Origin: Devosia ginsengisoli
Lineage (GTDB): Bacteria; Pseudomonadota; Alphaproteobacteria; Rhizobiales; Devosiaceae
DNA length: 64,000 nt
NCBI RefSeq assembly: GCF_024707105.1
Contig: NZ_JANQAJ010000011.1
Span: 195,488 to 259,487, forward strand
Direction: 5' to 3'
Part shown: piece after piece, positions 1 through 64,000 of the stretch
Layout of the letters: every line of letters starts with the position of its first letter
Numbering within the stretch: the stretch's first letter is position 1
Translations under genes and position numbers: made by a program
The notes under the pieces: model-generated
What the model saw: the letters and a program-made list of their open reading frames with translations, nothing else
Told to the model about the DNA's origin: nothing
Databases searched by the model: none

Positions 1-1
1 C

Positions 2-976
2 GCCGCCAAGAGCGCCGATATGGTGGGCACCTCGCCGGCCCTGCAGCAGGTTCGGGGCATTATCGAGAAATCGGCGCCGACCAATTCGCGCATCTTCATC
101 TCCGGCCCGTCCGGAGCCGGGAAGGGGCTGGTGGCCCGGCTGATCCATCAACGCAGCCCGCGCGCCGAGTCGCCGTTCGTCGAGATCAACGCCTCGCTCT
201 ATGCGCCCGAGGAAGTGCCGGTGGTGCTGTTCGGGCGAGAGGCGCGGGAGAAGACCGGCATCCTCAAGGTGGAAGTCGGGGCGCTGGAAAAGGCGCATGG
301 CGGCACGCTCTATCTCTCCGAGGTGACGACGCTGCCGGCGGCAACGCAGGCGGCTTTGCTGCGGACGCTGGTGGAAAACCGCTTCAACCGCGTCGGCGGC
401 ACGCAGGCCGTGCCGATCGATGTGCGCATCATCTCGTCCAGTTCGCAGAATGTGGCGGCGCAGATCGAGGCCGGCGAATTCCGTTCGGACCTGTTCCACC
501 GGCTGTCGATCGTGCCGCTGCCGCTGACGCCGCTCAAGGAAAGGCGCGAGGACGTGCCGCCGCTGGTTGCCGTGTTCATCGAGCAGGTGTGCCGCATGCA
601 CAATCTGCAGCGCATGACTGTCGGAGACGACGCCATCGCCGTGCTGCAGGCACAGGAATGGCCGGGCAATGCGCGGCAATTGCGCAATTCCATCGAACGT
701 CTGCTGATCCTGATGAAGGACCAGCAGCCTGAGGACGGCGTGATCACGGCGGCCATGCTGCCGTCGGATATCGGCGAAGTGCTGCCCACGGTGGGCGACA
801 CGGATGCCTCGGCGCATCTGATGAGCCTGCCGTTGCGCGATGCCCGCGAGGTGTTCGAGCGGCAATACCTGCTGGCGCAGATCGAGCGGTTTGGCGGCAA
901 TATCTCCAAGACGGCCGAGTTCGTCGGCATGGAGCGCAGCGCGTTGCACCGGAAGATCAAATCGCTGGGTCTCTGA
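2..976 (+). CDS. ntrX: NtrX-like response regulator, C-terminal AAA+ ATPase and Fis-type HTH domains; 5' end outside window
   Basis: ORF 20..976 stays open to the window edge. Walker A GPSGAGKG, GGTLYLSEV Walker B region, WPGNARQLRN, C-terminal HTH ISKTAEFVGMERSALHRKIK. No GAFTGA loop. Followed by hfq-hflX as in many Alphaproteobacteria. Confidence 0.7.
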   Translation, partial: AAKSADMVGTSPALQQVRGIIEKSAPTNSRIFISGPSGAGKGLVARLIHQRSPRAESPFVEINASLYAPEEVPVVLFGREAREKTGILKVEVGALEKAHGGTLYLSEVTTLPAATQAALLRTLVENRFNRVGGTQAVPIDVRIISSSSQNVAAQIEAGEFRSDLFHRLSIVPLPLTPLKERREDVPPLVAVFIEQVCRMHNLQRMTVGDDAIAVLQAQEWPGNARQLRNSIERLLILMKDQQPEDGVITAAMLPSDIGEVLPTVGDTDASAHLMSLPLRDAREVFERQYLLAQIERFGGNISKTAEFVGMERSALHRKIKSLGL

Positions 977-1075
977 AAATGCTTTGAAAATTCTCGCGCA
1001 GCAGGCAATGGGTGCGGTAGGCATTAAAAATGATCTGTGCCATAGTGTTTGATGTGTGATGAGTTGATGACGGCA

Positions 1076-1094
1076 GGAACTGGGCGGCAGTTCC
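1076..1094 (+). terminator. hairpin GGAACTG-ggcgg-CAGTTCC between ntrX and hfq (terminator or hfq leader structure)
   Basis: 7-bp perfect inverted repeat read directly. No downstream T tract, so weak as an intrinsic terminator. Confidence 0.2.
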
Positions 1095-1160
1095 AAAGCC
1101 GGACTGGCAGGTAGTTGCAACGACAACAGCGACAAGCAATGCCGCGAAAAAGAGGCCTCT

Positions 1161-1412
1161 ATGGCGAACGAAAAACAACAAAATCTCCAGGATTCCTTTC
1201 TCAACCACGTTCGCAAGCAGAAAGTACCGGTCACGATCTTTCTCGTGAACGGCGTGAAACTGCAGGGCGTGATCACCTGGTTCGATAATTTCTGTCTGCT
1301 GCTGCGCCGCGATGCGCAGTCACAACTGGTTTACAAGCACGCGATCTCCACCATCATGCCGGGTGCGCCGATCCAGTTGTTCGACCCCGAGCAGAACAAC
1401 GACAGCGACTGA
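1161..1412 (+). CDS. hfq: RNA chaperone Hfq
   Basis: 83 aa. Sm1/Sm2 strings [25 protein letters not shown] and [13 protein letters not shown]. Position immediately upstream of hflX. Confidence 0.97.
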
Positions 1413-1430
1413 CCGCGCTAGAAGGCCGCA

Positions 1431-2783
1431 ATGACCGAATTTGACGACGAGGCCGTCCAGCGGGGCGGCCCGCAGGCGTTTATCGACCAGCGTGCGCAGC
1501 CGACACGTGCGGGCCTCGTCGTGCCCGATGTGCGGGGGCAGGCATCCCGGCATTCGATCGAGGCGCGCAAGGCGGAGTTCGAAGGACTGGCCGGGGCCAT
1601 CCATCTCGACGTGGTGTTCTCCGAGGTCTTCAGGGTTCGCGAGATCAAGCCGGCGACCTTTATCGGGGGCGGCCATACCGAGACATTGGCGGCACGGGTC
1701 AAGGCGGACAAGATCGACCTGCTGCTGGTCGATGCGGCGCTGACCGCCATCCAGCAGCGCAATCTCGAAACCGAAACCGGCGCCAAGGTGCTCGACCGGA
1801 CGGCGTTGATCCTCGAGATTTTCGGCGAACGCGCCGCGACACGCGAAGGCGTGTTGCAGGTGGAGCTGGCCCATCTCAACTACCAGAAGGGACGGCTGGT
1901 CCGTTCCTGGACCCACCTGGAGCGCCAGCGTGGCAGTGGCGGCACCGGTTTCATGGGTGGTCCGGGTGAAACGCAGATCGAAAGCGACCGGCGGCAGATC
2001 ACCGACCGCATCGTGCTGCTCGAAGACCGGCTGGAAAAGGTCAAGAAGACCCGTGCGCAGCAGCGCCAACAGCGGGACGGCACGCCGATCGTGGCACTGG
2101 TCGGTTATACCAATGCCGGAAAATCGAGCCTGTTCAATGTCTTGACCGGGGCAGGGGTGTTCGCCCGGGATTTGTTGTTCGCGACGCTGGATACGACGGT
2201 GCGCAAGCTGGCCCTGCCGCATGGGCGCGAGGTGATGTTGAGCGACACGGTGGGTTTTGTTGCCGACCTGCCGACGGATCTGGTGGCGGCGTTCCGCGCT
2301 ACGCTGGAGGAAGTGCTCGATGCCGACGTGATCCTGCATGCGCGCGATATCGCCAACCCAGATCATGTGGGGCAGGCCCATGATGTGCTCAAGGTGCTGG
2401 CCGAACTCGGGGTTTCACCCGAGACGACGCCTGTTATCGAGGTCTGGAACAAGGTCGACCTGATCGGCGGAGATGCCCTGGTGGGCGTGGTGCCGGCGGG
2501 CAAGGTGGCCGATGTCGTGCCGGCCTCGGCACTGACCGGGCAGGGGCTCGATGCGCTCAAGCTGGCCATCGAAAAGGCGCTGGGCGAGAAGAGCCGGACC
2601 TATCACGTGCATGTGCCGCATGCGGCGGGGTCTGACATCGGCTGGCTGCATTCGCATACCGAAATCGTCTCCCGCGACGAGCCGACCGAACAGGGGTCGG
2701 GCTTCGTCGTGCGGGTCGAGCCGCGACACAGAGCGGCGTTTCTCGAGCGGTTCAATGGCCGGATCGAGAGTTCGGACGCCTAG
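1431..2783 (+). CDS. hflX: GTPase HflX
   Basis: 450 aa. HflX N-domain LQVELAHLNYQKGRL, G1 GYTNAGKSSLFN, DTVGF, NKVD. Follows hfq. Confidence 0.95.
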   Translation: MTEFDDEAVQRGGPQAFIDQRAQPTRAGLVVPDVRGQASRHSIEARKAEFEGLAGAIHLDVVFSEVFRVREIKPATFIGGGHTETLAARVKADKIDLLLVDAALTAIQQRNLETETGAKVLDRTALILEIFGERAATREGVLQVELAHLNYQKGRLVRSWTHLERQRGSGGTGFMGGPGETQIESDRRQITDRIVLLEDRLEKVKKTRAQQRQQRDGTPIVALVGYTNAGKSSLFNVLTGAGVFARDLLFATLDTTVRKLALPHGREVMLSDTVGFVADLPTDLVAAFRATLEEVLDADVILHARDIANPDHVGQAHDVLKVLAELGVSPETTPVIEVWNKVDLIGGDALVGVVPAGKVADVVPASALTGQGLDALKLAIEKALGEKSRTYHVHVPHAAGSDIGWLHSHTEIVSRDEPTEQGSGFVVRVEPRHRAAFLERFNGRIESSDA

Positions 2784-3589
2784 GTCTTGTCGGCTGCGCG
2801 GATTTCGTTCCAGTAACCATCAAGGCGCTCCAGACCGGCATCCTTTGGATCGATACCATCTTCGCGGCAACGCGCTTCGACATGATGGAAGCGGCGGGTG
2901 AACTTGTAATTGGCGTCGCGCAAGGCGGCTTCGGCGTCGATGCCGGCATGGCGGGCCAGGTTGGCGACGGCGAAGAGCAGATCGCCGATTTCCTCGCGCA
3001 CCGCAGCGGCGTCGCCGGATGCCTGGGCCTCTGCGACTTCCGCAAGTTCCTCATCGACCTTGGCCTTGACCGAAGCGAAGTCGGGCCAGTCGAAACCAAC
3101 CTTGGCGGCGCGTTTGGTGAGCTTTTCGGCACGGGCGAGGGCCGGGAGAACGTTGGGCACGTCATCGAGAATGGACGGGGCCGTATCGCCCTTGCGGGCC
3201 GCCTTGGCGGCGCGCTCCTGGGCCTTTATGGCTTCCCAGCGCTGCTCGGATGCAGCCGAATTGCCGGCCTCCGTGTCGCCGAATACATGCGGGTGGCGGC
3301 GGATCAGCTTGTCGGTGATGGCATATATCACGTCGCCGATATCGAAATGGCCGGCCTCGCTGGCCATTTGTGCGTGATAGATCGGTTGCAGCAGCAGATC
3401 GCCCAGTTCCTCGCGCAGATCGGCAAAATCCTGCCGCTCGATGGCATCGGCGACTTCGTAGGCTTCCTCGATCGTATAGTGCCTTATGGTCGAGAAATCC
3501 TGCTCCAGATCCCAGGGGCAGCCGCCGACCGGATTGCGCAGGGCGGCCATGATCTCGATCAGGCGGGCAATATCGCGGGATGGCTGCAT
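2780..3589 (-). CDS. mazG: nucleoside triphosphate pyrophosphohydrolase MazG
   Basis: 269 aa. GGCPWDLEQ, tandem MazG repeats (EEAYEVADAIE ... DEELAEVAEA). Confidence 0.9.
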   Translation of the reverse strand: MQPSRDIARLIEIMAALRNPVGGCPWDLEQDFSTIRHYTIEEAYEVADAIERQDFADLREELGDLLLQPIYHAQMASEAGHFDIGDVIYAITDKLIRRHPHVFGDTEAGNSAASEQRWEAIKAQERAAKAARKGDTAPSILDDVPNVLPALARAEKLTKRAAKVGFDWPDFASVKAKVDEELAEVAEAQASGDAAAVREEIGDLLFAVANLARHAGIDAEAALRDANYKFTRRFHHVEARCREDGIDPKDAGLERLDGYWNEIRAADKT

Positions 3590-3679
3590 GAGTGTCTCGA
3601 TGGCTGGAATCGTGTTGCCATGAGCTTAGCAGCTCACGGGCACGGCTACAGCGCACCGTTTATCCATGCAGGTGCCCGA

Positions 3680-5353
3680 CTAGCGGGCGCCGTGGCCGGC
3701 CTTCACGTTCTGGCGCATGCGCGGATTGACCACCAGATCGGACATGTGGACATTCCACACCATGGTGCTGTCGCCGCGTTCGAACTCGTCCAGCAAATCC
3801 CTGAACCGGCCGAGCGTCGTGACATTCTCGCCGCGCAGCCCGAAGCCGCGGGCGATTTCGGCGAAGTCTGGTCGGCCAAAGATGGCGCCTGAATCGTCGA
3901 TACCGTCTTCCCGCAGCTTGTGGATCTCGGCGCCGTAGGCCCCGTCATTGCTGCAGACGATGAGCATCTTGATGCCGTGGCGCTTGAGGGTTTCGAGTTC
4001 CTGGATATGCATGAGCAGGCTGCCGTCGCCCTCGAACAGCACGACCTTGCCTGTCTTGCGGACGGCGGCGATGCCCACGGCATAGGAGATGGCATTGCCG
4101 ATGGCGCCGAAATCGCGCATCGCGTGATAGCGCGTGGGCTCGCCACCGCGCATGACCGTATGGAAATAGGATTGGTGGCCCGAGCCGCTCACCATGTCGT
4201 AGTCGCTGGGAATGACGGTTTCCAGCTCGGCGAAAACGGCGCGCGGATCAAGGGTTCCGGGCGCGATGTCGTATTGGATGCTATCCGCCGGCTCTTCCCT
4301 GATACGTCGCGCCAGATCCGCACTGCGGATACTGGCGGCCGTGGTGCCGCGCTTCTCGAGCGCAGCGAGGAGCGCCATCGTCGTCAATTTGGCGTCGGCT
4401 TTCACGTAGATGTCTGCCGCTTCGAGGCCATCCCGCAATCCGATCGGATTTGGATCGATCTGGATGACTTCGGTGGTTTCCGGAATGATGCGACCGCCAT
4501 CCATCGTGTGGTAGGTGAGGCTCGCCCCGATGGCCAGGACCAGGTCGGACTGGCCAAAGGCCTCCCGCGCGATGCCGCGCGCGAAGCCTCCGCAAACTCC
4601 GATCGAGAACGGATTGTGGTCATACATTCCGCGGCCCAGCAGCGTGGTGGACAGGAGGGCACCACTGGCTTCGGCCAGCGCCTCCACTTCGGCCCTTGCT
4701 CCGGACCATATGACGCCGCGCCCGGCAAGGATAATCGGGGCTTTCGCCTGGGCCAGGCGCTCGATGACATGGGCCAGTTGTTCCGGATTTGGTGGAATGG
4801 GCGCCGTCTGCGGCAGGACCGTGGACGAGGGCTTGTAGGCGCCGATATTTGGCAGGGGCTGCTTCTGCAGGTCATAGGGCACGCCGATGACGACAGGCTT
4901 GCGCTCGTGGCGCGCGACGTAGAATGCCTCGCGGACATATTGATACATGCGCTCTGGGCTATGCGCGGTGATGTAATGGGCGCCGCAGGCTGCCGCGAGC
5001 GGCTGCTGGTCGATGAACTGCCCATACCATTTTGCCTTGAGCGGCGTTTCGCCGGCAAAGACCACCATCGGTACGCCGCCCCGCGACGCCGATGCCAGTG
5101 CCGTCATGATCTGGGTGAAGCCGGGGCCGCAGGTAACGGAGGCGACGCCGACCTTGCCGGTAGCGCTGGTATAGCCCATCGCCATCGCGCAGGCGCAATG
5201 TTCGTGCCGAGCGTGGACCGTGGTCATGCCCGGAATGTTCTTCATGGCCGTGGCCCAGTGCATGTTGCCATCGCCCATGAGCGTAAAATGCGTATCGACG
5301 CCTTCCGCACTGAAGGCCTGCGCGAGCGCTTCGTAGATGGGCATATTGGTCAT
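3680..5353 (-). CDS. thiamine-diphosphate-dependent enzyme (acetolactate synthase/benzoylformate decarboxylase-like superfamily), paralogue 1
   Basis: ORF 3680..5398; start moved to MTNMPIYEALAQAF (ATG 5353). PYR domain GKVGVASVTCGPGFTQ. TPP-binding GDGS...NDGAYG. Substrate not deducible. Confidence 0.8.
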   Translation of the reverse strand: MTNMPIYEALAQAFSAEGVDTHFTLMGDGNMHWATAMKNIPGMTTVHARHEHCACAMAMGYTSATGKVGVASVTCGPGFTQIMTALASASRGGVPMVVFAGETPLKAKWYGQFIDQQPLAAACGAHYITAHSPERMYQYVREAFYVARHERKPVVIGVPYDLQKQPLPNIGAYKPSSTVLPQTAPIPPNPEQLAHVIERLAQAKAPIILAGRGVIWSGARAEVEALAEASGALLSTTLLGRGMYDHNPFSIGVCGGFARGIAREAFGQSDLVLAIGASLTYHTMDGGRIIPETTEVIQIDPNPIGLRDGLEAADIYVKADAKLTTMALLAALEKRGTTAASIRSADLARRIREEPADSIQYDIAPGTLDPRAVFAELETVIPSDYDMVSGSGHQSYFHTVMRGGEPTRYHAMRDFGAIGNAISYAVGIAAVRKTGKVVLFEGDGSLLMHIQELETLKRHGIKMLIVCSNDGAYGAEIHKLREDGIDDSGAIFGRPDFAEIARGFGLRGENVTTLGRFRDLLDEFERGDSTMVWNVHMSDLVVNPRMRQNVKAGHGAR

Positions 5354-5446
5354 GGATCGGTCCTTTGAAGACAGGCGCGAGTGGAATTGGTCGGGCATGG
5401 CGATGCCGCCCGGTCGGGACCGGGCGGCAAGAACGGGGCGGAGCGT

Positions 5447-6588
5447 CTAGAAGGTCGCGCCGTGCGTTTCAGCGGCCCAGGCCTTGAGCCATTCGAGGTG
5501 TTCGGGCGTAAGGCTCAGCGCACCCTCCATGATCCGGCTGGTCGCCTCGGCGCCGGTCACCTGCGGATAGTCGCCGATGATGAGCTGGGCAGGACCGTCC
5601 TGCATCACCGGCAGTTCGAGCGCGTCACGCGTCGCCTGGGCGTAAATCTCGACGATTTCCGGGGAGTTCCGGCCGGCAGCATCAGCACCTTGCCTGCCAT
5701 GACACGGACGTTGAACAGGGATTTCCAGACGTCATATTCGATGCCGGACAGGGGCTCGCCATAGATTGCCTCGTAGACTTCGAGGAAATGCGGCACGTCG
5801 GGAACCATGGGGTCGCGCACCATCTCGCCGTTTTCTTCATAGCCCATAGTGAAGAGCAGCTTGGCCGAGCCTTCCTCCACCAACGGCGCCACGGCGTCGC
5901 CATAGGAGAACATGGTATCGTGCCGCATCTGGAATTCGCCGCGCTCCAGGCCGGCCCGCGACTCGCCCAGGCCGATGCCGAACACGACCTTGGGCTTGAT
6001 CCCCAGCAGATCATAGCTGAGCAGCATGCCGATATCGGACGACGTGATCGTCTGGCTGGCAATGGTGGGCGGATTTTCGATGGCCTTGCGGATGTTCTCG
6101 ATCGGGTCGTCGGTCAGCCCGCCGGCGAAGTCGCTGCGCGCATAGACGATGGACCCGCCCGGTGACGAGAGGAATGGTATGAATTCGCCGAGGTCATAGC
6201 GAACCGACGGGTCGCGCAGGATCTGGTTGAGGATGGTGCTCGAGCCGACGCCGATGAAGGCGCGGCCATCGGGTTCGGCGCGCGCAGCGAATTCGTTGGT
6301 TCCGGTGATGGAGCCGCCACCCTCGACATTGCGGACCACTATGGTCGGCTGGCCGGGCAGCGTCTGCTGCAAACCCAGCACAAACAGGCGATTATGCGTG
6401 TTCGAGCCGCCGCCAGGCCCATAGGGGACCATCAGCTCGATCTCTTCTCCGGCAAAATCCAGGTCGGCCTGCGCCAGGGCAGGTGACGCCGCGATGAAGG
6501 TGAGGGCTGCTCCCGCCGCGACGGCCAGAGCGGAAAGCGTGGAGCGGGCCGGAAATTGCCTGCCAAGTGTACGTTTCGATCCGAACAT
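5447..6588 (-). pseudogene. TctC/Bug-family tripartite tricarboxylate transporter substrate-binding protein, frameshifted (or sequencing error)
   Basis: ORF 5605..6642 matches paralogue 39322..40404 up to LPAGTP, then reads nonsense (RKSSRFTPRRRV). Adding one base at the G4 run 5661..5664 restores PEIVEIYAQATRDAL...GDYPQVTG...LTPEHLEWLKAWAAETHGATF-stop (TAG at 5447..5449). This is colinear with the paralogue C-terminus. Start ATG 6588 (MFGSKRTLG, signal peptide ending SPALAQ, RBS GGGAGGAAG). Confidence 0.8.
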
Positions 6589-6711
6589 TTCTTCCTCCCA
6601 GAAGCAATCCGGTGCTTGTTCAAAGAGAACACCGAAGTACACTGTGACTCGGCAAATTCTCCGTGTCCATCATAAAGCAGCGTAAAACATGGAAAAACAA
6701 GCCATATCCAA

Positions 6712-6722
6712 CAGTATACCAT
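6712..6722. promoter_or_regulatory. candidate GntR/FadR-type operator cAGTATACCAt upstream of the tctC paralogue
   Basis: GTATAC core at 6714..6719 in the intergenic region about 126 bp upstream of ATG 6588. Member of a motif family found at 8 intergenic sites of the island. Confidence 0.5.
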
Positions 6723-6729
6723 AACTCAA

Positions 6730-7920
6730 TCAAGCGGCGCCGATGGCGCCTTTATCGCGCAGTCGGTCGATTTCGGCGGGCGCAAGGCCGAGCTCGGCGA
6801 GGACCTGGCGCGTGTGCTGCCCGATCTCGGCCGGGTAGGGCGATGTCACTTTGCCGGGCGTGACGCTGAGCTTGGGCGTTGCGGCAAGCGTGCGCATTGT
6901 TTCACCATCGGGAAACGACACCGTCTCGATGGCATTGCGCGCCCTGACCTGCGCGTGGGCAACGACCTGGTCATAAGTGTTGATCGGACCGCAGATCAGG
7001 TCATTGGCTTCACACAATTGGAGCCATTCCGCGCTGGTGCGTCGTGAGAGCACCTCTTCAATGATATGTTTCAGGGCCTTCTGGTTACCCTGGCGGACTT
7101 TGCGGTCGACGAAGCGCGGATCGGTTTCCAGTTCGGGCAGGCCGAGGACGTTGCGGCAGAAGGCACTCCAGCGGGTGGGGCTATAGGCGGCCAGCATGAT
7201 ATGGCCGTCGCTGGTCCGATAGGCCTCGTTGGGCGTGGCATAGGGCGCGCGGCTGCCGGTGCGGCGGGGGAGTACCCCGGACTGAAGATAGCGGGTCATC
7301 GACGATTTCTGGATCACGAGAGCAGCCTCGAGCAGGCTGACATCGACGTGCTGGCCCATGCCGTGTTTTTCGCGCGCCAACAAGGCCAGCAGGATGCCCT
7401 GTGCCGCAAGAAAGCCTGCCGCCATATCAGCCAGGGGGAAGGGCGTCTTGATCGGCTCGGCATCCTCATCTTCGCTGCCGAACACGCTCATGATGCCCGA
7501 TACCGCCTGGATGATGCCGTCGACGCCCGGCTTGTCCTTCCATGGACCATCCTGGCCATAGGCGCTCACCGAGCAATAGACCAGGCGTGGATGGGCCTGC
7601 TTCAGCGTCGCATATCCCAGTCCCAGTCGGTCCATCACGCCAGGCCGGAAGCTTTCCATCACCACATCGGCACGCGCGATCAGCTTGCGCGCCAGCGCGA
7701 GACCGTCGCTCGACTTCAGGTTGATGGCGATGCCTTGTTTGTTGCGGTTGAACTCGCGCGTGCCGAGCCCGGGAGTCGTGCGCGACCAATCGCCGGTGGG
7801 TGGTTCCACCTTGATGACCTCGGCGCCGAAATCGGCGAGGGACGCGGTGGCGAATGGCGCGGCCGCGCCCATGCCGAAGCAAACGATCCTGATGCCGTCC
7901 AAAGCTGCCAGACCCTGCAT
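6730..7920 (-). CDS. family III (CaiB/BaiF) CoA-transferase, paralogue 1
   Basis: 396 aa. IRIVCFGMGAAAPFATASLADFGAEVIKVEPP and ESFRPGVMDRLGLGY are typical family strings. Confidence 0.88.
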   Translation of the reverse strand: MQGLAALDGIRIVCFGMGAAAPFATASLADFGAEVIKVEPPTGDWSRTTPGLGTREFNRNKQGIAINLKSSDGLALARKLIARADVVMESFRPGVMDRLGLGYATLKQAHPRLVYCSVSAYGQDGPWKDKPGVDGIIQAVSGIMSVFGSEDEDAEPIKTPFPLADMAAGFLAAQGILLALLAREKHGMGQHVDVSLLEAALVIQKSSMTRYLQSGVLPRRTGSRAPYATPNEAYRTSDGHIMLAAYSPTRWSAFCRNVLGLPELETDPRFVDRKVRQGNQKALKHIIEEVLSRRTSAEWLQLCEANDLICGPINTYDQVVAHAQVRARNAIETVSFPDGETMRTLAATPKLSVTPGKVTSPYPAEIGQHTRQVLAELGLAPAEIDRLRDKGAIGAA

Positions 7921-7959
7921 TCGGAACTCCTGTGGTTGGCCGCCGGCGCTGCGCGACGA

Positions 7960-9630
7960 CTACATGCGCGGATAGACCGGACCTTCGCCGCCCTGCGGCG
8001 GCACCCAGCGGATATTCTGGTTGGGATCCTTGATGTCGCAGGTCTTGCAGTGGACGCAGTTCTGCGCGTTGATGACGAAGCGCGGATTGCCATCGGCTTC
8101 GGTCTGCCATTCATAGACTGCTGCCGGGCAATAGCGGGCCGATGGGCCTTGAAAGACCTCCAGTTCGCTCTGCTGCTGCAATGCCGGATCGAGCACCTTC
8201 AGGTGGATCGGCTGGTCTTCCTCGTGGTTTGTGTTGGACAGGAAAACCGAGGACAGCCGGTCGAAGGTCAGTACGCCGTCCGGTTTGTCATATTGGATCG
8301 GCTGGTGTCGCGCCGCCGGATCGAGCGCCGCGTGGTCGGGGCCGCTGTGTCCGACGGTGCCGAAGGGCGACCATTTGAACAGGGTGTTGCACCACATATC
8401 CAGCCCACCCAGCGCAATGCCGAGATAGGTCCCGAACCGCGACCAGAGCGGCTTGACGTTGCGGACCCGCCAGAGATCCTGACCGATGGCGCTGTCGCGC
8501 CAGCTATCCTCAAAAGCGCTGATTTCGTCGCCGGCACGACCGGCGGCAATGGCTGCCGCGACATGTTCGGCGGCCAGCATGCCCGAGCGGGATGCATTGT
8601 GAAAACCCTTGATGCGTGGAACGTTGACGAGCCCCGCCGCACAACCCAGCAGCAGGCCGCCCGGAAAACTCAGGCGCGGCACCGATTGCCAGCCGCCTTC
8701 ACTGATCGCCCTGGCGCCATAGCCGATCCGCTTGCCGCCCGCAAAAATCGGCGCAATCGCCTTGTGCGTCTTGAAGCGCTGAAACTCCTCGAACGGCGAA
8801 AGGTAGGGATTGGAGTAGTTGAGGTGCACGACCAGCCCCACCGCCACCAGGTTATCGGGCAGGTGATAGAGGAACGATCCGCCACCAGTGCCCGCACCAA
8901 GCGGCCAGCCGAAGGAATGGTGCACCAGGCCCTGGCGGTGCTGCTCGGGCTTTACCTCCCAGAGCTCCTTGATGCCCAGGCCGTATTTTGGCGCGTCGCG
9001 GCCTTTTCGCAGCTCGAACCGCTCGATGATGCGCTCGGAAAGCGATCCGCGAACACCCTCGGCCATCAGCACATATTTGCCGAGCAGCTTCATGCCGCGG
9101 GCAAAGCCGGGGCCGGGTGTGCCGTCGCGGGAAATCCCCATATCGCCCGTAGCGACGCCGCTTACCGCGCCATTCCGGTCATAGATGACTTCGCTGGCGG
9201 CAAAGCCGGGATAGATTTCGACACCCAGCGCCTCGGCTTTCTCACCCAGCCAGCGGCAGAGATCACCCAGCGAGACGATGAGGTTGCCGTGATTGCTCAT
9301 CAGCGGCGGCATCAGGATGTTGGGAACGGGCAGGCGACCGTTGCGGCTGAGGATGTCGAACCTGTCGCTGGTAACCTCGGTCATCAGGGGCAGGTCGCCG
9401 TCCCGCCAGCCGGGCAGGAGTTCATCGAGACTGGAAGGATCGATTACGGCTCCGGACAGGATGTGGGCACCCACGGCCGCGCCCTTTTCGAGTACGACCA
9501 CGGACAGGTCGGCATCGAGCTGCTTGAGCCGGATTGCAGCAGCCAGGCCAGCGGGGCCGGCGCCGACGATGACCACATCGAAATCCATGCTCTCGCGGTC
9601 GTCCGCCATGCCCTCGTCGCTCACTGCCAT
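7960..9630 (-). CDS. electron-transfer flavoprotein:ubiquinone oxidoreductase (ETF-QO)
   Basis: ORF 7960..9711; start moved to MAVSDEG (ATG 9630, RBS TGGAGA). FAD fold FDVVIVGAGPAGLAAAIRL. C-terminal 4Fe-4S region NAQNCVHCKTCDIKDP. Confidence 0.92.
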   Translation of the reverse strand: MAVSDEGMADDRESMDFDVVIVGAGPAGLAAAIRLKQLDADLSVVVLEKGAAVGAHILSGAVIDPSSLDELLPGWRDGDLPLMTEVTSDRFDILSRNGRLPVPNILMPPLMSNHGNLIVSLGDLCRWLGEKAEALGVEIYPGFAASEVIYDRNGAVSGVATGDMGISRDGTPGPGFARGMKLLGKYVLMAEGVRGSLSERIIERFELRKGRDAPKYGLGIKELWEVKPEQHRQGLVHHSFGWPLGAGTGGGSFLYHLPDNLVAVGLVVHLNYSNPYLSPFEEFQRFKTHKAIAPIFAGGKRIGYGARAISEGGWQSVPRLSFPGGLLLGCAAGLVNVPRIKGFHNASRSGMLAAEHVAAAIAAGRAGDEISAFEDSWRDSAIGQDLWRVRNVKPLWSRFGTYLGIALGGLDMWCNTLFKWSPFGTVGHSGPDHAALDPAARHQPIQYDKPDGVLTFDRLSSVFLSNTNHEEDQPIHLKVLDPALQQQSELEVFQGPSARYCPAAVYEWQTEADGNPRFVINAQNCVHCKTCDIKDPNQNIRWVPPQGGEGPVYPRM

Positions 9631-9654
9631 CAGATATCTCCAATCGTCATAACG

Positions 9655-9673
9655 GAATTCAATAGTATACCAT
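9655..9673. promoter_or_regulatory. candidate operator GAATTC-aata-GTATAC-CAT in the divergent ETF-QO / gntR intergenic region
   Basis: Read directly. GTATAC at 9665..9670, GAATTC at 9655..9660 with a 4-bp spacer. Confidence 0.6.
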
Positions 9674-9869
9674 ACGGAGAACGTAAAGGCGAAACGGGTG
9701 TTCCATTGCACTCCGTGACCTACCGGGCGAGCCGGATTTCCACGTTTTTTGCCGTACAGCGAGCGACCGGTGACCGTTACCGCACTTCCGACTGGCCCCA
9801 GTCCATGCTACCGCTTGCCCCGTATTGCGGCGCGACCGCTTCCGATGACACCGTTTCGAGGGACCTCCA

Positions 9870-10565
9870 ATGGCGCGACAACCCGTCATAAAACGTACCC
9901 AGGCCGACGGCATGCCGCTGGCGCAACGCGCCTACGATGCCGTGCGCCAGGCGATCGAGAGTGGCGAACTTTCTCCCGGCGATCGAGTGTCGGAATACCG
10001 CATTGCCGACTGGCTCAAGATCAGCCGCACGCCGGCCCGCGAGGGGCTGCAGCGCCTCGAGGCGGAAGGCCTGCTATCCTATCGGGCACGCCGCGGCCTA
10101 GTCGTGGCGACGATCGACGAGGACGCGCTCAAGGAGCTTTTCCTGGCCCGTGAGGTGTTGGAAAGTGCTCTTGCCGAGCAGGCCGCGCAGAACGGCTCAG
10201 GCCCGGAACTCAGCGCCATCATGCGGCATTGCGAGCTGGAGTCGGGCCTCGTCGGGGACCGCGACAAGATGTATGAACACAACAGGGCGTTCCACGAACT
10301 GATCCGGCGCGCGGGCCATAATCGCTATCTCGCCAAGTTCAGCATGGGGCTGGACGATGTCGTGGCGGCCGATCGGCGCGGTTCTTCGCTGATCGATCCG
10401 GATCGCCAGGTCGCCGTGGTGGAAGAACACCGGAAGCTGGCCCAGGCAATTGCCGAACGCGACGTGGCCGCGGCGGGACGTGCCGCGGGCAATCATATCA
10501 AGGCCGCTTTTGCCGCGCGCCTCAAGGTCAGTGCTGCTCGCCAGCGTGAGACCGAAGCCAACTAA
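9870..10565 (+). CDS. GntR-family transcriptional regulator with FCD (FadR C-terminal) domain
   Basis: 231 aa. N-terminal wHTH LSPGDRVSEYRIADWLKISRTPAREGLQRLEAEGLL. Helical C-terminal domain with H-rich ligand site (HNRAFHELIRRAGHNRYL). RBS GAGGGA. Confidence 0.9.
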   Translation: MARQPVIKRTQADGMPLAQRAYDAVRQAIESGELSPGDRVSEYRIADWLKISRTPAREGLQRLEAEGLLSYRARRGLVVATIDEDALKELFLAREVLESALAEQAAQNGSGPELSAIMRHCELESGLVGDRDKMYEHNRAFHELIRRAGHNRYLAKFSMGLDDVVAADRRGSSLIDPDRQVAVVEEHRKLAQAIAERDVAAAGRAAGNHIKAAFAARLKVSAARQRETEAN

Positions 10566-10657
10566 CTCCTGTCTTCATGCCATTGCCGCTTGTTGACCAG
10601 CCACCCGCGCCATCAAAGCACGGGTGGCCGTGCAGGGCTTGTCACGTCTCTTCGTAA

Positions 10658-10675
10658 TGGTATACAACGGAATTC
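10658..10675. promoter_or_regulatory. candidate operator TGGTATAC-aacg-GAATTC upstream of the SDR operon
   Basis: Read directly. 56 bp upstream of ATG 10731. Confidence 0.6.
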
Positions 10676-10730
10676 TAACGTGAGTGGCAGGCGCGTTGGT
10701 GTTTTGTGCCGCGCTAAGGGGAGAGTGCCG

Positions 10731-11654
10731 ATGGAGCTTCCGGACAAGATCGTCGAGGGAAAGGTTGTCCTGGTGACGGGGGCCGGGCGCGGCATCGGCA
10801 AGGAAATCGCTCGCATGATGGCGCGGCAGGGCGCCAAGGTCGTGGTCAACGACCTGGGTGTCGAAGTCGGCGGAACGGGCGCGAATGAAAGCGTCGCCGA
10901 ACAGGCCGCAGCCGAGATTCGCGCCGAAGGCGGCGAGGCCGTCGCAAATGCCGACAGCGTCTCCGACTGGGACGGCGCGCATCGCATGGTTCAGACCGCA
11001 ATCGACGCGTTCGGCCGCATCGACTGCGTGGTCAACAATGCGGCGATCCTGCGCGACACCATCTTTCACAAGATGGAAAAGGCCGACTGGGATTTGTCGG
11101 TCGGCGTCATCCTCACGGGCAGCTTCTATGTCAGCAGGGCGGCCGCAGCGCATTTCCGCAAGCAGGAATCGGGCGCTTTCGTCCATATCAGCTCCACGTC
11201 GGGCCTCATTGGCGGCGTCGGGCAGGCCAATTACGGCGCAGCCAAGATCGGCCTGCAAGGGCTGTCAAAGGCCATCGCGCTGGACATGAAGCGTTTCAAC
11301 GTGCGCTCCAATGTGGTGGCGCCCTCGGCCTTCACCCGCATGACCGAGTCCATTCCGACCGAAACCGAAGAGCAGAAGCAGCGCGCCGCCAACCGGCGGA
11401 CGATCGCGCCGGAAAAGAACGCTCCCATTGTGGTCTACCTGGCCAGTGACGCCGCCAGCCATGTGACCGGGCAGGTCTTCTATACACGTGACAACGAACT
11501 GTTCCTGTTCAACCAGATGCGCCCGATCCGGCATGCGCATACCGCCGAAGGCTGGACCCCGCAGGCCATTGCCCAGCACGTCATGCCCGTCTTCGAGCCG
11601 GCTTTCATGCCGCTCGATCGCACGCGTGACGTGTTCACGTCGTATCTGCCGTGA
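10731..11654 (+). CDS. SDR-family oxidoreductase, probable 3-hydroxyacyl-CoA dehydrogenase (MFE-2 dehydrogenase-domain-like)
   Basis: ORF 10590..11654; start moved to MELPDKIVEGKVVLVTGAGRGIGKE (ATG 10731, RBS AAGGGGAGAG). Catalytic YGAAK. Long C-terminal extension. Confidence 0.85.
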   Translation: MELPDKIVEGKVVLVTGAGRGIGKEIARMMARQGAKVVVNDLGVEVGGTGANESVAEQAAAEIRAEGGEAVANADSVSDWDGAHRMVQTAIDAFGRIDCVVNNAAILRDTIFHKMEKADWDLSVGVILTGSFYVSRAAAAHFRKQESGAFVHISSTSGLIGGVGQANYGAAKIGLQGLSKAIALDMKRFNVRSNVVAPSAFTRMTESIPTETEEQKQRAANRRTIAPEKNAPIVVYLASDAASHVTGQVFYTRDNELFLFNQMRPIRHAHTAEGWTPQAIAQHVMPVFEPAFMPLDRTRDVFTSYLP

Positions 11655-13807
11655 GTCGCGCCATGAACCAGGTTGCCGCGGAAACCATGGGTAACGAGAC
11701 GCGTGCCGTCGATCTGTCGCGGCTGTTCGATCCGCGCGCCATCGCGGTGGTTGGCGCGACAGAGTCGAGCCGGGCCGTCGGCGGCCAGCCGATGCACTAT
11801 CTCACCACCTATGGCTATGAAGGCGAGGTATTTCCGGTCAATCCGAACCGAGAGACGGTGCTTGGCCGCAAGTGCTATCCCACGCTGGCGGATATACCAT
11901 CCGGTTGTGATGTCGTGCTGATCGCGATCGCGGCGCGCCTGGTGCCCGACGTGATCCGGCAAGCCGGCGCCAGAGGCATTCCTTTTGCGGTCATCCTCTC
12001 CTCGGGCTTCCGCGAGGCCGGGGACGAGGGCAAGGCCATCGAGGCCGAACTGATCGCCGCCATCAAGGAAACCGGAATTCGCGCCGTCGGTCCCAATTGC
12101 ATGGGCGTGCTCAATATTCCAAAGAGGGTTCATAATGGTTTCGGGCAGGGCTTCGGCGTGAAGGACTATTCCGTCGGACCTGTGGCCATGGCCACGCAGA
12201 GCGGCGGCTATGGCTTTACGCTGGTGCGCAATGCCAGCCGCGCCGGGACCGGGTTCAACTATATCGCCTCGGTCGGCAACAGCGTCGACCTCAACGTTCT
12301 CGATTTCATCGACTATTTCCTCGACTGCGACGACGTGAAGGTGGTCACCGCCTTTATCGAGGGCGTTTCGGATGGTCGGCGCCTGCTGGAGCTGGGGCGC
12401 AAGGCGCTCGAGCGCAACAAGCCGATCCTCGTCTGGAAGGCAGGCAATACCGCGGCTGGTCAGAAGGCCGCCGCATCGCACACGGCCAGCCTGGCCAGCA
12501 GCTACGCGCTCTATCAGGCGGCATTCCGTCAAGGCGGCTATGTCGAGGTTGACGATTACGAAGATCTCGTCGACCTGGCCAAGGCCTTTCTCGCCGGAAC
12601 GCTGCCGCGCGGCGACCGCGTCGGGCTGGTGTCCGGTTCTGGCGGGGCAGGGGTCATTGCCTCGGATCGCTTCATGCAGGCCGGCCTGCAATTGCCCGAA
12701 TTTTCCGCAACCACCAAATCCGTATTGCGCGACATGCTGCCGCCGCTCGCCGGAACCGGCAATCCGGTGGACATTTCGGGGCAGAACACCAAGGACGGCA
12801 AGAGCCTGTCCAATGCTGCCGCCGAAGCGGTGCTCGCCGACGAAAATATCGACATGGTGATGGTGCGCTCCGGCCAGACGACCGGCAGTATCGAAGCGGC
12901 GCAGTCCATCATCGATATTGCGCGCGAGGCCGGCAAGCCGGTGCTCGTCGCGACGGTCGCGGAGGATCACCTGCCTGCCAAGGCGCTGTTGGACGCTGCC
13001 GGTCTGCCGTGGTTCCTGACGGTCGGCCGGGCAGCGACTGCCGCGCGGGCGCTGGCCGATTTCTCGATGCGCCAGCAGAAATGGGCCGCTCGCCCTCGGG
13101 CGATCCAGAGGCCAGTGGGCCGTGCCGCGCTGTCATTCCCTGACGGGGAAACGTTCCTCAGCGAGCGGGCGTCGCGCGATGTGCTGGCCCAATATGGCAT
13201 CCCGCTTGTCCGCCAGGAATTCGTCCCGGCCGACGCGGTGGACAGGTTCAGTTTGCAGGACCTGGCTTTCCCGGTCGTGGTGAAGGTCAATTCACCCGAT
13301 ATTCCGCACAAGAGCGAGGCGGGAGCGATCCGCGTCAATCTCACGACTCTGGAAGCGGTACGGTCGGCGGCGCGGGAGGTGATCGCGGCGGCGCGAGCCT
13401 ATGTTCCTGACGCTCGTATCGACGGGGTGCTGGTGCAGGAAATGGCCAAGGGAACCGAACTGCTGCTCGGAGCGGCCGACGATGCCTGTTTCGGGCCGAT
13501 CGTCCTGTTTGGCCTGGGCGGTATTTTCGCCGAGGTCATGGCCGACGTCGTCTACAGGTTTGCCCCCTTCGACAAAATGTCGGCGCAAGACATGCTCACC
13601 GAGATCAAGGGCGTGAAGCTGCTTCAGGGCTATCGGGGGCAGGCGGTGGCCGACCTCGATGCGCTGGCCAATATCGTGATGCGGCTGGGCTGGCTCATGA
13701 GCGACTATAGGGAAGCCATAGAGAGCATTGATATCAATCCAATTTTCGTAAATGGCGGCACCATTCTTGCCGCGGATGCCCTCATCGCGCTCAAGGGCAG
13801 GGGGTAG
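11651..13807 (+). CDS. ADP-forming acyl-CoA synthetase (acetate--CoA ligase family; CoA-binding + ligase-CoA + ATP-grasp domains fused)
   Basis: 718 aa. PRAIAVVGAT CoA-binding start, GPNCMGV, C-terminal ATP-grasp region (FPVVVKVNSPDIPHKSEAGAIRVNL). GTGA overlap with the SDR stop. Confidence 0.85.
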   Translation: MSRAMNQVAAETMGNETRAVDLSRLFDPRAIAVVGATESSRAVGGQPMHYLTTYGYEGEVFPVNPNRETVLGRKCYPTLADIPSGCDVVLIAIAARLVPDVIRQAGARGIPFAVILSSGFREAGDEGKAIEAELIAAIKETGIRAVGPNCMGVLNIPKRVHNGFGQGFGVKDYSVGPVAMATQSGGYGFTLVRNASRAGTGFNYIASVGNSVDLNVLDFIDYFLDCDDVKVVTAFIEGVSDGRRLLELGRKALERNKPILVWKAGNTAAGQKAAASHTASLASSYALYQAAFRQGGYVEVDDYEDLVDLAKAFLAGTLPRGDRVGLVSGSGGAGVIASDRFMQAGLQLPEFSATTKSVLRDMLPPLAGTGNPVDISGQNTKDGKSLSNAAAEAVLADENIDMVMVRSGQTTGSIEAAQSIIDIAREAGKPVLVATVAEDHLPAKALLDAAGLPWFLTVGRAATAARALADFSMRQQKWAARPRAIQRPVGRAALSFPDGETFLSERASRDVLAQYGIPLVRQEFVPADAVDRFSLQDLAFPVVVKVNSPDIPHKSEAGAIRVNLTTLEAVRSAAREVIAAARAYVPDARIDGVLVQEMAKGTELLLGAADDACFGPIVLFGLGGIFAEVMADVVYRFAPFDKMSAQDMLTEIKGVKLLQGYRGQAVADLDALANIVMRLGWLMSDYREAIESIDINPIFVNGGTILAADALIALKGRG

Positions 13808-13810
13808 TCG

Positions 13811-14668
13811 ATGCCGCTCGATTACGAGGCGCTCAAGGCCTATCGCATTCCACAGACCGAGATGGCGCTGACCAAGCGGGATACGATGCTCTACGCCCTG
13901 GGAATCGGACTGGGGGCGGATCCCACCGACGAGCGCCAGCTTCGTTTCGTCTACGAGAAGAACCTGCTGGCCGTTCCAACCATGGCAACCCTGATCGCAG
14001 CGCCCCATGCCTGGATCAGGAAGGCCAATGTCGGTTCCAGCGGCAAGAGCGTTCACGCCGGTATTAGCTTCCGGCTGCACCGCCCTATCCCGGTCGAAGG
14101 CAGCTTCCGCAGCGAAAACAGTGTCGATGAAGTGGTCGACAAGGGCGAGGGCAAGGCCGCGCTTGTGACGACACGGCGGCGGGTGTTCTCAGAGCAGGAT
14201 GACGCTCTGATCTTCGAGATTCTATCGACCAGCATGCAACGTGGCGATGGTGGTTTCGGCGGTCCCTCGACGTCGTCGGCGCCGGCCCACGAGGTTCCAG
14301 GCTCGCCGCCGGACATGGTCGTGGACATGCCCACTCTGCCGCAGCAGGGGCTGATCTACCGCTTGAGCGGGGACTACAACCCGCTGCACGCCGATCCGGA
14401 GCATGCCCGATCGAACGGCTTTCCGCGCCCGATCCTGCACGGCCTCTGCACCTATGGCATTGCCGGACATGCGCTGCTGCGCGCCCTATGCGACTACGAA
14501 CCGGCGCGGCTTGTGGCGATGAGCGCACGGTTTTCCAGGCCGGTCTATCCCGGCGACACACTTCAGATCCAGATATGGCAGCGCGGCGATACGGCCCATT
14601 TCCGCTGCCTTGTGCCAGCCCGCGACAACGAGGTCGTGCTCGATTTCGGACATGTCGAACTCGCCTGA
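13811..14668 (+). CDS. MaoC-like (R)-specific enoyl-CoA hydratase, double hot-dog (MFE-2 hydratase-2-like)
   Basis: 285 aa. NPLHADPEHARSNGFPRPILHGLCTYG hydratase-2 motif in the C-terminal half. Confidence 0.85.
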   Translation: MPLDYEALKAYRIPQTEMALTKRDTMLYALGIGLGADPTDERQLRFVYEKNLLAVPTMATLIAAPHAWIRKANVGSSGKSVHAGISFRLHRPIPVEGSFRSENSVDEVVDKGEGKAALVTTRRRVFSEQDDALIFEILSTSMQRGDGGFGGPSTSSAPAHEVPGSPPDMVVDMPTLPQQGLIYRLSGDYNPLHADPEHARSNGFPRPILHGLCTYGIAGHALLRALCDYEPARLVAMSARFSRPVYPGDTLQIQIWQRGDTAHFRCLVPARDNEVVLDFGHVELA

Positions 14669-14699
14669 CGGCGGAACAGAACTACGGAGGAGCAGAACG

Positions 14700-16079
14700 A
14701 TGGCGGCAGTAGAAGTGGCCCGAACCGAAGGGGTTGGGGAAGGTCATCGCGGTGAAAAGCTGGCGAAATTCGTCGCCGCGGCTCCCGGCCGGGACTATCC
14801 GCCCGAAATCATCGCGGCGGCGAAGGGGGCGCTGGTCGATTTCGTCGGCGTCACCATCGGTTCGTTCGACGAGCCGGCAGCCAAGGCCACGCGGGCCGTT
14901 GCCGAGGCATGGGGCGTGCCGGGGAAGGCGCAAATATTCGGCGCCGGCACCACCAATGCGGCCATGGCGGCATTGGTCAACGGCACGATGGCGCATTGCC
15001 AGGATTATGACGACACCCATATCGGCGGCTCGGGACATATCGGGGCGCCGGTCTGGTCGGCGGCCCTGGCGGTTGCCGGCGAGCGGGGGCTCGACGAGAA
15101 GGCGGCGCTGTCCGGCTTCATCACCGGTTTCGAGGTGATGGCGCATCTGGGGACGGGCGGCATAAGGGGCGTGGGGCGTAACCTGCAGCAGTGCGGGTTT
15201 CATCCCACGGGTGTTCATGGCGTCGTGGGCGCTGCGGCGGCCAGCGCCGCCATGCAGGGGCTGGACGAGGAGCAGTCGGCCAATGCGCTCGGCGCCGCGG
15301 CCACATCGGCGTCAGGATTCGTCGCCTCGTTCGGCAGCGATTCAAAGCCCTATCATGCCGGCCGCGCAGCGTGGAACGGCATCCTGGCGGCTGATCTGGC
15401 GGCCAATGGTTTCACGGCGGCCAAGGGGCTGTTCGAGCGCGAAAAGGGCATGCTGGCTGCGCTCATCCAGGATAATCGCGCCGAAATTCCGAATATCGAC
15501 TTCGATGATGGCTGGGAGCTGCTGAACAATGGCTACAAGCCCTTCGCCTGCTGTCGCGCGACGCATGCCTCCATCGCCGCGGCGCACAAGCTGACGGCCC
15601 AGGTCAAGGGCCGCAAGGTCAAGCGCGTGACTTCGAAAGTGCACTACAATGCGCCGTTCAGCGCGGGCAAGACCAACCCGCAATCGCCGCTCGAATGCAA
15701 ATTCTCGGTCGCTTTCTGCATCGCGGCAGCGCTCGAGGGCTATTCTATGGTCGGGACCGATTTCACCGAGCATATGCTGCGCGACCCGGCCGTGCAGGCC
15801 ATCCTGCCCAATGTGGAGCTATTGCCGCAGCGCGAGCAGCCGCAATTCGAGGCCTATCTCGATGTCTGGCTGGAAGATGGCACGCATCTGCAGTCCGAGA
15901 CCAAGCTCTTTCTGGGCCATCCGCAGAACCCGATGAGCCCGGAGCAGGTCCACGCCAAGTTCATGTCACTGGTCGAGCCGCGGCTGGGCGCCGAAAAGGC
16001 CGAAAGGCTGCTGGCTACGCTCTACCGTTTCGACGAACCGGGTGCCCTTGCCGAAACCATGGCGCTGGTTCGCGCCTGA
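14700..16079 (+). CDS. MmgE/PrpD-family protein, paralogue 1
   Basis: ORF 14610..16079; start moved to MAAVEVAR (ATG 14700, RBS GGAGGAG). Family strings LVDFVGVTIGS, HCQDYDDTH, GFHPTG, SKPYHAGRAA. Confidence 0.85.
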   Translation: MAAVEVARTEGVGEGHRGEKLAKFVAAAPGRDYPPEIIAAAKGALVDFVGVTIGSFDEPAAKATRAVAEAWGVPGKAQIFGAGTTNAAMAALVNGTMAHCQDYDDTHIGGSGHIGAPVWSAALAVAGERGLDEKAALSGFITGFEVMAHLGTGGIRGVGRNLQQCGFHPTGVHGVVGAAAASAAMQGLDEEQSANALGAAATSASGFVASFGSDSKPYHAGRAAWNGILAADLAANGFTAAKGLFEREKGMLAALIQDNRAEIPNIDFDDGWELLNNGYKPFACCRATHASIAAAHKLTAQVKGRKVKRVTSKVHYNAPFSAGKTNPQSPLECKFSVAFCIAAALEGYSMVGTDFTEHMLRDPAVQAILPNVELLPQREQPQFEAYLDVWLEDGTHLQSETKLFLGHPQNPMSPEQVHAKFMSLVEPRLGAEKAERLLATLYRFDEPGALAETMALVRA

Positions 16080-16094
16080 CCTACGGAGAATAGT

Positions 16095-16997
16095 ATGTCC
16101 ACCGATTGGCTGGATGGTGCGGCGCAGGGCCGTGCCGATCGTGCCGCCGTCCTGCGCCAACTGATCGCGCGCAAGCAGAGCGTGGCTGTTCCCGGAGCGG
16201 CCGATGGCATGAGCGCGCAGCTGGCGCGCGATGCCGGGTTTGAGGCGCTCTATCTTTCGGGTGCCGCCGTTTCTGCCTCGATGGCCCTGCCTGACCTGGG
16301 CATGCTGACGCTCGAGGATGTGACGCGTAAAGCCCGCGAGGTCGTCCGTGCATCCGGGCTCCCGCTGATCGTGGACGCCGATACCGGTTTCGGCGAGGTG
16401 CTCAATATCATGCGCGCGGTGCGCGAGCTGGAAGAGGCCGGGGCGGCCTGCATTCAGATTGAAGATCAGGTATTTCCCAAGAAGTGCGGGCATCTCAATG
16501 ACAAGTCGGTCGTGCCCGTCGAGGATATGTGCCGCAAGATCGCCGCTGCGCGGCAGGCGTCCTCGGGACTGCTGATCTGCGCGCGCACCGATGCGGGCAC
16601 CGCGGATTTCGACGACGCGATCCGGCGTGCCAACCGTTATGTTGCGGCCGGTGCAGATGTGATCTTCGTCGAAGCGCTGCATTCGATCGAGGCCATGCGT
16701 CGGGCGCGCGCCGAAATAGCGGCGCCGCTGCTGGCCAACATGACCGAGTTCGGGCGTACGCCGCAGACCTCGCTCCAGACATTCAACGAACTGGGCTACG
16801 AACTCGTCATCTACCCCGTCTCGGCCGCCCGCGCTGCGTGGCGCGCCAGCAAGTCGGTCTATGAGGCTATCAGACGCGATGGCGAGGTCGGAACGACCAT
16901 CGACGCCATGATGACGCGGGCCGAGCTCTACCAGACCATCGGCTATTACGACTACGAGGCGCTCGACGCCAAGATCGTCAAAACCGTTCTCGAATAA
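16095..16997 (+). CDS. isocitrate lyase/PEP mutase-family C-C lyase (methylisocitrate lyase / dimethylmalate lyase-like)
   Basis: 300 aa. PGAADGMSAQLARDAGFEALYLSGAA, IVDADTGFG, IEDQVFPKKCGHL signature. Confidence 0.85.
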   Translation: MSTDWLDGAAQGRADRAAVLRQLIARKQSVAVPGAADGMSAQLARDAGFEALYLSGAAVSASMALPDLGMLTLEDVTRKAREVVRASGLPLIVDADTGFGEVLNIMRAVRELEEAGAACIQIEDQVFPKKCGHLNDKSVVPVEDMCRKIAAARQASSGLLICARTDAGTADFDDAIRRANRYVAAGADVIFVEALHSIEAMRRARAEIAAPLLANMTEFGRTPQTSLQTFNELGYELVIYPVSAARAAWRASKSVYEAIRRDGEVGTTIDAMMTRAELYQTIGYYDYEALDAKIVKTVLE

Positions 16998-17017
16998 CAG
17001 ATCAGGAGACTATCGGC

Positions 17018-18418
17018 ATGGGTCACATCGGCTCGGGCAACCCCTATACGCGCGCAGTTGCCGAATTCGTTTCCGGGCTTCGCTACGAAGATATTCCCGA
17101 AACGGTTCGCGAGCGCCTCAAGCTGCTCATTCTCGACTCGCTCGGTTGTGCGCTCTACGGGGCCAACCTGGAATGGTCGCATATTCTCCACAAGACGCTG
17201 GGCGCCGTCGATACCAGCAGTTCGGCAGCCATCTGGGGGACCAACAGGCGGATTTCGACGCCGCACGCGGCTTTGATCAACGGCACGCAGGTCCAGGGTT
17301 TTGAACTCGATGACGTGCATCGCGTCGGTGTCATGCATGTGGGGGCGGTAACGCTTCCCGGACTGGTTGGCATTGCAGAAGCGCATCGGAACCTCTCCGG
17401 ACGCGAGTTCCTCACGGCAGCGCTGGCGGGTTACGAAGTCGGCCCGCGCGTCGGCATCTGCATGGGGCAAGAGCATATCGGGCAGGGCTGGCATTCCGGT
17501 GCGACGCTGGGCGTGTTCTCGTCGGCCGCCGCAGCAGCCCGCGCACTGAGCCTCGATGCCGACAGGACCGTCCATGCCCTAGGCATTGCCGGCACGCAAT
17601 CTGCCGGGCTGATGGCGGCGCAGTTCGGCGCCATGGTCAAGCGCATGCATGCCGGCCGCTCGGCACAGAGCGGGCTCTATGGTGCGCTTCTGGCCGCCAA
17701 CGGCTTTACCGGTATCATCGATGTGTTCGAGGCGCCGTATGGCGGCTTTGCCACGACCTTTTCGCGATCGGACGATCGTTTCAACCTGGATGCGCTGACG
17801 AGTGGGTTGGGGGAAACGTTCGAGACCATGCGCATCGCGCTCAAGTTCTACTCCTGCGTGGGCAGCAACCACACCACGCTGGATTCCATCCGCGCCATCC
17901 AGCAGCGCCGCCCGTTTACGGTGGATGAGCTGGAGAAAATCGTGGTTCGAGGCTCGCAGGTCACCGTGGATCACGTGGGCTGGGAATATCGGCCGGAGGG
18001 CATAACTTCGGCGCAGCTCAACCTGCCATATTGCGTGGCGACGCTGCTGCTGGAAGGCGATGTGTTCGTCAACCAGTTCTCCGATGAATTGGTGGCGGAT
18101 CGCCAGCGCATGGACCTGCTCAAGCGGGTACAGGTCGTGCATGATCCGGAAATCACCGCGAAAGGCTCGACCTTCCGCCATATGGTCAAGGTCGAGGTTC
18201 ATCTCAGGGATGGCAGCGTGCATCATGAGGAGCGTGAGGCGCCGCGGGGCAGCGAAAAGAGCTTTGCCAGTGCCGATGATATTGTCGAGAAGTTCAAGAA
18301 ACTCGCCAGCAGCGTCATGCCGTCGGATCAGCAGCAGCGCCTTGTCGATGCAGTGCTCAACCTCGAAGACCTCGACGATGCGCGATTGTTGACTGACCAA
18401 CTGGTCGTTCGCGGCTGA
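17018..18418 (+). CDS. MmgE/PrpD-family protein, paralogue 2
   Basis: 466 aa. LLILDSLGCALYG, GFELDDVH, GWHSGATLG, VKRMHAGRSAQSG. Confidence 0.85.
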   Translation: MGHIGSGNPYTRAVAEFVSGLRYEDIPETVRERLKLLILDSLGCALYGANLEWSHILHKTLGAVDTSSSAAIWGTNRRISTPHAALINGTQVQGFELDDVHRVGVMHVGAVTLPGLVGIAEAHRNLSGREFLTAALAGYEVGPRVGICMGQEHIGQGWHSGATLGVFSSAAAAARALSLDADRTVHALGIAGTQSAGLMAAQFGAMVKRMHAGRSAQSGLYGALLAANGFTGIIDVFEAPYGGFATTFSRSDDRFNLDALTSGLGETFETMRIALKFYSCVGSNHTTLDSIRAIQQRRPFTVDELEKIVVRGSQVTVDHVGWEYRPEGITSAQLNLPYCVATLLLEGDVFVNQFSDELVADRQRMDLLKRVQVVHDPEITAKGSTFRHMVKVEVHLRDGSVHHEEREAPRGSEKSFASADDIVEKFKKLASSVMPSDQQQRLVDAVLNLEDLDDARLLTDQLVVRG

Positions 18419-18424
18419 TATGCT

Positions 18425-19460
18425 TCAGGTCCGCGCGAAGCGCGCCGCGCCGTTGTCGTCCAGACTGGTGACCACGCGGCCGCGACGTTGCAGATAATTG
18501 AGGTGCGCCAGGGTTTCTGAAAGCGCCTGGCGCGCGTGGCTGCCTGCCATGGCGCGCGCGAAGACCATGAGGGCCACGGCATAGGCTGTCTGCGGCGTGT
18601 CGAGAGTAGCCTCGACCTGGTCCAGGCGCGCCTCATGGTGCGACCGTAGCTGTGCCAATCTTTCATGCAGGCCGTAGAAGGGGGCGCCATGGGACGGCAA
18701 TACGAGCGTGTCGGCGGGCAGTTGCGCCAGGACGTCGAAGGAGGCGAAGAATTCCTGCAGGGGATCGCCGTAAGGCTCGCCGGGATGCACGGTGATGGAC
18801 GGCGTGATGTGCGACAATACCTGATCGGCCGCGATCAGCAGATGTCTGCCGGGATCGAACAGGGTGATCATCTCGGGCGCATGGCCGCCAAACGCCCTGA
18901 CTTCCCAGCTTGCCCCGCCAGCTAAAAAGCTGTCGCCGGTTTGCAGCCGGCGGTACTGGACGGGAAGCGGCACGAAGTTCGAACGGACCCCGATACGGTT
19001 CGCAATGATGGTCTCGCCTTCGTCGGTCGGGCAGCCACACCAGGCCAGCCAGATATTGGCCTGCTCAGCAGTGCGTTCCTCCGGCTCGGTGATCCGCAGG
19101 CCGGCCGTAAGATACTCGGCGAGCGACATCCAGACCGTCGCACCGCTGCGCTCGGCCAATGTTCCCAGATAGCCGACATGATCCACATGGCCGTGGGTAA
19201 CGAGGATGTCACCAACCCCTCGCGAGGCCAGGGTAGTCTCGAACGTGCGGTCCCACACCGCCCGGGTTTCTGCGGAATTCATGCCGCAGTCGATAACGGT
19301 CCAGCCCCTCCGGTCCATCACATAGCCAGGCATTGACGTGATCGAGGCGGCCGGGGAGCGGCAGCCGCAACCAGAAAAGACCATTGGCTACTTCAACGGG
19401 TGCAGCACCCACGGGCGGTGTCTCGAACGGAAATTGCAGGTCGTGAGGGTAGGAGGGCAT
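18425..19460 (-). pseudogene. MBL-fold metallo-hydrolase, frameshifted (or sequencing error)
   Basis: ORF 19209..19460 encodes the N-terminus (GLFWLRLPLPGRLDHVNAWLCDGPEG). ORF 18425..19384 encodes the rest (GWTVIDCGMNSAE ... THGHVDHVG). The frames join if one base of the C4 run 19305..19308 is removed. Confidence 0.75.
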
Positions 19461-19518
19461 TGAGGTCTTTCATATCTGCACGATGCGTGAACCGGTAGTT
19501 CGCCAGAGTCTCAATAAA

Positions 19519-19536
19519 GAATACATTGGTATACCT
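19519..19536. promoter_or_regulatory. candidate operator GAATAC-attg-GTATAC-CT upstream of the MBL hydrolase gene
   Basis: Read directly. About 59 bp upstream of ATG 19460 (minus strand). Confidence 0.55.
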
Positions 19537-19703
19537 TGATGAGCAACGACACGTTGGACCTCGTCATCCGTGCGACGGGATATGGGTCTTGAGCCGCGAC
19601 AGGGCCGCGAGCGCCTTATTCTGTGTGGGCGCGCCGCCACATCTGGCGCAACTCCCCCGAAAAATGCTCGAACGAACTTGCCATGCTCGCGGCTTTGGTG
19701 CAT

Positions 19704-19722
19704 GAGTACGATGGTATACCAT
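19704..19722. promoter_or_regulatory. candidate operator GAGTAC-gatg-GTATAC-CAT; contains the perfect 12-bp palindrome ATGGTATACCAT
   Basis: Palindrome at 19711..19722 read directly. 20 bp upstream of ATG 19740. Confidence 0.65.
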
Positions 19723-19739
19723 TAATCCAGGATTTAGGG

Positions 19740-21254
19740 ATGAACGTTCAGGAATTGTCGTCGAAGCGTCCAGATGTGCTTGTTGTGGGAGCTGGCAACG
19801 CGGCCTTGTGCTCGGCAATTTCCGCTCATGAGCAGGGCGCCAACGTGCTGATCATCGAGGCAGCGCCGCTCGATGAACGGGGCGGCAATTCCTTCTTCAC
19901 CGGCGGCGCTTTCCGTTTCGCCTATGACGGCGTTGACGACCTGCGTGGTGTGTCGGCTGCGCTGGACGAGGAGAACCTGGAAAATATCGATTTCGGCACG
20001 TACACGACGGACCAGTATTTCGACGACATGTACGAGCTGACCCAGTACCGCACCGATCCCGAACTCTGCGAAGTCCTGGTGCGCAATAGCCTCGAGACGG
20101 CCAAATGGTTTGCCCGTCAGGGCGTGGAGCTTCGGCCTGGGCTGGGGCGCCAGGCCTTCAAGGTCGATGGCAAGTTCAAGTTCTGGGGCGGTCTCGCCTT
20201 GCACATTTCCGGCGGTGGTCCGGCGATGATGGAAGCCCTTTACAAGAATGCCGAGCGGCGTGGCATCGAGATCATCTACGATTGCCCCGCACAAAGCCTG
20301 ATCCAGGAAGGCGGTCGTGTCGTCGGCGTCGGTGCGCGGCTGCGCGGCGAGCCGGTGGATATTCGCGCCGGCGCGGTCGTGCTGGCTTGCGGCGGCTTTG
20401 AGTCCAACCCCGAAATGCGCGCCAACTATCTGGGCCAGGGCTGGGACATGGCCAAGGTTCGCGGCACAAGGTTCAATATGGGGCAGGGACTCAAGATGGC
20501 TCTTGCCATCGGCGCCAAGCCCCATGGCAACTGGTCGGGCTGTCACTCGGTGGCATGGGACGTCAATGCGCCGCCAACGGGCGACCTGACGGTCGGCGAC
20601 CAGTTCCAGAAGCACAACTATCCCTTCGGCATCATGGTCAACGCCAAGGGCGAGCGCTATGTGGACGAAGGCGCCAACTTCCACAGCCACACCTATGCCA
20701 AATATGGCGGCGAAATCCTAAAGCAGCCTGGCATGTTCGCCTGGCAAGTGTTTGATTCCAAAGTCTCACATTTGTTGCGTAGTGAGTACCGCATCCGGCG
20801 TGTGACCAAGGCGGAATCCGATACGCTGGAAGGACTCGCCGAGCAGTTGGAGGGCGTCAATCCCAAGCAGTTCCTGGAGACGGTGCGAGCCTTCAACGAC
20901 GCCTGTCGGTCGGATGTGCCATTCAATCCCAACATTCTCGACGGGCGCGGCACATCCGGCCTGCAGATCGACAAGACCAATTGGGCCAACGCGCTCGATA
21001 CACCGCCATACCACGCCTATCACGTGACCACCGGCGTTACCTTCACCTTCGGCGGCCTCAAGGTTACGCCGGAAGCCGAAGTCGAGGACTCCTATTCCGG
21101 CGTGGTCAAAGGGCTCTATGCCGCCGGCGAGATGGTGGGAGGCCTGTTCTTCCAGAACTATGCGAGTGGCACCGGCCTGATGTCGGGCGCCACCTTTGGT
21201 CGCCTGGCCGGCGCGGGCGCGGCACGCTTCGCCCAGCAAGCCAAGGCGGCCTGA
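19740..21254 (+). CDS. FAD-dependent dehydrogenase, tricarballylate dehydrogenase (TcuA)-like / fumarate reductase flavoprotein-like
   Basis: ORF 19623..21254; start moved to MNVQELSSKRPDVLVVGAGNAALCSA (ATG 19740). LACGGFESN. C-terminal GLYAAGEMVGG. No tcuB-like partner nearby. Confidence 0.8.
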   Translation: MNVQELSSKRPDVLVVGAGNAALCSAISAHEQGANVLIIEAAPLDERGGNSFFTGGAFRFAYDGVDDLRGVSAALDEENLENIDFGTYTTDQYFDDMYELTQYRTDPELCEVLVRNSLETAKWFARQGVELRPGLGRQAFKVDGKFKFWGGLALHISGGGPAMMEALYKNAERRGIEIIYDCPAQSLIQEGGRVVGVGARLRGEPVDIRAGAVVLACGGFESNPEMRANYLGQGWDMAKVRGTRFNMGQGLKMALAIGAKPHGNWSGCHSVAWDVNAPPTGDLTVGDQFQKHNYPFGIMVNAKGERYVDEGANFHSHTYAKYGGEILKQPGMFAWQVFDSKVSHLLRSEYRIRRVTKAESDTLEGLAEQLEGVNPKQFLETVRAFNDACRSDVPFNPNILDGRGTSGLQIDKTNWANALDTPPYHAYHVTTGVTFTFGGLKVTPEAEVEDSYSGVVKGLYAAGEMVGGLFFQNYASGTGLMSGATFGRLAGAGAARFAQQAKAA

Positions 21255-21284
21255 TCGGACGACCATGCCAGCAGGACGAGGACC

Positions 21285-22679
21285 ATGGTGACGGCTCGAA
21301 CACAACAGGCGGCGAGTCTGCCGGCCTATACCGAGGCGCTGGCGGACTATGCGGTCAATCTAACCTTCGGGGACTTGCCGCCGCATGTTGTCGCGGCCGC
21401 GGGAAATTGCCTTGTGGATGCCGTTGCCTGCGCATGGTTCGGTAGCAGGTTCGAGTGGTCGCAAGCTGTGGTGAGCGCTGTTGAACGACCTGCTGGTGCG
21501 GTGACGGTACCGGGTATGGACATCACCACGGATGCGGCGACCGCGGCGCTTCTGTCGGGCGTTTTCGCTCATGCCTTCGAACTCGATTCCCTCCGTAAGC
21601 CTGGGGCCGGTGTTCATCCCGGAGCGACTGTTGCGCTGCCGGCGCTGGCAGTAGCCCAGTCGCTTGGGAGCAGCGGGCGGGAGTTGCTGGCCGCCATCGT
21701 CGCCGGTATCGAGGTGATGTTCCGCATCGGCGCGGCGACGCTTCACACGGCCGAGAAGCGGGGCTTTCATGCACCGGGCATCACGGGTGTCTTCGGTTCC
21801 GCAGTGGCCGCGGGCCGCCTTATGGGACTTTCATCACGGCAGATGGCCCATTGCCTTGGTATTGCCGCCTCGATGAGCGGCGGGTTGCTGCGCTTCGCCG
21901 CCTCCGGCGATGGCGGCATGGTCAAACGACTCCATCTGGGACGGGCCGCGCAGAACGGGGTCATTGCCGCCCGGCTCGCTGCCGCTGGCTATGAGGGGCC
22001 GAGCGCGGTGATCGAAGGCCCGGGTGGCGTGCTCGAAACCTTTTGCGAAACGTCACGCCCCGAACTGCTCGATGCCGGGTTGGGCAGCCGCTACGAGATC
22101 GAGACGCTGTGCATCAAGCGCTATGCCTGCCACGTCACTGCCCAGGCGCCCATCCAGATGCTGTCGGATTGGCGTGCATCCAGTGCATTCGGCCCCGCTG
22201 ACATCGCTGGAATTGAACTCGATGTGGCTCCCAAGCTTGCCAGCCATCACGCCGAGCGGCACCCGGCCGACATGGCGCTGGCGCAGTACAGCGTGCCGTT
22301 CATGCTCGCCTTCTCGGCCTACATCGACCTCGATGATCCCGGAAGCTTGACCGATGCCGCAATACGGGCGCCCAGGGTGCATGCACTGGCCGATCGCATC
22401 CGCATGACCGCTGATCCGGCGCTCAAGGGGTGGTCAACGCGCATGCGGGTGACGCTCACCGATGGTCGCGTGCTGGTGGGCGAGCCGGCCGGCTTCGTAG
22501 GTTGCCCGGAGAGCCCGCTCGATGCGGCTCAGTTGCGCCGACGCTTCCTGTCGCTGACCCGTGCCTTTCCGCAGTTGCAGATGCAGGCGTTGGCTGACGC
22601 GCTGGAAAATATCGCCACCTGCATAGACGTTTCGCAGCTGCCTCTGGGCTTGGTCGCCGCGGAGGGCCGCCAACCATGA
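21285..22679 (+). CDS. MmgE/PrpD-family protein, paralogue 3
   Basis: 464 aa. CLVDAVACAWFG, AFELDSL, GFHAPGITG, VKRLHLGRAAQNG. Confidence 0.85.
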   Translation: MVTARTQQAASLPAYTEALADYAVNLTFGDLPPHVVAAAGNCLVDAVACAWFGSRFEWSQAVVSAVERPAGAVTVPGMDITTDAATAALLSGVFAHAFELDSLRKPGAGVHPGATVALPALAVAQSLGSSGRELLAAIVAGIEVMFRIGAATLHTAEKRGFHAPGITGVFGSAVAAGRLMGLSSRQMAHCLGIAASMSGGLLRFAASGDGGMVKRLHLGRAAQNGVIAARLAAAGYEGPSAVIEGPGGVLETFCETSRPELLDAGLGSRYEIETLCIKRYACHVTAQAPIQMLSDWRASSAFGPADIAGIELDVAPKLASHHAERHPADMALAQYSVPFMLAFSAYIDLDDPGSLTDAAIRAPRVHALADRIRMTADPALKGWSTRMRVTLTDGRVLVGEPAGFVGCPESPLDAAQLRRRFLSLTRAFPQLQMQALADALENIATCIDVSQLPLGLVAAEGRQP

Positions 22680-25012
22680 CCGCCGTTGATGCTTATGTAG
22701 CCGACGATGCAGTCGATGCCGAAACGCTCCAGATGTTGCGGGACAGTGTCCGGCGTTTCAACGAGCAGGGCGGCCTCAGGCGCGTGCGCAACCTGCGGAA
22801 AACCCAACCCGGCTTTGACCGCGACGCGTGGCACGAAATGGCGCAGCAGGGCTGGCTGGGCACCATCATTCCGGAAGAGTCCGGTGGGCTCGGGCTGCCC
22901 TTTGCAGCGATGCAGGTCATCGTTGAAGAACTGGCGCGCGGCCTCAGCCCGGAGCCAGTCGTGGGTTGCGCCGTTCATGCGGCAACGGTGCTGCTGGGAT
23001 GTCGGGAGAGCGGCCGTGGCACGGAACTGCTGAGCCAGATCGCATCGGGCGATAAAATCTATGCGGTCGCGGAGTCCGATATCGCGATTACGCGTGATGG
23101 CAATGCGATGCTGCTTGGCGGCACTGCACGGCATATCCTGCCCGCACTGGCGACCGATGGGTTTATCGTTGCCGCTCGCGACGGCGCTAAGACCCTGGTG
23201 GTTTTCGTCGACGCTGCGGCGCCTGGCATATCGATCACACCCGAAAACCGTGCCGATGGCACCTTTTCGGGCACCATCACTTTCGTCGAGGTGCCGGTAT
23301 CGGCAGAAAGTGTGCTGGCTGAAGGCGCTGCAGCTTCGGCGGCGCTGGCCCGAGGGCGGGCAGCAGCAACGCTGATGACGGCCGCGGAGCTGTTCGGCGC
23401 GATGGATCAGGCCCTGTCCATCACCCTGGACTACATGAAAACACGCGTGCAGTTCGACAGGCCCATCGGCAGTTTCCAGGCCCTGCAGCACCGTGTGGTG
23501 GATCTCTATATCCAGAAGGAATTGAGCCGTTCCGTGCTCGCGGAAGCAATCGCCGCGCTCGATGAATCCGATGATCTCGAGCTGATCGAGATGGAAGCTT
23601 CCCGGGCCAAGGCTCGTTGCAGCTCGGCGGGACTGTTGATCGGCCGTGAAGCGATCAAGCTGCATGGCGCCATCGGCGTAACCGACGAATATGATGTCGG
23701 CCTCTATCTCAAGCGCCTGCTGTCGCTGGCTGCCCTTCATGGCAATGCACCGGCTCATCGCACCCGCTATGGCGCAGTGCTGGCGCGTCGCCAGGGCGGT
23801 TTGGATGAGGGGCGGGGCATGGTCGCGGCGGTGCCTGCCGAGTTCATGGCCGAGCAAAAGCTGGCCGTGGATTGGAACAGCTTTTCGAACGATGCTTTCC
23901 GGGCCGGCATCCGCGCCTATCTTGAGGCGTACTATCCGCAGCATCTCAGAGGGTTGGGCCGGCGCGGAACACCCGGCGAAATGGCGGATTGGCTCGACCG
24001 CATGGTGCGCAAGGGGTGGATAGCCCCTGCCTGGCCTGTCGAGCATGGTGGAATGGGCCTGTCGCCGGCCAAGCAGGTGATCTTTATCGAGGAGCGCGAG
24101 CGCGTCGGAGTCGCCCGAAATCCGGATCAGGGCGTGGTGATGTTCGGGCCTATGCTCATGCGCTACGGCACGGACGAGCAGAAGCGCCGCTTCCTGCCCA
24201 AGATTGTCACCAACGAGCACATCTGGTGCCAGGGCTATTCCGAACCCAATGCCGGCTCCGACCTCGCAAGTCTGCGTACGGAGGCGGTGCGGGATGGCGA
24301 AACCTTCATCATCAACGGGTCCAAGATCTGGACCACGATGGCGCACCACGCGACGCATATGTTCCTGCTGGCGCGCACCAACAAGGCCGTGAAGAAGCAG
24401 GAAGGCATCAGCTTCTTTGTGCTCGACCTGAAGACATCAGGCGTGACCATCCGCCCCATCGGCAACCTGGCAGGGCACGAAGAGTTCTGCGGGGTCTTCT
24501 TCGACGAAGTCCGCGTGCCTGCCGAAAACCTTGTTGGCGATCTCGACAAGGGATGGTCGGTCGCCAAATCACTGCTCGGCTTCGAGCGCCTCAACAATGG
24601 TAGCCCGCGGCGCGTGCAGGGTCCGCTCAAGCTGCTGCAGCAGGTTGCCGATGCCCGTTCGCTGGCCTTGGACCCGGTCTATCGGGAAAAATACACCGCG
24701 ATCTATCTGGATATCACCGACCTAAAATCAGCCTATTCGCGCTTCTCGGACATCGTGGGCAATGGTCTTATGCCAGGCCCGGAAATCTCGCAGCTCAAGA
24801 TATGGGCCGGCGAATGCGCTCAGAGGCTCTCGGAGCTGTTGATCGAGACGGCCGGTGAGGAGGGGGGAATCGTCGGCCGGCAGGCCTTCGGCAGCGCCGA
24901 TATCGATGTCCTTGCTCCGTTCTACGCAATGTTCCCGTCGCAGATCGCGTCGGGCTCAAACGACATCCAGCGCAACGTGCTGGCTCAGCGTGTGCTCGGA
25001 CTGCCGAAGTAG
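22676..25012 (+). CDS. tandem acyl-CoA dehydrogenase fusion (two ACAD-fold halves in one 778-aa polypeptide)
   Basis: The N-half (about aa 1-385) has ACAD architecture but no S-E-P-x-x-G-S-D flavin motif. The C-half (about aa 400-778) has [16 protein letters not shown] and GSKIWTT. ATGA overlap with the upstream PrpD gene. etfBA follow. Confidence 0.8.
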
Positions 25013-25043
25013 CGGTCCGGGCCTGTTATCCGAGGTTTTGCAA

Positions 25044-25793
25044 ATGAAGATTCTTGTTGCCGTCAAACGCGTCGTCGATCCGAATGTGAGGGTGCGCGTG
25101 CGCCCGGACGGGCAGGGGGTCGAACTCACCAACGTCAAGATGGCCATGAATCCGTTCGATGAAATTGCCGTCGAAGAGGCGCTGCGGCTGAAGGAGGCTG
25201 GCAAGGCCGAGGAGGTGGTGCTGGTTTCCATCGGCCCGGCGCAGGCCAACGAGACTCTGCGCAACGGTCTGGCCATGGGCGCCGACAGGGGCATTCATGT
25301 GCAGACCGATGCGCGTGTCGAGCCGCTCGCCGTTGCCAAGCTGCTCAAGGCAATCGCCGTCGAAGAGGCGGCCGATCTGATGTTTCTCGGCAAGCAGGCC
25401 ATCGACGACGATGCCAACCAGACCGGCCAGATGCTGGCAGCGCTGCTGGGCTGGGCGCAGGGCACTTTTGCATCGAGGGTCGAACTCGGTGAAGGGCGGG
25501 TATCCGTCACAAGGGAAGTGGATGGTGGCCTCCAGACAGTATCGCTGAAATTGCCGGCGGTGATCACCACCGACCTGCGGCTCAACGAGCCGCGCTATGC
25601 GTCGCTGCCCAACATCATGAAGGCCAAGAAGAAGCCGATCGACGTCCGCACGGTCGAAAGCCTCGGCGTGGATATTTCGCCACGACACACGGTGCTCTCG
25701 GTGACCGAACCACCGGCGCGCAAGGCAGGTACCCTGGTGGCATCGGTCGATGAACTGCTCGACCGGCTGCGCAACGAGGCCGGCGTTCTCTGA
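25044..25793 (+). CDS. etfB: electron transfer flavoprotein subunit beta
   Basis: ORF 24855..25793; start moved to [19 protein letters not shown] (ATG 25044). [34 protein letters not shown]. Confidence 0.95.
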
Positions 25794-25815
25794 ACGCCAG
25801 ACAGGAGTAGAGACA

Positions 25816-26748
25816 ATGGCAACGCTGCTGATCGCAGAACACGACAATACCAATCTCAACGAACTGACGGCCCGCGCCCTCACTGCCGCCCGCGCCATGC
25901 AATCGCCGGTGACGCTGCTGGTCGCCGGCTCGAACTGCCAGGCGGTGGCCGAACAGGCCGCCGGCCTTGGTGGAATCGAGAGGGTTCTCGTCGCTGATGC
26001 CCCGCATCTGGCCCAGCAGGCCGCCGAGCCAATGGGCGCCCTCATTGCCGAACTGGCGCAGGATTTTCAGGCGGTGCTTGCCGTTGCCAGTTCCACCGGC
26101 AAGAGCGTCCTGCCAAGGGCTGCGGCCTTGCTGGACGTGATGCAGGTGTCGGAAGTGACCAAGATCGTTTCCCCCGATACGTTCGTGCGGCCGATCTATG
26201 CCGGCAACGCGATCGAGACGATCCAGTCGAGCGATCCGATCAAGGTCATCACGATACGCTCGAGCGCATTCGAGCCGGCCGGGCAGGGCGACGCGAGTGC
26301 CCCCATAGTTGCCGTGCCGACCCCGAAGACTCGGCATTGTCGACCTTTGAACGCCAGGAACTGGCGCAGACGGACCGGCCCGATCTGGGATCGGCGCGCA
26401 TCGTCATTTCCGGGGGGCGGGCATTCGGCTCGAAGGAAACATTCGACAAGTTCCTCGAACCCATCGCCGCCAAACTCGGTGCCGCTATCGGCGCATCCCG
26501 CGCCGCCGTCGACCTCCGGTTATGCCGGCAACGAGTTGCAGGTTGGGCAGACCGGCAAGGTGGTTGCCCCCGATCTCTACATCGCCTGCGGCATATCCGG
26601 GGCCATCCAGCACCTGGCCGGCATGAAGGACTCGCGCTACATCGTCGCCATCAACAAGGATGCCGATGCGCCGATCTTCCACGTCGCCGACTACGGACTG
26701 GTCGGCGACCTCTTCGAAATCCTGCCTGAGCTCGAGAGCAAGCTCTAG
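25816..26748 (+). pseudogene. etfA: electron transfer flavoprotein subunit alpha with two compensating frameshifts (or two sequencing errors)
   Basis: The long ORF (start [14 protein letters not shown] 25816) is open throughout. Its segment [12 protein letters not shown]...APPSTSG is nonsense. The conserved EtfA segment [66 protein letters not shown] lies in another frame (ORF 26337..26729). Frame change 1 is between about 26300 and 26320 (one base missing). Frame change 2 is at 26513..26517 (one base extra), after which [22 protein letters not shown]...[15 protein letters not shown] resumes. Confidence 0.85.
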
Positions 26749-27149
26749 GCCCCGGTGGGACGAAACATGGGGACCGGCGGCGTGCCATCGCCGCTGGTCT
26801 GGCCGAAGACGAGCTCCACCTGCTGGCCGATATGCAGCCGGTCGAGATCGCATTCCACGATATTGGTCAGCATGCGCGGCCCTTCAGCGAGTTCGACATA
26901 GGCCACTGCATAGGGCGGCTTGGCACGGCGCATGACGGTCCAGCTATAGATCGTACCGGCACCACTCGCCTCGACCCATTCGGTTTTCTCGCTCCAGCAG
27001 AAAGGGCACATTGTGCGCGGAAACCAGTGGGTTTCGCCACAGGATGTGCAGCGCTTGATGAGGAAACGCCCTTGCGCCGCGGCGTCCCAAAAGGGCTGCG
27101 ATTCGGCGTCCGGCTGCGGCGCGGGAACGGTTCGTCCGGTTGGCTGCAT
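26745..27149 (-). CDS. DUF35 (Zn-ribbon + OB-fold) acyl-CoA-associated protein, partner of the adjacent thiolase-like enzyme
   Basis: ORF 26745..27431; start moved to [12 protein letters not shown] (ATG 27149). Zn ribbon [18 protein letters not shown] followed by an OB-fold region. 5 bp downstream of the thiolase gene. Confidence 0.8.
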
Positions 27150-27154
27150 GTCGA

Positions 27155-28321
27155 TTACTCCCGTTCCAGAATGAGGGTGCCGCTGCCATGGCGCGTAGCG
27201 AGCTGGCCGCCCGTGCCATGCACCAGGGCCAGGTCGCAATTGGCGACCTGCACCGCAGGGTGGGCTTCGCCGCGCAGTTGCCGCACGGCCTCGATGATCT
27301 TGGTGATACCGCCCCGGTTCGCCGGGTGGTTGTTGCATAATCCGCCGCCGTCGGTGTTGAACGGCAGGCGGCCGACACCGGAGATGAGATTGCCATCGGC
27401 AACGAATGCGCCGCCCCTGCCCTTGGCGCAAAAGCCGAGGTCTTCCAGTTGGAGCAGCACCGTTATGGTGAAGCTGTCATAGAGCGACACATATTTGATG
27501 TCGGTGACGGCTACGCCGGCCTCGGCAAAGGCGGCCGGTCCGGTTCGGACCGCACCGGTATAGCTGAGATCGATCTTCCCGCCGGCCTGATGCTTGGTGG
27601 TTTCGCCCGCGCCAAGCACGCGAACCAGCGGCCGATTGAGCTTTCTGGCAATCTCGGGTCGCGCCACGATGACGGCGCCACCGCCATCGCTGATGACGCA
27701 GCAGTCCAGGCGGTGCAGCGGATCCGCAACCATGGGCGAACTGACGACGTCTTCCACAGTGACGACATCGCGTAGAACGGCATTGGGATTGTGTTGCGCG
27801 TGATGAGAGGCGGCAACCTTAATCCAGGCCAGTTGCTCACTGGTGGTGCCGAACTCGTACATGTGCCGCTGGGCGGCCAGCGCGTAGCTCACGGCTGTCG
27901 GAATGGCATAGGGGTATTCCCATTGCACATCCGGCGCGGCGACATGGCGGATGCGTGGCGTGGTGCCGGTGCGAACATCGTCGGCCTTCGGCCTGCCGGC
28001 AAGGCTGATCAGTGCGACATTGCACTTGCCCAGCGCGATGGCCTCCGCCGCATGAGCCACCTGCACGATCGGCGAGACCCCGCCGATATCGGTCGAGTCG
28101 ACATGGCGCACCTCGAGGTTGAGGTAGTTCAGCAATGACTGCAGTCCGCCCGGCGCATCGCCGGAGCAGAAATAGCCGTCGATATCTGCCTTGCTCAGCC
28201 CCGCATCGGCGATAGCGCCGGCGGCCACCTCGGCATGAAGCTGTGCATGGGACTTGTCGGGAGCAAAGCGAGTCGGGTGCTCGAAGGCTCCGACGATGTA
28301 AGCCGCGCCGCGGATTGTCAT
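27155..28321 (-). CDS. SCP-x/nonspecific lipid-transfer-protein-type thiolase-like enzyme
   Basis: 388 aa thiolase fold (AYIVGAFEHPTRFAP...; C-terminal ALVHGTGGQLATRHGSGTLILE). Paired with DUF35, as in BbsAB and Ltp2-type systems. Confidence 0.8.
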   Translation of the reverse strand: MTIRGAAYIVGAFEHPTRFAPDKSHAQLHAEVAAGAIADAGLSKADIDGYFCSGDAPGGLQSLLNYLNLEVRHVDSTDIGGVSPIVQVAHAAEAIALGKCNVALISLAGRPKADDVRTGTTPRIRHVAAPDVQWEYPYAIPTAVSYALAAQRHMYEFGTTSEQLAWIKVAASHHAQHNPNAVLRDVVTVEDVVSSPMVADPLHRLDCCVISDGGGAVIVARPEIARKLNRPLVRVLGAGETTKHQAGGKIDLSYTGAVRTGPAAFAEAGVAVTDIKYVSLYDSFTITVLLQLEDLGFCAKGRGGAFVADGNLISGVGRLPFNTDGGGLCNNHPANRGGITKIIEAVRQLRGEAHPAVQVANCDLALVHGTGGQLATRHGSGTLILERE

Positions 28322-28356
28322 CTCTTGCTCCGGTTATGGTTCGTGAATCTTCCAAA

Positions 28357-28374
28357 TTGTATACTAGCGAATTC
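28357..28374. promoter_or_regulatory. candidate operator TTGTATAC-tagc-GAATTC upstream of the thiolase gene
   Basis: Read directly. 38 bp upstream of ATG 28321 (minus strand). Confidence 0.6.
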
Positions 28375-28446
28375 CTCCACGACAACGGCTAAACAGCCTG
28401 CGCGATATACATCCTTCGTCGGCAGGCGCTTGCGTGTCCGGAGTGA

Positions 28447-28464
28447 TGGTATACAGTAGAATTC
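28447..28464. promoter_or_regulatory. candidate operator TGGTATAC-agta-GAATTC upstream of the MFS transporter gene
   Basis: Read directly. 90 bp from the previous site, in the same divergent intergenic region. Confidence 0.6.
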
Positions 28465-28506
28465 ATTGCGCCGGCTTGTCGGCGTTTGGCGAAAGAATCA
28501 GACCAA

Positions 28507-29793
28507 ATGGCAGCCAGTTTCCAGTTCGGCAAAATCCTGCAAACACTGGCGCATCGCAATTTCGGGGTCTATGTCGCGGGCAATGTCGGCTCGCTCATCG
28601 GCACCTGGATGCAGCGAATCGCGGCAGGCTGGTTCACCTGGGAGCTGACGCAATCGGCCACCTGGCTCGGGCTCATAGCTTTTGCGGATCTCTTTCCTGC
28701 CGTGGTGATTGCGCCCTTTGCCGGAGTGGCGGCAGACCGGTGGGATCGTCTGAAAATGATGAAGCTGGCCCAGATACTGGGCTTCCTGATCGGCGGTGCG
28801 CTGGCATTGCTGTTCTTCGTCGGTCAGGTGACGGTCTGGACATTGCTGATCGTGACCCTGATGCTCGGCACCGTCGATGCCTTCGTCCAGCCCTTCCGGC
28901 TGGCCTTCGTGTCGGCGCTGGTGCCTAGATCTGACCTCACGACCGCCGTGGCCATCAAGTCCATCACGTTCAACCTGGCGCGGTTCGTCGGTCCGGCCAT
29001 AGCCGGCATCGTCATTGCCACTGTTGGCGTCGGTTGGGCCTTCGCGGCAAATGCCCTGTCGTTTCTGGTGCTGCTCGGTGCGTTGTTGCTGGTGCGCCTG
29101 GCGCCTGTCGTGCGGATTGCGCCGGTCAAGAAAGTATCCGTCATCGCCGATGCCATCGAGGGCGTTCGGCATGCGGTATCGACGCCGGGCATCGGCATCG
29201 TGCTAGGCCTGCTCGGGGTGACATGCCTGGCGGGTCGTCCGGTTGTCGAACTGCTTCCCGGCTGGGCAGGGGAGATATTCTCGGGTGATGCCAGCGATCT
29301 GGCAGCCCTCACCTCTGCGGTCGGCATCGGCGCAGTGTTCGGTGGACTGTGGCTCGCCGGCAGGCCGAGCATTGTCGGACTGGTCAGAGCCTATCTGTTT
29401 TGCTGCCTGGGCATGGCGCTGTCTCTGCTGGCCTTTTCGTTGTCGTTCCACACACTGGTCGCTCTGCCGACAATGGTGGTTTCCGGCTTCTTCCTCGTGG
29501 CGTCGGCTATCTGCGCCCAGACTCTGGTACAGGTGAATGTCGAGGACGGTTTGCGCGGCCGGGTACTCAGCGTCTACGCGATGATCCTGCGTGGCGGGCC
29601 GGCAGTGGGTGCGCTGATCATGGGTTATTTGGCCGACTTTATCGGGCTGCGATTGCCCCTGGTCGGCGGCTGCATCATTCTGCTGGTTGCCACCGGGCTG
29701 GTATTCCTGCGCCGGCGCGAAATCGAGGAGGTGCTTGAGAGCCGGTTCAAGCTGCCCGAGGCGCCAACGGTAGCGGGCGACGGCAGGGATTGA
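28507..29793 (+). CDS. MFS transporter (MFS_3/EntS-like architecture)
   Basis: ORF 28486..29793; probable start MAASFQFGKIL (ATG 28507). About 12 hydrophobic segments. Loop motif PFAGVAADRWDR. Confidence 0.8.
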   Translation: MAASFQFGKILQTLAHRNFGVYVAGNVGSLIGTWMQRIAAGWFTWELTQSATWLGLIAFADLFPAVVIAPFAGVAADRWDRLKMMKLAQILGFLIGGALALLFFVGQVTVWTLLIVTLMLGTVDAFVQPFRLAFVSALVPRSDLTTAVAIKSITFNLARFVGPAIAGIVIATVGVGWAFAANALSFLVLLGALLLVRLAPVVRIAPVKKVSVIADAIEGVRHAVSTPGIGIVLGLLGVTCLAGRPVVELLPGWAGEIFSGDASDLAALTSAVGIGAVFGGLWLAGRPSIVGLVRAYLFCCLGMALSLLAFSLSFHTLVALPTMVVSGFFLVASAICAQTLVQVNVEDGLRGRVLSVYAMILRGGPAVGALIMGYLADFIGLRLPLVGGCIILLVATGLVFLRRREIEEVLESRFKLPEAPTVAGDGRD

Positions 29794-29811
29794 ACAGGCC
29801 TGGCCACTGGC

Positions 29812-30741
29812 TTACCTCGCCATATTGCCGCCGAGCCACTGCAGATTATCCACCAGTTCGCTGCAGCATTCGCGGATCAGGTCCATCATCTGGCGCAGGT
29901 CCTGGTCAATCTCCCGTTCCGCGGATACGGCGATGACGCGGGTGGAATGCAGGCCCTGAATGGGCACGGCTGCCAGTTCCTTACGCTGGAGCTCGGAACG
30001 CGCCATGGCGGCGACATGCACGGTGGGGCCGACGTTTTCCTTGACCAGCGCCTTGCAGGCGCCTGCCGTATTGGCCTCGGCCGCTACGACCAATGGAATA
30101 CCAGCGGCGGCAAAGGAATCTTCGATGGTGGAGCGGATGCCCGAGGATTGTGCGCCGCCAACCACCAGGGGGACGCCACGCAGGTCCTCGAGCCTGAGCG
30201 ACTCGATACCCGTGAACCGTTCGTCATCGGATCGGTGAATGAGGCAGAGCGGCTCGCGCATGAGCGGCAGAATCCGCAAACCCTGCAGCGAGCGGGGCAG
30301 ATTCATCACGGCCACGTCGACTTTGCCATCGCGCAACAGATCGGCCCTGGCGGGCATCAGCATGGATATGAATTCACAGCGAAGCTGAGGATAGCGGCGA
30401 GCAGCGAGCCGAGACAGCGGATAGGCCAGGATTTCGGCGGTTCCAGGCGAAACGCCGATCTTCATGCTGCCGGTCATCGGCTCGAGGCCGCCCGTAGCCA
30501 TGCGGGTCACGGCGATGACCTCGTCCAGAATGTGCTCGGCTTTTGCCTGCAGCGTATACGCCACGGGCGTCAGCGACACGCCATGTGCATGGCGCACGAA
30601 CAGGTCGACGCCGAGTTCTTCCTCGAGCTTCTTGATCTGCCGGCTCAGAGCCGGTTGGGCAACATGCAGAACATTTGCCGCGCGGCCATAGGTGCCTTCG
30701 CGAGCCACGGTGAGGAAGTAGCGAAGCTGCCTGAGTTCCAA
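29812..30741 (-). CDS. LysR-family transcriptional regulator
   Basis: 309 aa. N-terminal HTH MELRQLRYFLTVAREGTYGRAANVLHVAQPALSRQIKKLEEELGVDLFVR. Divergent from the PrpD-HMGL operon. Confidence 0.93.
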   Translation of the reverse strand: MELRQLRYFLTVAREGTYGRAANVLHVAQPALSRQIKKLEEELGVDLFVRHAHGVSLTPVAYTLQAKAEHILDEVIAVTRMATGGLEPMTGSMKIGVSPGTAEILAYPLSRLAARRYPQLRCEFISMLMPARADLLRDGKVDVAVMNLPRSLQGLRILPLMREPLCLIHRSDDERFTGIESLRLEDLRGVPLVVGGAQSSGIRSTIEDSFAAAGIPLVVAAEANTAGACKALVKENVGPTVHVAAMARSELQRKELAAVPIQGLHSTRVIAVSAEREIDQDLRQMMDLIRECCSELVDNLQWLGGNMAR

Positions 30742-30832
30742 AACATTCTCCTCCTGCAGGCCGGTCGGGAGGGCCGGCCATCGACAATTTTTGATCCGGT
30801 CTTGCCGCCGGATTGGTTCTCTCGCTCAAATA

Positions 30833-30850
30833 GAGTGCAATAGTATACCA
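30833..30850. promoter_or_regulatory. candidate operator GAGTGC-aata-GTATAC-CA in the lysR / prpD-4 divergent region
   Basis: Read directly. Followed by the near-palindrome ATGCATTGCAT (30850..30860), which could be a LysR-type site. Confidence 0.55.
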
Positions 30851-30911
30851 TGCATTGCATTTCGAGGTAGCTGCATTTATAGCATCTGAAACTGAGGTAG
30901 AGGATGACGCC

Positions 30912-32276
30912 ATGCAGACGGTGGATTTAGCCAGGTTCGTGGTCGAGACACCCGATGATGCCGTTCCGCTGGAGGCGTTGCAACGGGCCCGCGACGCCGT
31001 GATCGATACAATCGGCTGCGCCATTGCCGGCACGGTCGAGCAACCCGCACGGATTGCCCGGCGCTATGTTCAGTCGATCAAGGCTGCACCCGATACAGTG
31101 GTATGGGGAAGCGTGCTACGCACGGCCCCTGCCGATGCGGCATTCGTCAACGCAATCAGCGGCCATGCCCTCGATTTCGACGACAGCTTACCCAGCCTGC
31201 GCGGCCATCCCAGCGTACCCTTGTGTGCTGCTGGCCTCGCTGCCGCCCCGCAGGAGATGTCGGGCAGGGCGTTTCTCGCGGCCTTCGTGCTGGGGCTGGA
31301 AGTGGCGGGCAAGCTGGGTCGAGCACTCGGACATGGTCACTACATGCGCGGCTGGCATATAACCGCCACGGTCGGCACATTCTCTGCGGCCTGCATGACC
31401 GGTCGCCTGATGTCGCTGGGCGAAGGACAGTTGCGCAATGCTCTGGGGGTAGCGGCGGCAGAGACGGCGGGCCTTGTCCGCAATTTCGGCACCATGGCCA
31501 AGTCTTTCCAGGCAGGGCATGCAGCCCGATCCGGCTATATGGCGTCCTGGCTGGCGCGGGAGGGCTTTACCGGTGACGATGACATACTCGATCGCCCCGG
31601 CGGTCTCATCGCGGCCTATGGGGATGAGCACTCGACGCTGGATGTCCCGCCATTCGCAAACCCCTGGGAAATCTTCGAGCCTGGCATCTATGTCAAGCGC
31701 TGGCCCTGCTGCTACGGCAACCACCGTGGCTTGGCTGGTGTGTTCGAACTGGTCGGCAAGCATGGCATCGAGGCCGCCGACATCACCGAGATCAATGTTG
31801 GCTTCTTGCCTGACGCGGACAAGGCGCTGATCCATCGGAATCCGCAAACCGGACTGGAAGCCAAGTTCAGCATCGAATATTGCGCCGCCGCCGCGGTGAT
31901 TGACGGGCGGGTGACGCTCGACTCCTTCGCGGAGCAAGCGGTGCATCGTCCGCAGATTCGCGCGCTGATGGAAAAGGTCAGTCGCGTGCCGATGCCGGGG
32001 CAGGGGTCTTTCTCGGGGGTGGTGGGGTATACCGACGTCGAAATTGTTACCCGTAGTGGGCGCTTCTCCACGCGCATCGACCATACGCCCGGCTCGCCGG
32101 AGGCACCGATGACGGCGAGCGACCGGCGCGACAAGTTTCTCGGCTGCACGCAGGGTATTCTTGGCACGGATCGTGCCGAGCGCCTGCTCTCCGCGCTGGA
32201 AGGCCTGATCGAGGCGCCTGATCTTCGGCAGATCGTTGAACTCACCATGCCCGCCCAGGAAGGCGGTGCGGCATGA
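30912..32276 (+). CDS. MmgE/PrpD-family protein, paralogue 4
   Basis: ORF 30855..32276; probable start MQTVDLARFV (ATG 30912). VIDTIGCAIAG, HALDFDD, GWHITATVG, AKSFQAGHAARSG. Confidence 0.85.
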   Translation: MQTVDLARFVVETPDDAVPLEALQRARDAVIDTIGCAIAGTVEQPARIARRYVQSIKAAPDTVVWGSVLRTAPADAAFVNAISGHALDFDDSLPSLRGHPSVPLCAAGLAAAPQEMSGRAFLAAFVLGLEVAGKLGRALGHGHYMRGWHITATVGTFSAACMTGRLMSLGEGQLRNALGVAAAETAGLVRNFGTMAKSFQAGHAARSGYMASWLAREGFTGDDDILDRPGGLIAAYGDEHSTLDVPPFANPWEIFEPGIYVKRWPCCYGNHRGLAGVFELVGKHGIEAADITEINVGFLPDADKALIHRNPQTGLEAKFSIEYCAAAAVIDGRVTLDSFAEQAVHRPQIRALMEKVSRVPMPGQGSFSGVVGYTDVEIVTRSGRFSTRIDHTPGSPEAPMTASDRRDKFLGCTQGILGTDRAERLLSALEGLIEAPDLRQIVELTMPAQEGGAA

Positions 32277-33217
32277 ATGAGCCCGATGTTGTGTTGTGCG
32301 AGTGCTTCGCGCGCGACGGGCTGCAGCACGAGGCCGAGTTCGTCGCCACGCCGGACAAGATTGCGCTGATCGACGCCTTTACCGGCACCGGCTTCAAGCG
32401 CATCGAGGCGACCAGCTATAGCCACCCTGAGCGCGTTCCGGCCTTTCGCGATGCTTCCGACGTTCTTGCCGGCATCACCCACGGTGAAGGCGTCTACTAC
32501 AAGGCCACATGCCCCAATCTGCGGGCTGTGCAGCGGGCGCTCGGCGATCTTGATGCGGGCAGGGGCGCCAATGAGTTGAGCCTGCTGGTATCGGCCACGG
32601 AAGGACATACCCAGCGCAATCTGCGGACCGATCGGGAAACACAGTGGCGGAATGTCTCGGAGATGGCGGCAGCCGCGCGCGGCCATGTGCGGCTCGTGGG
32701 TGTCGTCTCGGTTGCCTTCGGTTGCCCCTTTGACGGCTATGTCGACCCAGGCCGGGTTGTAGAGAATGTCGCGCGTTTTGCCGATCTTGGCGCCGACCTG
32801 GTGACGATCGGCGATACGATCGGCACGGCGACCCCCGCCAGCGTCAGGCAGGTGTTCAAGCGGCTGCTTGCCGAGGTCCCGCAAACCATCCCAGTAGCCC
32901 ATTTCCACGATACGCGTGGCACGGGAATCGCCAACTGCATTGCTGCGCTGGACGCGGGCTGTACGCATTTCGACAGCGCCTTCGGCGGCGTTGGAGGGCA
33001 TCCGGCGCAGATCGAATATGGCGGCGGCTATACCGGAAACGTGGCCACCGAAGATCTGGTCAACCTCCTCGAGGAACTGGGTGTGTCCACCGGGCTTGAT
33101 CTGGATGGGGTGGAGGCCGCCTCGCGGCTCTGCGAGCAAATCCTGGGCCGACAGCTCAACAGCATGGTCGCCAGAGCGGGATTTGGCCTCAAGACGAGGG
33201 AGCGCATGCATGCCTGA
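32273..33217 (+). CDS. hydroxymethylglutaryl-CoA lyase-family (DRE-TIM) acyl-CoA C-C lyase
   Basis: 314 aa. ECFARDGLQHE, IGDTIGTATP, HFHDTRGTGIAN. ATGA overlap with the upstream gene. Confidence 0.88.
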   Translation: MNEPDVVLCECFARDGLQHEAEFVATPDKIALIDAFTGTGFKRIEATSYSHPERVPAFRDASDVLAGITHGEGVYYKATCPNLRAVQRALGDLDAGRGANELSLLVSATEGHTQRNLRTDRETQWRNVSEMAAAARGHVRLVGVVSVAFGCPFDGYVDPGRVVENVARFADLGADLVTIGDTIGTATPASVRQVFKRLLAEVPQTIPVAHFHDTRGTGIANCIAALDAGCTHFDSAFGGVGGHPAQIEYGGGYTGNVATEDLVNLLEELGVSTGLDLDGVEAASRLCEQILGRQLNSMVARAGFGLKTRERMHA

Positions 33218-33965
33218 TCGGACAACCGATGTGCTGATAATCGAGGATCACGGTCCGGTACGCGTCTTGCGCATGAACCGGCCGGACAAGCTCAACGCAC
33301 TGGATACCGCGCTGACCGTCGCGCTTCGCGACGCCATGCTGGAGGCGGGTGAAGACGATGGTGTCAGGGCCCTGGTGCTCACCGGGAACGGCCGTGCCTT
33401 CTGTGCGGGGGCCGATACCGGCGAGTTCAAGGATCTGCGGCCGGAAAACCAGGACCTCATTCACAAGCGCGCCGACCTGACTTGCGCCGTTCACACCCTG
33501 CTGCGCTCCATTTCGAAACCGATCATTTCGGCAGTTCGTGGGGCTGCGGTTGGCGGCGGGGCAGGGCTGGCGATCGGCTGTGACATGATGGTCGCCGGCG
33601 AAGACATTAAGTTTGGATATCCCGAACTCAAGCACGATCTCGTGCCGGCATTGGTGATGACCAATATGGTCCGCCATATCGGGCTCAAGCTGGCATTCGA
33701 GATGGTCGCTACCGGGCGGCTGCTCAGTGCGGAAGAGTTGTCGCGCGAGGGACTCGTGAACCGCGTGGTGGCGCCCGAAGCAGTCGTCGACACCGCCATG
33801 GAACTGGCCGAGGCATGCGCCCGGCCCGGTCGCATGGCGATGGCCGCGGCCAAGACCCTGTTCCATCGCGTGGGCGAACTGCCCTTCGAGGCGGGAATGG
33901 CCGCCGGTCGTGACATCAATGCGCTCATGCGCGGCTTTCCCAAACAGGCGGGAGAGGGAAAATGA
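33210..33965 (+). CDS. enoyl-CoA hydratase/isomerase (crotonase) family protein 1
   Basis: ORF 32916..33965; start moved to MPDRTTDVLIIEDHGPVRVLRMNRPDKLNALD (ATG 33210, overlaps the HMGL stop). FCAGADTGEF, GGGAGLAIGCD. Confidence 0.88.
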   Translation: MPDRTTDVLIIEDHGPVRVLRMNRPDKLNALDTALTVALRDAMLEAGEDDGVRALVLTGNGRAFCAGADTGEFKDLRPENQDLIHKRADLTCAVHTLLRSISKPIISAVRGAAVGGGAGLAIGCDMMVAGEDIKFGYPELKHDLVPALVMTNMVRHIGLKLAFEMVATGRLLSAEELSREGLVNRVVAPEAVVDTAMELAEACARPGRMAMAAAKTLFHRVGELPFEAGMAAGRDINALMRGFPKQAGEGK

Positions 33966-34726
33966 CCGACGAAGCCGTGCTTGTTCTTGAGCGAGAAGGC
34001 CCAATCGCGTGGGTGCGGCTCAATCGGCCGCGGCAGCGTAACGCGGTCAATCTCCAGCTTTGTCTCGACTTGCGGGCCGCCTTCGCGGAACTGGACGGCG
34101 ACGATGACATTCGTGTTGTCCTGGTGGAAGGCGCTGGCCCGGTCTTTTGCTCCGGAGCCGACCTCAAGGAGCGCCAGGGCAAGGACGCCGAATGGGTGCG
34201 GCAGAGGCGGCTTGCGAGCTTTGCTGCCTATGACGCCATCGAACGCTGCTCCAAGCCGGTGGTCGCGCTCGTGCATAATGGGGTCATCGGTTCGGGTGGC
34301 GAGATCGCCATGGCATGCGACTTCATCATCGCCACCTCGGACACGTTCTTCAACTTTCCCGAGACCAAGTGGGGGACTGTGGGCGCGACCCAGCGCCTGC
34401 AGCGCGCGATCGGCAAGCGAACGGCCAAGGAATTGCTCTTCACGGGCCGATCCATGCCGGCCGACGAAGCCCGTCTGCTGGGTCTGGTGTCTCGAATCGT
34501 AGAGCCATCTGCGCTTCGGGAGGCCGGTGAGCAGACGGCGCGTCAGATCGCCGAAGCGCCCATGCTGGCAGTCCGTCTGACCAAGCAGTCAATTGACCTG
34601 GGCGGACGTACCGATCAAGACAGTGGTATACGAATTGAGCTGGCTGCGATCGAGCATAACCTGGCTGTGGGGGATTGGCAGGCCGGTATCGACAAATTTG
34701 CCGAACGCTCTCCAAAAAAACCATAG
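33962..34726 (+). CDS. enoyl-CoA hydratase/isomerase (crotonase) family protein 2
   Basis: 254 aa. VRLNRPRQRNAVN, FCSGADLKE, GSGGEIAMACD. ATGA overlap. Confidence 0.88.
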   Translation: MTDEAVLVLEREGPIAWVRLNRPRQRNAVNLQLCLDLRAAFAELDGDDDIRVVLVEGAGPVFCSGADLKERQGKDAEWVRQRRLASFAAYDAIERCSKPVVALVHNGVIGSGGEIAMACDFIIATSDTFFNFPETKWGTVGATQRLQRAIGKRTAKELLFTGRSMPADEARLLGLVSRIVEPSALREAGEQTARQIAEAPMLAVRLTKQSIDLGGRTDQDSGIRIELAAIEHNLAVGDWQAGIDKFAERSPKKP

Positions 34727-34848
34727 ATTCCTTGTGTTTTGACGTCATATCAATTCGGTATGACCGCCATAGCACTTCGGTGTTGGACGGTGTTTAATCC
34801 TCCTACTATCGTCTTCAAAAGATAGAACTGAGCAAGACAGCGGTCGTC

Positions 34849-34859
34849 TGGTACACCAT
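34849..34859. promoter_or_regulatory. degenerate operator-like site TGGTACACCAT upstream of the ACAD gene
   Basis: One mismatch in the GTATAC core and no flanking GAATTC. 36 bp upstream of ATG 34895. A full GTATAC (34626..34631, TGGTATACGAATTG) lies inside the end of the upstream gene. Confidence 0.3.
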
Positions 34860-34894
34860 AGTTCGGGCCGCCCAGCAGGAGGATAGACGTAGTT

Positions 34895-36073
34895 ATGAGC
34901 GACTGGCCACTTTCGGACGAACTGGTGATGATCCGCGACACGGCGCGCCGTTTTATGCGCAACGACGTGAAGCCGGCCGAAGACACAGTCGAACATGACG
35001 CTATCCATCTGCCGCATGATCTGCTGGAGCCGCTGCAGAAGAAGGCCAAGGATCTCGGTATCTGGTGCATTCGCTCGCCAGCCGAATATGGCGGCGCCGG
35101 GCTGAGCCTGTTGGGTCAGGCCGTGGTTGCCGAGGAGACTGCACGCTGCCGCATGGGCGCCTATATCCCGGCTTGTGGCGCGATCGGCTTTGATCCTCCG
35201 AACACCGTTTTTTCCCACGGCACGCCCGACCAGATAAAGCGGTTCGCCATTCCCGGCGTCGAATCTGGCCAGAAGGTGTTCACCGCCATCACCGAACCGT
35301 CAGGTGGCTCGGACCCGGCGCGCGCCATCCGCACCCGGGCGGTCAAGAAGGGCGATCGCTACATTCTCAACGGCACCAAGATGTGGATTTCCGGCGTGCA
35401 GCATGCGAGCTGGGGTATGGTGTTTGCCCGGACTGGGGAGCAGGGCGACCGGGGCGGCATTTCCTCCTTCATCGTGGAGCTTGGCACCAAGGGCCTGTCG
35501 ACCCGTGAAATCCCGGTGATCCGCGCCTATTCCCCCTTCGAGCTGACCTTCGAGGATTGCGAAATCCCCGAGGAGAACCTGCTTGGCGAAGAGGGCAAGG
35601 GCTTCCAGATCTTCTCGAAATGGACCACCGAGGGCCGCATTCCCTATGCCGCCGGCACGATTGGCGTGGCGCAGGAAGCGCTGGAACTGGCCATTGAATG
35701 GGTCAAGCAGCGCGAGACGTTCAAGACTAAGCTTGCCGACAAGCAGGCCATCCAGTGGATGGTCGCCGACAGCGAGATGGAGCTGCAGGCCGCGCGCATG
35801 CTGATCTACAAGGCTGCCATGGTGCATGAGACCGGCGGCGACCTCCGCTACTTCTCGTCCATGGCCAAGGTGACGGCTACCGAAACGGCCCACCGCGTGG
35901 TGGATCGGTGCGTGCAGATGTTCGGCGCGCTCGGTGTTGCCGAGGAAATGCCGATCGAACGCTGGTTCCGCGAATTGCGCGTGAAGCGCGTCGGCGAAGG
36001 TCCGTCCGAAGTGCAGCGCATGGTCATTGCCCGCGATTTGCTGAAGCTGAAAGGCTCGGCCAATGCCAATTGA
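34895..36073 (+). CDS. acyl-CoA dehydrogenase (canonical single-domain-set ACAD)
   Basis: 392 aa. AITEPSGGSDPA, GTKMWISG. C-terminal catalytic region VGEGPSEVQRMVIARDLL. RBS AGGAGGA. Confidence 0.92.
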   Translation: MSDWPLSDELVMIRDTARRFMRNDVKPAEDTVEHDAIHLPHDLLEPLQKKAKDLGIWCIRSPAEYGGAGLSLLGQAVVAEETARCRMGAYIPACGAIGFDPPNTVFSHGTPDQIKRFAIPGVESGQKVFTAITEPSGGSDPARAIRTRAVKKGDRYILNGTKMWISGVQHASWGMVFARTGEQGDRGGISSFIVELGTKGLSTREIPVIRAYSPFELTFEDCEIPEENLLGEEGKGFQIFSKWTTEGRIPYAAGTIGVAQEALELAIEWVKQRETFKTKLADKQAIQWMVADSEMELQAARMLIYKAAMVHETGGDLRYFSSMAKVTATETAHRVVDRCVQMFGALGVAEEMPIERWFRELRVKRVGEGPSEVQRMVIARDLLKLKGSANAN

Positions 36074-36836
36074 CGTCGATGTCGACGCCGCGGGTGTAGC
36101 GACGATCACGATCAACCGTCCCGAGCGCTGCAATGCGCTCGATGCCGAGCACTATCATGATCTCGGCCAGGCATTCTGCCGCGTGCGTGACGAGGCCGCG
36201 ATCCGCTGCGCCATCGTCACGGGGGCGGGGGATGTGTTCTGCGCTGGTGCTGATCTCAAGACCTGGATCGGGCGTGAGCCATCCCTTGCCGAGCTATGGG
36301 CGACGCAAGCCGGACAGTTGCTCAACCGTGGGCTTGAAGTTTGGAAGCCGGTGATTGCTGCCGTCAATGGAGCCTGTATCGGGGGTGGCATGACGCTGCT
36401 GTTCGCCACCGATATCCGGGTCGCTGCACGAGATGCCTTTTTCTCGCTGCCGGAAGGGCAGCGGGGCATCATTCCCGCCAATGGTGGTACCCAGCGCGCC
36501 TTGCATCAGTTGCCGCATGCCGTGGCGATGAAGCTGCTGCTGACCGGCGAGCGCATGTCGGCCGAAGAAGCCGGGCGCTGGGGCCTCGTCAATGATGTGG
36601 TCGACGCTGGCGACGTCATGGCGACCGCGCGCCGTTATGCGGCAGCTATCGCGGCCAGTGCGCCGCTCTCCATCCAGGCGACCAAGGAGCTGGCGCTGCG
36701 CTCGCGTGACGTTCCGCTTGCGGAAGGGTTGCGCATGGAGCAGTTGACCCAGCGCATATTGCTGGCCAGCAGGGACGCCGCCGAGGGGCGGCAGGCCTTT
36801 GCCGAGCGCCGGTCACCACGGTTCGAGGGGCACTGA
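36063..36836 (+). CDS. enoyl-CoA hydratase/isomerase (crotonase) family protein 3
   Basis: 257 aa. ITINRPERCNALD, FCAGADLK, GGGMTLLFATD. Confidence 0.88.
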   Translation: MPIDVDVDAAGVATITINRPERCNALDAEHYHDLGQAFCRVRDEAAIRCAIVTGAGDVFCAGADLKTWIGREPSLAELWATQAGQLLNRGLEVWKPVIAAVNGACIGGGMTLLFATDIRVAARDAFFSLPEGQRGIIPANGGTQRALHQLPHAVAMKLLLTGERMSAEEAGRWGLVNDVVDAGDVMATARRYAAAIAASAPLSIQATKELALRSRDVPLAEGLRMEQLTQRILLASRDAAEGRQAFAERRSPRFEGH

Positions 36837-36837
36837 C

Positions 36838-38004
36838 ATGCAGGGGCCTCTTACCGGCATCAAGGTCGTCGACCTCACACAGATCTACAACGGTCCATAT
36901 GCCACGTTTCTCATGGCGATGGCCGGTGCCGAAGTCATCAAGATCGAGCCGCCCGGCGGGGAACATACGCGACGCCGGCAGCGCGATGGCGGCGGCGCGC
37001 ATATCCCTCACGCCATGCTCAATTCGGGCAAGCACTTTGTGGTACTCGACCTCAAACAGGAGGAGGGCAAGGCGGCGCTGACCCGGCTCATCGAGCAGAG
37101 CGACGTGCTGGTCGAAAACTTCCGCCCCGGAGTGATGGCGCGGCTCGGCTTCTCCCGCGAGCATGTCAAGACGCTCAATCCGCGGCTCATCTATGCCAGC
37201 AGTTCGGGGTTCGGCACGACCGGCCCGTATCGTGACTATCCGGCCATGGACCTTGCCGTGCAGGCGATGAGCGGCGTGCTCAGCGTAACCGGCTATCCGG
37301 ACAATCCGCCGGTGAAAGCAGGCCCCGCCATTGCCGACTTCAATGCCGGCGTGCACCTCTATGGTGCCATTGCCACGGCCCTGCTTGACCGCGAGCGGAC
37401 GGGCACCGTGCGTGCCGTGGAAGTCGCCATGTTCGAGGCGATCTACCCGGCGCTGGCCTCCAATCTGGGTTTGATGGGCGGCATCAACAAGGACCGGTCT
37501 CCCCGGACGGGAAACCGGCATGGCGGCCTGTCGATCAGTCCCTACAACGTCTACGAGTGCAAGGACGGCCATTGCGCCATCCTGGCCAATAACGAGCATC
37601 AATGGCATGCGCTGGCGCGCTATTTCGACCAGGAATGGGCCATCACCGATCCGCGCTATGCGACCATGTATGAGCGGGTCAAGCGCATCGAGGAGGTCGA
37701 TGAACTGGTTGGGGGCTGGGCGCGCGCACAGACCAAGGATCAGCTTTTTGCCGGCCTCATCGCTGTAGGCGTGCCGTGTTCGCCGGTTCGCGAACTGAGC
37801 GAGGTCATGCAGGACGAACACCTTCATGCCCGCAAAGCGCTCGTCGAGATCGACCACCCGATCTATGGCGCCATGACCATACCGACCAGCCCGCTGGTAT
37901 TCGAGGGCGTGCCCCGAGACATACGCTGGCCGAGCCGCAAGCTGGGCGAGGACCAGGCCCTGATCGAACAACCCGAACTTGTGCTGGGGGGCTCCGAGCC
38001 ATGA
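36838..38004 (+). CDS. family III (CaiB/BaiF) CoA-transferase, paralogue 2
   Basis: ORF 36799..38004; start moved to MQGPLTGIKVVDLTQIYNGPYATFLMAMAGAEVIKIEPPGG (ATG 36838). ENFRPGVMARLG. Confidence 0.88.
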   Translation: MQGPLTGIKVVDLTQIYNGPYATFLMAMAGAEVIKIEPPGGEHTRRRQRDGGGAHIPHAMLNSGKHFVVLDLKQEEGKAALTRLIEQSDVLVENFRPGVMARLGFSREHVKTLNPRLIYASSSGFGTTGPYRDYPAMDLAVQAMSGVLSVTGYPDNPPVKAGPAIADFNAGVHLYGAIATALLDRERTGTVRAVEVAMFEAIYPALASNLGLMGGINKDRSPRTGNRHGGLSISPYNVYECKDGHCAILANNEHQWHALARYFDQEWAITDPRYATMYERVKRIEEVDELVGGWARAQTKDQLFAGLIAVGVPCSPVRELSEVMQDEHLHARKALVEIDHPIYGAMTIPTSPLVFEGVPRDIRWPSRKLGEDQALIEQPELVLGGSEP

Positions 38005-39217
38005 CCATGCAATTCAATCACAATGCCGAAATTGCCCTGAGCGGCGAAGCTGACATCCCGGCCGCGACACGCGTCATATATGGACCGGACAAGGCGCTGA
38101 GCGGCGTGCTCGAGGAGCTTGCCGCGGCCGGTGCGAGCCGGGCTTTCATCATCACCGGCAAGAGCATGGGGGCAAGCCATCTGGTTGCCCGGCTCAAGGA
38201 AGGCCTGGGCGCCAATTGCTGCGGACATTTTGCGGCGATGGGAGAACATTCTCCCCGCTCGACGGTGCTGGAGGCGGCGCGTCAGGCCCGTTCCGCCGGC
38301 GCCGACCTGCTGGTAGGCATCGGTGGCGGCAGCACGATCATCGGCACCAAGGGTGTCGCGCTCGTGCTCGGGGAGGGGAAGACCTCGACGCCTTGCGGGC
38401 GCATTACGACTACCAGACCCGCAAGATCACCGCGCCCAAGCTGACCCGGGCCAAGCCGCCGGTCATCGCTATTCCGACAACCCTGTCGGCGGGCGAGTTC
38501 AGTTCCGCCATGGGCATTACCGATGACGCCACGGGCGCCAAGGATATCTTCATCGATCCCAAGGTGGTGCCGCGGGCGGTGATCTTGGATCCGGTGATGA
38601 CCACGGCGACCCCGGCACGGCTGTGGTCGTCCACCGGCATCAAGGCGCTGCATAATGCCGTCGAACGCTATTACGCGCTCAATGCCAATCCCTTTATCCA
38701 GGGTCTGTGCCTTGAGGCGACGCGCAACGTTTTCCGCTACCTCAAGCGCTCGGTTGATGACTCGAATGACCTGGATGCGCGCGGTCGCTTGCAGTTCCTG
38801 AACTGGATGACGGCATTCGGCGCCGGCAAGGGGGGTATCGGCCTCGGGCACGGCATCTGTCATCAGTTGGGTGGGGTCTGCGACGTACCTCATGGGATCA
38901 GCGGCTGCATCGTGCTGCCGTTCATGATGGAGTTCAACCGCCCGGCCACGCTCGAAAAGCAGCGGCAGATCGCCATGGCCATGGGGTTCGAGGATACGGC
39001 CGCCAGCGACGAGGAGGCCGCAATCTGGGCCGAACAGCAAGTTCGTGGCCTGATCGCATCGCTGGGTTTGCCGGCTCGGTTGCAGGAAGTTGGCGTGAAG
39101 CGCGAGGACCTGCCCAAGGTGGCGGAAATGACCTTGCGTGACCGTACCCTGTCGCCAACGCCGCGCCCGCCGCGCGATGCGGACGAGATATTCACGCTAC
39201 TGGAAAGGATGTTCTAG
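38001..39217 (+). pseudogene. iron-containing alcohol dehydrogenase / maleylacetate reductase-like, frameshifted (or sequencing error)
   Basis: The N-part comes from ATG 38001 in ORF 37776..38444 (MTMQFNHNAEI...GIGGGSTIIGTKGVALVLGEG). The C-part is in ORF 38216..39217 (EDLDALRAHYDYQ...AIPTTLSAGEFS...GHGICHQLGG). The frames join by adding one G to the G4 run 38375..38378. Confidence 0.8.
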
Positions 39218-39321
39218 CGGACGGCACAGCCGGCCCGCTACCACGTTCCAGCACAACAATAAGTCAAAGAGGCCGCAAAAGGCCCAAATGCAACATCAAC
39301 GATGTTTCACGGAGGAGACCA

Positions 39322-40404
39322 ATGAAACACTCTTATATGACTGCCGCAGCAATCAGCATCGCTGCTTTGATGTCTACAGGCGCCTATGCCCAGGAGGTCG
39401 ACTTTTCCGGCAAGACCATCGAACTGATCGTTCCCTACGGGGAAGGGGGCGGCTCGAGCGTCCATGCTCGCCTGCTGGCTCCGCTTCTGGAGCAAGAGCT
39501 TCCGGGCCATCCCACCATCATCATCCGCAATATCGAAGGCGGTGGATCGGTGCGCGGGATCAATGAGTTTGCAGCGCGCGCCAAGCCGGATGGCCTGACC
39601 ATCGCCGCGCTGGCAACGGGTACCTACTACAGCTACATCCTGGGCGAAGAGACCGTCCAGTATCCGCTGGCCGATTTCATTCCGTTCCTGACCTCGCCCT
39701 ATGGCGTGGTTTCCTACGGCCTCACCAGCTTCGGGCTCACCGGCGATCCGGAGCATGACGTGAAGTACCTGCAGGAGCATAAGGCGGTCTATGTCGGCGA
39801 CGGTCCGGCTGATGCGGACATGCCGGTGCTGTATTGCTTTGACCTGCTCGGGATCGAGCTGAACGGCGTCTTTGGCGTGTCTCGCGGCGAGTCCCGCCAG
39901 GCGTTCATGCGCGGCGAATCCCAGGTCAATTACGACAACATGGCCTCGTGGGACAACGAGTTGAAGCCGATGGTCGATGACGGAACCATGGTGACGCTGT
40001 TCACGATGGGCTTCCAGAACGAGAACGGCGAAGTTGTTCGCGACCCGGTGCTGCCCGATACCGCCACATGCCCCGAACTCTATGAGATCGTGTATGGCGA
40101 GCCCATGTCCGGCGTGGAAAAGGAAGTCTACGAGAACATGTTCGCCATTCGCATGGTGACGGCCAAGACGCTGGTTCTGCCTGCAGGAACGCCGGACGAC
40201 ATCGTCCAGACCTACCAGGCGGCCATCGAACGGGTCGTCGCCCGTCCTGAACTGCAGTCTGCGGCTGCCCAGCTCGAGCTCGGCGGCTATCCGCAGGGCA
40301 CCGGCGAGGTCGCAATCGAGGGTCACCGCACTGCTTCGGTCATGAGCCCTGAGGCCAAGGCCGAGCTGGACCGCTGGCTCAAGGATGTGTGGAATATCGA
40401 CTAA
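39322..40404 (+). CDS. tctC: TctC/Bug-family tripartite tricarboxylate transporter substrate-binding protein
   Basis: 360 aa. Signal peptide MKHSYMTAAAISIAALMSTGAYAQ. IELIVPYGEGGGSSVHARL...IIIRNIEGGGS...NEFAARAKPDG. RBS GGAGGAG. Confidence 0.85.
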   Translation: MKHSYMTAAAISIAALMSTGAYAQEVDFSGKTIELIVPYGEGGGSSVHARLLAPLLEQELPGHPTIIIRNIEGGGSVRGINEFAARAKPDGLTIAALATGTYYSYILGEETVQYPLADFIPFLTSPYGVVSYGLTSFGLTGDPEHDVKYLQEHKAVYVGDGPADADMPVLYCFDLLGIELNGVFGVSRGESRQAFMRGESQVNYDNMASWDNELKPMVDDGTMVTLFTMGFQNENGEVVRDPVLPDTATCPELYEIVYGEPMSGVEKEVYENMFAIRMVTAKTLVLPAGTPDDIVQTYQAAIERVVARPELQSAAAQLELGGYPQGTGEVAIEGHRTASVMSPEAKAELDRWLKDVWNID

Positions 40405-40527
40405 GATCGATTTGCTCTGGCGGGCTGAGGTCCGCCAGAGTTTTCCTTTTGAAGCGCGCTAACCGATCCGGCAACCACCTCAGAGTGGCGGGCGGTAGGC
40501 TGCGCCAAGCTAGCATTGGGCCGCGAA

Positions 40528-42516
40528 ATGGATCTTTCGGCACTGCAATACGCTCTCCCGGCACTGTTGACGCTGGTGACAGGGCCACATCTGCTCTACC
40601 TGATTTTCGGCGTCGCTTTGGGTATGGTCTTCGGCGTGTTGCCGGCCATCGGCGGGCTGGCCGGGATCGCCCTTGTCCTGCCGTTCCTCTTCGGCATGGA
40701 CCCTGGTCCCGCCTTGGCGATGATGATCGGCCTGGCGGCCGTCCCCGCGACATCGGACACGTTCAGTTCGGTGCTGATCGGGGTGCCCGGGGGCGCGGGC
40801 TCGGCAGCGACGGTTATCGACGGTTTTCCGATGTCGAAGCGCGGGGAGGCCGCTCGTGCGCTGACTGCGGCCTTTTTCAGCTCGCTGATCGGTGGCCTCT
40901 TTGGTGCATTCGTACTCAGCTTTGCCTTCGTGGTCGCCACGCCCATCCTGATGGCGATCGGCTTTTCCGAACAACTGATGCTCATCATTCTCGCACTGAC
41001 CCTGGTGGGCATGCTGACCGGGCGCAATCTCGCCAAGGGTCTGGCATCGTGCTGCCTTGGTCTGCTGATTGGATCGATCGGTGCCGCGACCGCCACTGGC
41101 GAACAGCGCTTTGCCTTTGGCACGATCTACCTGATGGATGGCATTCCGCTGGTTGTCGTGGCTCTGGGGGCGTTCGCGCTGCCGGAAATCATGGACGTGC
41201 TGCGCAAGCGTCAATTTATTGCGGGCGATGCACCCTTGGGACATGGATGGCTCCAGGGCTTCCGCGACGTCATCGACAATATCTGGCTGGTCTTGCGCTG
41301 TTCAGGCGTCGGGGCGGTCATGGGCATGCTGCCTGGCATGGGCGGCGGTGTGGTCGGCTGGGTGGCCTATGCCCACGCGGTCCAGACCGCCAAGGACAAG
41401 AGCCAGTTCGGCAAGGGTGACGTCCGGGGTGTGATCGGGCCGGAATCCGCCAACAATGCCAAGGATGGCGGCGATCTTATCCCAACCCTGTTCCTCGGTG
41501 TGCCGAGCAACGGCACCATGGCGCTGTTCCTCGTTGGCCTGACAGTGATCGGGCTCCAGCCGGGTCGCGCCATGGTGACCCAGCATCAGGATATCGTCTA
41601 CCTGATCATTTGGTCGCTCGCGATCGCCAACATTCTGGGCACCGTGATCAGCATCCTTCTGGCGCGTCCCATCGCCAAAGTGACGGCGATCCCGTTCATG
41701 CTGGTGGCGCCGTTCATTCTCGTGGCGATCTTCTTCTCGGCCTATCAATCCAAGTCCGACTGGGGCGATATCATTTCCCTGCTCGTGGTTGGGGTTGTGG
41801 GCCTGTTCATGAAGCGCTTCGGTTGGTCGCGCGCGGGCCTGCTGATCGGCCTCGTCATGTCGCGTAACCTGGAGGCTGCGCTTTATCGCACCGCGCAGGT
41901 CTATGGCCTCGAACTCTTCCTGCGGCCGCTGGCGCTGGTCATCCTGGGGATTGCCGCGCTGATGCTGTTCGTGACGATACGGGCCAAGACTCGCGTCTCG
42001 AGTGAAGGCGATGCATCGCCTGAGCTTTCCATGCCGACGGTCAATCTGCAGTTCGGCTTCCTGCTGGTGCTCATTGCATTTGTGGTCGCCGTGGCGCTCG
42101 ACGTGAGTGACAACACGTTCCTTGCCAAGGTTTTCCCACTTAGCGTGGCCGGCCTGGCGCTGATCTTCCTCACCATTGCCGGCATCGGTATGGTCAGGCG
42201 GAGCAAGGCGCCTGGCCTGATCTTCGACGCCGATCTCAGCGATGACCCCGAGACAGACGGGTCCAAGCCGTTGCTTCCCTTCATGGCACTGATGGCAGCA
42301 CTCCCGCTATCCATCGCGCTTCTGGGATTCTGGCTGGGCTCGGTGGTCTACATGTTCTTGTTCCTGTGGCTGGTGGCACGCAAGTCCGTCCTCTACAGCG
42401 CCATCAACACCGCGCTGTTGGGCCTGTTCTTCTACGTGATGGTCGACCTGATCAATGCCAGGTTCGCACCGGGCCTGCTCCAGCAACTGGTCGATCTGCC
42501 CTATCCGTTAGGATAG
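40528..42516 (+). CDS. TctA-family large permease fused to a C-terminal TctB-like small-subunit region
   Basis: ORF 40516..42516 (TTG 40516 or ATG 40528). The first ~500 aa are TctA-like (GVLPAIGGLAGIALVLPF..., VIDGFPMSKRGEAARAL, GPESANNAKDGGDLIPTLFLGVP). The last ~165 aa add 4-5 hydrophobic helices. No separate tctB ORF lies between tctC and this gene. Confidence 0.75.
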   Translation: MDLSALQYALPALLTLVTGPHLLYLIFGVALGMVFGVLPAIGGLAGIALVLPFLFGMDPGPALAMMIGLAAVPATSDTFSSVLIGVPGGAGSAATVIDGFPMSKRGEAARALTAAFFSSLIGGLFGAFVLSFAFVVATPILMAIGFSEQLMLIILALTLVGMLTGRNLAKGLASCCLGLLIGSIGAATATGEQRFAFGTIYLMDGIPLVVVALGAFALPEIMDVLRKRQFIAGDAPLGHGWLQGFRDVIDNIWLVLRCSGVGAVMGMLPGMGGGVVGWVAYAHAVQTAKDKSQFGKGDVRGVIGPESANNAKDGGDLIPTLFLGVPSNGTMALFLVGLTVIGLQPGRAMVTQHQDIVYLIIWSLAIANILGTVISILLARPIAKVTAIPFMLVAPFILVAIFFSAYQSKSDWGDIISLLVVGVVGLFMKRFGWSRAGLLIGLVMSRNLEAALYRTAQVYGLELFLRPLALVILGIAALMLFVTIRAKTRVSSEGDASPELSMPTVNLQFGFLLVLIAFVVAVALDVSDNTFLAKVFPLSVAGLALIFLTIAGIGMVRRSKAPGLIFDADLSDDPETDGSKPLLPFMALMAALPLSIALLGFWLGSVVYMFLFLWLVARKSVLYSAINTALLGLFFYVMVDLINARFAPGLLQQLVDLPYPLG

Positions 42517-42520
42517 CTCC

Positions 42521-42550
42521 GATGTGGCGGCGGGTATCCGCCGCCACATC
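42521..42550 (+). terminator. strong hairpin GATGTGGCGGCGG-gtat-CCGCCGCCACATC just after the tctA-B stop
   Basis: Perfect 13-bp stem with a 4-nt loop, read directly. No T tract follows, so it could be a terminator, attenuator or mRNA stabiliser. Confidence 0.45.
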
Positions 42551-42606
42551 CAATGCGAGCTGTGCTCTGGCCAGCTTGGCAACCAACTCATATCTGGAGG
42601 AAAGCC

Positions 42607-44298
42607 ATGTCTGGCGGGGTGCAGCATGTGATTGCAGGAGCGGTGGACGGGGCAGGGGAACAGCCAGTCTACGCGGCTCTGGCGGAGGCTTTTGTGGCGG
42701 AGGGCGTCGACCATCATTTCCTGTTGATGGGGCACGGTCAGATGCTTTGGGCCATTGCCATGGACAAACTGCCCGGCATGCGAAGCATCGATGCCCGGCA
42801 CGAACACTGCGCCGTCGCCGAGGCGATAGGCTACCATTTTGCCACAGGCAAGGTCGGCGTCGCTTCGGTGACCTGCGGCCCGGGCTTTACCCAGACGATG
42901 ACGGCGTTGACCTCGGCGGCGCAGGCCCGGGTTCCTCTGGTGATCCTGGCGGCCGACAGCCCGCTGAATCAGCGCTGGTATAACCAGTCTGTGGACCAGG
43001 CTGCACTGGCCAGGGCCACCGGCTCTCATTTCATCGCTGCCCACAGTCCCGCGCTGATGCGTGATTATGTGCAGGAGGCGTTCTACACGGCACACTTCGA
43101 GCGGCGACCGGTCGTGCTCAGCATTCCCTATGACCTGCTCAAGCTCTCCATCTCCACGCAGAAGCCTTACATTCCCTCGACCACCCTCCTGCCGCAGGTT
43201 GGCCCCATGCCGCCGAACCCCGCCGATATCGACCGGCTGGCGGAGCGGCTGAGGACGGCGCAGCGGCCGATTTTACTGGCGGGCAGGGGGGCTGTCCGGT
43301 CCGGGGCAGGGCCTGCTATCGAGGCGCTGGCCGATACCACCGGGGCCTTGTTGGCCACGAGTCTGCCGGCGCGGGGGCTGTTCGATCGCTCATCTTTCTC
43401 CGTCGGCGTGGCGGGCGGCTTTGCCAGCCAGGTTGCTGTCCAATGTTTCGCGGAAGCCGACATGGTCGTCGCCATCGGCGCCAGCCTGACTCATTACACG
43501 GTCGATGGTGGTGGGCTTTTCCCCAATGCCTTCACTGCCCAGATCGATGAAAACCCGCTCGGCATGCGCCATGGACGGCAGGCTGCAGACATCTATGTGC
43601 GGGGCGATGCCGCGCTGGCTGCGCAGGCCCTCATGGATCACCTGAAGGGGGGAACGGCTGCGCGATTCCGGAGCGATGAACTGGCCCGGCGCATCGTCGA
43701 AACACCACCCGATGCAACGCCTTACGAGGTCGAGCCGGGCTTGCTGGATCCTCGTGAAGTGGTCAAGGAAATCGACCGCGTCATACCCAAGGACTGGGAT
43801 ATCGTCAGCGGCACCGGACATTCTTCCTATTTCTACACCCATCTCCGCGACCGCCGACCCGAACAGTTCCATGTGCTGCGCGAATTCGGCGCCATCGGCA
43901 GCAGCCTGGCGATGGCGATCGGGGTGGCGGCAGTCCGCAATAACGGCAAGGTGCTGTTGCTCGATGGTGATGGCGGTCTGATGATGCATATCCAGGAACT
44001 CGAATCCATCCAGCGCCAGGGCATCAGGCTGGTCATATGTGCGCTCAATGACGGGGGCTTCGGCGCCGAAATCCACAAGCTGCGCAAGATCGGGGTGGAC
44101 GAAAAGATGGCCACATTCGGCCGGCCGGACTTTGCAGCCATTGGCAAAGGCTTCGGGCTGGATGTCGCGACTGTCGACGGGCCGGGCCAGATCGAGCGAG
44201 CCTTTGCGCAATATGACCCGGAAGGGCGATCCGCGATCTGGGACGTGCACATCTCGACACGTGTCTCGTCGCCGCGCGGACGCAAGCAGCCGAACTAG
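42607..44298 (+). CDS. thiamine-diphosphate-dependent enzyme, paralogue 2
   Basis: ORF 42553..44298; start moved to MSGGVQHV (ATG 42607, RBS GGAGGA). Shares GKVGVASVTCGPGFTQ and ARHEHCA with 3680..5353. TPP motif GDGG...NDGGFG. Confidence 0.8.
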   Translation: MSGGVQHVIAGAVDGAGEQPVYAALAEAFVAEGVDHHFLLMGHGQMLWAIAMDKLPGMRSIDARHEHCAVAEAIGYHFATGKVGVASVTCGPGFTQTMTALTSAAQARVPLVILAADSPLNQRWYNQSVDQAALARATGSHFIAAHSPALMRDYVQEAFYTAHFERRPVVLSIPYDLLKLSISTQKPYIPSTTLLPQVGPMPPNPADIDRLAERLRTAQRPILLAGRGAVRSGAGPAIEALADTTGALLATSLPARGLFDRSSFSVGVAGGFASQVAVQCFAEADMVVAIGASLTHYTVDGGGLFPNAFTAQIDENPLGMRHGRQAADIYVRGDAALAAQALMDHLKGGTAARFRSDELARRIVETPPDATPYEVEPGLLDPREVVKEIDRVIPKDWDIVSGTGHSSYFYTHLRDRRPEQFHVLREFGAIGSSLAMAIGVAAVRNNGKVLLLDGDGGLMMHIQELESIQRQGIRLVICALNDGGFGAEIHKLRKIGVDEKMATFGRPDFAAIGKGFGLDVATVDGPGQIERAFAQYDPEGRSAIWDVHISTRVSSPRGRKQPN

Positions 44299-44381
44299 GG
44301 GCCAGAGAGCTTTCCTTATTCAGTTCGCCAGAATCGTGTTCTGATAGACCTTAGCAGTTCGGGCATCCGCTGGAGGTCATT

Positions 44382-44807
44382 TTGGGAGCGCAACTGGCAC
44401 CGTACGCGATGAGCATAGTGGGCGTGCTGGCGCTTTGCCTGCTGTCGCTGGTTCTGGCGGTTTATTCGGGGCGCTCCAAGGGCGCGGCCGGGGCGCTGTC
44501 CGGACCGGTGCTCGACGCGCGCGATGACAACAAGCTCTATCGCATCGACCGGGTGCACATGAATTCCGTGGAGGCGTTGACGCCATTCGCCGTGTCGGTG
44601 GTGATCGCCATGCTGGTCGAGGTGACGCCGGCGCTGCTTGCGGGGCTGGTATGGCTGCATGTGGCGATTCGGCTTGCCCATCTCGTTATCTACCTGCGCG
44701 GCGGGGAAGCGGCAAAAGGGGGACATCTCAGAACCGTGCTTTACGTCTCGTCGGCACTCGTCACGATGGTGCTGATTATCGCTGCCGGATGGGCGGCGCT
44801 CACCTGA
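44382..44807 (+). CDS. small integral membrane protein, possibly MAPEG family
   Basis: 141 aa, TTG start with RBS GGAGG. Four hydrophobic segments. R..H.N..E motif region (RIDRVHMNSVEAL) resembles MAPEG proteins. Assignment tentative. Confidence 0.45.
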   Translation: MGAQLAPYAMSIVGVLALCLLSLVLAVYSGRSKGAAGALSGPVLDARDDNKLYRIDRVHMNSVEALTPFAVSVVIAMLVEVTPALLAGLVWLHVAIRLAHLVIYLRGGEAAKGGHLRTVLYVSSALVTMVLIIAAGWAALT

Positions 44808-44937
44808 ATGGCGCCTATCCGCAATTCGCATAACAAATATTATGGAACTAAAATTGATACGAAAAGCTGGGAATGCCTGGTGTTTTCCGCCTGTTTCGCG
44901 TTATCAGCGATGATCGCACCGACCTGAGGACGCCAGA

Positions 44938-45453
44938 ATGACCGCGCCGCTTTATATCATCACGGGAGCCATGGCTGCCGGCAAGTCGACCATTGCCAAG
45001 GCCTTGGTACAGTGTTTCGACAAGTCGGCGCATGTGGGCGGCGATGCTTTCCTGCGCATGATTGCCAAGGGTGGCGCCGTCATGGGTCCGGTGCTCGACA
45101 GCGAGGCCATCGCGCAGCTGCATTTGCGGCAGGATATCGCCATGGATGCGGTGCGGCGCTTTGTGGGCGCGGGATTTGCCACCGTGTACCAGGACATCCT
45201 GATCGGCGCGGATTTCGTTCGTGTCACCACGGCACTGGCCGATCTCACGCCGCGTATCGTCGTGCTCAATCCCAGTGTCGAAACCCTGGCCCAGCGCGAT
45301 GCCGACCGGCACAAGACCGGTTACGGCGAGCATTTCCCGCCCGATGTGCTCGCCGACGCGCTGCGCGCTGAAACGCCGCGCGAAGGTCTGTGGCTGGATA
45401 CGTCAGCGATGAGCGTCGATGGCGTGGCCGAGGCCATCCTCGAGCACTGGTAG
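44938..45453 (+). CDS. P-loop kinase/AAA-family ATPase (small-molecule kinase-like)
   Basis: 171 aa. Walker A ITGAMAAGKSTIAK. Size and layout resemble gluconate/chloramphenicol-phosphotransferase-type kinases. Confidence 0.6.
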   Translation: MTAPLYIITGAMAAGKSTIAKALVQCFDKSAHVGGDAFLRMIAKGGAVMGPVLDSEAIAQLHLRQDIAMDAVRRFVGAGFATVYQDILIGADFVRVTTALADLTPRIVVLNPSVETLAQRDADRHKTGYGEHFPPDVLADALRAETPREGLWLDTSAMSVDGVAEAILEHW

Positions 45454-46359
45454 CGCTTCGGCGACGGCCAGATCGGCCATGGCGAGCGCGGCTTCGCGGG
45501 TTTTGGCGGCGGCTACGAAGCGACCATTGTGGCAGAAGCTGGCGCCGATAACGCCGGACACGGCCTCCAGCTCGCCATTGGTCAGGCCGGCCCAGGCCGC
45601 CGGCAGATCGGCGCGTACAGCGAAACCGTCATCGCCGCGGCGGATGGTGGTGAGGCACCAGTCCCTTTCACGCGGGTGAACGACGAAGAGCAGATGGTCG
45701 GCGCCCGCTTTCACGATGGCCGGGCGGAACGGCATGCCCATGGGAAGTTCGAGCACACGCGCCTGCCCGGTTTTCTCGATGGCCTGTCGCACTACGGTTT
45801 CGGCGCGCAGCTTGGCGGCGGCACGGGCAATCGCGGCTTCGACAAAGGTCCGCGCGACGGCCAATGCGCTGTGAAATGCAGCCATCTCGGCATCGGGATC
45901 GGTATTGTCGAAGTCCGGCTTCAGCGTTTCGAGCAGCGATGGCAGCGTCAGGCTGGCCAGCGGACCCGAGGGGCTGAGTGCGCCATTGTCCGTCAAGTCG
46001 ACAGGCAGGACGAAGCTGGCGTCGAAAGATGCGTGAATGGCGTCGACATGGGCTTCAGGCACGGCGGCCGCGGCCAGGTAGGCGCGACCATAATGCTTCC
46101 AGATCAGGCCGAACGAGCTGTAGGGTTGACCATCGTCGCGTAGAGGCGCGCCGCGCTGGTGATGGTCGAAAATGCGCTTTTCGCCATCATAGGCGCCGCC
46201 GACATCATAGATGATGCGATCCGCACCGGGCGTGATCCAGTCAGGCGCCCTGCTCCGCTTGATCCGGGCTTGCGGAAAAAGCCGGGTCAGGACAACGCTG
46301 GAGAGCAATTCATCGGCATGAAAACCACCGGAATGGGTGACGAGAAAGTCGGGAATCAT
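45403..46359 (-). CDS. MYG1-family (UPF0160) metal-dependent hydrolase
   Basis: 318 aa. THSGGFHADELLS, FDHHQRG, SSFGLIWKHYG are typical of MYG1. Confidence 0.85.
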   Translation of the reverse strand: MIPDFLVTHSGGFHADELLSSVVLTRLFPQARIKRSRAPDWITPGADRIIYDVGGAYDGEKRIFDHHQRGAPLRDDGQPYSSFGLIWKHYGRAYLAAAAVPEAHVDAIHASFDASFVLPVDLTDNGALSPSGPLASLTLPSLLETLKPDFDNTDPDAEMAAFHSALAVARTFVEAAIARAAAKLRAETVVRQAIEKTGQARVLELPMGMPFRPAIVKAGADHLLFVVHPRERDWCLTTIRRGDDGFAVRADLPAAWAGLTNGELEAVSGVIGASFCHNGRFVAAAKTREAALAMADLAVAEALPVLEDGLGHAIDAHR

Positions 46360-46472
46360 GCCGTTATATGCCTTGTTGGTTTGCGGAGCCGGCTGGGCGG
46401 TGGCAACAGATAGACATTGCCGGCCGGCAGCTCAACCGCATTCGGGCCAAATGCACGAATCCAATGGACAAT

Positions 46473-46490
46473 TTTGACCATTTGGTCAAA
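46473..46490. promoter_or_regulatory. palindromic operator candidate TTTGACC-attt-GGTCAAA upstream of fgd
   Basis: Read directly. 33 bp upstream of ATG 46523. A near-identical copy lies at 51169..51186. Confidence 0.55.
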
Positions 46491-46522
46491 GTATTGGGGC
46501 CGGCGAGCATTGGAGGACAGGC

Positions 46523-47539
46523 ATGCGCTTCGGTTACAAGGCTTCTGCGGAACAGTTCGCCCCCAATACGCTGCTGCGCTTCGCCATCGAGGCGGAGCAG
46601 GCCGGCTTTGAATCGGTCTTCATCAGCGACCATTTCCAGCCGTGGAAGCATACCGATGGCCATGCACCCTTCGCGCCATCCTGGATCGCGGCGGCGCTGG
46701 CACGCACGGAAAATATCGTCGTCGGTACCTCGGTGCTGACGCCGACATTCCGGCTGCATCCATCGGTCGTCGCGCATGCTTTCGGTACTCTGGGCACCAT
46801 GTTTCCCGAGCGCGTCATCCTGGGCGTGGGCACCGGGGAATCGCTCAACGAAGTGCCTTCCACGGGCATGGTCTGGCCCGAACTCAAGGAGCGTTCGGCG
46901 CGGCTGCGGGAGGCGGTGGCGCTGATCCGCCGGTTGTGGAGCGAGGATCGCGTGACCTTTGAGGGCGAATTCTACAAGACACAGAATGCGACCATCTATG
47001 ACAAGCCGGACAAGATGGTGCCGATCTATCTCGCGGCGGGTGGGCCGCTCAACGCAAAATATGCCGGCCGGGCCGGTGATGGCTTCATCTGCACTTCGGG
47101 CAAGGGGGCGGAGCTCTATGTCGATCAGCTGCTGCCCAATGTGGCGCTTGGCCGGGCCCAATCCGATAGGGGCGCCCTGCCCTTCGAACGCATGATCGAG
47201 GTCAAGGTATCGTTCGATCCCGATCCGGCGCTGGCGCTGAACAATACGCGGGCCTGGGCGGCCCTGTCGCTGACGCCGGAGGAAAAGCATTCGGTGCAGG
47301 ATCCGGCCGAAATGGAGCGGCTGGCCGACGCACTGCCAATCGAGCGGGTTGCCAAGCGCTGGATCGTCTCCAGCGATCCCGATGAGCATGTGGCTGCGAT
47401 CAAGACCTATATGGATTACGGCTTCGACCACCTGGTGTTCCATGCGCCAGCCGAAGACCAGAGCCGGTTCATCAGCCTCTATGCCAAGGAAATCCTGCCG
47501 CGATTGCGGGCGCTTGCGCCGGCAGCAACGGCCAGCTAG
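46523..47539 (+). CDS. fgd: LLM-class F420-dependent glucose-6-phosphate dehydrogenase-like oxidoreductase
   Basis: 338 aa. GYKASAEQF, SDHFQPW, GTSVLTPTFR, GVGTGESLNE, YAGRAGDGFICTSGKG, KRWIVSSDPDE and LVFHAP match my recollection of the FGD1 family. Confidence 0.8.
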   Translation: MRFGYKASAEQFAPNTLLRFAIEAEQAGFESVFISDHFQPWKHTDGHAPFAPSWIAAALARTENIVVGTSVLTPTFRLHPSVVAHAFGTLGTMFPERVILGVGTGESLNEVPSTGMVWPELKERSARLREAVALIRRLWSEDRVTFEGEFYKTQNATIYDKPDKMVPIYLAAGGPLNAKYAGRAGDGFICTSGKGAELYVDQLLPNVALGRAQSDRGALPFERMIEVKVSFDPDPALALNNTRAWAALSLTPEEKHSVQDPAEMERLADALPIERVAKRWIVSSDPDEHVAAIKTYMDYGFDHLVFHAPAEDQSRFISLYAKEILPRLRALAPAATAS

Positions 47540-47578
47540 GTCCCCACCCATGCCAATGCCACGATATACAGTCTGGGG

Positions 47579-48379
47579 GTGACGGGCGTGCCGGAGATCG
47601 GGCCGGGCGACGATCTCGTGGCGCTGATTGCGGCGGCTATCGAGGCATCGCTGGCAGAAGACCCGGAAGCAGCTCTGAGGGACGGCGATATCCTTGTCGT
47701 CACCAGCAAGATTGTCTCCAAGGCCGAGGGCATGCAGGTGCCGGCCAGCGAGCGCGAACAAGCTATTTCCGCCGATACGGTGCGTGTCGTGGCCGAGCGG
47801 GTGCATCCCGGCGGGGTGACCCGCATCGTCGAGACGCGGCATGGGCTGATCATGGCCGCCGCCGGTATCGATACGTCCAATGTGCCGGACGGGCTGGCCC
47901 TGCGGCTGCCGGAAGACCCCGACCGGTCGGCCCGGGCGCTGTGCGAAGGCCTGCGCGAACGGTTCGGGGTGTCGCTGGGCGTCATCGTCACCGATACGCT
48001 GGGCCGGCCCTGGCGCGTCGGGCAGACCGATGTCGCCATTGGCGCGGCCGGCATGATCGTTACTGATGACCTGCGGGGCGGCGTCGACGCCAATGGCCGC
48101 CCGCTCAATGTCACCATCACCGTGCTGGCCGACGAATTGGCGGGCGCGGCCGATCTCGTCAAGGGCAAGGCCAGCGGCATTCCCGTTGCCGTAGTGCGCG
48201 GGCTGGGACGGCTGGTAACCGCGCTCGATGCGCCAGGTGCCCGTTCGCTGGTTCGCGGGGTGGACGATGATATGTTCCGCTTCGGCTCGGCGGAAGCCTA
48301 TCGGCTGGGCTATGAGGCTGCGCAGGCCGAATTGCGCGACCGGGATGACCAAGCCAGCGAATGCGTCAAACAGGATTGA
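47579..48379 (+). CDS. cofE: coenzyme F420-0:L-glutamate ligase (short CofE type, no FbiB nitroreductase domain)
   Basis: 266 aa, GTG start. [78 protein letters not shown]. Confidence 0.82.
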
Positions 48380-48384
48380 CCCTC

Positions 48385-49326
48385 ATGCGACCCCTGCCCT
48401 TGTCCCTTGCTGTGCTCGCGCTGTCCGTCGGCCATGCGTTCGGCCAGACGGATTATCCCCTGACAATAGACAATTGCGGTTTTGCCGTAACCCTGCCGGC
48501 GGCGCCGCAGCGCGTGGTGACGATCAAGTCGACGGCCACCGAAATGCTGCTGGCGTTGGGGCTGGGCGAACGGATCGTCGGGGTCGGCTTCCAGGATGGT
48601 CCGGCCTCGGAACCATGGGCGGCGACCGCTGCGGCTCTGCCGGTATTGTCGGACAAGCTGCCATCGCAGGAAGTCGTGCTCGAGGCGGAGCCGGACCTGG
48701 TCTATGGCGGTTGGGAAAGCAATTTTTCTGCCGATGGTGCGGGGGAGCGCCCTACCCTGGCTGCGCTGGGCGTGGCTGGCTATGTATCGCCGGCCGCCTG
48801 CCGTTCGATCAAACCGGCCAAGCTGACCTTCGACGACATCTTCGCCGAGATCGACGAAATGGGCATGATCTTCGATGTCGCGCCGGCGGCCGACGCCCTG
48901 ATTGCCGAGCAGCAGGCGGCGCTGGCCGCCATTGCGCCGGATACGCGCGGGCTTTCGGCGCTCTGGTATTCTTCGGGCACCAAGACGCCTTATGTCGGCG
49001 CCGGCAGTGGCGCTCCGCAGATGATGCTGGAGGCTCTGGGGCTGGAGAACATCATGGCCGCTGTCGATGACGGCTGGGTTTCTGCGAGCTGGGAGGCCGT
49101 CGTCGATGCCAATCCCGATGTCATCGTGCTGGTCGATGCGGTGTGGAATTCGGCCGAGCAAAAAAAGCAGTTGCTGGCCGAGAACCCGATCACCAGCCAA
49201 CTGGATGCGGTGATCCATCAGCGTTACCTCGTGGTGCCCTTTCCGGCTTCGGAAGCCGGGATACGCAATGTGGGCGCAACAGCCGACATGGCCGCCCAGC
49301 TTGCCGGCCTCAGTTTCTCGCCGTGA
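48385..49326 (+). CDS. ABC transporter periplasmic binding protein, FecB/BtuF (siderophore/heme/B12) class; candidate F420-0 binding protein
   Basis: ORF 48361..49326; probable start MRPLPLSLAVLALSVGHAFGQ (ATG 48385, RBS AGGA, 6 nt after the cofE stop). PQRVVTIKSTATEMLLALGLGERIVGV is typical of the class. Confidence 0.75.
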   Translation: MRPLPLSLAVLALSVGHAFGQTDYPLTIDNCGFAVTLPAAPQRVVTIKSTATEMLLALGLGERIVGVGFQDGPASEPWAATAAALPVLSDKLPSQEVVLEAEPDLVYGGWESNFSADGAGERPTLAALGVAGYVSPAACRSIKPAKLTFDDIFAEIDEMGMIFDVAPAADALIAEQQAALAAIAPDTRGLSALWYSSGTKTPYVGAGSGAPQMMLEALGLENIMAAVDDGWVSASWEAVVDANPDVIVLVDAVWNSAEQKKQLLAENPITSQLDAVIHQRYLVVPFPASEAGIRNVGATADMAAQLAGLSFSP

Positions 49327-50336
49327 ACCGACCGGCGCTCGCCACGCTGATACTGAGCCTGCTGGCGCTGCTGCTGGCCAGCCTCGTGCTGGCGGTAACC
49401 TTCGGGCCCGCCGATATCGCTCCATCAGAAGTGTGGCAGACCATTGGCTGGCATTTCGGCCTGCTGCCGGAAAGCCCGGTGGGCAGGCTGCGCGATGCCA
49501 TCATCTGGGAATTGCGCCTGCCGCGCGTGCTGGCCGCTGCGGCGGTCGGTGCTGGCCTGGCGCTGTGCGGCGCGGTCATGCAGGCGCTGACCCGCAATCC
49601 GTTGGCTGACCCCTATCTGCTCGGCTTATCGTCCGGCGCGTCGCTCGGCGCCGTCGCCTTCCTGCTTGCCGGCGCGAGCCTGCTGATGCCGCTGGGCGCC
49701 TTTCTTGGTGCCGGCGCCGCCATGGCCCTGACGCTGCTGGTTATCCAACTACTGGGCGGAGCCACGCCGACACGGGCCATTCTGGCCGGTATCTCGATAT
49801 CGGCGCTGGCGGCGGCCGCGACGTCGTTCCTCATCTTCTGGTCGGCGACCGGCGATTCCTACCGGGAAATCCTGAGCTGGCTCATGGGCTCGCTGAGCGG
49901 TGTCGTCTGGTCCGAGGCACTATTGGTGCTCGCCGCATTGGTGCTGGCAGGCCTGCCGGTGCTGCTGTCCGGCCGCTCGCTCGATGCCTTTGCCTTCGGC
50001 GACACCGCGGCAGCAACGCTCGGTGTCGATGTGGTCAGGCTCCGCTGGTGGCTGCTGGGCGGCACGGCGCTGCTGACCGGGGTGCTGGTCTCCATCGGCG
50101 GGGCGATCGGCTTTGTCGGACTCATCGTGCCGCATGTGGCGCGGCTGGTGACCGGTTCGCGGCATCGCGTGCTGCTGCCGGTGGCCATGCTGCTGGGCGC
50201 CAGCTTCATGATCTGGACCGATACGGCGGCGCGTAGCTTGTTCGAACCGCGTGAACTGCCGGTCGGCATCATCACCGCCCTGCTCGGCGCGCCGATCTTC
50301 CTTCTTGTGCTGCTGCGCTACAGGCGCATCACATGA
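49323..50336 (+). CDS. ABC transporter permease, FecCD/BtuC family
   Basis: ORF 49143..50336; start GTG 49323 (GTGA overlap with the binding-protein stop). RLPRVLAAAAVGAGLALCGAVMQALTRNPLADPYLLG. Confidence 0.88.
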   Translation: MNRPALATLILSLLALLLASLVLAVTFGPADIAPSEVWQTIGWHFGLLPESPVGRLRDAIIWELRLPRVLAAAAVGAGLALCGAVMQALTRNPLADPYLLGLSSGASLGAVAFLLAGASLLMPLGAFLGAGAAMALTLLVIQLLGGATPTRAILAGISISALAAAATSFLIFWSATGDSYREILSWLMGSLSGVVWSEALLVLAALVLAGLPVLLSGRSLDAFAFGDTAAATLGVDVVRLRWWLLGGTALLTGVLVSIGGAIGFVGLIVPHVARLVTGSRHRVLLPVAMLLGASFMIWTDTAARSLFEPRELPVGIITALLGAPIFLLVLLRYRRIT

Positions 50337-51115
50337 GCGCGGGGCTGGTGGTCAGCGGGGTCGCTGTGGAACTGGGCGGCCAGGCGATTGTCGCCGGGGT
50401 CGACATGGTCGCGCCCGTGGGTCAGGTGACCGGACTGATTGGCCCCAATGGCGCTGGGAAATCCACGTTGCTGCGGGCCATTCTCGGTCTTGTTCCGGCC
50501 ATGGGCTCAGTGAGCTTTGATGGAACAGACCTCACCGTCCTGCCCCGCCGCACGCGGGCGCAGTTCACGGCCTTTGTCGAGCAGAGCAGCGACACCGATG
50601 CGCGGCTGACGGCGCGTGAAGTGGTGTTGCTGGGTCGCATTCCCTTCCAGTCCATCTGGCAGGCTGCCCCCTCCCCCGAGGATCACGCGCAGACCGATGC
50701 GGCGCTGGCCGCGGTGGAAATGACTGATTTTGCCGATCGGCTCTACCAGACGCTGTCGGGTGGCGAACAACAGCGCGTCCAGATTGCCCGCGCGCTGGCG
50801 CAACAGCCCCGGCTGCTGCTGCTGGATGAACCCACGAGTCATCTCGATGTGCATGCGCAACTGGCCATGCTCGACCTGTTGCGCCGCAGCGCGCGCGCCG
50901 GCGCGGCCGTGCTGGTGGCGCTGCACGATCTCAATCTCGCTGCCGGCTTCTGCGACTCGCTGGTCGTGCTGCAGGGAGGCCGGTTGGCGGCGGCCGGAGC
51001 GCCGGGTGACGTGCTGACCCCTGCCCTGCTGCGGCAGGTCTATGGGGTCGATGCCACCATATTGCGCCATCCCGGTGATGGCCGCCCGCTGATCGCCTAT
51101 GACCTGCCCGGCTAA
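50333..51115 (+). CDS. ABC transporter ATP-binding protein (FecE/BtuD-like)
   Basis: 260 aa. Walker [10 protein letters not shown], signature LSGGEQQRV, Walker [17 protein letters not shown] overlap. Confidence 0.92.
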
Positions 51116-51168
51116 ATCCTCGTCACCATGCGATTGCGATTGACAATCACGCGCCGTCCACTCAAAAA

Positions 51169-51186
51169 TTTGATCGACTGGTCAAA
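51169..51186. promoter_or_regulatory. palindromic operator candidate TTTGATC-gact-GGTCAAA upstream of the second LLM gene
   Basis: Read directly. 30 bp upstream of ATG 51216. Outer arms AAATTTGA / TCAAATTT are perfect. Confidence 0.55.
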
Positions 51187-51215
51187 TTTCGGACCTGCGG
51201 CATAGGGAGGCGCGC

Positions 51216-52217
51216 ATGGAATTCGGCATCACCTTCAAGGGCTTCATCGAGGCCGAACGGGCACGCTATCTGGTGCGTGCCGCTGAATATGCCGGGTTCA
51301 GCTATTGCTGGTTCTATGACAGCCATATTCTCTGGCGCGATTGCTATGCCGCCATCGCCATGTGCATGGAACACACTTCCCATATGCGCTTTGGCCCGCT
51401 GGTGACCAATCCGGATGTGCGCGACTGGTCGGTTGCCGCCTCGATCTTCGGCTCGCTCTCCAAGCAGAGCGGTGGCCGCTTCGACCTGGCGGTCGGCCGG
51501 GGCGACAGCTCCATGCGCGTCATGGGCAAGAAGCCGGCGACGCTGGCGCGGGTGGCCGAGTTCATCGCGAAGACCCAGGCCATGGTGCGTGGCGAAGAAG
51601 TCTCCTATGGCGAAATCCCCGCCGCGGTGAAATTCCCTTGGGCTGTGGGCCACGAAATGCCGAGCTGGATTGCGGCCTATGGCCCGCTGGCGCTCAAGAC
51701 CGCGGGCGAACATGCCGATGGCGTGGTGCTGCAACTGGCCGATCCGGGGCTCTGCAAGTGGTTTACCGACCAGTGCATCGACGCGGGCAAGGCCGCCGGC
51801 AAGGACATGTCCAAATTCCGCTCCATGGCTGCGGCGCCCGCCTATTTCGGCGACAAGGCGCGGGCCATCGAGGCCACCAAGTGGTTCCCGGCCATGGTGG
51901 GCAACCACGTGGCCGATATCGTCGAGAAATATGGCGCCGACAGCGACCAGATCCCCAAGAGCCTGACCAGCTATATCGAGAAGCGCCGCGGCTACGACTA
52001 TTCCAAGCACGGCCAGTCGGATAACCCGTTCCTCGACTTCATCACGCCCGACGTGGTGGAGAATTTCTGCGTGCTGGGCGAGCCGGAAGACCACATCGCC
52101 AAGATGCATGCGCTCGAGGATGCGGGCGTGACGCAGTTCAACATCTATCTGGACAGCGGCGACGAGGAAGAGATCATCGCCAACTATGGGCGGCACGTGA
52201 TCCCGGCATTTCGATAG
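51216..52217 (+). CDS. LLM-class (luciferase-like) oxidoreductase, Mer-like, probably F420-dependent
   Basis: 333 aa TIM-barrel LLM (MEFGITFKG..., FGPLVTNP, DLAVGRGDS, AAYGPLALKTAGEHADGVVLQ). The F420 assignment rests on family resemblance and context. Confidence 0.65.
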   Translation: MEFGITFKGFIEAERARYLVRAAEYAGFSYCWFYDSHILWRDCYAAIAMCMEHTSHMRFGPLVTNPDVRDWSVAASIFGSLSKQSGGRFDLAVGRGDSSMRVMGKKPATLARVAEFIAKTQAMVRGEEVSYGEIPAAVKFPWAVGHEMPSWIAAYGPLALKTAGEHADGVVLQLADPGLCKWFTDQCIDAGKAAGKDMSKFRSMAAAPAYFGDKARAIEATKWFPAMVGNHVADIVEKYGADSDQIPKSLTSYIEKRRGYDYSKHGQSDNPFLDFITPDVVENFCVLGEPEDHIAKMHALEDAGVTQFNIYLDSGDEEEIIANYGRHVIPAFR

Positions 52218-52246
52218 GCGGCAACCAAGCCCGGTGTGGGGCTGCC

Positions 52247-53083
52247 CTACCGGTTGAGTATCCGCCCTGATAGCACGTCGATCTGCATGCCGTCGAAGGC
52301 CGGGGTGACGTTGTCGGGCGTCTCCGATTCGGTCCTGCTATAGTCAAGATCGATATGCATGTTGGTCAGAACGGCCCGTGTTGGGGCCATCCGGGCGATC
52401 CATTCCAGGGTTTCGGGCAGGCTCAGATGGCTCGGATGCGGCGTGGGGCGCAGAGCGTCGACCACCCATAGGTCGAGACCGGAAATTGCCGGCAGCGATG
52501 CCTCGGGAAAGCCTGATAGATCGCAGGAATAGGCGAAATTGGCGACGCGGAAACCCAGCGAGGTGATGTTGCCATGGGTCTGCTCGAAGGCCGTGATGGT
52601 GATCGTGCCACCCGGCCCGTCGATATCAAGCACGTCTCCCGCGGCGATGTCGTGCGCGTTGAGGATGGGCGGATAGTCGCTGCCCGGCGGGGAAACGAAG
52701 CAATAGCCGAAGGCTTCGCGCAGGCGGGCGCCGGTTTCGGTGTCGAAATAGACATCGACCCGGCGGCGATTGTGTAGTGCCAGTACACGCAGGTCGTCGA
52801 TGCCATGCGTATGATCGGCATGGGCGTGGGTGTAGAGCACGGCCTCGACGCGATCGACCTTGGCGGCCAGCATCTGCTCGCGCAGGTCGCAGCCGGTATC
52901 GATCACCACGCGGGTCGGGATGTCGCTGCCCTCGCTAAACCCTTCCAGCAAAAGGGAACATCTGAGGCGCCGGTTGCGCGGCTCATTGGGGTCGCAGTCG
53001 CCCCAGACATTGCCGATGCGCGGCACGCCGCCGGACGACCCGCAGCCCAGGATGGTGGCTGTTATCCTCTGGGCAGACGGCAT
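52247..53083 (-). CDS. MBL-fold metallo-hydrolase (PhnP/GPMH-like, conserved partner of tatD-metG)
   Basis: 278 aa. ILGCGSSGGVPR, YTHAHADHTHGIDDLR. Confidence 0.85.
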   Translation of the reverse strand: MPSAQRITATILGCGSSGGVPRIGNVWGDCDPNEPRNRRLRCSLLLEGFSEGSDIPTRVVIDTGCDLREQMLAAKVDRVEAVLYTHAHADHTHGIDDLRVLALHNRRRVDVYFDTETGARLREAFGYCFVSPPGSDYPPILNAHDIAAGDVLDIDGPGGTITITAFEQTHGNITSLGFRVANFAYSCDLSGFPEASLPAISGLDLWVVDALRPTPHPSHLSLPETLEWIARMAPTRAVLTNMHIDLDYSRTESETPDNVTPAFDGMQIDVLSGRILNR

Positions 53084-53086
53084 GGA

Positions 53087-53866
53087 TCAGGCCAGCCCGG
53101 TTTTCGAGAACAGGCGGGCGAAATTGGCGGTGGTCTCGCTTCCGAGCTGTTCGAGACTTATCCCCCGCACTTCGGCGACTTTTTCGGCGGTGTGGCGGAC
53201 GAAACTCGGTTCGTTGGATTCGCCGCGATGCGGGATTGGGGCGAGATAAGGTGCATCGGTTTCAACGAGATAGCGTTCGGCCGGCACGAATTTGGCGACC
53301 TCGCGGATCTCTTCGGCATTCCTGAAGGTGATGATGCCGGAAAAGGAGATATACCCGCCCAGGTCGAGTGCCGTACGGGCCAGGTCGGGGCCGGCGGTGA
53401 AGCAATGCAGCAGGAAGGGGAAGGCCCCCTGCCCGGCTTCTTCCCTCAGGATCGCGGCCATGTCGTCGTCGCATTTGCGGCTGTGGATAACCAGTGGAAG
53501 ACCGGTGATCCGGGCGGCGGCGATGTGACGGCGCAGGCCGGTGGCCTGGGCCTCGCGCGGGGCGTTGTCGTAGAAGTAGTCGAGGCCGGCTTCGCCGATA
53601 GCAACGCAACGGGGATGGGCACTTAGCCGGACAAGATCATCCGTTTGTATATGCAATTCCTCATCGGCGTGATGTGGATGGGTGCCGACCGAGCACCAGA
53701 CGTTCGCAAAACGTTCCGCCAGTGCCGTGTATGTGGAAAACTTCTCCACATGTGTGGAAATCGTCACCATGCCGGTGACACCGGCGGCTTCGGCGCGGGC
53801 CATGACGCCTTCGATGTCATTGGCCAGGGCCTCGAAATCGAGGTGGCAATGGCTGTCGATCAGCAT
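53087..53866 (-). CDS. tatD: TatD-family metal-dependent hydrolase (DNase)
   Basis: 259 aa. MLIDSHCHLD, AIGEAGLDY, LVIHSR, ETDAPYL. Confidence 0.9.
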   Translation of the reverse strand: MLIDSHCHLDFEALANDIEGVMARAEAAGVTGMVTISTHVEKFSTYTALAERFANVWCSVGTHPHHADEELHIQTDDLVRLSAHPRCVAIGEAGLDYFYDNAPREAQATGLRRHIAAARITGLPLVIHSRKCDDDMAAILREEAGQGAFPFLLHCFTAGPDLARTALDLGGYISFSGIITFRNAEEIREVAKFVPAERYLVETDAPYLAPIPHRGESNEPSFVRHTAEKVAEVRGISLEQLGSETTANFARLFSKTGLA

Positions 53867-53867
53867 G

Positions 53868-55418
53868 CTATTCGGCCTTGCGTTCGAGGCGGGCGAAGAC
53901 GCCCTGCGGTAGCGGAAGGGGCGTATTGGTTAGCAGACTGTTAGCATCGAGCGCAGCAGCGAGTGAACGCTGGTCATCCGGAACGGCAAGCTGGTCGAGC
54001 AGGCGCGATGCCGATGCCGGCACGAAGGCGAGCATGGGAATGGTCAGGCGGCGCACCGTATCGGCCGTCACGTAGAGCACGGTCGCCATGCGTTCCGGAT
54101 CGGTCTTTTTCAGCGCCCAGGGTTCCTGCGCGGCGAAGTAGTTGTTGGCCGAACTGAGCGCGGCGATGATGGCGCCCGTCGCCTCATGCACCAGTTGCTC
54201 GTCCATGGCTTTCTGCGCGGCCTGGATGGCCTCGCCGACTTCAGCGATGATGGCCTGGTCGGCCTCGGTCAGCGGACCGGGCTGCGGCACCTTGCCGTCG
54301 CAGTTCTTGTTGATCATAGACAGCGAGCGCTGCGCCAGGTTGCCGAGATTGTTGGCGAGATCGGCGTTGACGCGCAGCACCAGCTTTTCGTTGCTGTAGT
54401 CGCCATCGTTGCCGAAGGAGACTTCGCGCAGGAAGAAATAGCGGATGGCGTCGGCGCCGAAGGTCTCGACCAGATGGAAGGGGTCGATGACATTGCCGAG
54501 CGACTTGCTCATCTTCTGGCCATCGACCGTCAGGAAGCCATGGGCGAAGACGCGGTGCTGCACGTCGATGCCGGCGCTCATCAGGAAAGCGGGCCAGTAG
54601 ACGGTGTGGAAGCGGATGATGTCCTTGCCGATGACATGCAGATCCGCTGGCCAGAACTTCCTGAACAGCTCGCTCGCCTCGTCGGGGAAGCCGACGCCGG
54701 TGATGTAGTTGGTCAGGGCATCGACCCAGACATACATGACGTGGCCGGGCGCGCCGGGCACCGGGATGCCCCAATCGAAGGTGGTGCGCGAGATGGAGAG
54801 GTCCTGCAGCCCGCTCTTCACGAAGGAGACGATTTCGTTGCGGCGTTCCCTGGGGGCGATGAAATCGGGATTGGATTCGTAGAGGTCGAGCAGCTTCTGC
54901 TGGTAGGCGGAGAGGCGGAAGAAATAGGTGGGTTCTTCCACCCAGGTGACCTCGGCGCCCGATGGCGCGAATTTCTTGCCGTCTTTTTCGGTCAGTTCGT
55001 CTTCGTCGAAATAGGCTTCGTCGCGCACCGAATACCAGCCCTTGTAGGTGGACTGGAAAATGTCGCCATTGTTGCTGGCTTCCATCTTCTTCCAGATCGC
55101 CTGGCTGGCTTCGTGATGGCGCTGCTCGGTGGTGCGGATAAAGTCATCGTTGGAAATTTCGAGGACTTCGGCCAGTCGGCGGAATTCTGCCGCGTTGCGG
55201 TCGGCCAGCTCACGCGGCGTCACGCCCTGTGCGGCAGCGGTCTGCACCATCTTGATGCCGTGCTCGTCCGTGCCGGTCAGGAAGTAGACCTCACGGCCTT
55301 CCAGGCGCTTCCAGCGGGCAATGGCGTCGGTCGCAATCATCTCATAGGCGTGGCCGATATGGGGCGCGCCATTGGGATAGGAAATTGCGGTCGTGACGTA
55401 GAAGGGCTTGGCGGTCAT
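53868..55418 (-). CDS. metG: methionine--tRNA ligase (short form)
   Basis: ORF 53868..55550; start moved to [26 protein letters not shown] (ATG 55418, ATGA overlap with the holB stop). KMSKSLGN. Confidence 0.95.
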
Positions 55419-56443
55419 TGGGACTCGGAGGAAACGGGGGCGGTCAGTGAAACATGCTTTCTGATCGCGTCGAAAATGGCGACAAGCGTCTGTTTCATAT
55501 CCAGATTGATGCTGTCGGCCTCGGCGAAAAGGGCGTGTGCCTTGTCCCATAGCTCGTTGGCCGAGGCAAGGCGGATGCGGCCTCCCGGCTGCATGGCGGC
55601 ATTGCGGGCCTCGTCGGCCATCCAGTCGTCAAGCATTTCGCGGGCGAAGCTGAGTTCGGGGCTCTGGGTGTCGGCGCCGAGCGCGTCGGCCAGTTGCAGC
55701 GCCACGCCGGCCGGATGCTGCGCGGGGTTGGCCAGCCAGCCTTGCAGCGCGCCAAGGGCGGAGTCCGGCTCCAGCGCCAGGGTCTCGAAAGCACGGCGCG
55801 GCCGACCGCCGGCCAGGGCGATGGCGCGGTCGAGTTCGGTCTGGCCGAGGCTGGCATCGTGTTCCAGCAATACGCCGCGTACGTCTTCGGCGCCGATGGG
55901 GCGCAGGGCGAGGTTGTGGCAGCGGGACTTGATGGTGGGCAGCAACTGGCCGGGGCGATGCGAGACCAGCAGGAAAATGGTATCGGCGGGCGGCTCTTCC
56001 AGCGTCTTGAGCAGGGCATTGGCCGCCGAGGGGTTGCAGTCGTCTATGCTGTCGATGATGGCGACGCGGTGCCCCGCCCTGCCCCGCGTATGGTGCAGGC
56101 TGTCGCGCAGGTCTCTGATGTCCTCGACGCGGATGACGGTGTAGAAGCCCTTGGTGTCCTTGGGGCGGCGGCGCAGCAGGAAGAGATTGGGGTGCGACAT
56201 TGCCCCCACCTGTTCCGCGACGCGGTGGGCATCCTCGTCGCCGGTAGCGGTGAGAACGGCGGCGGCCATTTCGAAGGCGAAGGTGGCCTTGCCGATGCCC
56301 TGCGGGCCATGCAGCAGGATGGCGCCCGGCAGGCGACGTTCGGTCAGTTGGTTGAGGATGGCGGCGCGTTGCGCATCGTGTCCGCGCGCGCTCTGGCGGC
56401 GTTCGGGCAGCGCAATATCCTCGAGAGCGTCGGGATCGGTCAC
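55415..56443 (-). CDS. holB: DNA polymerase III subunit delta'
   Basis: 342 aa, GTG start. [31 protein letters not shown]. Sits between tmk and metG. Confidence 0.88.
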
Positions 56444-57135
56444 GCCTGCGACCCGCGCAGCAGTTCGGGAAAGCGCTGGCTAACGGCTTCCCAGATGGCG
56501 GCTTCCAATGCGTCTTCCGACTGGGCTGCCGAGATGACGACGCAGCGGTCGGGATTGTCCTGCGCGATGGCAAGGAACCCGTCGCGCAGTTTCTTGTGCC
56601 ACTCGAGCTCTTCCTTTTCGAAGCGGTCGCCCGTCAGCGCCAGCCCGTCCTCGATGGCCCGCTCGGCCACGCGCTTGAAGGCGGCCTCGGGGTCCATGTC
56701 GAGGATGATGGTGAGGTCCGGTGCGTGGCCGTCCAGCGCCAGGGATTCGAGGCCGGCGATGAGCTTGTCATCGACGCCGCCCGTCAGGCCCTGATAGGCG
56801 CGGGTGGAATCGTGGAAGCGATCGGAGAGAACCCAGATGCCGTTGCGCAGGTTGGGGGCGATGAGCTGGTTGACGTGATCGAGCCGCGCCGCGGCGAAGA
56901 GCACCGCCTCGGCGCCCGGTCCCCAGCTTTCGGACCGCCCCTGCAGGATGAAGGAGCGGATGGCTTCGGCCTTGGGCGTGCCGCCGGGTTCGCGCGTGCG
57001 CACGGCCTCGATGTCATGCCGCTGCAGGTTTTGCAGCAGGCGCTTGACCTGGGTGGATTTGCCGACGCCTTCACCACCCTCGAAGGTGATGAAACGGGCG
57101 CGGCTGGCTTTGGAAGTCGGTGCCTCTTGCAACAT
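56440..57135 (-). CDS. tmk: dTMP kinase
   Basis: ORF 56440..57150 begins with TTG; ATG 57135 (MLQEAPTS, RBS GGAAG) preferred. FITFEGGEGVGKSTQ, DRFHDSTRAYQG. Confidence 0.9.
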   Translation of the reverse strand: MLQEAPTSKASRARFITFEGGEGVGKSTQVKRLLQNLQRHDIEAVRTREPGGTPKAEAIRSFILQGRSESWGPGAEAVLFAAARLDHVNQLIAPNLRNGIWVLSDRFHDSTRAYQGLTGGVDDKLIAGLESLALDGHAPDLTIILDMDPEAAFKRVAERAIEDGLALTGDRFEKEELEWHKKLRDGFLAIAQDNPDRCVVISAAQSEDALEAAIWEAVSQRFPELLRGSQA

Positions 57136-57213
57136 GTCTTCCGGCTTCAATTGTCTCGATCCGAGGGCTATGCACTTGGGGGGCGCTCGTCAAGTGAGGC
57201 TGGTGCGTGTGCC

Positions 57214-57342
57214 TCACCCCCACCCTCATTCCCTCCCCACAAGGGGGAGGGAAGCCTGGCCGGTGGATGAGGGAATATTGGACCACTGACGTCGCCCATG
57301 CGCCTCCCTCCCCTCGATGGGGAGGGAATGAGGATGGGGTGA
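57214..57342. repeat. composite REP/MITE-like element: outer inverted arms enclosing two CCCTCCCC-loop-GGGGAGGG hairpins
   Basis: TCACCCCCACCCTCATT + CCCTCCCC-acaag-GGGGAGGG ... CCCTCCCC-tcgat-GGGGAGGG + AATGAGGATGGGGTGA, read directly. Same architecture as 63747..63863. Confidence 0.7.
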
Positions 57343-57382
57343 CGGGAGCCACAGAGGTCCTAAGTAAGCGCTGGCCCTCAAC

Positions 57383-58528
57383 TTACAGCCAGCCAAGGGC
57401 CAGTTGCTTGAGGGCGTCGGTGGCCTTGCGGACGATATCGCCCTCCCCCACGCTTTCGGCGGCGTAGAGCGGGGCGGTCTGGACGAGCTGGTCGTCGCAG
57501 AAGACCTGGAGTTCGGCGATCTGGTCGCCCTGCATGACCGGCGGCCGCAGCGGGCCGGTATAGTTGACCTGGGCGTTGAGGCAGCGGCGCGAGCCGCGCG
57601 GCAGGTAGAGTGCCACTTCGCCCTTGCCGACCAGGCCAACGCTGGCGCTGCTGCCGCCATAGACATTGGCATAGGCGACCACGGCGCCTTCGGGATAGGC
57701 GGCGACGCGTTCGAAGGCGCGGGCACCCCAGGTGATGAGCTTGCGGCCTTCCTCGGTGCGCTGGGCCATGGAGGTGAGGCCATGCAGCACGGCGACCAGC
57801 CGGCGGCCGCCTTCATCGGTGGAGATGACCGAACCGTAGCCCGCGGCCTCGGTATGGCCGGTCTTGAGGCCATCGACGCCGATGCCGAGTTCCACCAGGG
57901 AGTTGCGGTTGGGCTGCTTGATGCCGTTCCACTCCATGTCGGGCTCGGAGAAGTAGTGGTAATATTCGGGGAATTGCTGGATCAGGTAGCGCGCCAGGTC
58001 GGCGAGGTCGCGGGCCGTGACATACATGTCCGGGTCCGGCAGGCCGGTGGGATTGGTGAAGTGGGAGTCGGCGAGGCCGATATCCTCGCCCAGCTCGTTC
58101 ATCATGGCGGCAAAGCTGGTTTCCGAACCGGCAATGCCCTCGGCCAGCACGATGGCGGCATCGTTGCCGGACTGGATGACAACCGAGCGGATCAGGTCTT
58201 CGACCGATATCTGGGAGTTGAGCTCGGCAAACATGGTCGAGCCGCCCGAGGCGGCGCCGCCGGTGCGCCAGGCATGTTCGGAGACGAAGAACATGTCGGT
58301 CATGGACAGCCGGCCGCTGCGGATTTCGTTGAAGACCACGGCGATGGTCATGAGCTTGGCCATGCTGGCCGGTTCCATCGGCAGGTCGGCATCCTTCTGG
58401 AAGATGACGGTGCCGGAATCCTCGTCCATCAGGATGGCGAATTTGGCTTTGGTGTCGAAATCGGCCTGGGCCAAAGCCGGCATAGTCAAGGCCAGCGTTG
58501 CCGCGAGAATTCGCAGGATTTTCTTCAC
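57383..58528 (-). CDS. D-alanyl-D-alanine carboxypeptidase (class C low-molecular-weight PBP)
   Basis: ORF 57383..58597; start moved to GTG 58528 (VKKILRILAATLALTMPALAQA, RBS GGAGGAGGGGG). SMAKLMT (SxxK), QSGND (SxN), LKTGHT (KTG). Confidence 0.9.
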   Translation of the reverse strand: MKKILRILAATLALTMPALAQADFDTKAKFAILMDEDSGTVIFQKDADLPMEPASMAKLMTIAVVFNEIRSGRLSMTDMFFVSEHAWRTGGAASGGSTMFAELNSQISVEDLIRSVVIQSGNDAAIVLAEGIAGSETSFAAMMNELGEDIGLADSHFTNPTGLPDPDMYVTARDLADLARYLIQQFPEYYHYFSEPDMEWNGIKQPNRNSLVELGIGVDGLKTGHTEAAGYGSVISTDEGGRRLVAVLHGLTSMAQRTEEGRKLITWGARAFERVAAYPEGAVVAYANVYGGSSASVGLVGKGEVALYLPRGSRRCLNAQVNYTGPLRPPVMQGDQIAELQVFCDDQLVQTAPLYAAESVGEGDIVRKATDALKQLALGWL

Positions 58529-58570
58529 GTTGCCCCCTCCTCCCGGTTCAATGCGAGCCTTGTTCCCGAT

Positions 58571-58639
58571 GTCATTTCCGCGCAGGCGGGAATCCATTCT
58601 GTCTATTGAAGAGTAGATTCCCGCCTTCGCGGGAATGAC
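58571..58639. repeat. palindromic REP-like element (GTCATTTCCGCGCAGGCGGGAATC ... GATTCCCGCCTTCGCGGGAATGAC)
   Basis: Two 24-nt arms, inverted, 21-nt spacer, each arm itself a small hairpin. Its translation gives the spurious MDSRLRGNDI extension of the upstream ORF. Confidence 0.7.
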
Positions 58640-58673
58640 ACAGTGATCGGACTGACAAATGACAGTTCGTCTA

Positions 58674-59722
58674 TCAGTCCAACTTTAGATCATTGAGCCC
58701 GAGTTCGCGAGCCAGATCGAGAACATCGATGCGTGATACGCCGGGCTTGAGATGGGTCAGGGTCAGCCGGGTGGCGGCACGGCCGTTGACGGTAACGGCT
58801 TCCTCATCGACGGCGCCCAGCAGGGCGAAGCGCTCGGAGAGGGCTATGGCATTGCCCTGATCGGCGAAAATACCGAGGCCCAGCTTGATGCTGCGGGCAT
58901 CGGCATCGATGGACTGTACCCATTCGTCAAGGGCGCCGGCGCGGGTGGCCATGGCGGTTACGGCGGCATGGGCGGTGCCGATGGCGGCATCCTGCTCCTG
59001 CGGCGTGGTGTCGGCGTAGGAGAACAGGTTGCCGAAGAAATTGCCGGCGATGTCGGCGAGGCTGTTGGTATTGTCGGCCTGGGCGAACTGGGTATTGCCG
59101 CCGCCGAAATCGGCCGGGCCGTTATAGGAGGCCATGAGCATGCGGGTATCGTCGCCCTCGAGCGGCGCCGGCCCGACATATTCGGCCCTGATCTGGGTGT
59201 GGCCGTTGTTGACATATCCGAGCATGCTCGCGGCCCGGTAGGACAGGTCCATGATGCGGCCCGGCATGTAGGGGCCGCGATCGTTGACGCGGACGATGAC
59301 GGAGCGGCCATTGGCCTGGTTGGTGACGCGAACATAGGACGGCAGCGGCAGCGTGGGATGCGCGCCGGTGATCGCGTTGGCTGAGAAGATTTCCCCGTTA
59401 GCCGTTCTGCGGCCATGGAAATCGGCGCCGTACCATGAGGCATCGCCGCTGGCGACATAGTCCGGCTGTTCGGCCGGCGTGTAGACCTTGCCCCGCACCG
59501 TATAGGGTTTGCCGACCTGGTAGCGGCCGCCGCCCTTGGGGGGATTGGGATTGGTGGTGACGCGGGGGAAACGCCGACACCATATTCGGAAGAGCTGAAG
59601 GCAGCGCGGTTGACGGTGGCGCCCAACCCGCCGCCGCAGGCAGCGATGACCGGTGCGATCAGGGCCGCGAGGGCGACAAAGCGGATGGCATGGCGCCAGG
59701 AGGTCGTCGTCACGGTACGCAA
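58674..59722 (-). pseudogene. rlpA: septal ring lytic transglycosylase RlpA-family lipoprotein with C-terminal SPOR domain, frameshifted (or sequencing error)
   Basis: ORF 58958..59722 supplies the lipoprotein signal (ALIAPVIAACGG) up to EYGVGVSP. ORF 58674..59498 and its upstream open frame supply RVTTNPNPPKGGGRYQVGKPYTVRGKVYTP...ASWYG...HGRRTANGE...VRVNDRGP and the SPOR domain. The frames join by adding one base to the G5 run 59564..59568. Confidence 0.8.
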
Positions 59723-59804
59723 ACTCTACGCTGATTTACACTGCGAGCACGGATCATAACGCGATCCGGGAGCGCTCGCAGTCAGTTAGCGTTTTTTCTG
59801 GTTT

Positions 59805-59847
59805 CGGTGAGGTTAAGGGGAACGGACTGTTAGCATCGAGCGTAGCA
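59805..59847. repeat. degenerate copy of the 3' end of metG in the rlpA-metH intergenic region
   Basis: 59825..59847 GACTGTTAGCATCGAGCGTAGCA versus 53936..53958 GACTGTTAGCATCGAGCGCAGCA (22 of 23). Weaker similarity continues leftwards (CGGTGAGGTTAAGGGG versus CGGTAGCGGAAGGGG) across a ~10-nt gap. Confidence 0.75.
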
Positions 59848-59914
59848 TTTGATGCCAATGCGTGACTGTTCGGGGATAAATGCGTCCCTGCACTGCTATT
59901 GCGCGCTTGCAGAT

Positions 59915-59930
59915 ATAAAGATATCTTTAT
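59915..59930. promoter_or_regulatory. perfect 16-bp palindrome ATAAAGATATCTTTAT about 30 bp upstream of metH
   Basis: Read directly. AT-rich in a GC-rich genome, placed between the intergenic repeat and the metH start. Confidence 0.4.
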
Positions 59931-59957
59931 GTCACTAGGCGTCGACAACCGAGGTAT

Positions 59958-62900
59958 TTGGCGATGAGCCAGCATGATGATCCCCATATCCCCGACTGGA
60001 ACGAGGTCCGCACCGCGCTGACCAAGGCGGCGCGCGAGCGCATCCTGATCCTGGACGGCGCCATGGGCACCATGATCCAGCGCCTCAAGCTGACCGAGGA
60101 GAATTTCCGGGGTGAGCGCTTCAAGGACTGGAAGCTGCCGCTGCAGGGCAACAATGACCTGCTGGTTATAACCGAGCCCAAGGTGATCGAGGATATCCAT
60201 TTCGACTACTTCATGGCCGGGGCCGATATTGCCGAGACCAACACGTTCTCGGCCACTTCGGTGGCGCAGGCGGATTATGCCTGCGAGGACGCGGTCTATG
60301 ACATCAACTACCAGGGCGTGATCGTCGCCCGGCGGGCGGCGCGACGGGCCGAGGCGGCGGATGGCAGGCGGCGCTTCGTCGCCGGGGCGCTGGGGCCGAC
60401 CAACAAGACGTCGTCCATGTCGACTGACGTCACCAGCCCCGGCTTCCGCTCGATCACCTTCGACCAGTTGGTGGAAGCCTATGGCGAGGCGATCCGCGGG
60501 CTGGTGGATGCGGGTGCCGACCTGCTGCTGTTCGAGACCATTACCGATACGCTCAACACCAAGGCCGGCATATTCGCGGCGCGAAAGCTGTTCGACGAGC
60601 GCGGCATCGATGTGCCGATCATGATTTCGGGCACGATTACCGACCTCAGCGGCCGTACCCTGTCAGGGCAGACGCCGACCGCGTTCTGGTATTCGGTGCG
60701 CCATGCCAACCCGTTCACCATCGGGCTTAATTGCGCGCTGGGCGCCAATGCGATGCGGGCGCATCTGGGCGAGCTGTCCGACGTGGCCGACACGTTCATC
60801 TGCGCCTATCCCAATGCGGGCCTGCCCAATGCGTTCGGGCAGTATGACGAGAGCCCCGAATTCATGGCCGAGCAGATCGAGGGCTTTGCCGCGGCCGGCT
60901 ATGTGAACATTGTCGGCGGGTGCTGCGGCTCGACGCCGGAGCATATCAGCGCCATCGCCCAGGCAGTGGGCAAGCACAAGCCGCGCGCGGTGCCTGCGGC
61001 CGAGAAGTTCCTGCGGCTGTCGGGGCTGGAGCCCTTTACGCTGACGCCGGAAATCCCGTTCGTGAATGTGGGCGAGCGCACCAATGTCACCGGCTCGGCG
61101 CGCTTCCGCAAGATGATCACGGCGGGTGACTATACGGCAGCGCTGGACGTGGCGCGGGACCAGGTGGCCAATGGCGCTCAGGTCATCGACATCAACATGG
61201 ATGAAGGCCTGATCGACTCCAAGCAGGTGATGATCGACTTCCTCAACCTGCTGGCGGCCGAGCCCGACATCGCCAAGGTGCCGCTGATGATCGACTCCTC
61301 CAAATGGGAGGTGATCGAGGCGGGGCTGAAATGCGTGCAGGGCAAGGCGCTGGTCAATTCCATCTCGATGAAGGAAGGCGAGGAAGCGTTCCTGCATCAT
61401 GCGCGGCTGGTGCGCGCCTATGGCGCCGCCGTGGTGGTGATGGCGTTTGACGAACAGGGCCAGGCCGACACGATCGAGCGCAAGGTGGCGATCTGCACGC
61501 GGGCCTACAAGCTGCTTACTGAAGAGGTGGGCTTCCCGCCGGAAGACATCATCTTCGACCCGAACGTGTTCGCGGTGGCCACCGGCATCGAGGAGCACAA
61601 TGGCTATGGCGTGGCCTTTATCGAGGCGACCAGGCAGATTACCGACACCCTGCCCCATGTGCATATTTCGGGCGGTATCTCGAATCTGAGCTTCTCGTTC
61701 CGCGGCAACGAGCCGGTGCGCGAGGCCATGCATGCGGTGTTCCTGTACTATGCCATCCAGAACGGCATGGACATGGGCATCGTCAATGCCGGGCAGCTGG
61801 CGGTCTATGAGAGCATCGACCCCGAATTGCGCGAGGCCTGCGAGGACGTGATCCTCAACCGGCGCGAGGACTCGACCGACCGGCTGCTGGCGCTGGCCGA
61901 ACGCTATCGCGGCGCGGCGGGCAAGGAAGCCGCCGCCAAGGATATGAGCTGGCGCGAAGGGACGGTCGAGGAGCGCATTTCCTATGCGCTGGTCAACGGC
62001 ATTACCGAATTCATCGATGCCGATACTGAGGAAGCGAGGCAGAAGCTGCCCCGCCCGCTGCATGTGATCGAAGGCCCGCTGATGGCCGGCATGAGCGTGG
62101 TGGGGGACCTCTTCGGTTCGGGCAAGATGTTCCTGCCGCAGGTGGTGAAATCGGCGCGGGTGATGAAGCAGGCCGTGGCTTTGCTGCTGCCCTATATGGA
62201 GGCCGAGAAGATCGCCAATGGCGGCGTCGAGGGCGAACGCCAGACCGCCGGCAAGGTGCTGATGGCCACGGTGAAGGGCGACGTGCACGATATCGGCAAG
62301 AATATCGTGGGCGTCGTGCTGGCCTGCAACAATTACGAGATCATCGACCTGGGCGTCATGGTACCGGTGGCCAAGATATTGCAGACGGCCAAGGACGAGA
62401 AGGTCGACATTATCGGGCTTTCGGGGCTGATCACGCCGTCGCTGGACGAAATGGTGCATGTGGCGGCCGAAATGGAGCGCGAAGGGTTCGATATTCCGCT
62501 GCTGATCGGCGGGGCGACGACCAGTCGCGTGCATACGGCGGTCAAGATCCATCCGCGCTACAATCTGGGCCAGGCCGTCCATGTCAACGATGCCAGCCGC
62601 GCCGTGGGCGTGGTGGGCAACCTGCTGTCATCGGATACCAAGGTCAGCTTCATCGAGAATATCCGCGCCGAATATGCCAAGGCGGCGGCGGCGCATGAGC
62701 GGGCAGAGAGCGAGAAGCAGCGCGTGCCGCTGGAAAAGGCGCGGGCCAATGCGTTCAAGCCCGACTGGAGCAGCTATGTGCCGCCCAGGCCGAGCTTCCT
62801 CGGCACGCGAGTGATCGAGGATTTCGACCTCGAAACGCTGGCCAGATATATCGACTGGACGCCCTTCTTCCAGACCTGGGAGCTGAAGGGGCGCTATCCG

Positions 62901-63719
62901 GCCATTCTCGAGGATGAGAGGCAGGGCGAGGTGGCGCGGCAATTGTTCGACGACGCGCAGCAGATGCTCAAGCAGATCATCGGCGAGAAGTGGTTCAAGC
63001 CGCGCGCCGTGGTGGGCTTCTGGCCGGCGAATGCCAATGGCGACGATATCCGCCTCTATAGGGACGAGGGCCGCAAGGACGAGCTGGCGACGTTGTTCAC
63101 CCTGCGCCAGCAGCTCAGCAAGCGCGACGGCAAGCCCCATATGGCGCTGGCCGATTTCGTGGCGCCCGATGGCGTGCCCGACTATGTGGGCGGGTTCGTG
63201 GTGACGGCTGGCATCGAGGAAGTGGCGATTGCCGACAGGTTCGAGCGGGCCAATGACGATTATTCGTCCATCCTGGTCAAGGCATTGGCCGACCGCTTCG
63301 CCGAGGCGCTGGCCGAGGCCATGCATGAGCGGGTGCGCAAGGAGTTCTGGGGCTACGGCGCCGGCGAGAGTTTTGCCCCCGACGAGCTGGCAGCGGAGCC
63401 CTATCGCGGCATCCGCCCTGCCCCCGGCTATCCGGCGCAGCCCGATCACACGGAAAAGACCACGCTGTTCGAGCTGCTCGATGCCGAGAAGACTGTCGGC
63501 GTGACGTTGACCGAGAGCTATGCCATGTGGCCGGGCTCATCGGTTTCGGGGCTCTATTTCAGCCATCCCGATTCCTATTATTTCGGCGTGGCCAAGGTGG
63601 AGCGCGACCAGGTGGCCGATTATGCGCGGCGCAAGAATATGGCGGTGAGCGAAGTGGAACGGTGGCTGGGGCCGATCCTGAACTATATTCCGGGGCCGGC
63701 GATCGTGGCGGCGGAGTAG
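59958..63719 (+). CDS. metH: cobalamin-dependent methionine synthase
   Basis: 1253 aa. Hcy-binding N-domain ([13 protein letters not shown]), pterin-binding domain, B12-binding [12 protein letters not shown] (DxHxxG), C-terminal AdoMet activation domain. Confidence 0.97.
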
Positions 63720-63746
63720 AAGCGGCGAAGGTGAATTGGTGGTGGG

Positions 63747-63863
63747 TACCCCCTCCTAGCCTCCCCCTGATAGGGGGAGGAACAGATCGAGTTCCTGGCA
63801 GGATCAAGCCACATCGACCGCGCGGATTCCTCCCCCTATCAGGGGGAGGTTAGGAGGAGGGTA
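63747..63863. repeat. composite REP/MITE-like element, second copy of the family at 57214..57342
   Basis: TACCCCCTCCTAGC + CCTCCCCCT-gat-AGGGGGAGG ... CCTCCCCCT-atc-AGGGGGAGG + TTAGGAGGAGGGTA, read directly. Explains the PLIGGG-type spurious ORFs on both strands. Confidence 0.7.
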
Positions 63864-64000
63864 TCCCCATGAAAAATCGACCCCATTCCCGTGACCCTCG
63901 TCACCGAGCCTGGCCATCTGATCCCGCTCGATGCCGAGACCGCCCTGCTCCGGCTGCCGGCCAATTCCGGGCATGGGCATGCGGATGGCGAACACTGCAT

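Follow-up and report, generated by a model that had tools for sequence, protein, structure and literature searches.

Which protein, if any, reads the GTATAC-centred motif that stands ahead of almost every operon of a catabolic gene island of about 40 kb in Devosia, and in related bacteria as well, and does this motif define a single regulon? The predicted set of about 30 genes tied together by the motif recurs in several alphaproteobacterial genera, and one regulator, one operator and one effector would offer an experimental handle on what the island degrades.

Number, placement and anatomy of the motif

The window, by which we mean the whole stretch of 64,000 nucleotides under analysis, contains exactly 11 copies of GTATAC (6714, 9665, 10660, 19529, 19714, 28359, 28449, 30554, 30843, 32027 and 34626), where a first-pass annotation of the same DNA had counted at least that number. 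Dinucleotide-preserving shuffles yielded 1.88 +/- 1.15 copies with a maximum of 5, and none of 100 shuffles reached 11. All copies are confined to 6.7-34.6 kb of the window. On a Pfam-based gene map with refined start codons, the eight sites previously listed as intergenic are all so placed, while intergenic DNA makes up only 6.3% of the window (binomial P < 1e-6); the three remaining copies are coding, in lysR, prpD-4 and ECH, and have poor flanks. Across six loci, 22 of 28 copies were found to be intergenic or at a called gene edge (intergenic DNA 9%; P ~2e-18), and none occurred in about 61 kb of non-island flank.

The motif proved longer than previously described. It reads ATGGTATAC-N4-G(A/C)A(T/C)TC, that is, a palindrome and a degenerate second copy 10 bp away. 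The consensus of the palindrome is A-T-G-G-T-A-T-A-C-C-A-T (TGGT-AT-ACCA, with 2 nt between GT and AC), both arms, ATGG and CCAT, being conserved, and the perfect form ATGGTATACCAT is present at 19711..19722 as had been claimed. The second hexamer, G(A/C)A(T/C)TC, lies exactly 4 nt past GTATAC, which makes the motif bipartite. It is an exact GAATTC at four of the eight window sites, and among 16 sites from four genomes its G10 and A12 never vary and all but one have C15; it is missing in the Rhodobacterales loci. Similarity among the sites does not reach beyond about 22 nt. An independent matrix, built solely from the sites of T. soli, L004 and L007, gave 15-33 bits to each of the eight window sites; the best null score was 9.9. 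These predicted operator sites are as follows, with scores from that matrix:

6702..6723, minus strand: site 1, TATGGTATACTGTTGGATATGG, 15.1 bits; its second box (GGATAT) is the weakest; upstream of a TctC-like binding-protein paralogue (5605-6588) and a TPP enzyme (3680-5398), GTATAC being 126 nt from the TctC-like ATG at 6588 (72 nt from a GTG at 6642)
9653..9674, minus strand: site 2, TATGGTATACTATTGAATTCCG, 32.2 bits; 35 nt ahead of the ETF-QO start (9630) and 200 nt ahead of gntR
10656..10677, plus strand: site 3, AATGGTATACAACGGAATTCTA, 33.1 bits; 66 nt upstream of the SDR operon start
19517..19538, minus strand: site 4, CAAGGTATACCAATGTATTCTT, 17.9 bits; 145 nt upstream of the MBL-fold hydrolase gene
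19702..19723, minus strand: site 5, including the perfect palindrome, 22.2 bits; 21 nt upstream of the TcuA start (19740)
28355..28376, plus strand: site 6, AATTGTATACTAGCGAATTCCT, 20.3 bits; 38 nt upstream of the thiolase-DUF35 operon
28445..28466, plus strand: site 7, GATGGTATACAGTAGAATTCAT, 23.4 bits; 53 nt upstream of the MFS transporter start (28507)
30831..30852, minus strand: site 8, CATGGTATACTATTGCACTCTA, 31.0 bits; in the divergent lysR/prpD-4 spacer, 102 nt from the lysR start and 64 nt from the prpD-4 start

The distances thus span 21-145 nt, so that the range of 20-130 bp given earlier was nearly right, its upper end falling short. At some sites the start codon is distant (126-145 nt).

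The following units are predicted to be under the control of these sites:

3680-6588, minus strand: TctC-like paralogue and TPP enzyme (Pfam, paralogue comparison), site 1
6730-9630, minus strand: ETF-QO and family III CoA-transferase (Pfam), site 2
10731..28321: range of the predicted units under sites 3-6 (Pfam/NCBIfam matches)
10731-18418, plus strand: operon of SDR, NDP-forming acyl-CoA synthetase, MaoC, PrpD, PrpB and PrpD, site 3
18425-19384, minus strand: MBL hydrolase unit, site 4
from 19740, plus strand: operon of TcuA, PrpD, double ACAD, ETF beta and ETF alpha, site 5
within 10731..28321, minus strand: thiolase-DUF35 unit, site 6
28507..34726: range of the predicted units under sites 7 and 8 (Pfam matches)
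start at 28507, plus strand: MFS transporter, site 7
29812-30741, minus strand: lysR, site 8
within 28507..34726, plus strand: prpD-4, an HMG-CoA-lyase-like gene and two ECH genes, site 8

Read-through from the prpD-4 unit into the ACAD ... TctC-like, TctA and TPP genes, up to 44298, is possible. TcuB and TcuC were not found with TcuA here.

Conservation of the sites in related loci

Orthologues of the island GntR were found in Terrihabitans, Wenxinia, Silicimonas, Devosia ginsengisoli and metagenome contigs, where the same gene families adjoin in shuffled order. The neighbours of these orthologues (60-74% identity) include TcuA, PrpD, ETF, ETF-QO, the MFS transporter, thiolase-DUF35 and the LysR-PrpD-HMGL-ECH genes, and in five other genomes the corresponding spacers contain the motif. 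At 86-89% DNA identity the sites are invariant or keep their core while the surrounding spacer has diverged. The phylogenetic footprinting proposed with the first-pass annotation has come out in favour of the motif.

In the related Devosia contigs L011-L013, site 3 is invariant between diverged flanks and the core of site 2 is kept; the equivalent ETF-QO/gntR spacer of T. soli also has a site. The TcuA orthologues of L003 (14679) and L004 (10826) are preceded by sites equivalent to site 5. Site 6 is conserved in D. ginsengisoli, and L005 and L006 carry paired sites in the same spacer; site 7 is kept in D. ginsengisoli as well, within a diverged spacer. When the lysR/prpD-4 spacer was aligned across five genomes, site 8 was the sole conserved block, and it is retained in D. 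ginsengisoli too.

The putative regulator and the alternatives to it

Two regulator genes were recognised in the island, no other being found among its genes scanned against Pfam:

9870..10565, plus strand: FCD-type (FadR-subfamily) GntR gene, proposed binder of the motif (Pfam)
29812..30741, minus strand: LysR-type regulator gene (Pfam match)

The FCD-domain GntR was correctly placed from the start. An N-terminal GntR winged helix-turn-helix (PF00392, 58.3 bits, cutoff 27, residues 17-79) is combined with a C-terminal all-helical FCD domain for effector binding and oligomerisation (PF07729, 77.6 bits, cutoff 24.3, residues 89-211), and the nearest solved structures are GntR/FCD proteins. Judged from sequence alone, H137, H142, H150, H187, H209 and D130, candidate residues for the His/Asp metal site that FCD domains conserve, are invariant in ten orthologues. 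Sites of the GGTATAC(C/G) type lie near GntR orthologues (55-74% identity) in seven other loci, and in L008 and L009, where GntR orthologues stand in unrelated contexts, there is a nearby GTATAC flanked by GG and/or CC. From this co-occurrence, the motif would most likely be the binding site of the island-encoded GntR. A paralogue of 48% identity, whose locus is without GTATAC, has the same recognition helix, SRTPAREG, so the protein sequence leaves the specificity unexplained. The site formerly assigned to the upstream region of gntR itself is there, but it lies 200 nt away and abuts the ETF-QO start; autoregulation is for that reason plausible but not general, and no exact GTATAC was found upstream of gntR in L004 and L007.

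We consider it likely that the GTATAC-centred element is the operator of this GntR (9870-10565), which would repress the catabolic island until released by an effector; all three roles of the protein, as binder, as repressor and as effector-responsive switch, are ones that we infer. A GntR dimer would recognise the palindrome through its TGGT and ACCA boxes, whose GT and AC are separated by 2 nt. In the Devosia/Terrihabitans lineage a second dimer would probably be recruited cooperatively by the degenerate copy, tkG(A/C)A(T/C)TC, whose centre lies exactly 10 bp from that of the palindrome and thus on the same helix face. At eight promoter regions the sites are predicted to overlap the -10/+1 region or the leader, or to lie directly against it, such that unliganded GntR would repress some 30-40 kb of catabolic genes. 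The repressed set would comprise TcuA, four PrpD/MmgE paralogues, PrpB, ACADs, a dedicated ETF with ETF-QO, CoA-transferases, thiolase-DUF35 and, for uptake, the MFS and TctC-like components. A pathway substrate or intermediate bound to the FCD domain may then release GntR.

An origin of the motif by chance, base composition or a dispersed repeat (REP or MITE fragment), with no regulatory role, is hardly credible. GTATAC is short, and three of its eleven copies are coding with poor flanks, but the shuffles, the intergenic bias, the loss of similarity past about 22 nt and the retention of the sites at orthologous spacers in other genera speak against it; this origin is effectively refuted by the enrichment, the independent matrix recovery, the conservation in the lysR/prpD spacer and the intergenic bias. 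It is very unlikely, too, that the motif is mainly a promoter element, namely an extended -10 (TGnTATACn) with a conserved initial transcribed region, perhaps served by a dedicated sigma factor. ATGGTATAC(T/A) is readable as TGn-TATAC(T/A), and TGGTATAC(T/A/C) resembles the sigma-70 extended -10 TGnTATAAT. Promoter-like elements are also present, TTGTCA-16-TATACA ahead of the SDR operon, overlapped by site 3, and minus-strand TTGTCG-18-TACAAT overlapping site 6 (28359), and at most sites the bipartite motif faces the downstream gene. However, the conserved ATGG and CCAT arms are needed by no -10 element, position 5 of the supposed -10 is an invariant C, and position 6 is T in four of the eight window sites. 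The orientation relative to ETF-QO is reversed between Devosia and T. soli, and both sites of the divergent thiolase/MFS spacer point in the same direction. No consistent -35 element was found, nor any sigma factor gene among the Pfam-scanned genes of the island. The promoter-like features are compatible with a GntR operator, because an operator laid over the -10 is the usual repressor layout.

More probable, yet still unlikely, is a genuine operator bound by the island LysR (29812-30741) or by a regulator encoded elsewhere in the genome. LysR orthologues, found in Devosia, Wenxinia, Silicimonas, Corticibacterium and two JGI contigs, accompany the island and co-occur with the motif in most loci; the best-conserved site is that of the lysR/prpD divergent spacer, and the GntR recognition helix does not tell motif loci from the motif-less locus of the paralogue. 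On the other hand, the compact 12-bp TGGT-AT-ACCA palindrome has the FadR-subfamily shape and not that of a T-N11-A LysR box. T. soli combines GntR with four GTATAC sites, and the best 8000 word-sharing candidates scored there included no LysR orthologue; L008 and L009 have their flanked sites and no LysR among the called genes. The site-free flank of about 61 kb disfavours a global regulator. A LysR-type operator was rejected, the motif being a compact palindrome instead of a T-N11-A interrupted dyad and the T. soli sites occurring with no LysR among those 8000 candidates. LysR as the GTATAC binder is not favoured, and it is probably a second, local regulator of the prpD-4/HMGL/ECH operon.

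The GntR operator, and with it the first-pass reading of FadR-type sites defining one regulon, appears supported by the enrichment, the independent matrix, the footprinting and the operator shape. The further step to 'one pathway' is not carried along: a second layer of regulation is suggested by LysR and by a separate conserved element ahead of the ACAD operon, and one regulon alone does not prove one pathway.

The ACAD operon and comparison with known operators

A degenerate copy, TGGTACACCAT at 34849, had been put forward as the site of the ACAD operon. The sequence is present, but as a site it is unsupported: its 12.5 bits are at noise level (null maximum 12.1), and the copy is absent from orthologous spacers. 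An intragenic sequence is the better candidate:

34622..34635, no strand assigned: candidate ninth site, AGTGGTATACGAAT, 13.9 bits with the core matrix (null maximum 12.1)

It lies inside the 3' end of the upstream ECH gene, some 270 nt ahead of the ACAD operon, and is written in rare codons. In Devosia and Wenxinia the residues S-G-I-R are encoded by AGT GGT ATA CGA, and in Silicimonas N-G-I-R by AAT GGT ATA CGT, the codon frequencies within their codon families being 6%, 14%, 6% and 10%. The candidate is not kept in L007. A separate conserved element is also found upstream of the ACAD operon.

An extended version of the GntR model is offered tentatively, and as a whole it is rather doubtful. 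GntR would bind as a cooperative dimer of dimers to the palindrome and the degenerate copy phased 10 bp from it, combining a UxuR-like core with a higher-order mode like that of NanR, and at least one of its operators would be intragenic, maintained by rare codons in ECH. It would switch on a previously undescribed catabolic route, encoded by about 40 kb, that consumes a tricarboxylate or branched dicarboxylate (TcuA, four PrpD/MmgE paralogues, PrpB, HMG-CoA-lyase-like, ECH, ACAD and a private ETF/ETF-QO chain), conserved from Devosia to Rhodobacterales.

Among known systems, UxuR and ExuR, the repressors of hexuronate catabolism in E. coli, share the GntR wHTH and FCD architecture of the island protein. 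The UxuR operator is AAATTGGTATACCAATTT (PMC8092373), and its core, TGGTATACCA, is identical to that of the island, GT and AC being 2 nt apart. In both systems the sites fall within the promoters of catabolic operons, and the logic of an effector-released repressor is predicted for the island too. In contrast, the outer arms are A-T-G in the island and AATT in UxuR, the phased second box is an addition of the island operator, and the predicted targets are TcuA, PrpD, ACAD and ETF genes instead of hexuronate genes. Orthology to UxuR or ExuR was rejected, since no NCBIfam match was obtained (best PhnR-like, 76 bits with a cutoff of 271, and NanR, 52 bits with a cutoff of 260).

The FadR-subfamily consensus, as given in the available portion of a survey of these regulons (Suvorova, Korostelev and Gelfand 2015, PMC4494728), consists of TKGT/ACMA boxes with a GT-AC gap of 2 or 3 nt and further boxes 7-12 nt away from the palindrome centre. 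The island motif has these boxes in the 2-nt spacing class, as in UxuR, lies upstream of co-localised targets, is kept in orthologous loci, and carries its second box 10 nt from the centre; the operator shape proposed in the first pass therefore holds, for TGGT-AT-ACCA fits the published 2-nt class and has the UxuR core. The regulons in that portion of the survey similarly show one or two sites per divergent spacer, and an additional, weaker box some 10 nt from the centre of the palindrome. Predicted sites of the TTGGTATACCAA type are listed there for other FadR-subfamily groups, and TTGGTATACCAA, TTGCATGCAA and ATGAATTCGT occur in one published orthologous group, mirroring the GTATAC, GCATGC and GAATTC variants of the island. 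Compared with these regulons, as far as that portion goes, the second box is unusually well conserved here, its G and A being invariant in 16 sites. Neither the orthologous group of the island GntR nor the island was found in the same portion, and the HTH region differs, compared by eye, from that of the Bpet4349 group published in it.

NanR is also an FCD-type GntR with GGTATA in its repeated unit, but it uses three direct hexamer repeats where the island has a true palindrome accompanied, 10 bp away, by one degenerate copy. The hexamers of NanR repeat with a period of 8-9 bp. A NanR-type operator, with three tandem GGTATA and no palindromic partner, was rejected for the island, where a palindrome and one copy at a 10-bp period were found. 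On the E. coli NanR operator, (GGTATA)3, several dimers have been proposed to bind adjacent phased repeats cooperatively (PMC8012715).

As regulatory biology the system is ordinary: GTATAC-centred FadR-subfamily operators, regulators adjacent to their targets and accessory half-sites are already documented. TcuR is the LysR-type regulator of the tricarballylate operon tcuABC of Salmonella. It resembles the present case in controlling a TcuA-containing catabolic operon, and differs in regulator family and operator type, the island TcuA being preceded by a GntR-type palindrome.

GTATAC copies and the island that carries them

An exact count in the 64 kb window returned 11 copies of GTATAC, all between 6.7 and 34.6 kb, against an expectation of 1.88 +/- 1.15 from dinucleotide-preserving shuffles, none of which (0/100) got to 11. 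A gene map based on GC3-rich ORFs and Pfam/NCBIfam matches, with start codons refined from spacer reading, placed eight of them in intergenic DNA, which makes up 6.3% of the window (binomial P < 1e-6).

GTATAC copies in the window
6714, 9665, 10660, 19529, 19714, 28359, 28449 and 30843: intergenic
30554: coding, in lysR
32027: coding, in prpD-4
34626: coding, in the ECH gene

The first-pass annotation had listed the same eight sites as intergenic, and the map bears this out for each of them. Their distance to the next start, given there as 20-130 bp, holds at the lower end (21 nt, TcuA) but not at the upper one (145 nt, MBL hydrolase). The perfect ATGGTATACCAT is present at 19711-19722, as is the gene for a regulator with GntR and FCD domains at 9870-10565. 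The copies at 30554 and 32027 are poorly flanked, the matching genes of other genera lack an exact GTATAC, and both were taken as chance. A weak extra match at 9694-9715, facing gntR (11.5 bits), is not kept in the related Devosia contigs L011-L013 and was left uncounted.

The island extends from about 3.7 to 44.3 kb between housekeeping genes.

Content of the island and its flanks
Left flank: sigma-54-type activator, hflX, mazG
Right flank: MAPEG and further genes
Regulators found by Pfam/NCBIfam matches: GntR/FCD and LysR (29812-30741) only
TcuA: above the NCBIfam equivalog cutoff
PrpB (methylisocitrate lyase): above the equivalog cutoff
PrpD/MmgE: four paralogues
Acyl-CoA and lyase enzymes: HMG-CoA-lyase-like, several ECH and ACAD, MaoC, SDR, thiolase-DUF35
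CoA activation: two family III CoA-transferases, one NDP-forming acyl-CoA synthetase
Electron transfer: ETF alpha, ETF beta, ETF-QO
Other: two TPP enzymes
Transport: MFS transporter, two TctC-like paralogues, TctA

A literature search found no account of a TcuA/MmgE/GntR cluster. The TctC-like paralogues (5605-6642 and 39322-40404) are secreted and 45% identical, and one adjoins TctA; neither passes the Pfam TctC threshold of 27 bits (19 bits, or no match), and they appear to form a divergent TctC-like solute-binding family. A single 778-aa ORF at 22676-25012 holds two acyl-CoA dehydrogenase units in tandem directly 5' of a dedicated ETF beta/alpha pair; together with the ETF-QO encoded elsewhere in the island, this arrangement points to a private electron-transfer chain. 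Comparison with D. ginsengisoli gave 97% identity for the LysR protein and 89% DNA identity over 21 kb. The TcuA and double-ACAD genes are split there and intact in the window. The Fe-dependent alcohol dehydrogenase gene (38001-39217) is frameshifted near 38376-38381, either as a pseudogene or through a sequencing error; the D. ginsengisoli orthologue is intact (405 aa), with 98-99% identity on either side of the frameshift.

Structure and conservation of the putative operator motif

The motif is longer than first noted. In best-fit orientation its consensus reads ATGGTATAC-N4-G(A/C)A(T/C)TC, a GTATAC-centred palindromic core followed after 4 nt by a second box. Exact GAATTC stands four bases past GTATAC in 4/8 window sites, and the others carry GTATTC, GTACTC, GCACTC and GGATAT; among 16 sites from four genomes the G at +10 and the A at +12 never vary, and +15 is C in 15. 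Judged by its sequence, the second box repeats the core in degenerate form (tkGmATTC vs TGGTATAC), and its centre lies exactly 10 bp from that of the core, hence on the same helix face. Similarity among sites ends at about 22 nt, so the motif is not a dispersed repeat element.

A scan of genome contigs with the GntR protein returned two distant relatives (L001, L002; 25-33% identity) of no use for footprinting. Orthologous loci were found through a homologous-protein search and the encoding contigs, with GntR orthologues of 60-74% identity in Terrihabitans soli (L003), Wenxinia marina (L005), Silicimonas algicola (L006) and the JGI contigs L004 and L007. The same gene families adjoin gntR in these loci, in a different order each time, and GTATAC with ATGG/CCAT flanks recurs in matching spacers.

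Spacers with conserved sites
ETF-QO/gntR
gntR to the next operon
Before TcuA
Before the SDR gene
Thiolase-MFS: two sites
lysR-prpD: one site

Footprinting in relatives, proposed in the first-pass annotation, thus recovered the motif in corresponding spacers despite shuffled gene order. Over six loci, intergenic DNA (9%) holds 22 of the 28 GTATAC copies (P about 2e-18), and the roughly 61 kb of flank outside the island holds none. A 22-nt matrix built from T. soli, L004 and L007 sites only, with the reversed window as null, recognised 8/8 window sites, with scores of 15.1-33.1 bits; no null match exceeded 9.9. In D. ginsengisoli (89% identity) and L011-L013 (about 86%) the sites are invariant or keep the core while the neighbouring spacer diverges, and in an alignment of the lysR/prpD spacer from five genomes no block other than the motif is conserved.

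GntR orthologues of 55-61% identity also occur in unrelated gene contexts (loci L008 and L009). GTATAC with GG and/or CC flanks is found at 9752 in L008, in a spacer shared with a molybdopterin oxidoreductase gene, and at 18361 in L009, upstream of tctC/tctB; such sites suggest that this GntR clade keeps its operator while targets change. A TcuA/PrpD/TctC gene context was also seen for P0111.

Probable regulator and proposed mode of action

The assignment to the FadR-subfamily operator shape fits the published class, since TGGT-AT-ACCA has the 2-nt spacing of UxuR. In PMC4494728, the subfamily consensus consists of TKGT/ACMA boxes with a GT-AC gap of 3 nt, or 2 nt in some groups including UxuR; many palindromes carry an additional box at 7-12 nt, and predicted TTGGTATACCAA, TTGCATGCAA and ATGAATTCGT variants are seen in other groups. 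The E. coli UxuR site is AAATTGGTATACCAATTT (PMC8092373), and E. coli NanR, an FCD-type GntR, binds (GGTATA)3 as three dimers (PMC8012715). The island system resembles the UxuR/ExuR type of FCD-GntR repressor, plus an accessory box, but its GntR falls outside the UxuR, ExuR, NanR and PhnR orthologous groups, as its NCBIfam scores are far under the cutoffs.

Co-occurrence and motif class together indicate that the operator probably belongs to the island's GntR. LysR, the alternative local binder, fares worse: T. soli has GntR and four sites with no LysR orthologue detected among the 8000 best word-sharing candidates scored, and no LysR gene stands among the neighbours of GntR in L008 and L009, yet a GTATAC site lies nearby. 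The recognition helix SRTPAREG is identical in the GntR orthologues and in a paralogue of 48% identity; the locus of the latter (L014/L015) lacks GTATAC and shows one relaxed TGT-N-ACA match only. Being invariant the helix is uninformative, failing as a specificity marker to split motif-bearing orthologues from the paralogue, and its sharing with a GTATAC-free locus weakens the GntR assignment. The motif could also be a pure promoter element of the extended -10 kind: site 28359 overlaps a minus-strand promoter-like TTGTCG-18-TACAAT ahead of the thiolase gene, and site 10660 overlaps TTGTCA-16-TATACA with TG upstream. This reading is less likely, given that conservation extends to both palindrome arms, that C is invariant at hexamer position 5, that the bipartite orientation relative to ETF-QO is flipped between Devosia and T. 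soli, and that both sites of the divergent thiolase/MFS spacer face one direction.

As a repressor, GntR would occlude the -10/+1 region or serve as a roadblock, for which the site layout is standard (sites 28359 and 10660 overlap the promoter-like matches, site 19714 lies 21 nt ahead of the TcuA start, site 9665 35 nt ahead of that of ETF-QO), and a small-molecule effector would be expected to bind the FCD domain. The regulator may control its own gene, via the shared spacer in Devosia and T. soli and via co-transcription with thiolase-DUF35 in Rhodobacterales; exact GTATAC was not found upstream of gntR in L004 and L007. In T. soli, CCCGGTATGCCATTATGGTATGCAGG at about 9950-9990, 5' of gntR, holds two imperfect copies of the core, GTATGC replacing GTATAC, which may be weak autoregulatory sites. 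In the window, a GC-rich hairpin (CCACCCGCG...CGGGTGG, 10590-10640) without a T-run follows the gntR stop, is kept in L011-L013 and may separate gntR from the promoter of the SDR operon as a terminator or insulator.

Co-regulation speaks for the island genes being functionally linked. The further claim that one regulon defines one pathway goes beyond this, because the island also has a LysR regulator and a distinct element ahead of the ACAD operon. The predicted regulon is well supported and offers an experimentally tractable handle on an uncharacterised catabolic island.

The ECH-to-ACAD spacer and an intragenic candidate

The degenerate copy TGGTACACCAT annotated at 34849 is present in the sequence but is not supported as an operator: it scores at noise level with the core matrix (12.5 bits vs a null maximum of 12.1), under 5 bits with the bipartite matrix, and meets a gap when the spacer is aligned across four genomes. 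The same spacer holds a 50-nt block, CATATCAATTCGGTATGACCGCCATAGCACTTCGGTGTTGGAC (34744-34795), kept in Devosia, L007, Wenxinia and Silicimonas. Within the block are CGGTATGACC, the single exact copy in the window when further copies were searched, and the palindrome GGT-ATG-ACC (3-nt spacing); a promoter-like TTGGAC-17-CTATCG comes next (34790-34818). Rfam at gathering threshold gave no match in the window, this block included. The block may be the site of a second regulator of the ACAD operon, possibly LysR or another GntR.

Within the ECH gene (33962-34726), AGTGGTATACGAAT at 34622-34635 contains the GTATAC at 34626 and encodes S-G-I-R in the rare codons AGT GGT ATA CGA (6%, 14%, 6% and 10% usage). 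L007 lacks the site, with GGC ATC CGG instead. D. ginsengisoli and Wenxinia use the same rare codons as the window, and Silicimonas has AAT GGT ATA CGT; such retention across genera suggests selection at the DNA level, making 34626 a candidate intragenic operator.

Follow-up and report, generated by a model that had tools for sequence, protein, structure and literature searches.

The closest described systems each share part of their gene content with the locus analyzed here. In the tcuRABC system of Salmonella, and likewise in FumE/F/G of Sphingopyxis MTA144 (PMC3136697), a TcuA-type FAD dehydrogenase of the fumarate-reductase fold is combined with a dedicated carboxylate transporter. The 2-methylcitrate cycle (prpBCD) offers the pairing of a PrpB-type lyase with an MmgE/PrpD protein. 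In the itaconate/methylsuccinate cluster (Ict, Ich, Ccl, methylsuccinyl-CoA dehydrogenase and an MmgE/PrpD isomerase), a PrpD isomerase acting on the free acid is followed by a family-III CoA-transferase, an ETF-using acyl-CoA dehydrogenase (ACAD), a hydratase and a C-C lyase (PMC12290011). Methylsuccinate isomerase, a characterized PrpD-family enzyme, accepts only the free acid as its substrate, and a succinate substructure is common to all known substrates of the family (PMC12290011). A further relative is the iminodisuccinate (IDS) epimerase of Agrobacterium tumefaciens BY6 (PDB 2hp0).

We analyzed a stretch of 64,000 nucleotides (the window) from the soil bacterium Devosia ginsengisoli. 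Positions 3680-44298, about 32 genes in ~40 kb, look like one co-regulated, evolutionarily conserved pathway, and this gene set matches no characterized pathway. With a probability of roughly 0.55, the locus is one GntR-controlled catabolic regulon for a polycarboxylic acid, or a small family of acids, with a substituted succinate skeleton.

Gene content and extent of the locus

Pfam profiles applied to the ORFs of the window recovered every gene family that a sequence-only reading of this DNA had listed, including four MmgE/PrpD paralogues (Table 1). The CoA-type families of the block comprise an HMGL-like lyase, two family-III CoA-transferases, an ADP-forming ligase, three crotonases, a MaoC protein, an SDR and two ACADs; its further members are EtfAB, ETF-QO, a thiolase with a DUF35 protein, two TPP enzymes, an Fe-ADH, an MBL hydrolase and an MFS transporter. 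The boundaries had been placed at 10731-44298. The right edge is retained, but the unit begins at 3680, because the ETF-QO, the second CoA-transferase and the second TPP enzyme that had been counted lie to the left of 10731. The locus had also been called an island, a term that we do not keep: G+C is even across the window, which contains no tRNA gene and no integrase, and thus no compositional or mobile sign. Among the NCBIfam models, no module-level equivalog of a characterized pathway was reached except those for TcuA, PrpB and an HMG-CoA-lyase subfamily, and a literature search found no published work on the cluster. The sub-clusters therefore do not resolve into separately characterized pathways without co-regulation, the outcome that would have spoken against the sequence-only reading.

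Table 1. Features of the locus at positions 3680-44298 of the window.
Feature	Position	Strand	Basis or remark
TPP_1, acetolactate-synthase / 2-hydroxyacyl-CoA-lyase type	3680..5398	-	three TPP Pfam domains
SBP_1, distant TctC-like binding protein	5447..6588	-	frameshift apparent near 5660; 45% identity to SBP_2
CaiB_1, family-III CoA-transferase	6730..7920	-	Pfam CoA_transf_3, 409 bits; no NCBIfam equivalog
ETF-ubiquinone oxidoreductase (ETF-QO)	7960..9630	-	Pfam Fer4_ETF_QO and ETFQO_UQ-bd
Operator-like box TAGTATACCA	9663..9672	.	gap between ETF-QO and GntR
GntR/FCD regulator	9870..10565	+	Pfam GntR and FCD
SDR, candidate 3-hydroxyacyl-CoA dehydrogenase	10731..11654	+	Pfam adh_short
ADP-forming acyl-CoA synthetase	11651..13807	+	Pfam CoA_binding, Succ_CoA_lig, ATP-grasp_5; NCBIfam matches all below cut-off
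MaoC double hot-dog (R)-specific enoyl-CoA hydratase, MFE-2 type	13811..14668	+	Pfam MFE-2_hydrat-2_N and MaoC
PrpD_A, MmgE/PrpD paralogue	14700..16079	+	both Pfam domains
PrpB-like C-C lyase, ICL/PEP-mutase family	16095..16997	+	TIGR02317, KKCGH loop
PrpD_B, member of a very conserved orthologue group	17018..18418	+	both Pfam domains
Metallo-beta-lactamase-fold hydrolase (MBL)	18425..19460	-	Pfam Lactamase_B; +1 frameshift apparent near 19305
TcuA-like FAD dehydrogenase	19740..21254	+	NF006130; fumarate-reductase fold
PrpD_C, MmgE/PrpD paralogue	21285..22679	+	both Pfam domains
Fused double acyl-CoA dehydrogenase	22676..25012	+	Pfam; N half resembles PimD small subunit, C half PimC large subunit
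EtfB	25044..25793	+	Pfam ETF
EtfA	25816..26748	+	out of frame from ~26322 to ~26514 (-1/+1 pair)
DUF35 / ChsH2-type OB-fold and zinc-ribbon protein	26745..27149	-	Pfam OB_ChsH2_C, zf-ChsH2
SCP-x-type thiolase-like protein	27155..28321	-	Pfam Thiolase_C_1; NF006010 689 bits
MFS_3 transporter	28486..29793	+	Pfam
LysR regulator, divergent from PrpD_D	29812..30741	-	Pfam
PrpD_D, near iminodisuccinate epimerase	30912..32276	+	both Pfam domains; PDB 2hp0 match
HMG-CoA-lyase-like enzyme (HMGL)	32273..33217	+	Pfam HMGL-like; NF004283 subfamily model 268 vs 246
ECH_1 and ECH_2, two crotonase-family proteins	33201..34726	+	Pfam ECH_1; no equivalog reached
ACAD_s, single-domain-set acyl-CoA dehydrogenase	34895..36073	+	Pfam
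ECH_3, third crotonase	36063..36836	+	Pfam
CaiB_2, family-III CoA-transferase	36799..38004	+	Pfam; 80-83% identity in S. algicola and L085
Fe-dependent alcohol dehydrogenase (Fe-ADH)	38007..39217	+	frameshift apparent near 38378
SBP_2, distant TctC-like binding protein	39322..40404	+	Pfam TctC 19.3 bits, under cut-off 27
TctA with fused TctB-like C-terminus	40516..42516	+	Pfam TctA 392 bits
TPP_2, second thiamine-diphosphate enzyme	42553..44298	+	Pfam

A conserved core distinct from the tricarballylate and methylcitrate pathways

The TcuA-like protein, whose orthologues are 70-85% identical (dN/dS 0.016), passed NF006130 with 575 bits against a cut-off of 369 but failed the second TcuA model, TIGR02485 (275 vs 372). 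The PrpB-like lyase passed TIGR02317 narrowly, by 15 bits (369.4 vs 354.4). Together with the HMG-CoA-lyase subfamily match, these passes would suit known pathways in disguise, namely tricarballylate use, the 2-methylcitrate cycle and ordinary fatty-acid or leucine-type beta-oxidation, a reading that we regard as improbable. The scanned ORFs of 3680-44298 included no TcuB-type Fe-S or CCG-domain protein, TcuC or citrate-synthase-type PrpC, and without TcuB and PrpC the cluster is neither a tricarballylate nor a methylcitrate pathway. EtfAB and ETF-QO are encoded instead of TcuB; PrpE is lacking as well, and so is the acyl-CoA carboxylase that a leucine route would need. PrpD_B reached only 47.7 bits on the NCBIfam PrpD model (cut-off 950) and is nearer to cis-aconitate decarboxylase, its closest PDB entry, than to PrpD, while PrpD_A, PrpD_C and PrpD_D matched no NCBIfam model. 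In many genomes the TcuA-like, PrpB-like and PrpD_B genes are linked but prpC is not among them, and the TcuA-like gene is always accompanied by PrpD paralogues and the PrpB-like lyase, which are not needed for tricarballylate breakdown via cis-aconitate. Unlike prpBCD, the cluster also encodes a TTT importer, implying an external substrate.

The evolutionary core of the cluster consists of the TcuA-like, PrpB-like and PrpD_B/C genes and the TTT transporter, and contains no CoA genes. In Terrihabitans soli, Halomonas, Octadecabacter, Microvirga, Chelativorans and SAR116, the TcuA-like, PrpB-like and PrpD_B genes occur with PrpD_C or PrpD_x and the TTT genes, with no CoA gene nearby, and the PrpB-like gene adjoins PrpD_B in at least 11 of the 80 scanned loci (identity ≥56%). 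Elsewhere the core is often joined by genes that are absent from Devosia (an OCD/mu-crystallin protein, an AbrB-type membrane protein, a second ICL-like lyase and PrpD_x), so the Devosia version may differ in function. As to transport, TctC systems had been proposed. The TctA transporter is indeed present, but both binding proteins are only distantly TctC-like (Table 1), with SBP_2 matching Bug/TctC entries of the PDB at E about 1e-8; SBP_1 has orthologues of 66-67% identity in Rhodobacterales loci. The TctB-like part of the fusion is weak (22.7 bits, residues 87-214 of the C-terminal segment), and matching TctA genes elsewhere are similarly long (653-661 aa).

Divergent PrpD paralogues

The four PrpD proteins share only 24-30% identity with one another, and Asp98, His107, Lys208 and Lys276 are invariant across six divergent PrpD paralogues. 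Possession of four such genes in one cluster is not unique: the corresponding clusters of Silicimonas algicola and T. soli contain five and four, respectively. PrpD_A is nearest to the IDS epimerase and B. subtilis 'IRG1' among PDB entries, and has orthologues in T. soli (76%) and Rhodobacterales (55-58%). PrpD_B, which is 100% identical to one D. ginsengisoli protein and has 6003 relatives, belongs to an orthologue group that is 66-76% identical across classes. PrpD_C lies directly 3' of the TcuA-like gene in the window, in T. soli and in metagenome contig L085 (orthologues 46-65% identical). PrpD_D aligned with PDB 2hp0 over 415 residues (376 bits, E 3e-111, about 45-50% identity by eye) and has 57-63% identical orthologues in S. 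algicola, Wenxinia marina, Corticibacterium and L085.

The nearness of PrpD_D to the IDS epimerase raises the alternative of amino-polycarboxylate breakdown (iminodisuccinate, EDDS or an opine), in which the PrpDs would epimerize N-substituted aspartate units and the TcuA-like protein would act on a C-N bond as L-aspartate oxidase does. IDS is a synthetic compound. The FAD_binding_2 fold includes L-aspartate oxidase (a weak NadB match), and the core occurs with an OCD/mu-crystallin gene, of the imine-reductase family, in Chelativorans, Halomonas and Rhodobacterales. Nevertheless, the Pfam scan of the window found no aspartase/fumarase-type C-N lyase, OCD gene, aminotransferase or deaminase, and the cluster is devoted mostly to carbon-chain CoA chemistry, so that this alternative appears rather improbable.

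CoA-dependent and accessory genes

The operon PrpD_D-HMGL-ECH-ECH-ACAD-ECH-CaiB_2 parallels the isomerase, Ict, methylsuccinyl-CoA dehydrogenase, Ich and Ccl cluster (PMC12290011), and the ligase and MaoC hydratase adjoin PrpD_A. Both arrangements would fit a non-orthologous pathway for itaconate or methylsuccinate (branched C5-dicarboxylates), which would combine a PrpD isomerase and a CaiB transferase with an ACAD, a hydratase and a lyase yielding acetyl-CoA and pyruvate. We consider this unlikely. About 5 genes would suffice for such a pathway, compared with about 32 here, and the TcuA-like, PrpB-like, TPP, thiolase and PimDC-like genes would be left unexplained. No cluster protein reached the mesaconate or itaconate transferase models. 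The Devosia hydratase is a crotonase and the lyase is HMGL-like, and the setting is alphaproteobacterial with four or five PrpD paralogues and many more enzymes, whereas the characterized isomerases come mainly from Beta- or Gammaproteobacteria and in every case adjoin their dehydrogenase gene (PMC12290011).

A second set of genes recalls a different chemistry. The fused ACAD is similar to pimC and pimD of NCBIfam below the cut-offs; loci L090 and L091 encode it as one ORF of 778-779 aa, and in S. algicola and W. marina one tblastn alignment spans the fusion. We take the 778-aa ACAD (resembling PimD plus PimC subunits), the MFE-2 hydratase-2 type protein two genes from the SDR, and the SCP-x type thiolase to be akin to PimCD, peroxisomal MFE-2 and SCP-x beta-oxidation. 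The likeness is limited, as both ACAD subunits are fused in Devosia, all scores are far under the equivalog cut-offs, and the set lies within a proposed polycarboxylate regulon. The MaoC protein matched PDB entries 3khp and 1s9c, and the order SDR-ligase-MaoC-PrpD_A is kept in S. algicola and W. marina (55-70% identity).

TPP_1 reached no NCBIfam cut-off, and its nearest PDB entries, 2-hydroxyacyl-CoA lyase 7pt1 and plant ALS, scored alike. It is 53% identical to TPP_2 and has orthologues of 64-67% identity in S. algicola and W. marina. TPP_2 orthologues (61-65%) adjoin the MFS_3 gene in S. algicola and L085. The roles of the TPP enzymes, Fe-ADH, MBL hydrolase and MFS transporter are guesses.

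Conservation across genera and a shared operator-like box

Orthologues of almost all genes, with 53-88% identity, are present in a single contiguous ~39 kb cluster of S. algicola (loci L084 and L030, which overlap on one contig), among them those of the SCP-x-type thiolase (86%) and ACAD_s (84-88% in S. algicola and L085). Much of the cluster is also found in W. marina, L085 and, partially, T. soli, with the order of modules shuffled. The occurrence of the same gene set together in other genera argues for co-location beyond chance.

The palindrome TGGTATACCA was spotted by eye and then scored on the same window, so that its independent support is conservation across species; with ≤1 mismatch, 8 copies were present compared with 0.29 expected, all within 9663-34858, and with ≤2 mismatches, 26 compared with 7.9. 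Six of the 8 copies are in promoter gaps, and weaker copies are found at 3 further gaps. In addition to the box in Table 1, copies lie at 6712, 10658, 19527, 19712, 28357, 28447, 30841 and 34849, and intragenic ones at 30094 and 34624. The palindrome precedes most operons, that of LysR/PrpD_D included, and the box occurs at equivalent promoters in L002, L030, L045, L084 and L085, against a background of 0.12 per 10 kb. In the four other clusters that bear the box, GntR is 67-74% identical where measured, and such GntR orthologues are present exactly in the clusters that retain it. The GntR/FCD regulator is thus the likely binder of the TGGTATACCA boxes, as judged from this co-occurrence, and the shared box before operons and at the equivalent promoters of relatives points to one GntR regulon.

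Could these instead be unrelated catabolic operons of expanded families (PrpD, CaiB, ACAD, ECH, TctC) that are merely adjacent, as in many Bug-rich proteobacterial genomes? Betaproteobacteria carry more distant PrpD_D homologues (51-54%) within other mixed PrpD/CaiB/HMGL/ACAD/TctC clusters (L086 and L087), and two regulators, GntR and LysR, are encoded, the divergent LysR/PrpD_D arrangement being kept in S. algicola, L085 and L090. Roughly half of all PrpD_B orthologues also stand alone, away from other cluster genes, and PrpD_B is thus not necessarily bound to the proposed route. Set against this, the inventory is contiguous in S. algicola and largely retained in W. marina and L085 despite reshuffling, and one operator, conserved across genera, is common to the operons, including the LysR/PrpD_D promoter. 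A patchwork of this kind is therefore improbable.

Frameshifts in this assembly

Five apparent frameshifts are private to this assembly: one each in SBP_1 (C-terminal 60 residues in a different frame), MBL and Fe-ADH, and two in EtfA. If real, they would disable these four genes in this strain. Strain CP042304 has separate frameshifts in its TcuA-like and ACAD genes, and it is conceivable, though doubtful, that the cluster is decaying and non-functional in this strain. In GCA_040393585 (97.8% DNA identity) and SRR28201129, however, these genes are undamaged; MBL (346 aa) is intact in three related assemblies, EtfA (310 aa) in L001 and L090, and Fe-ADH (400 aa) in S. algicola. Furthermore, dN/dS was 0.015-0.14 (11 genes), some of the indels sit in short homopolymer runs, which are typical of sequencing errors, and the excess of frameshifts over the flanks was not significant (about 0.1, by rough proportion of lengths).

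Proposed route

From the observed gene content, conserved co-location, shared operator and purifying selection, we infer a set of reactions, their order and a substrate class. The sequence-only reading had treated the genes as one functional set, which the contiguous S. algicola inventory and the common operator bear out, and had placed activation to CoA esters first. The latter is probably wrong, because the conserved core is found without a CoA gene nearby (T. soli, Halomonas, Chelativorans and others) and characterized relatives use free acids.

In the single-regulon reading, the acid would be taken up by the TTT system, composed of the two distant TctC-like binding proteins and the fused TctA-TctB. 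The free acid would then be the substrate of the PrpD paralogues, some of which may be epimerases or isomerases that funnel stereoisomers, PrpD_D being the clearest candidate from its nearness to the IDS epimerase, and at least one of which may be a hydratase. The TcuA-like flavoprotein would desaturate the succinate moiety and, as TcuB is not present, donate the electrons to the EtfAB and ETF-QO that the cluster itself encodes. The PrpB-like lyase, with its KKCGH loop, would cleave the hydrated product to a 2-oxo acid and a carboxylic acid. The fragments might be finished as CoA esters by three enzyme sets: the two TPP enzymes with CaiB transferases, for decarboxylation or alpha-oxidation; a beta-oxidation set for branched or carboxylated chains (ADP-forming ligase, fused PimDC-like ACAD, hydratase-2, SDR, SCP-x thiolase and DUF35); and an HMG-CoA-lyase-type set (CaiB_2, ACAD, three crotonases and HMGL).

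In T. soli, a gene 70% identical to the ETF-QO occupies the corresponding position, and the gene directly after PrpD_C is 72% identical to EtfB. The order in T. soli is TcuA-like, PrpD_C, EtfB and EtfA, with ETF-QO alongside and no ACAD in the locus, an arrangement that we counted in favor of ETF coupling.

Extent and gene content of the cluster

Genuine genes were told apart from the many shadow ORFs by third-position G+C and were then scanned with Pfam. The scans recovered every family that the sequence-only reading had listed, and the genes form one block as it had proposed. The start had to be moved, however, since the unit runs from TPP_1 to TPP_2, both thiamine-diphosphate enzymes, and at ~32 genes is larger than first stated. 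A minus-strand operon at the left end encodes ETF-QO, the family-III CoA-transferase CaiB_1, the TctC-like binding protein SBP_1 and TPP_1, and shows paralogy to the right end (TPP_1/TPP_2, 53% identical; SBP_1/SBP_2, 45%; CaiB_1/CaiB_2, 32%).

Both flanks are ordinary chromosome. The left one carries ntrX, hfq, hflX and mazG, and the right one carries MAPEG, MYG1-family, F420-ligase-like and luciferase-like genes and an iron-type ABC importer, followed by metG, holB, tmk, a PBP5-type carboxypeptidase gene and metH. G+C content is even across the window (0.61-0.65 within the cluster vs 0.62-0.67 outside), the window holds no tRNA gene, and no mobility domain (integrase, transposase) was found in Pfam scans of its ORFs. 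By G+C, tRNA and mobility genes, the cluster does not look like a mobile or compositional island. We found no published study of the cluster in the literature on its enzyme families, on TTT transporters or on four species names.

Coordinates of features in the window and in fetched relative loci
Feature	Position	Description
TPP_1	from 3680	Thiamine-diphosphate enzyme; left end of cluster
SBP_1	5447-6588	TctC-like binding protein
GntR	9870-10565	GntR/FCD regulator
PrpD_A	14700-16079	MmgE/PrpD paralogue
PrpB-like	16095-16997	ICL/PEP-mutase-family lyase
PrpD_B	17018-18418	MmgE/PrpD paralogue
TcuA-like	19740-21254	FAD flavoprotein
PrpD_C	21285-22679	MmgE/PrpD paralogue
Fused ACAD	22676-25012	PimD-like and PimC-like halves
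PrpD_D	30912-32276	MmgE/PrpD paralogue
ACAD_s	34895-36073	ACAD
SBP_2	39322-40404	TctC-like binding protein
TctA-TctB	40516-42516	TctA with fused TctB-like C-terminus
TPP_2	to 44298	Thiamine-diphosphate enzyme; right end of cluster
TGGTATACCA boxes	9663, 10658, 19527, 19712, 30841, 34849; also 6712, 28357, 28447, 30094, 34624	Palindromic operator-like box
Boxes with <=1 mismatch		ETF-QO/GntR gap; upstream of SDR operon; MBL/TcuA-like gap (two); LysR/PrpD_D gap; upstream of ACAD_s
Boxes with two mismatches		Thiolase/MFS gap (two); CaiB_1-SBP_1 gap (one)
F420-related region	46523-52217	CofE-like gene at 47579-48379
S. algicola, L084	1-18783	Overlaps L030 on one contig
S. algicola, L030	17528-38892	Overlaps L084 on one contig
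OCD/mu-crystallin-family gene	L006 1136-2260; L089 845-1924; L030 3542-4627	After TctA
AbrB-type gene	L006 11438-12505; L089 11411-12487	PF05145 membrane protein, after PrpD_B
RVT_1 gene	L006 12734-14038	Just beyond Halomonas salipaludis core cluster

Conservation of the cluster in relatives

A scan by PrpD_B-orthologue alignment, with one genome per species, returned at least 526 relatives; 80 loci were fetched, and all window proteins were placed on them by tblastn. About half of the PrpD_B orthologues are solitary, mostly in Xanthobacteraceae MAGs, and about a quarter lie within a recurrent three-part core. Its first part is the TcuA-like flavoprotein gene (55-85% identical) with PrpD_C and/or PrpD_x, a further paralogue; the second is a TctC-like binding protein with the fused TctA-TctB; and in the third a divergent GntR gene precedes the PrpB-like gene and PrpD_B. 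The core occurs in Halomonas, Octadecabacter, Microvirga, SAR116, Chelativorans, Paraburkholderia and Burkholderiales MAGs, and no CoA gene was found near it in those hosts. Cores in other genera also carry an OCD/mu-crystallin-family gene after TctA and an AbrB-type membrane-protein gene after PrpD_B, and often a second ICL-like lyase and PrpD_x; none of these four is in the Devosia window. The RVT_1 gene beside the H. salipaludis core possibly belongs to a group II intron or retron.

A compact form of the cluster is found in Terrihabitans soli, with ETF-QO on the minus strand and the remainder on the plus strand in the order GntR, PrpD_A, PrpB-like, PrpD_B, TcuA-like, PrpD_C, EtfB, EtfA, SDR, a fourth PrpD, TctC-like and TctA; ACAD genes are absent from this locus. 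In Silicimonas algicola, the two overlapping loci together account for almost all window genes (orthologues 53-86% identical) with the module order shuffled, and an extra PrpD_x brings the PrpD genes to five. The Wenxinia marina locus matches L030. On the metagenome contig L085, TcuA-like and PrpD_C are joined directly to the MFS, TPP_2 and LysR genes and the PrpD_D operon; this linkage, with that in S. algicola, indicates that the right-hand LysR/PrpD_D module belongs with the remainder of the cluster. PrpD_B itself matched an NCBI Devosia ginsengisoli protein at 100%. A plasmid search with it returned only paralogues at most 43% identical and no orthologue, so that no well-studied replicon carries the cluster.

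A predicted operator shared by the cluster's promoters

Reading of the intergenic regions revealed a palindromic box, TGGTATACCA, in the cluster's promoter gaps. If one mismatch at most is allowed, the window has 8 copies vs 0.29 expected, all within 9663-34858; if up to two are allowed, it has 26 vs 7.9 expected. Across 82 other loci the box has a background of 0.12 per 10 kb. The box is present at the equivalent promoters of T. soli, S. algicola, W. marina and L085, and in the loci where the GntR gene was found (T. soli, S. algicola and L085) its product is 67-74% identical to the window GntR. The box is missing from core-only clusters, in which GntR is 34-40% identical. From this pattern, the GntR/FCD regulator probably has TGGTATACCA as its operator, and a shared box conserved with its regulator across relatives argues for a single predicted GntR regulon. 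A chance patchwork of unrelated operons is contradicted by both the synteny and the shared operator.

The four MmgE/PrpD paralogues

The four paralogues are only 24-30% identical to one another, and all score 181-226 bits for MmgE_PrpD_N and 66-124 bits for MmgE_PrpD_C (Pfam cut-off 32.1). Asp98, His107, Lys208 and Lys276 (PrpD_B numbering) are present in each of the four and invariant across six divergent paralogues, and the GWH/GFH histidine is retained in all four window copies; the conserved residues, for dicarboxylate binding and enolate stabilisation, were matched to a published list by eye. On the curated PrpD equivalog model, PrpD_B reached only 47.7 bits vs a cut-off of 950, and PrpD_A, PrpD_C and PrpD_D had no NCBIfam match at E<=1e-10. 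By these models, none of the window paralogues is a canonical 2-methylcitrate dehydratase PrpD.

When compared with solved structures, PrpD_B comes closest to cis-aconitate decarboxylase, and PrpD_A and PrpD_C have iminodisuccinate (IDS) epimerase as a weak best match. PrpD_D aligned with IDS epimerase 2hp0 at 376 bits across 415 residues, which, with the OCD/mu-crystallin gene of other cores, hints at an amino-polycarboxylate substrate. Against this, that gene is absent from the window, as is the C-N lyase partner expected for an IDS epimerase: Pfam found no lyase_1-family gene in the cluster.

A PrpD-family protein of an itaconate cluster was identified in 2025 as an (S)-(R)-methylsuccinate isomerase acting on the free acid only, and methylsuccinate isomerase genes adjoin a methylsuccinyl-CoA dehydrogenase gene inside the Ict/Ich/Ccl cluster (PMC12290011). 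In Devosia, PrpD_C abuts the fused ACAD and PrpD_D is in the same operon as ACAD_s; no cluster protein reached the NCBIfam equivalogs for Ict, Ich or Ccl. A branched C5-dicarboxylate route could account for one operon but not for a set of 32 genes.

One survey of the MmgE/PrpD family counted 50,344 hits in 21,713 species, and a succinate substructure is common to all known substrates (PMC12290011). The family is thus very large, yet only about five activities are known. More distant PrpD_D homologues, in a Betaproteobacteria MAG (L086) and in L087, lie in other clusters having two to three PrpD genes with CaiB, HMGL, ACAD and TctC genes, and such multi-PrpD catabolic clusters represent a wider, unstudied theme.

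Comparison with the Tcu and Prp systems

The TcuA-like flavoprotein, which has a fumarate-reductase fold, scored 575 on the NCBIfam TcuA model NF006130 (cut-off 369) and 275 on TIGR02485, under its cut-off of 372.55. The PrpB-like lyase passed TIGR02317 narrowly (369.4 vs 354.4), fell under the cut-off of NF008455 (286 vs 353) and contains the KKCGH catalytic loop (K-[KR]-C-G-H), so that by sequence it qualifies as a candidate PrpB through a narrow pass of the equivalog model together with the loop. In tcuABC systems, the Fe-S partner TcuB and TcuC are encoded beside TcuA, whereas the Devosia cluster has EtfAB and ETF-QO instead: among its scanned ORFs (3680-44298) there was neither a TcuB-type Fe-S or CCG-domain protein nor TcuC, and the T. 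soli locus likewise has EtfAB and ETF-QO and no such Fe-S or CCG-domain protein. In the 2-methylcitrate cycle, PrpC is encoded with PrpB and PrpD, but the Devosia cluster is without it, and no scanned window ORF has a citrate-synthase domain. The known Tcu and Prp pathways therefore fail to explain the cluster, as partners are missing and models failed.

CoA-linked enzymes, TPP enzymes and transporter

The fused ACAD (778 aa) has a PimD-like half (small subunit) and a PimC-like half (large subunit), and the fusion is conserved in Devosia strains. A frameshift artefact was ruled out, since two related assemblies encode the protein as one ORF (778-779 aa) and one alignment spans the junction in two Rhodobacterales genera. 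The MaoC protein is a hydratase-2 of MFE-2 type, the thiolase is of SCP-x type with a DUF35 partner, and TPP_1 is equally close to actinobacterial 2-hydroxyacyl-CoA lyase and to acetolactate synthase. In NCBIfam, no specific name or equivalog was obtained for the crotonases, ACADs, CaiB transferases, MaoC, SDR or TPP enzymes. Steroid side-chain degradation, a candidate prompted by the thiolase, DUF35, MaoC and double-ACAD genes, was rejected on the grounds that there is no other steroid gene and that the set has a fixed link to polycarboxylate enzymes.

In the transporter, Pfam gave 392 bits for TctA, 22.7 for TctB (under 29.1) and 19.3 for TctC (under 27). TctA and its fused TctB-like C-terminus make up 666 aa, with counterparts of 653-661 aa in other genera. 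Both SBP_1 and SBP_2 are divergent and under the Pfam TctC threshold; the TctC-like binding protein nevertheless matched Bug/TctC structures in the PDB at E ~1e-8 despite its sub-threshold score. The fused TctA-TctB with divergent binding proteins looks like a distinct TTT subfamily.

A tentative pathway

The cluster is an uncharacterised variant of an organic-acid catabolic regulon, a familiar kind of system, and its concentration of PrpD paralogues is unusual but conserved. The proposal of one multi-step polycarboxylate route was broadly supported and strengthened; its CoA-ester character did not extend to the core, which lacks CoA genes and whose characterised relatives use free acids. The core enzyme families would share one theme, free-acid chemistry on a succinate skeleton: TcuA or fumarate-reductase-type desaturation, PrpD-type epimerisation or (de)hydration, and PrpB-type retro-aldol cleavage, which would release a 2-oxo acid together with a carboxylic acid. 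Because tricarballylate needs no lyase and methylcitrate metabolism needs PrpC, the substrate is more likely another substituted succinate or tricarboxylate with several stereocentres, which would account for several epimerase-type paralogues.

The absence of TcuB, together with EtfAB genes following TcuA-like and PrpD_C in the ACAD-less T. soli locus, points to ETF and ETF-QO as the likely electron route, electrons passing from the TcuA-like enzyme to ETF and then to ETF-QO. From family chemistry, the CoA modules may process fragments downstream. One set (ligase, fused ACAD, hydratase-2, SDR and SCP-x thiolase) could form a cycle suited to branched or carboxylated chains; the other (CaiB, ACAD, crotonase and HMG-lyase) would parallel the methylsuccinate route. 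The TPP enzymes may be paired with the CaiB transferases, as in oxalyl-CoA decarboxylase or 2-hydroxyacyl-CoA lyase systems.

We tentatively propose, at a probability of roughly 0.3, that the cluster encodes a pathway not described before. Its four to five MmgE/PrpD paralogues would each catalyse a different new reaction (epimerisation, hydration, perhaps decarboxylation) on a single substrate rich in carboxyl groups. The TcuA-type dehydrogenase would be coupled to ETF/ETF-QO in place of TcuB, and the main C-C bond would be cut by the PrpB-type lyase, opening the ring of an alicyclic substrate, ahead of CoA-dependent clean-up. The substrate could be a 2,3-disubstituted succinate, an alkyl- or cycloalkyl-succinate or a branched tricarboxylate. 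A conserved, co-regulated cluster that needs four to five PrpD paralogues alongside a TcuA-type dehydrogenase, a PrpB-type lyase, an ETF of its own and a transporter offers a compact setting in which to seek new activities, and may reveal a class of polycarboxylic acids consumed by soil and marine Alphaproteobacteria. In the search for inducer and substrate, the predicted operator and both binding proteins offer direct experimental handles.

Frameshifts, selection and lateral transfer

In this assembly, single-base indels cause frameshifts in SBP_1 (~5660), MBL, a metallo-beta-lactamase-fold hydrolase (~19305), and Fe-ADH (~38378), and EtfA has a compensating pair (-1 at ~26322, +1 at ~26514). 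The second strain, CP042304 (89% DNA identity), has different frameshifts, in TcuA-like and ACAD genes. All covered genes, MBL and EtfA included, are intact in two further assemblies (one at 97.8% DNA identity), and S. algicola has an intact Fe-ADH. Either the indels are assembly or sequencing errors or they are very recent lesions, and their excess in the cluster over the flanks was not significant (rough estimate ~0.1). Between two lineages, dN/dS was 0.015-0.14 for 11 genes; low dN/dS and intact copies indicate that the pathway is under purifying selection. With sister copies intact and dN/dS low, a pseudogenised relic is unlikely.

Identities of 80-88% to Rhodobacterales suggest lateral transfer. 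The thiolase, ACAD_s and CaiB_2 of Devosia are up to 84-88% identical to proteins of the roseobacter S. algicola or of L085, and the S. algicola copy (L084/L083) is adjoined by a DUF2924 gene and an SLFN-type helicase gene; together, these identities and neighbours hint at transfer of the whole cluster. To the right of the cluster, a CofE-like F420-0:gamma-glutamyl ligase gene has two luciferase-like monooxygenase genes on one side and a FecCD-type ABC importer on the other; genes related to F420 are uncommon among Alphaproteobacteria.

Follow-up and report, generated by a model that had tools for sequence, protein, structure and literature searches.

A putative F420 salvage module in Devosia: an importer of the proposed F420-0 ABC family beside F420 enzymes

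Published work treats F420 as a cofactor produced by every organism that uses it. Our literature search found no mention of F420 uptake or of an F420 transporter, and a 2021 review of the F420 field mentions neither uptake nor salvage. A locus in Devosia ginsengisoli raises the question of whether a bacterium might instead obtain F420 preformed. In the window (the whole stretch of DNA that was analysed, 64 kb long), genes for F420 enzymes and for an ABC importer lie together, and a palindrome stands before fgd and again before the LLM gene. The preliminary description had assigned six genes here to an alphaproteobacterial host; the host is indeed such a bacterium, D. ginsengisoli, in which a 100% identical protein is found, and family scores and ORF coordinates bear out all six identities.

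46474..46489, no strand: candidate operator 49 nt before the ATG of fgd, a 16-bp palindrome, TTGACCATTTGGTCAA
46523..47539, + strand: fgd (FGD); TIGR03554, 492.1 bits (cut-off 420)
47579..48379, + strand: cofE, F420-0:L-glutamate ligase, short form, 266 aa, GTG start; TIGR01916, 219.1 bits (cut-off 180.65)
48385..49326, + strand: periplasmic substrate-binding protein, 313 aa; TIGR03868, 436.9 bits (cut-off 392.4)
49323..50336, + strand: FecCD/BtuC-type permease, 337 aa, GTG start; TIGR03869, 442.6 bits (cut-off 437.35); PF01032
50333..51115, + strand: ABC ATPase, 260 aa; TIGR03873, 343.3 bits (cut-off 372.4); PF00005
51170..51185, no strand: the palindrome again, as TTGATCGACTGGTCAA, 46 nt before the ATG of the LLM gene
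51216..52217, + strand: TIGR03842-family, Mer-like LLM oxidoreductase, 333 aa; TIGR03842, 485.9 bits (cut-off 295.45)

The six ORFs occupy 46523-52217 on the + strand in the order FGD, short CofE, BtuF/FecB-class binding protein, FecCD permease, ATPase and TIGR03842 LLM, and five of them score above the curated family cut-offs, the ATPase being the exception. The gap between cofE and the binding-protein gene is 5 nt, and not 6 nt as first reported. The two overlaps between the ABC genes are real and 4 nt long: the permease start overlaps the binding-protein stop (GTGA), and the ATPase start overlaps the permease stop (ATGA). To place the permease start, the profile alignment was used together with the gene call in D. 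beringensis. Neither an Rfam element nor a compositional anomaly was found, as would fit genes that were acquired long ago and have since been domesticated. For comparison, regions of ±10 kb were examined at the 80 best hits, all cassette loci, 36 from Devosia/Hyphomicrobiales and 44 from Micrococcales. Every one of the 36 Devosia/Hyphomicrobiales loci keeps the cassette, with cofE always directly upstream of the binding-protein gene, and cofE also lies near the cassette in 25 of the 44 Micrococcales loci. Since the same genes stand together in 36 of 36 loci, their arrangement is not due to chance. We lean towards reading them as a chromosomal module, common across the genus Devosia, that would acquire, finish, recharge and use F420; salvage is the likely reading.

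Acquisition would begin with a type II (BtuCD-F-like) ABC importer that takes up preformed deazaflavin from the periplasm. As the preliminary description anticipated, the TIGRFAMs F420-0 models are the best match for all three ABC components; the binding protein and permease pass their cut-offs and the ATPase falls short. The permease passes by a narrow margin, its second-best model being BtuC (233.5 bits). The ATPase, although below the TIGR03873 cut-off, has this as its best model by 88 bits (next, a heme ATPase model at 255.1), and of the ABC components it has diverged most, with a mean identity of 50% between phyla. The highest scores of siderophore, heme and B12 models are 127-255 bits, compared with 343-443 for the F420-0 models. 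The scores support membership of the Devosia cassette in the proposed F420-0 ABC family TIGR03868/03869/03873. The model type of this family is "hypoth_equivalog", meaning that its function is a hypothesis, and a literature search returned no report of transport by its members. Databases already know the cassette, since the Devosia binding proteins bear the NCBI name "putative F420-0 ABC transporter substrate-binding protein".

The proposed transporter of Micrococcales is likewise encoded by three genes in a cassette, with cofE and fgd as linked genes. The Devosia version differs in its Gram-negative host, in a Sec signal peptide that replaces the lipoprotein anchor, and in the addition of an alphaproteobacterial TIGR03842 LLM and its own conserved operator. 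The binding protein studied here has this signal peptide and lacks a lipobox cysteine; such a cysteine is found in the actinobacterial homologues and is absent from those of Devosia. Its closest structural reference is PDB 4MLZ, the binding protein of Jonesia denitrificans (303 bits, ~60% identity). The TIGR03868 proposal in the TIGRFAMs entry was, we presume, founded on Jonesia. An AlphaFold model of the Devosia protein (pLDDT 92) superimposes on 4MLZ with a TM score of 0.89-0.94 and an rmsd of 1.5 A. This fold is common to heme, siderophore and B12 binding proteins, and thus the fold alone is silent on the ligand.

A rival reading is a conventional importer of an iron chelate, heme or cobalamin that lies among F420 genes by chance. 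Pfam assigns the three proteins to nothing more specific than Peripla_BP_2, FecCD and ABC_tran, JGI labels homologues "iron complex transport system", and, 4MLZ aside, the structural neighbours whose ligand has been assigned bind heme or siderophores. BtuCD-F for B12, HmuTUV/BhuTUV for heme and FhuBCD/FepBCD for siderophores share with Devosia the class III binding-protein fold, a FecCD permease and translationally coupled genes. However, the sequence models of these type II importers score far lower on the Devosia cassette, and its genomic partners are F420 enzymes and not iron or B12 genes. Association with cofE, fgd or cofD is seen repeatedly in two phyla and has been kept through cross-phylum transfer, the 5-nt gap ties the ABC genes to cofE, and the cassette sits between two copies of an operator that it has in common with the predicted F420-dependent LLM. 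We consider an ordinary importer very improbable. The Devosia cassette contains no gene for a TonB-dependent outer-membrane receptor.

Following uptake, CofE would add gamma-glutamates, maturing the cofactor and trapping it in the cell. The best model for the Devosia CofE is the FbiB-type NF009810, with a match confined to profile positions 18-272 of 449. Its only Pfam domain is PF01996; at 266 aa, it is the short form without the FbiB nitroreductase domain that had been described. Its AAGIDTSNV and VTDTLGR segments align to the GIDxSN and TDTxGR metal/nucleotide motifs of Archaeoglobus fulgidus CofE, and it is 63% identical to the CofE of Parafrigoribacterium and ~40% to that of Paracoccus (Rhodobacterales). 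Mycobacterial FbiB, whose N-terminal part is the type that best fits the Devosia protein, differs in carrying a C-terminal nitroreductase domain that reduces dehydro-F420-0. In the bacterial pathway, a CofE without this domain expects F420-0 that is already saturated, and saturated F420-0 is therefore the expected input in Devosia. Fo is unusable by CofE alone.

The matured cofactor would then be reduced by FGD with glucose-6-phosphate. The Devosia FGD matches Rhodococcus FGD1 (5LXE) at 470 bits and Mycobacterium tuberculosis FGD1 (3B4Y) at 466 bits, and is ~65% identical to mycobacterial FGD1 with intact catalytic motifs. Alignment with 5LXE shows that SDHFQPW, GTGE(S/A)LNE, CTSGKG, PE(E/Q)KHS and AKRWIV are kept. 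These include the catalytic His/Trp/Glu and phosphate-binding Lys/Lys/Arg motifs, with residue roles that we take to be as in the FGD1 literature.

A cell that relies on imported F420-0 is expected to lack the earlier steps of synthesis. In agreement with the preliminary description, the window holds no cofC, cofD, cofG or cofH: no homologue was found there by tblastn with a Paracoccus F420 operon as query or in family scans of most of the other large ORFs. None of the four occurs within ±10 kb of the 36 Devosia loci, a pattern that may reflect F420 auxotrophy. The Micrococcales loci are more varied. A CofD homologue lies near the TIGR03868-class cassette in 14 of 44, and where annotated it is a true CofD (TIGR01819) encoded immediately after the ATPase; in Naasia and Cellulomonas, for example, TIGR03868-class cassettes (451-471 bits) are followed by CofD (TIGR01819, 313-343 bits). 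CofC is also encoded nearby in some of these loci. With cofD beside the same transporter family, the substrate could be Fo and not F420-0: the importer would take up Fo, cofC and cofD elsewhere in the genome would convert it to F420-0, and CofE would extend the product. In line with this, the sister clade of Devosia in the permease tree mixes cassettes linked to cofD with cassettes that have cofE only, and what producers are known to release is Fo and not F420-0. No Fo synthase gene (cofG, cofH or fbiC) lies within ±10 kb of any of the 80 cassette loci, which fits import of Fo and of F420-0 alike. Against it stand the absence of cofC and cofD from the window and the Devosia loci and, to our knowledge, the complete lack of cofD in Jonesia and the other founding genomes of the TIGRFAMs entry. 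Fo is also generally considered membrane-permeant, so a high-affinity importer would be less necessary. We regard Fo salvage as unlikely; F420-0 or short-tailed F420 would be the likeliest substrate, and Fo may also bind.

The final step, use of F420H2, is assigned to the TIGR03842 LLM, the presumed cofactor user. It scores 104 bits against methylene-H4MPT reductases, and is 68-71% identical to the terminal LLM of cofG-cofH-cofD-cofC-cofE-npdG operons on plasmids of Paracoccus and Leisingera. Judging from this kinship, the LLM is a native alphaproteobacterial and not an actinobacterial enzyme, presumably an F420 client; its alphaproteobacterial kinship was missed by the preliminary description. 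The Rhodobacterales operon (Paracoccus alcaliphilus p402633 and the Leisingera plasmids) shares with the Devosia module this LLM, a short CofE and an F420-reducing dehydrogenase. Its reductant enzyme, however, is Fno (npdG) where Devosia has FGD, its CofE is only ~40% identical to the actinobacterial-type CofE of Devosia, and it carries cofG/H/D/C where Devosia has the ABC importer. Since the terminal LLM is the same, the import genes stand where the synthesis genes stand in Rhodobacterales. LLM gene neighbourhoods hint at pyrimidine catabolism, and the F420H2 may be spent on such a substrate.

A further possibility is that Devosia synthesises F420 de novo from genes located elsewhere and, independent of its neighbours, uses the cassette to recapture or supplement deazaflavin. 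Other Hyphomicrobiales (Sinorhizobium, Mesorhizobium, Labrys and Chelatococcus) do carry cofD. However, the only cofE seen in Devosia is of actinobacterial type and adjoins the transporter, and an LLM that normally ends a cofGHDCE operon sits on an import cassette. A weak further hint is that Devosia is absent from the best 120 relatives of Sinorhizobium meliloti CofD listed (at least 62% identity). De novo synthesis appears decidedly unlikely.

Two transcription units, fgd-cofE-ABC and LLM, would be controlled through the common 16-bp palindromic operator. TTGACC-N4-GGTCAA, with up to one mismatch, matches twice in 64 kb against an expectation of 0.06, and the consensus TTGAYC-N4-GRTCAA precedes both fgd and the LLM gene in nearly every Devosia locus. 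Of the 35 Devosia-type loci that have a true fgd, 29 carry it 38-62 nt before this gene, and in one more it is shared with a divergent LLM gene. Before the TIGR03842 LLM gene it lies 36-50 nt upstream in Devosia loci, including those in which this gene is upstream of fgd. One species has the palindrome ahead of a further gene of the LLM family as well.

The cassette had been described as occurring in a few Actinobacteria; in fact, relatives are encoded at no fewer than 563 loci in GTDB species genomes. Mean identities of the Devosia FGD, CofE and three ABC proteins to their Micrococcales homologues are 50-62%, approaching the means within Micrococcales (57-82%). This similarity pattern supports derivation of these five genes from Micrococcales-like Actinobacteria. 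The actinobacterial origin suggested earlier therefore holds for them and not for the LLM, which is alphaproteobacterial. The module is genus-wide in Devosia and old, and is not a recent island.

Combining these strands, Devosia may be an F420 "pirate" that lacks deazaflavin ring synthesis and lives on F420-0 or Fo from actinobacterial or archaeal neighbours. The importer would be Micrococcales-derived, a deazaflavin-responsive regulator would act at TTGAYC-N4-GRTCAA, and the LLM would use F420H2 to reduce uracil or thymine in place of dihydropyrimidine dehydrogenase, a step of pyrimidine catabolism not recognised before. We hold this full combination to be possible but doubtful.

Databases have long carried the prediction of F420 import; the conservation in 36 loci, cross-phylum identities, LLM kinship, palindrome and cofD-linked Micrococcales cassettes are new. 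Devosia is a culturable Gram-negative host and 4MLZ provides the structure of a homologue, so this long-standing prediction becomes directly testable. The chimeric build (an actinobacterial supply line and a predicted native alphaproteobacterial client), the conserved operator and the pyrimidine-catabolism neighbourhood of the LLM offer further experimental handles. The importer could aid the engineering of F420-dependent biocatalysis in hosts unable to make F420. If the cassette does import a deazaflavin, gene surveys that count only organisms able to make F420 would miss some of its users, and F420 would belong, like B12, heme and queuosine precursors, to the cofactors that are shared and cross-fed.

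All six + strand open reading frames claimed in the preliminary description are present in the window. Comparison with the NCBIfam models gave the following assignments:

46523-47539, + strand, FGD (TIGR03554, 492.1 bits; cut-off 420)
47579-48379, + strand, CofE (TIGR01916, 219.1 bits; cut-off 180.65)
48385-49326, + strand, binding protein (TIGR03868, 436.9 bits; cut-off 392.4)
49323-50336, + strand, permease (TIGR03869, 442.6 bits; cut-off 437.35)
50333-51115, + strand, ATPase (TIGR03873, 343.3 bits; below the cut-off of 372.4, best model by 88 bits)
51216-52217, + strand, second LLM (TIGR03842, 485.9 bits; cut-off 295.45)

Thus, the proposed match of the ABC genes to the putative F420-0 transporter models holds at cut-off for the binding protein and permease but not for the ATPase. 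Pfam matches for the six proteins are to generic families only (Bac_luciferase, F420_ligase, Peripla_BP_2, FecCD and ABC_tran). CofE (266 aa) is a single-domain protein by Pfam, in agreement with the earlier view that it lacks an FbiB-type second domain, and two motifs known from A. fulgidus CofE, GIDxSN and TDTxGR, are retained. FGD is ~65% identical to the solved FGD1 of Rhodococcus and M. tuberculosis, and alignment to these enzymes shows that the active-site and phosphate-binding motifs are all kept. The Mer-like character ascribed to the second LLM was borne out by sequence comparison. The longest open reading frames of the binding protein and permease are too long at the 5' end; the signal peptide, profile alignments and D. 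beringensis gene calls support true starts at 48385 (ATG) and 49323 (GTG), respectively. With these starts, the GTGA and ATGA overlaps described in the ABC genes are present, and the gap between cofE and the binding-protein gene measures 5 nt rather than 6 nt.

In the reading that best fits the module, and which we consider probable, a deazaflavin would be taken up by the ABC importer, CofE would add a tail to it, FGD would reduce the tailed cofactor, and the LLM would use the reduced form. When modelled with AlphaFold (pLDDT 92.1), the binding protein can be superposed on PDB 4MLZ (TM 0.89-0.94, rmsd 1.5 A), a periplasmic binding protein of Jonesia denitrificans deposited by structural genomics. 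The next structural neighbours are an uncharacterised Veillonella protein and then Fe-hydroxamate, heme and siderophore binders (TM 0.6-0.8). The predicted fold is class III, from which the ligand cannot be read. Such neighbours are what a mis-named importer of iron, heme or B12 would have; given the TIGR03868 and TIGR03869 scores and the adjoining cofE, we regard that explanation as very improbable. Micrococcales binding proteins with full N-termini have a lipobox-like Cys, and those of Devosia have a cleavable, plain Sec signal with no lipobox Cys, which would fit a periplasmic location. In the same alignment, Cys31 and Cys139 are invariant family-wide, and a disulfide between them is possible. 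Four metagenomic relatives of 616-679 aa (P0123, P0124, P0125 and P0130) contain the binding-protein domain twice in tandem (34-40% identity) and appear to be duplicated or fused binding proteins.

A binding protein with 100% identity is recorded for Devosia ginsengisoli (Hyphomicrobiales, Devosiaceae), where it already carries the NCBI name 'putative F420-0 ABC transporter substrate-binding protein'. Among its 120 best homologues (77-92% identity), the named proteins are all from Devosia and the majority are metagenome sequences. The family is small (182 representatives at E<1e-30 with 50% clustering), and its closest members outside Devosia belong to Micrococcales, among them Isoptericola (62% identity), Microbacteriaceae and Promicromonosporaceae. 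When GTDB was scanned with one genome per species, at least 563 loci with cassette relatives were returned, of which the best 80 (L001-L080) comprise 36 from Devosia/Hyphomicrobiales (63-88% identity) and 44 from Micrococcales (59-66%). The order fgd, cofE, ABC genes is kept in every Devosia-type locus that is long enough, as judged by tblastn with the window proteins, and the LLM lies alongside, upstream in five species and divergent in one.

On its right, the cassette is flanked by - strand housekeeping genes (MBL hydrolase, TatD, MetG, HolB, Tmk and DacC), and this junction is shared by D. beringensis and some nine further species; the left flank differs between species. The window's left end carries ntrX, hflX and mazG. 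In D. beringensis, ntrY-ntrX-hfq-hflX-mazG lies only ~2 kb from fgd, and the ~43 kb that separates mazG from fgd in the window (~3600-46360) is missing. This variable catabolic region adjoining the conserved junction holds genes for acyl-CoA and organic-acid catabolism, with two TPP enzymes, CoA-transferases, acyl-CoA dehydrogenases and ETF, together with two MmgE/PrpD proteins, a PEP-mutase/ICL-like protein, TctA/TctC, an MFS transporter, and LysR and GntR regulators. In one of its open reading frames (22676-25012, 778 aa), the C-terminal domain of acyl-CoA dehydrogenase (233-363) comes first, followed by the N-terminal (406-514) and middle (518-612) domains; this may be a real fusion or two dehydrogenase genes read in one frame. 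GC content is not unusual across the cassette.

Mean identity between the phyla, compared with that within Micrococcales, is 59.9% versus 64.8% for the binding protein, 62.0% versus 71.2% for the permease, 49.7% versus 57.4% for the ATPase, 59.8% versus 66.5% for CofE, and 61.3% versus 81.9% for FGD. For the first four of these proteins, the cross-phylum likeness is far too high for vertical descent. The Devosia CofE is 63% identical to a Microbacteriaceae CofE and only ~40% to that of Paracoccus. In midpoint-rooted NJ trees, in which Micrococcales are represented by those among the best 80 of at least 563 loci, Devosia is monophyletic for four of the five proteins, the binding protein being the exception. 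Since these trees are effectively unrooted, the direction of transfer was inferred from distribution: the cassette occurs in hundreds of Micrococcales species versus essentially one proteobacterial lineage, suggesting movement from Micrococcales to Devosia. A base composition like that of the host, together with the conserved synteny, suggests that the acquisition is old. When plasmids were searched with the cassette by megablast, the sole match was the LLM (73%, on a Paracoccus plasmid). No true TIGR03868-class protein was found on plasmids, every match being <40% identical, and thus no mobile vehicle was found.

The second LLM has different relatives. It is 68-71% identical to LLMs of Rhodobacterales and only 40-45% to those of Micrococcales. 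On plasmids of Paracoccus alcaliphilus and Leisingera, the related LLM is the final gene of a cofG-cofH-cofD-cofC-cofE-npdG-LLM operon. In comparison with this operon, the import genes of Devosia occupy the place of the four early biosynthesis genes. Because the LLM is Rhodobacterales-like and CofE is Micrococcales-like, the Devosia module is a chimera, in which an actinobacterial supply line (importer, CofE and FGD) would serve a native alphaproteobacterial F420 client.

The earlier finding that cofC, cofD, cofG and cofH are missing from the window stands, as no resembling sequence was found there, and an fno-like gene was likewise sought in the 64 kb without success. We favour F420-0 or short-tailed F420 as what the transporter carries, on three grounds. 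First, no biosynthetic enzyme other than CofE is joined to the transporter, and this holds for every Devosia locus. Second, this short CofE lacks the domain required for handling dehydro-F420-0. Third, at ~515 Da the molecule could pass the outer membrane with no TonB-dependent receptor. The last two points combine established knowledge with inference. A TonB-dependent receptor gene is absent from the cassette.

Micrococcales loci offer a different context. Of the 44, 25 include cofE and 14 a CofD homologue (L047, L048, L049, L054, L056, L057, L060, L064, L065, L072, L076, L078, L079 and L080), in several of them directly after the ATPase. Membership of TIGR01819, the CofD family, was shown for L048 (12773-13744) and L065 (12764-13771). 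In Naasia, the gene after the ATPase encodes CofD (TIGR01819, 313.2 bits; cut-off 257.45) and the binding protein scores 470.6 bits to TIGR03868; the corresponding values in Cellulomonas cellasea are 343.3 and 466.1 bits. Luethyella has a binding protein of 451.6 bits and, 3' of the ATPase, a 37% identical CofD homologue (tblastn). CofC homologues lie beside cofD in L047, L072 and L080, and in neither phylum does any locus have an Fo synthase near the cassette. In the permease tree, cofD-linked and cofE-only cassettes are mixed within the clade sister to Devosia, and therefore one transporter type serves both contexts. The 'F420-0' label may be too narrow. In one reading, recognition by the binding protein would centre on the deazaflavin head, with the tail tolerated, and Fo would be carried in addition to F420-0/n. 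In another, the Micrococcales genomes with cofD-linked cassettes would encode complete F420 production.

Which of these substrates applies in Devosia would depend on whether the genome encodes cofC and cofD at another site. Salvage of Fo, with both genes remote from the cassette, would have its precedent in the cofD-linked loci, but we consider it unlikely. Still less likely is de novo synthesis of F420 by genes at other sites, which the cassette would only supplement. A search with S. meliloti CofD gave, among the 120 matches listed (all at least 62% identical), Sinorhizobium, Mesorhizobium, Labrys and Chelatococcus and no Devosia, and no cofD was found on Devosia plasmids.

A candidate operator also ties the two parts of the module together. 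The palindrome has just two matches in the 64 kb, versus 0.06 expected: TTGACCATTTGGTCAA, 49 nt upstream of fgd (46474-46489), and TTGATCGACTGGTCAA, 46 nt upstream of the LLM (51170-51185). The motif TTGAYC-N4-GRTCAA is found at both positions in nearly all Devosia-type loci, and lies upstream of fgd or the TIGR03842 LLM in L001, L003-L036, L038 and L045. Loci in which the LLM precedes fgd have one copy, upstream of the LLM, and divergent fgd-LLM pairs share a single copy in the space that separates them. The Micrococcales loci lack the motif. D. sediminis (L015) has an extra copy at 5347, upstream of a 759-aa LLM-FAD_binding_4 fusion (5471-7750) inserted between a nucleoside hydrolase gene and fgd. 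In a Devosia MAG (L029), a copy at 8009 precedes a TIGR03557-type LLM (8134-9090; 281 bits) that replaces fgd and is only 33% identical to FGD; the F420 reductant may be different in this MAG. These positions point to one regulator acting on two transcription units, and the candidate operator would give the LLM a functional link to the cassette. Neither the module nor the surroundings of the palindrome contain a regulator gene. The FNR/FixK box, TTGA-N6-TCAA, was ruled out as its identity by spacing (TTGA-N8-TCAA here), and a similar site at ~19.7 kb in L019, L031 and L036 was rejected because a cytosine deaminase gene encloses it. A search of 44000-53500 detected no Rfam family, riboswitches included, and matches from a sigma-70 promoter and terminator scan were not above chance level. 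Fno-like genes with ~29-31% identity to Paracoccus Fno (tblastn) occur near the LLM in three loci where it precedes fgd (L024, ~6166-6800 on the - strand; L025; L027). The L024 gene points away from the LLM, with the palindrome between the two, and matches no NCBIfam family at E<=1e-20.

Neighbouring genes suggest what the LLM may do. In each of the eight Micrococcales loci with a TIGR03842-like LLM (L065, at 2817-6179, L056, L057, L063, L064, L071, L074 and L078), this gene ends a same-strand triad of CN-hydrolase, dihydropyrimidinase and LLM, a few kb from the transporter. The CN-hydrolase is beta-ureidopropionase-like, and the dihydropyrimidinase scores 392.8 bits to TIGR02033 over the part scanned. 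The two hydrolases match steps 3 and 2 of the reductive route of pyrimidine breakdown, and the LLM takes the position of the reductase, which suggests an F420-dependent step in this pathway. Nucleoside and pyrimidine neighbours also occur in a Devosia subclade: L016, L017, L019 and L036 (~7000-8030 and ~13900-19950), L015 (4353-5303) and L031 (14251-20240). An inosine-uridine nucleoside hydrolase gene is divergent from fgd, with the palindrome within the shared intergenic region where the two are adjacent; L015 is the exception, with its LLM-FAD fusion between them. Genes 3' of the LLM encode a cytosine deaminase (369 bits to E. coli CodA) and, in some species, a Bmp/PnrA-type nucleoside ABC transporter; L031 has only the transporter and deaminase. 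All three functions converge on uracil. It is tempting to speculate that the LLM is an F420H2-dependent pyrimidine reductase. The D. ginsengisoli window has none of these neighbours, and a literature search found no paper linking F420 to reductive pyrimidine catabolism.

As a family, the cassette has already been described and curated, though purely as a hypothetical prediction, and GenBank already applies its name to the Devosia genes. Literature searches found nothing relevant on F420 uptake, salvage, auxotrophy or transporters, and for Devosia and F420 only mycotoxin reviews surfaced. Relative to existing annotation the module is thus not surprising, yet it is readily testable. What is new here is the cross-phylum chimeric architecture and its parallel with the Rhodobacterales biosynthesis operon, together with the candidate operator, the cofD-linked variants that call the substrate label into question, and the lead to pyrimidine catabolism.
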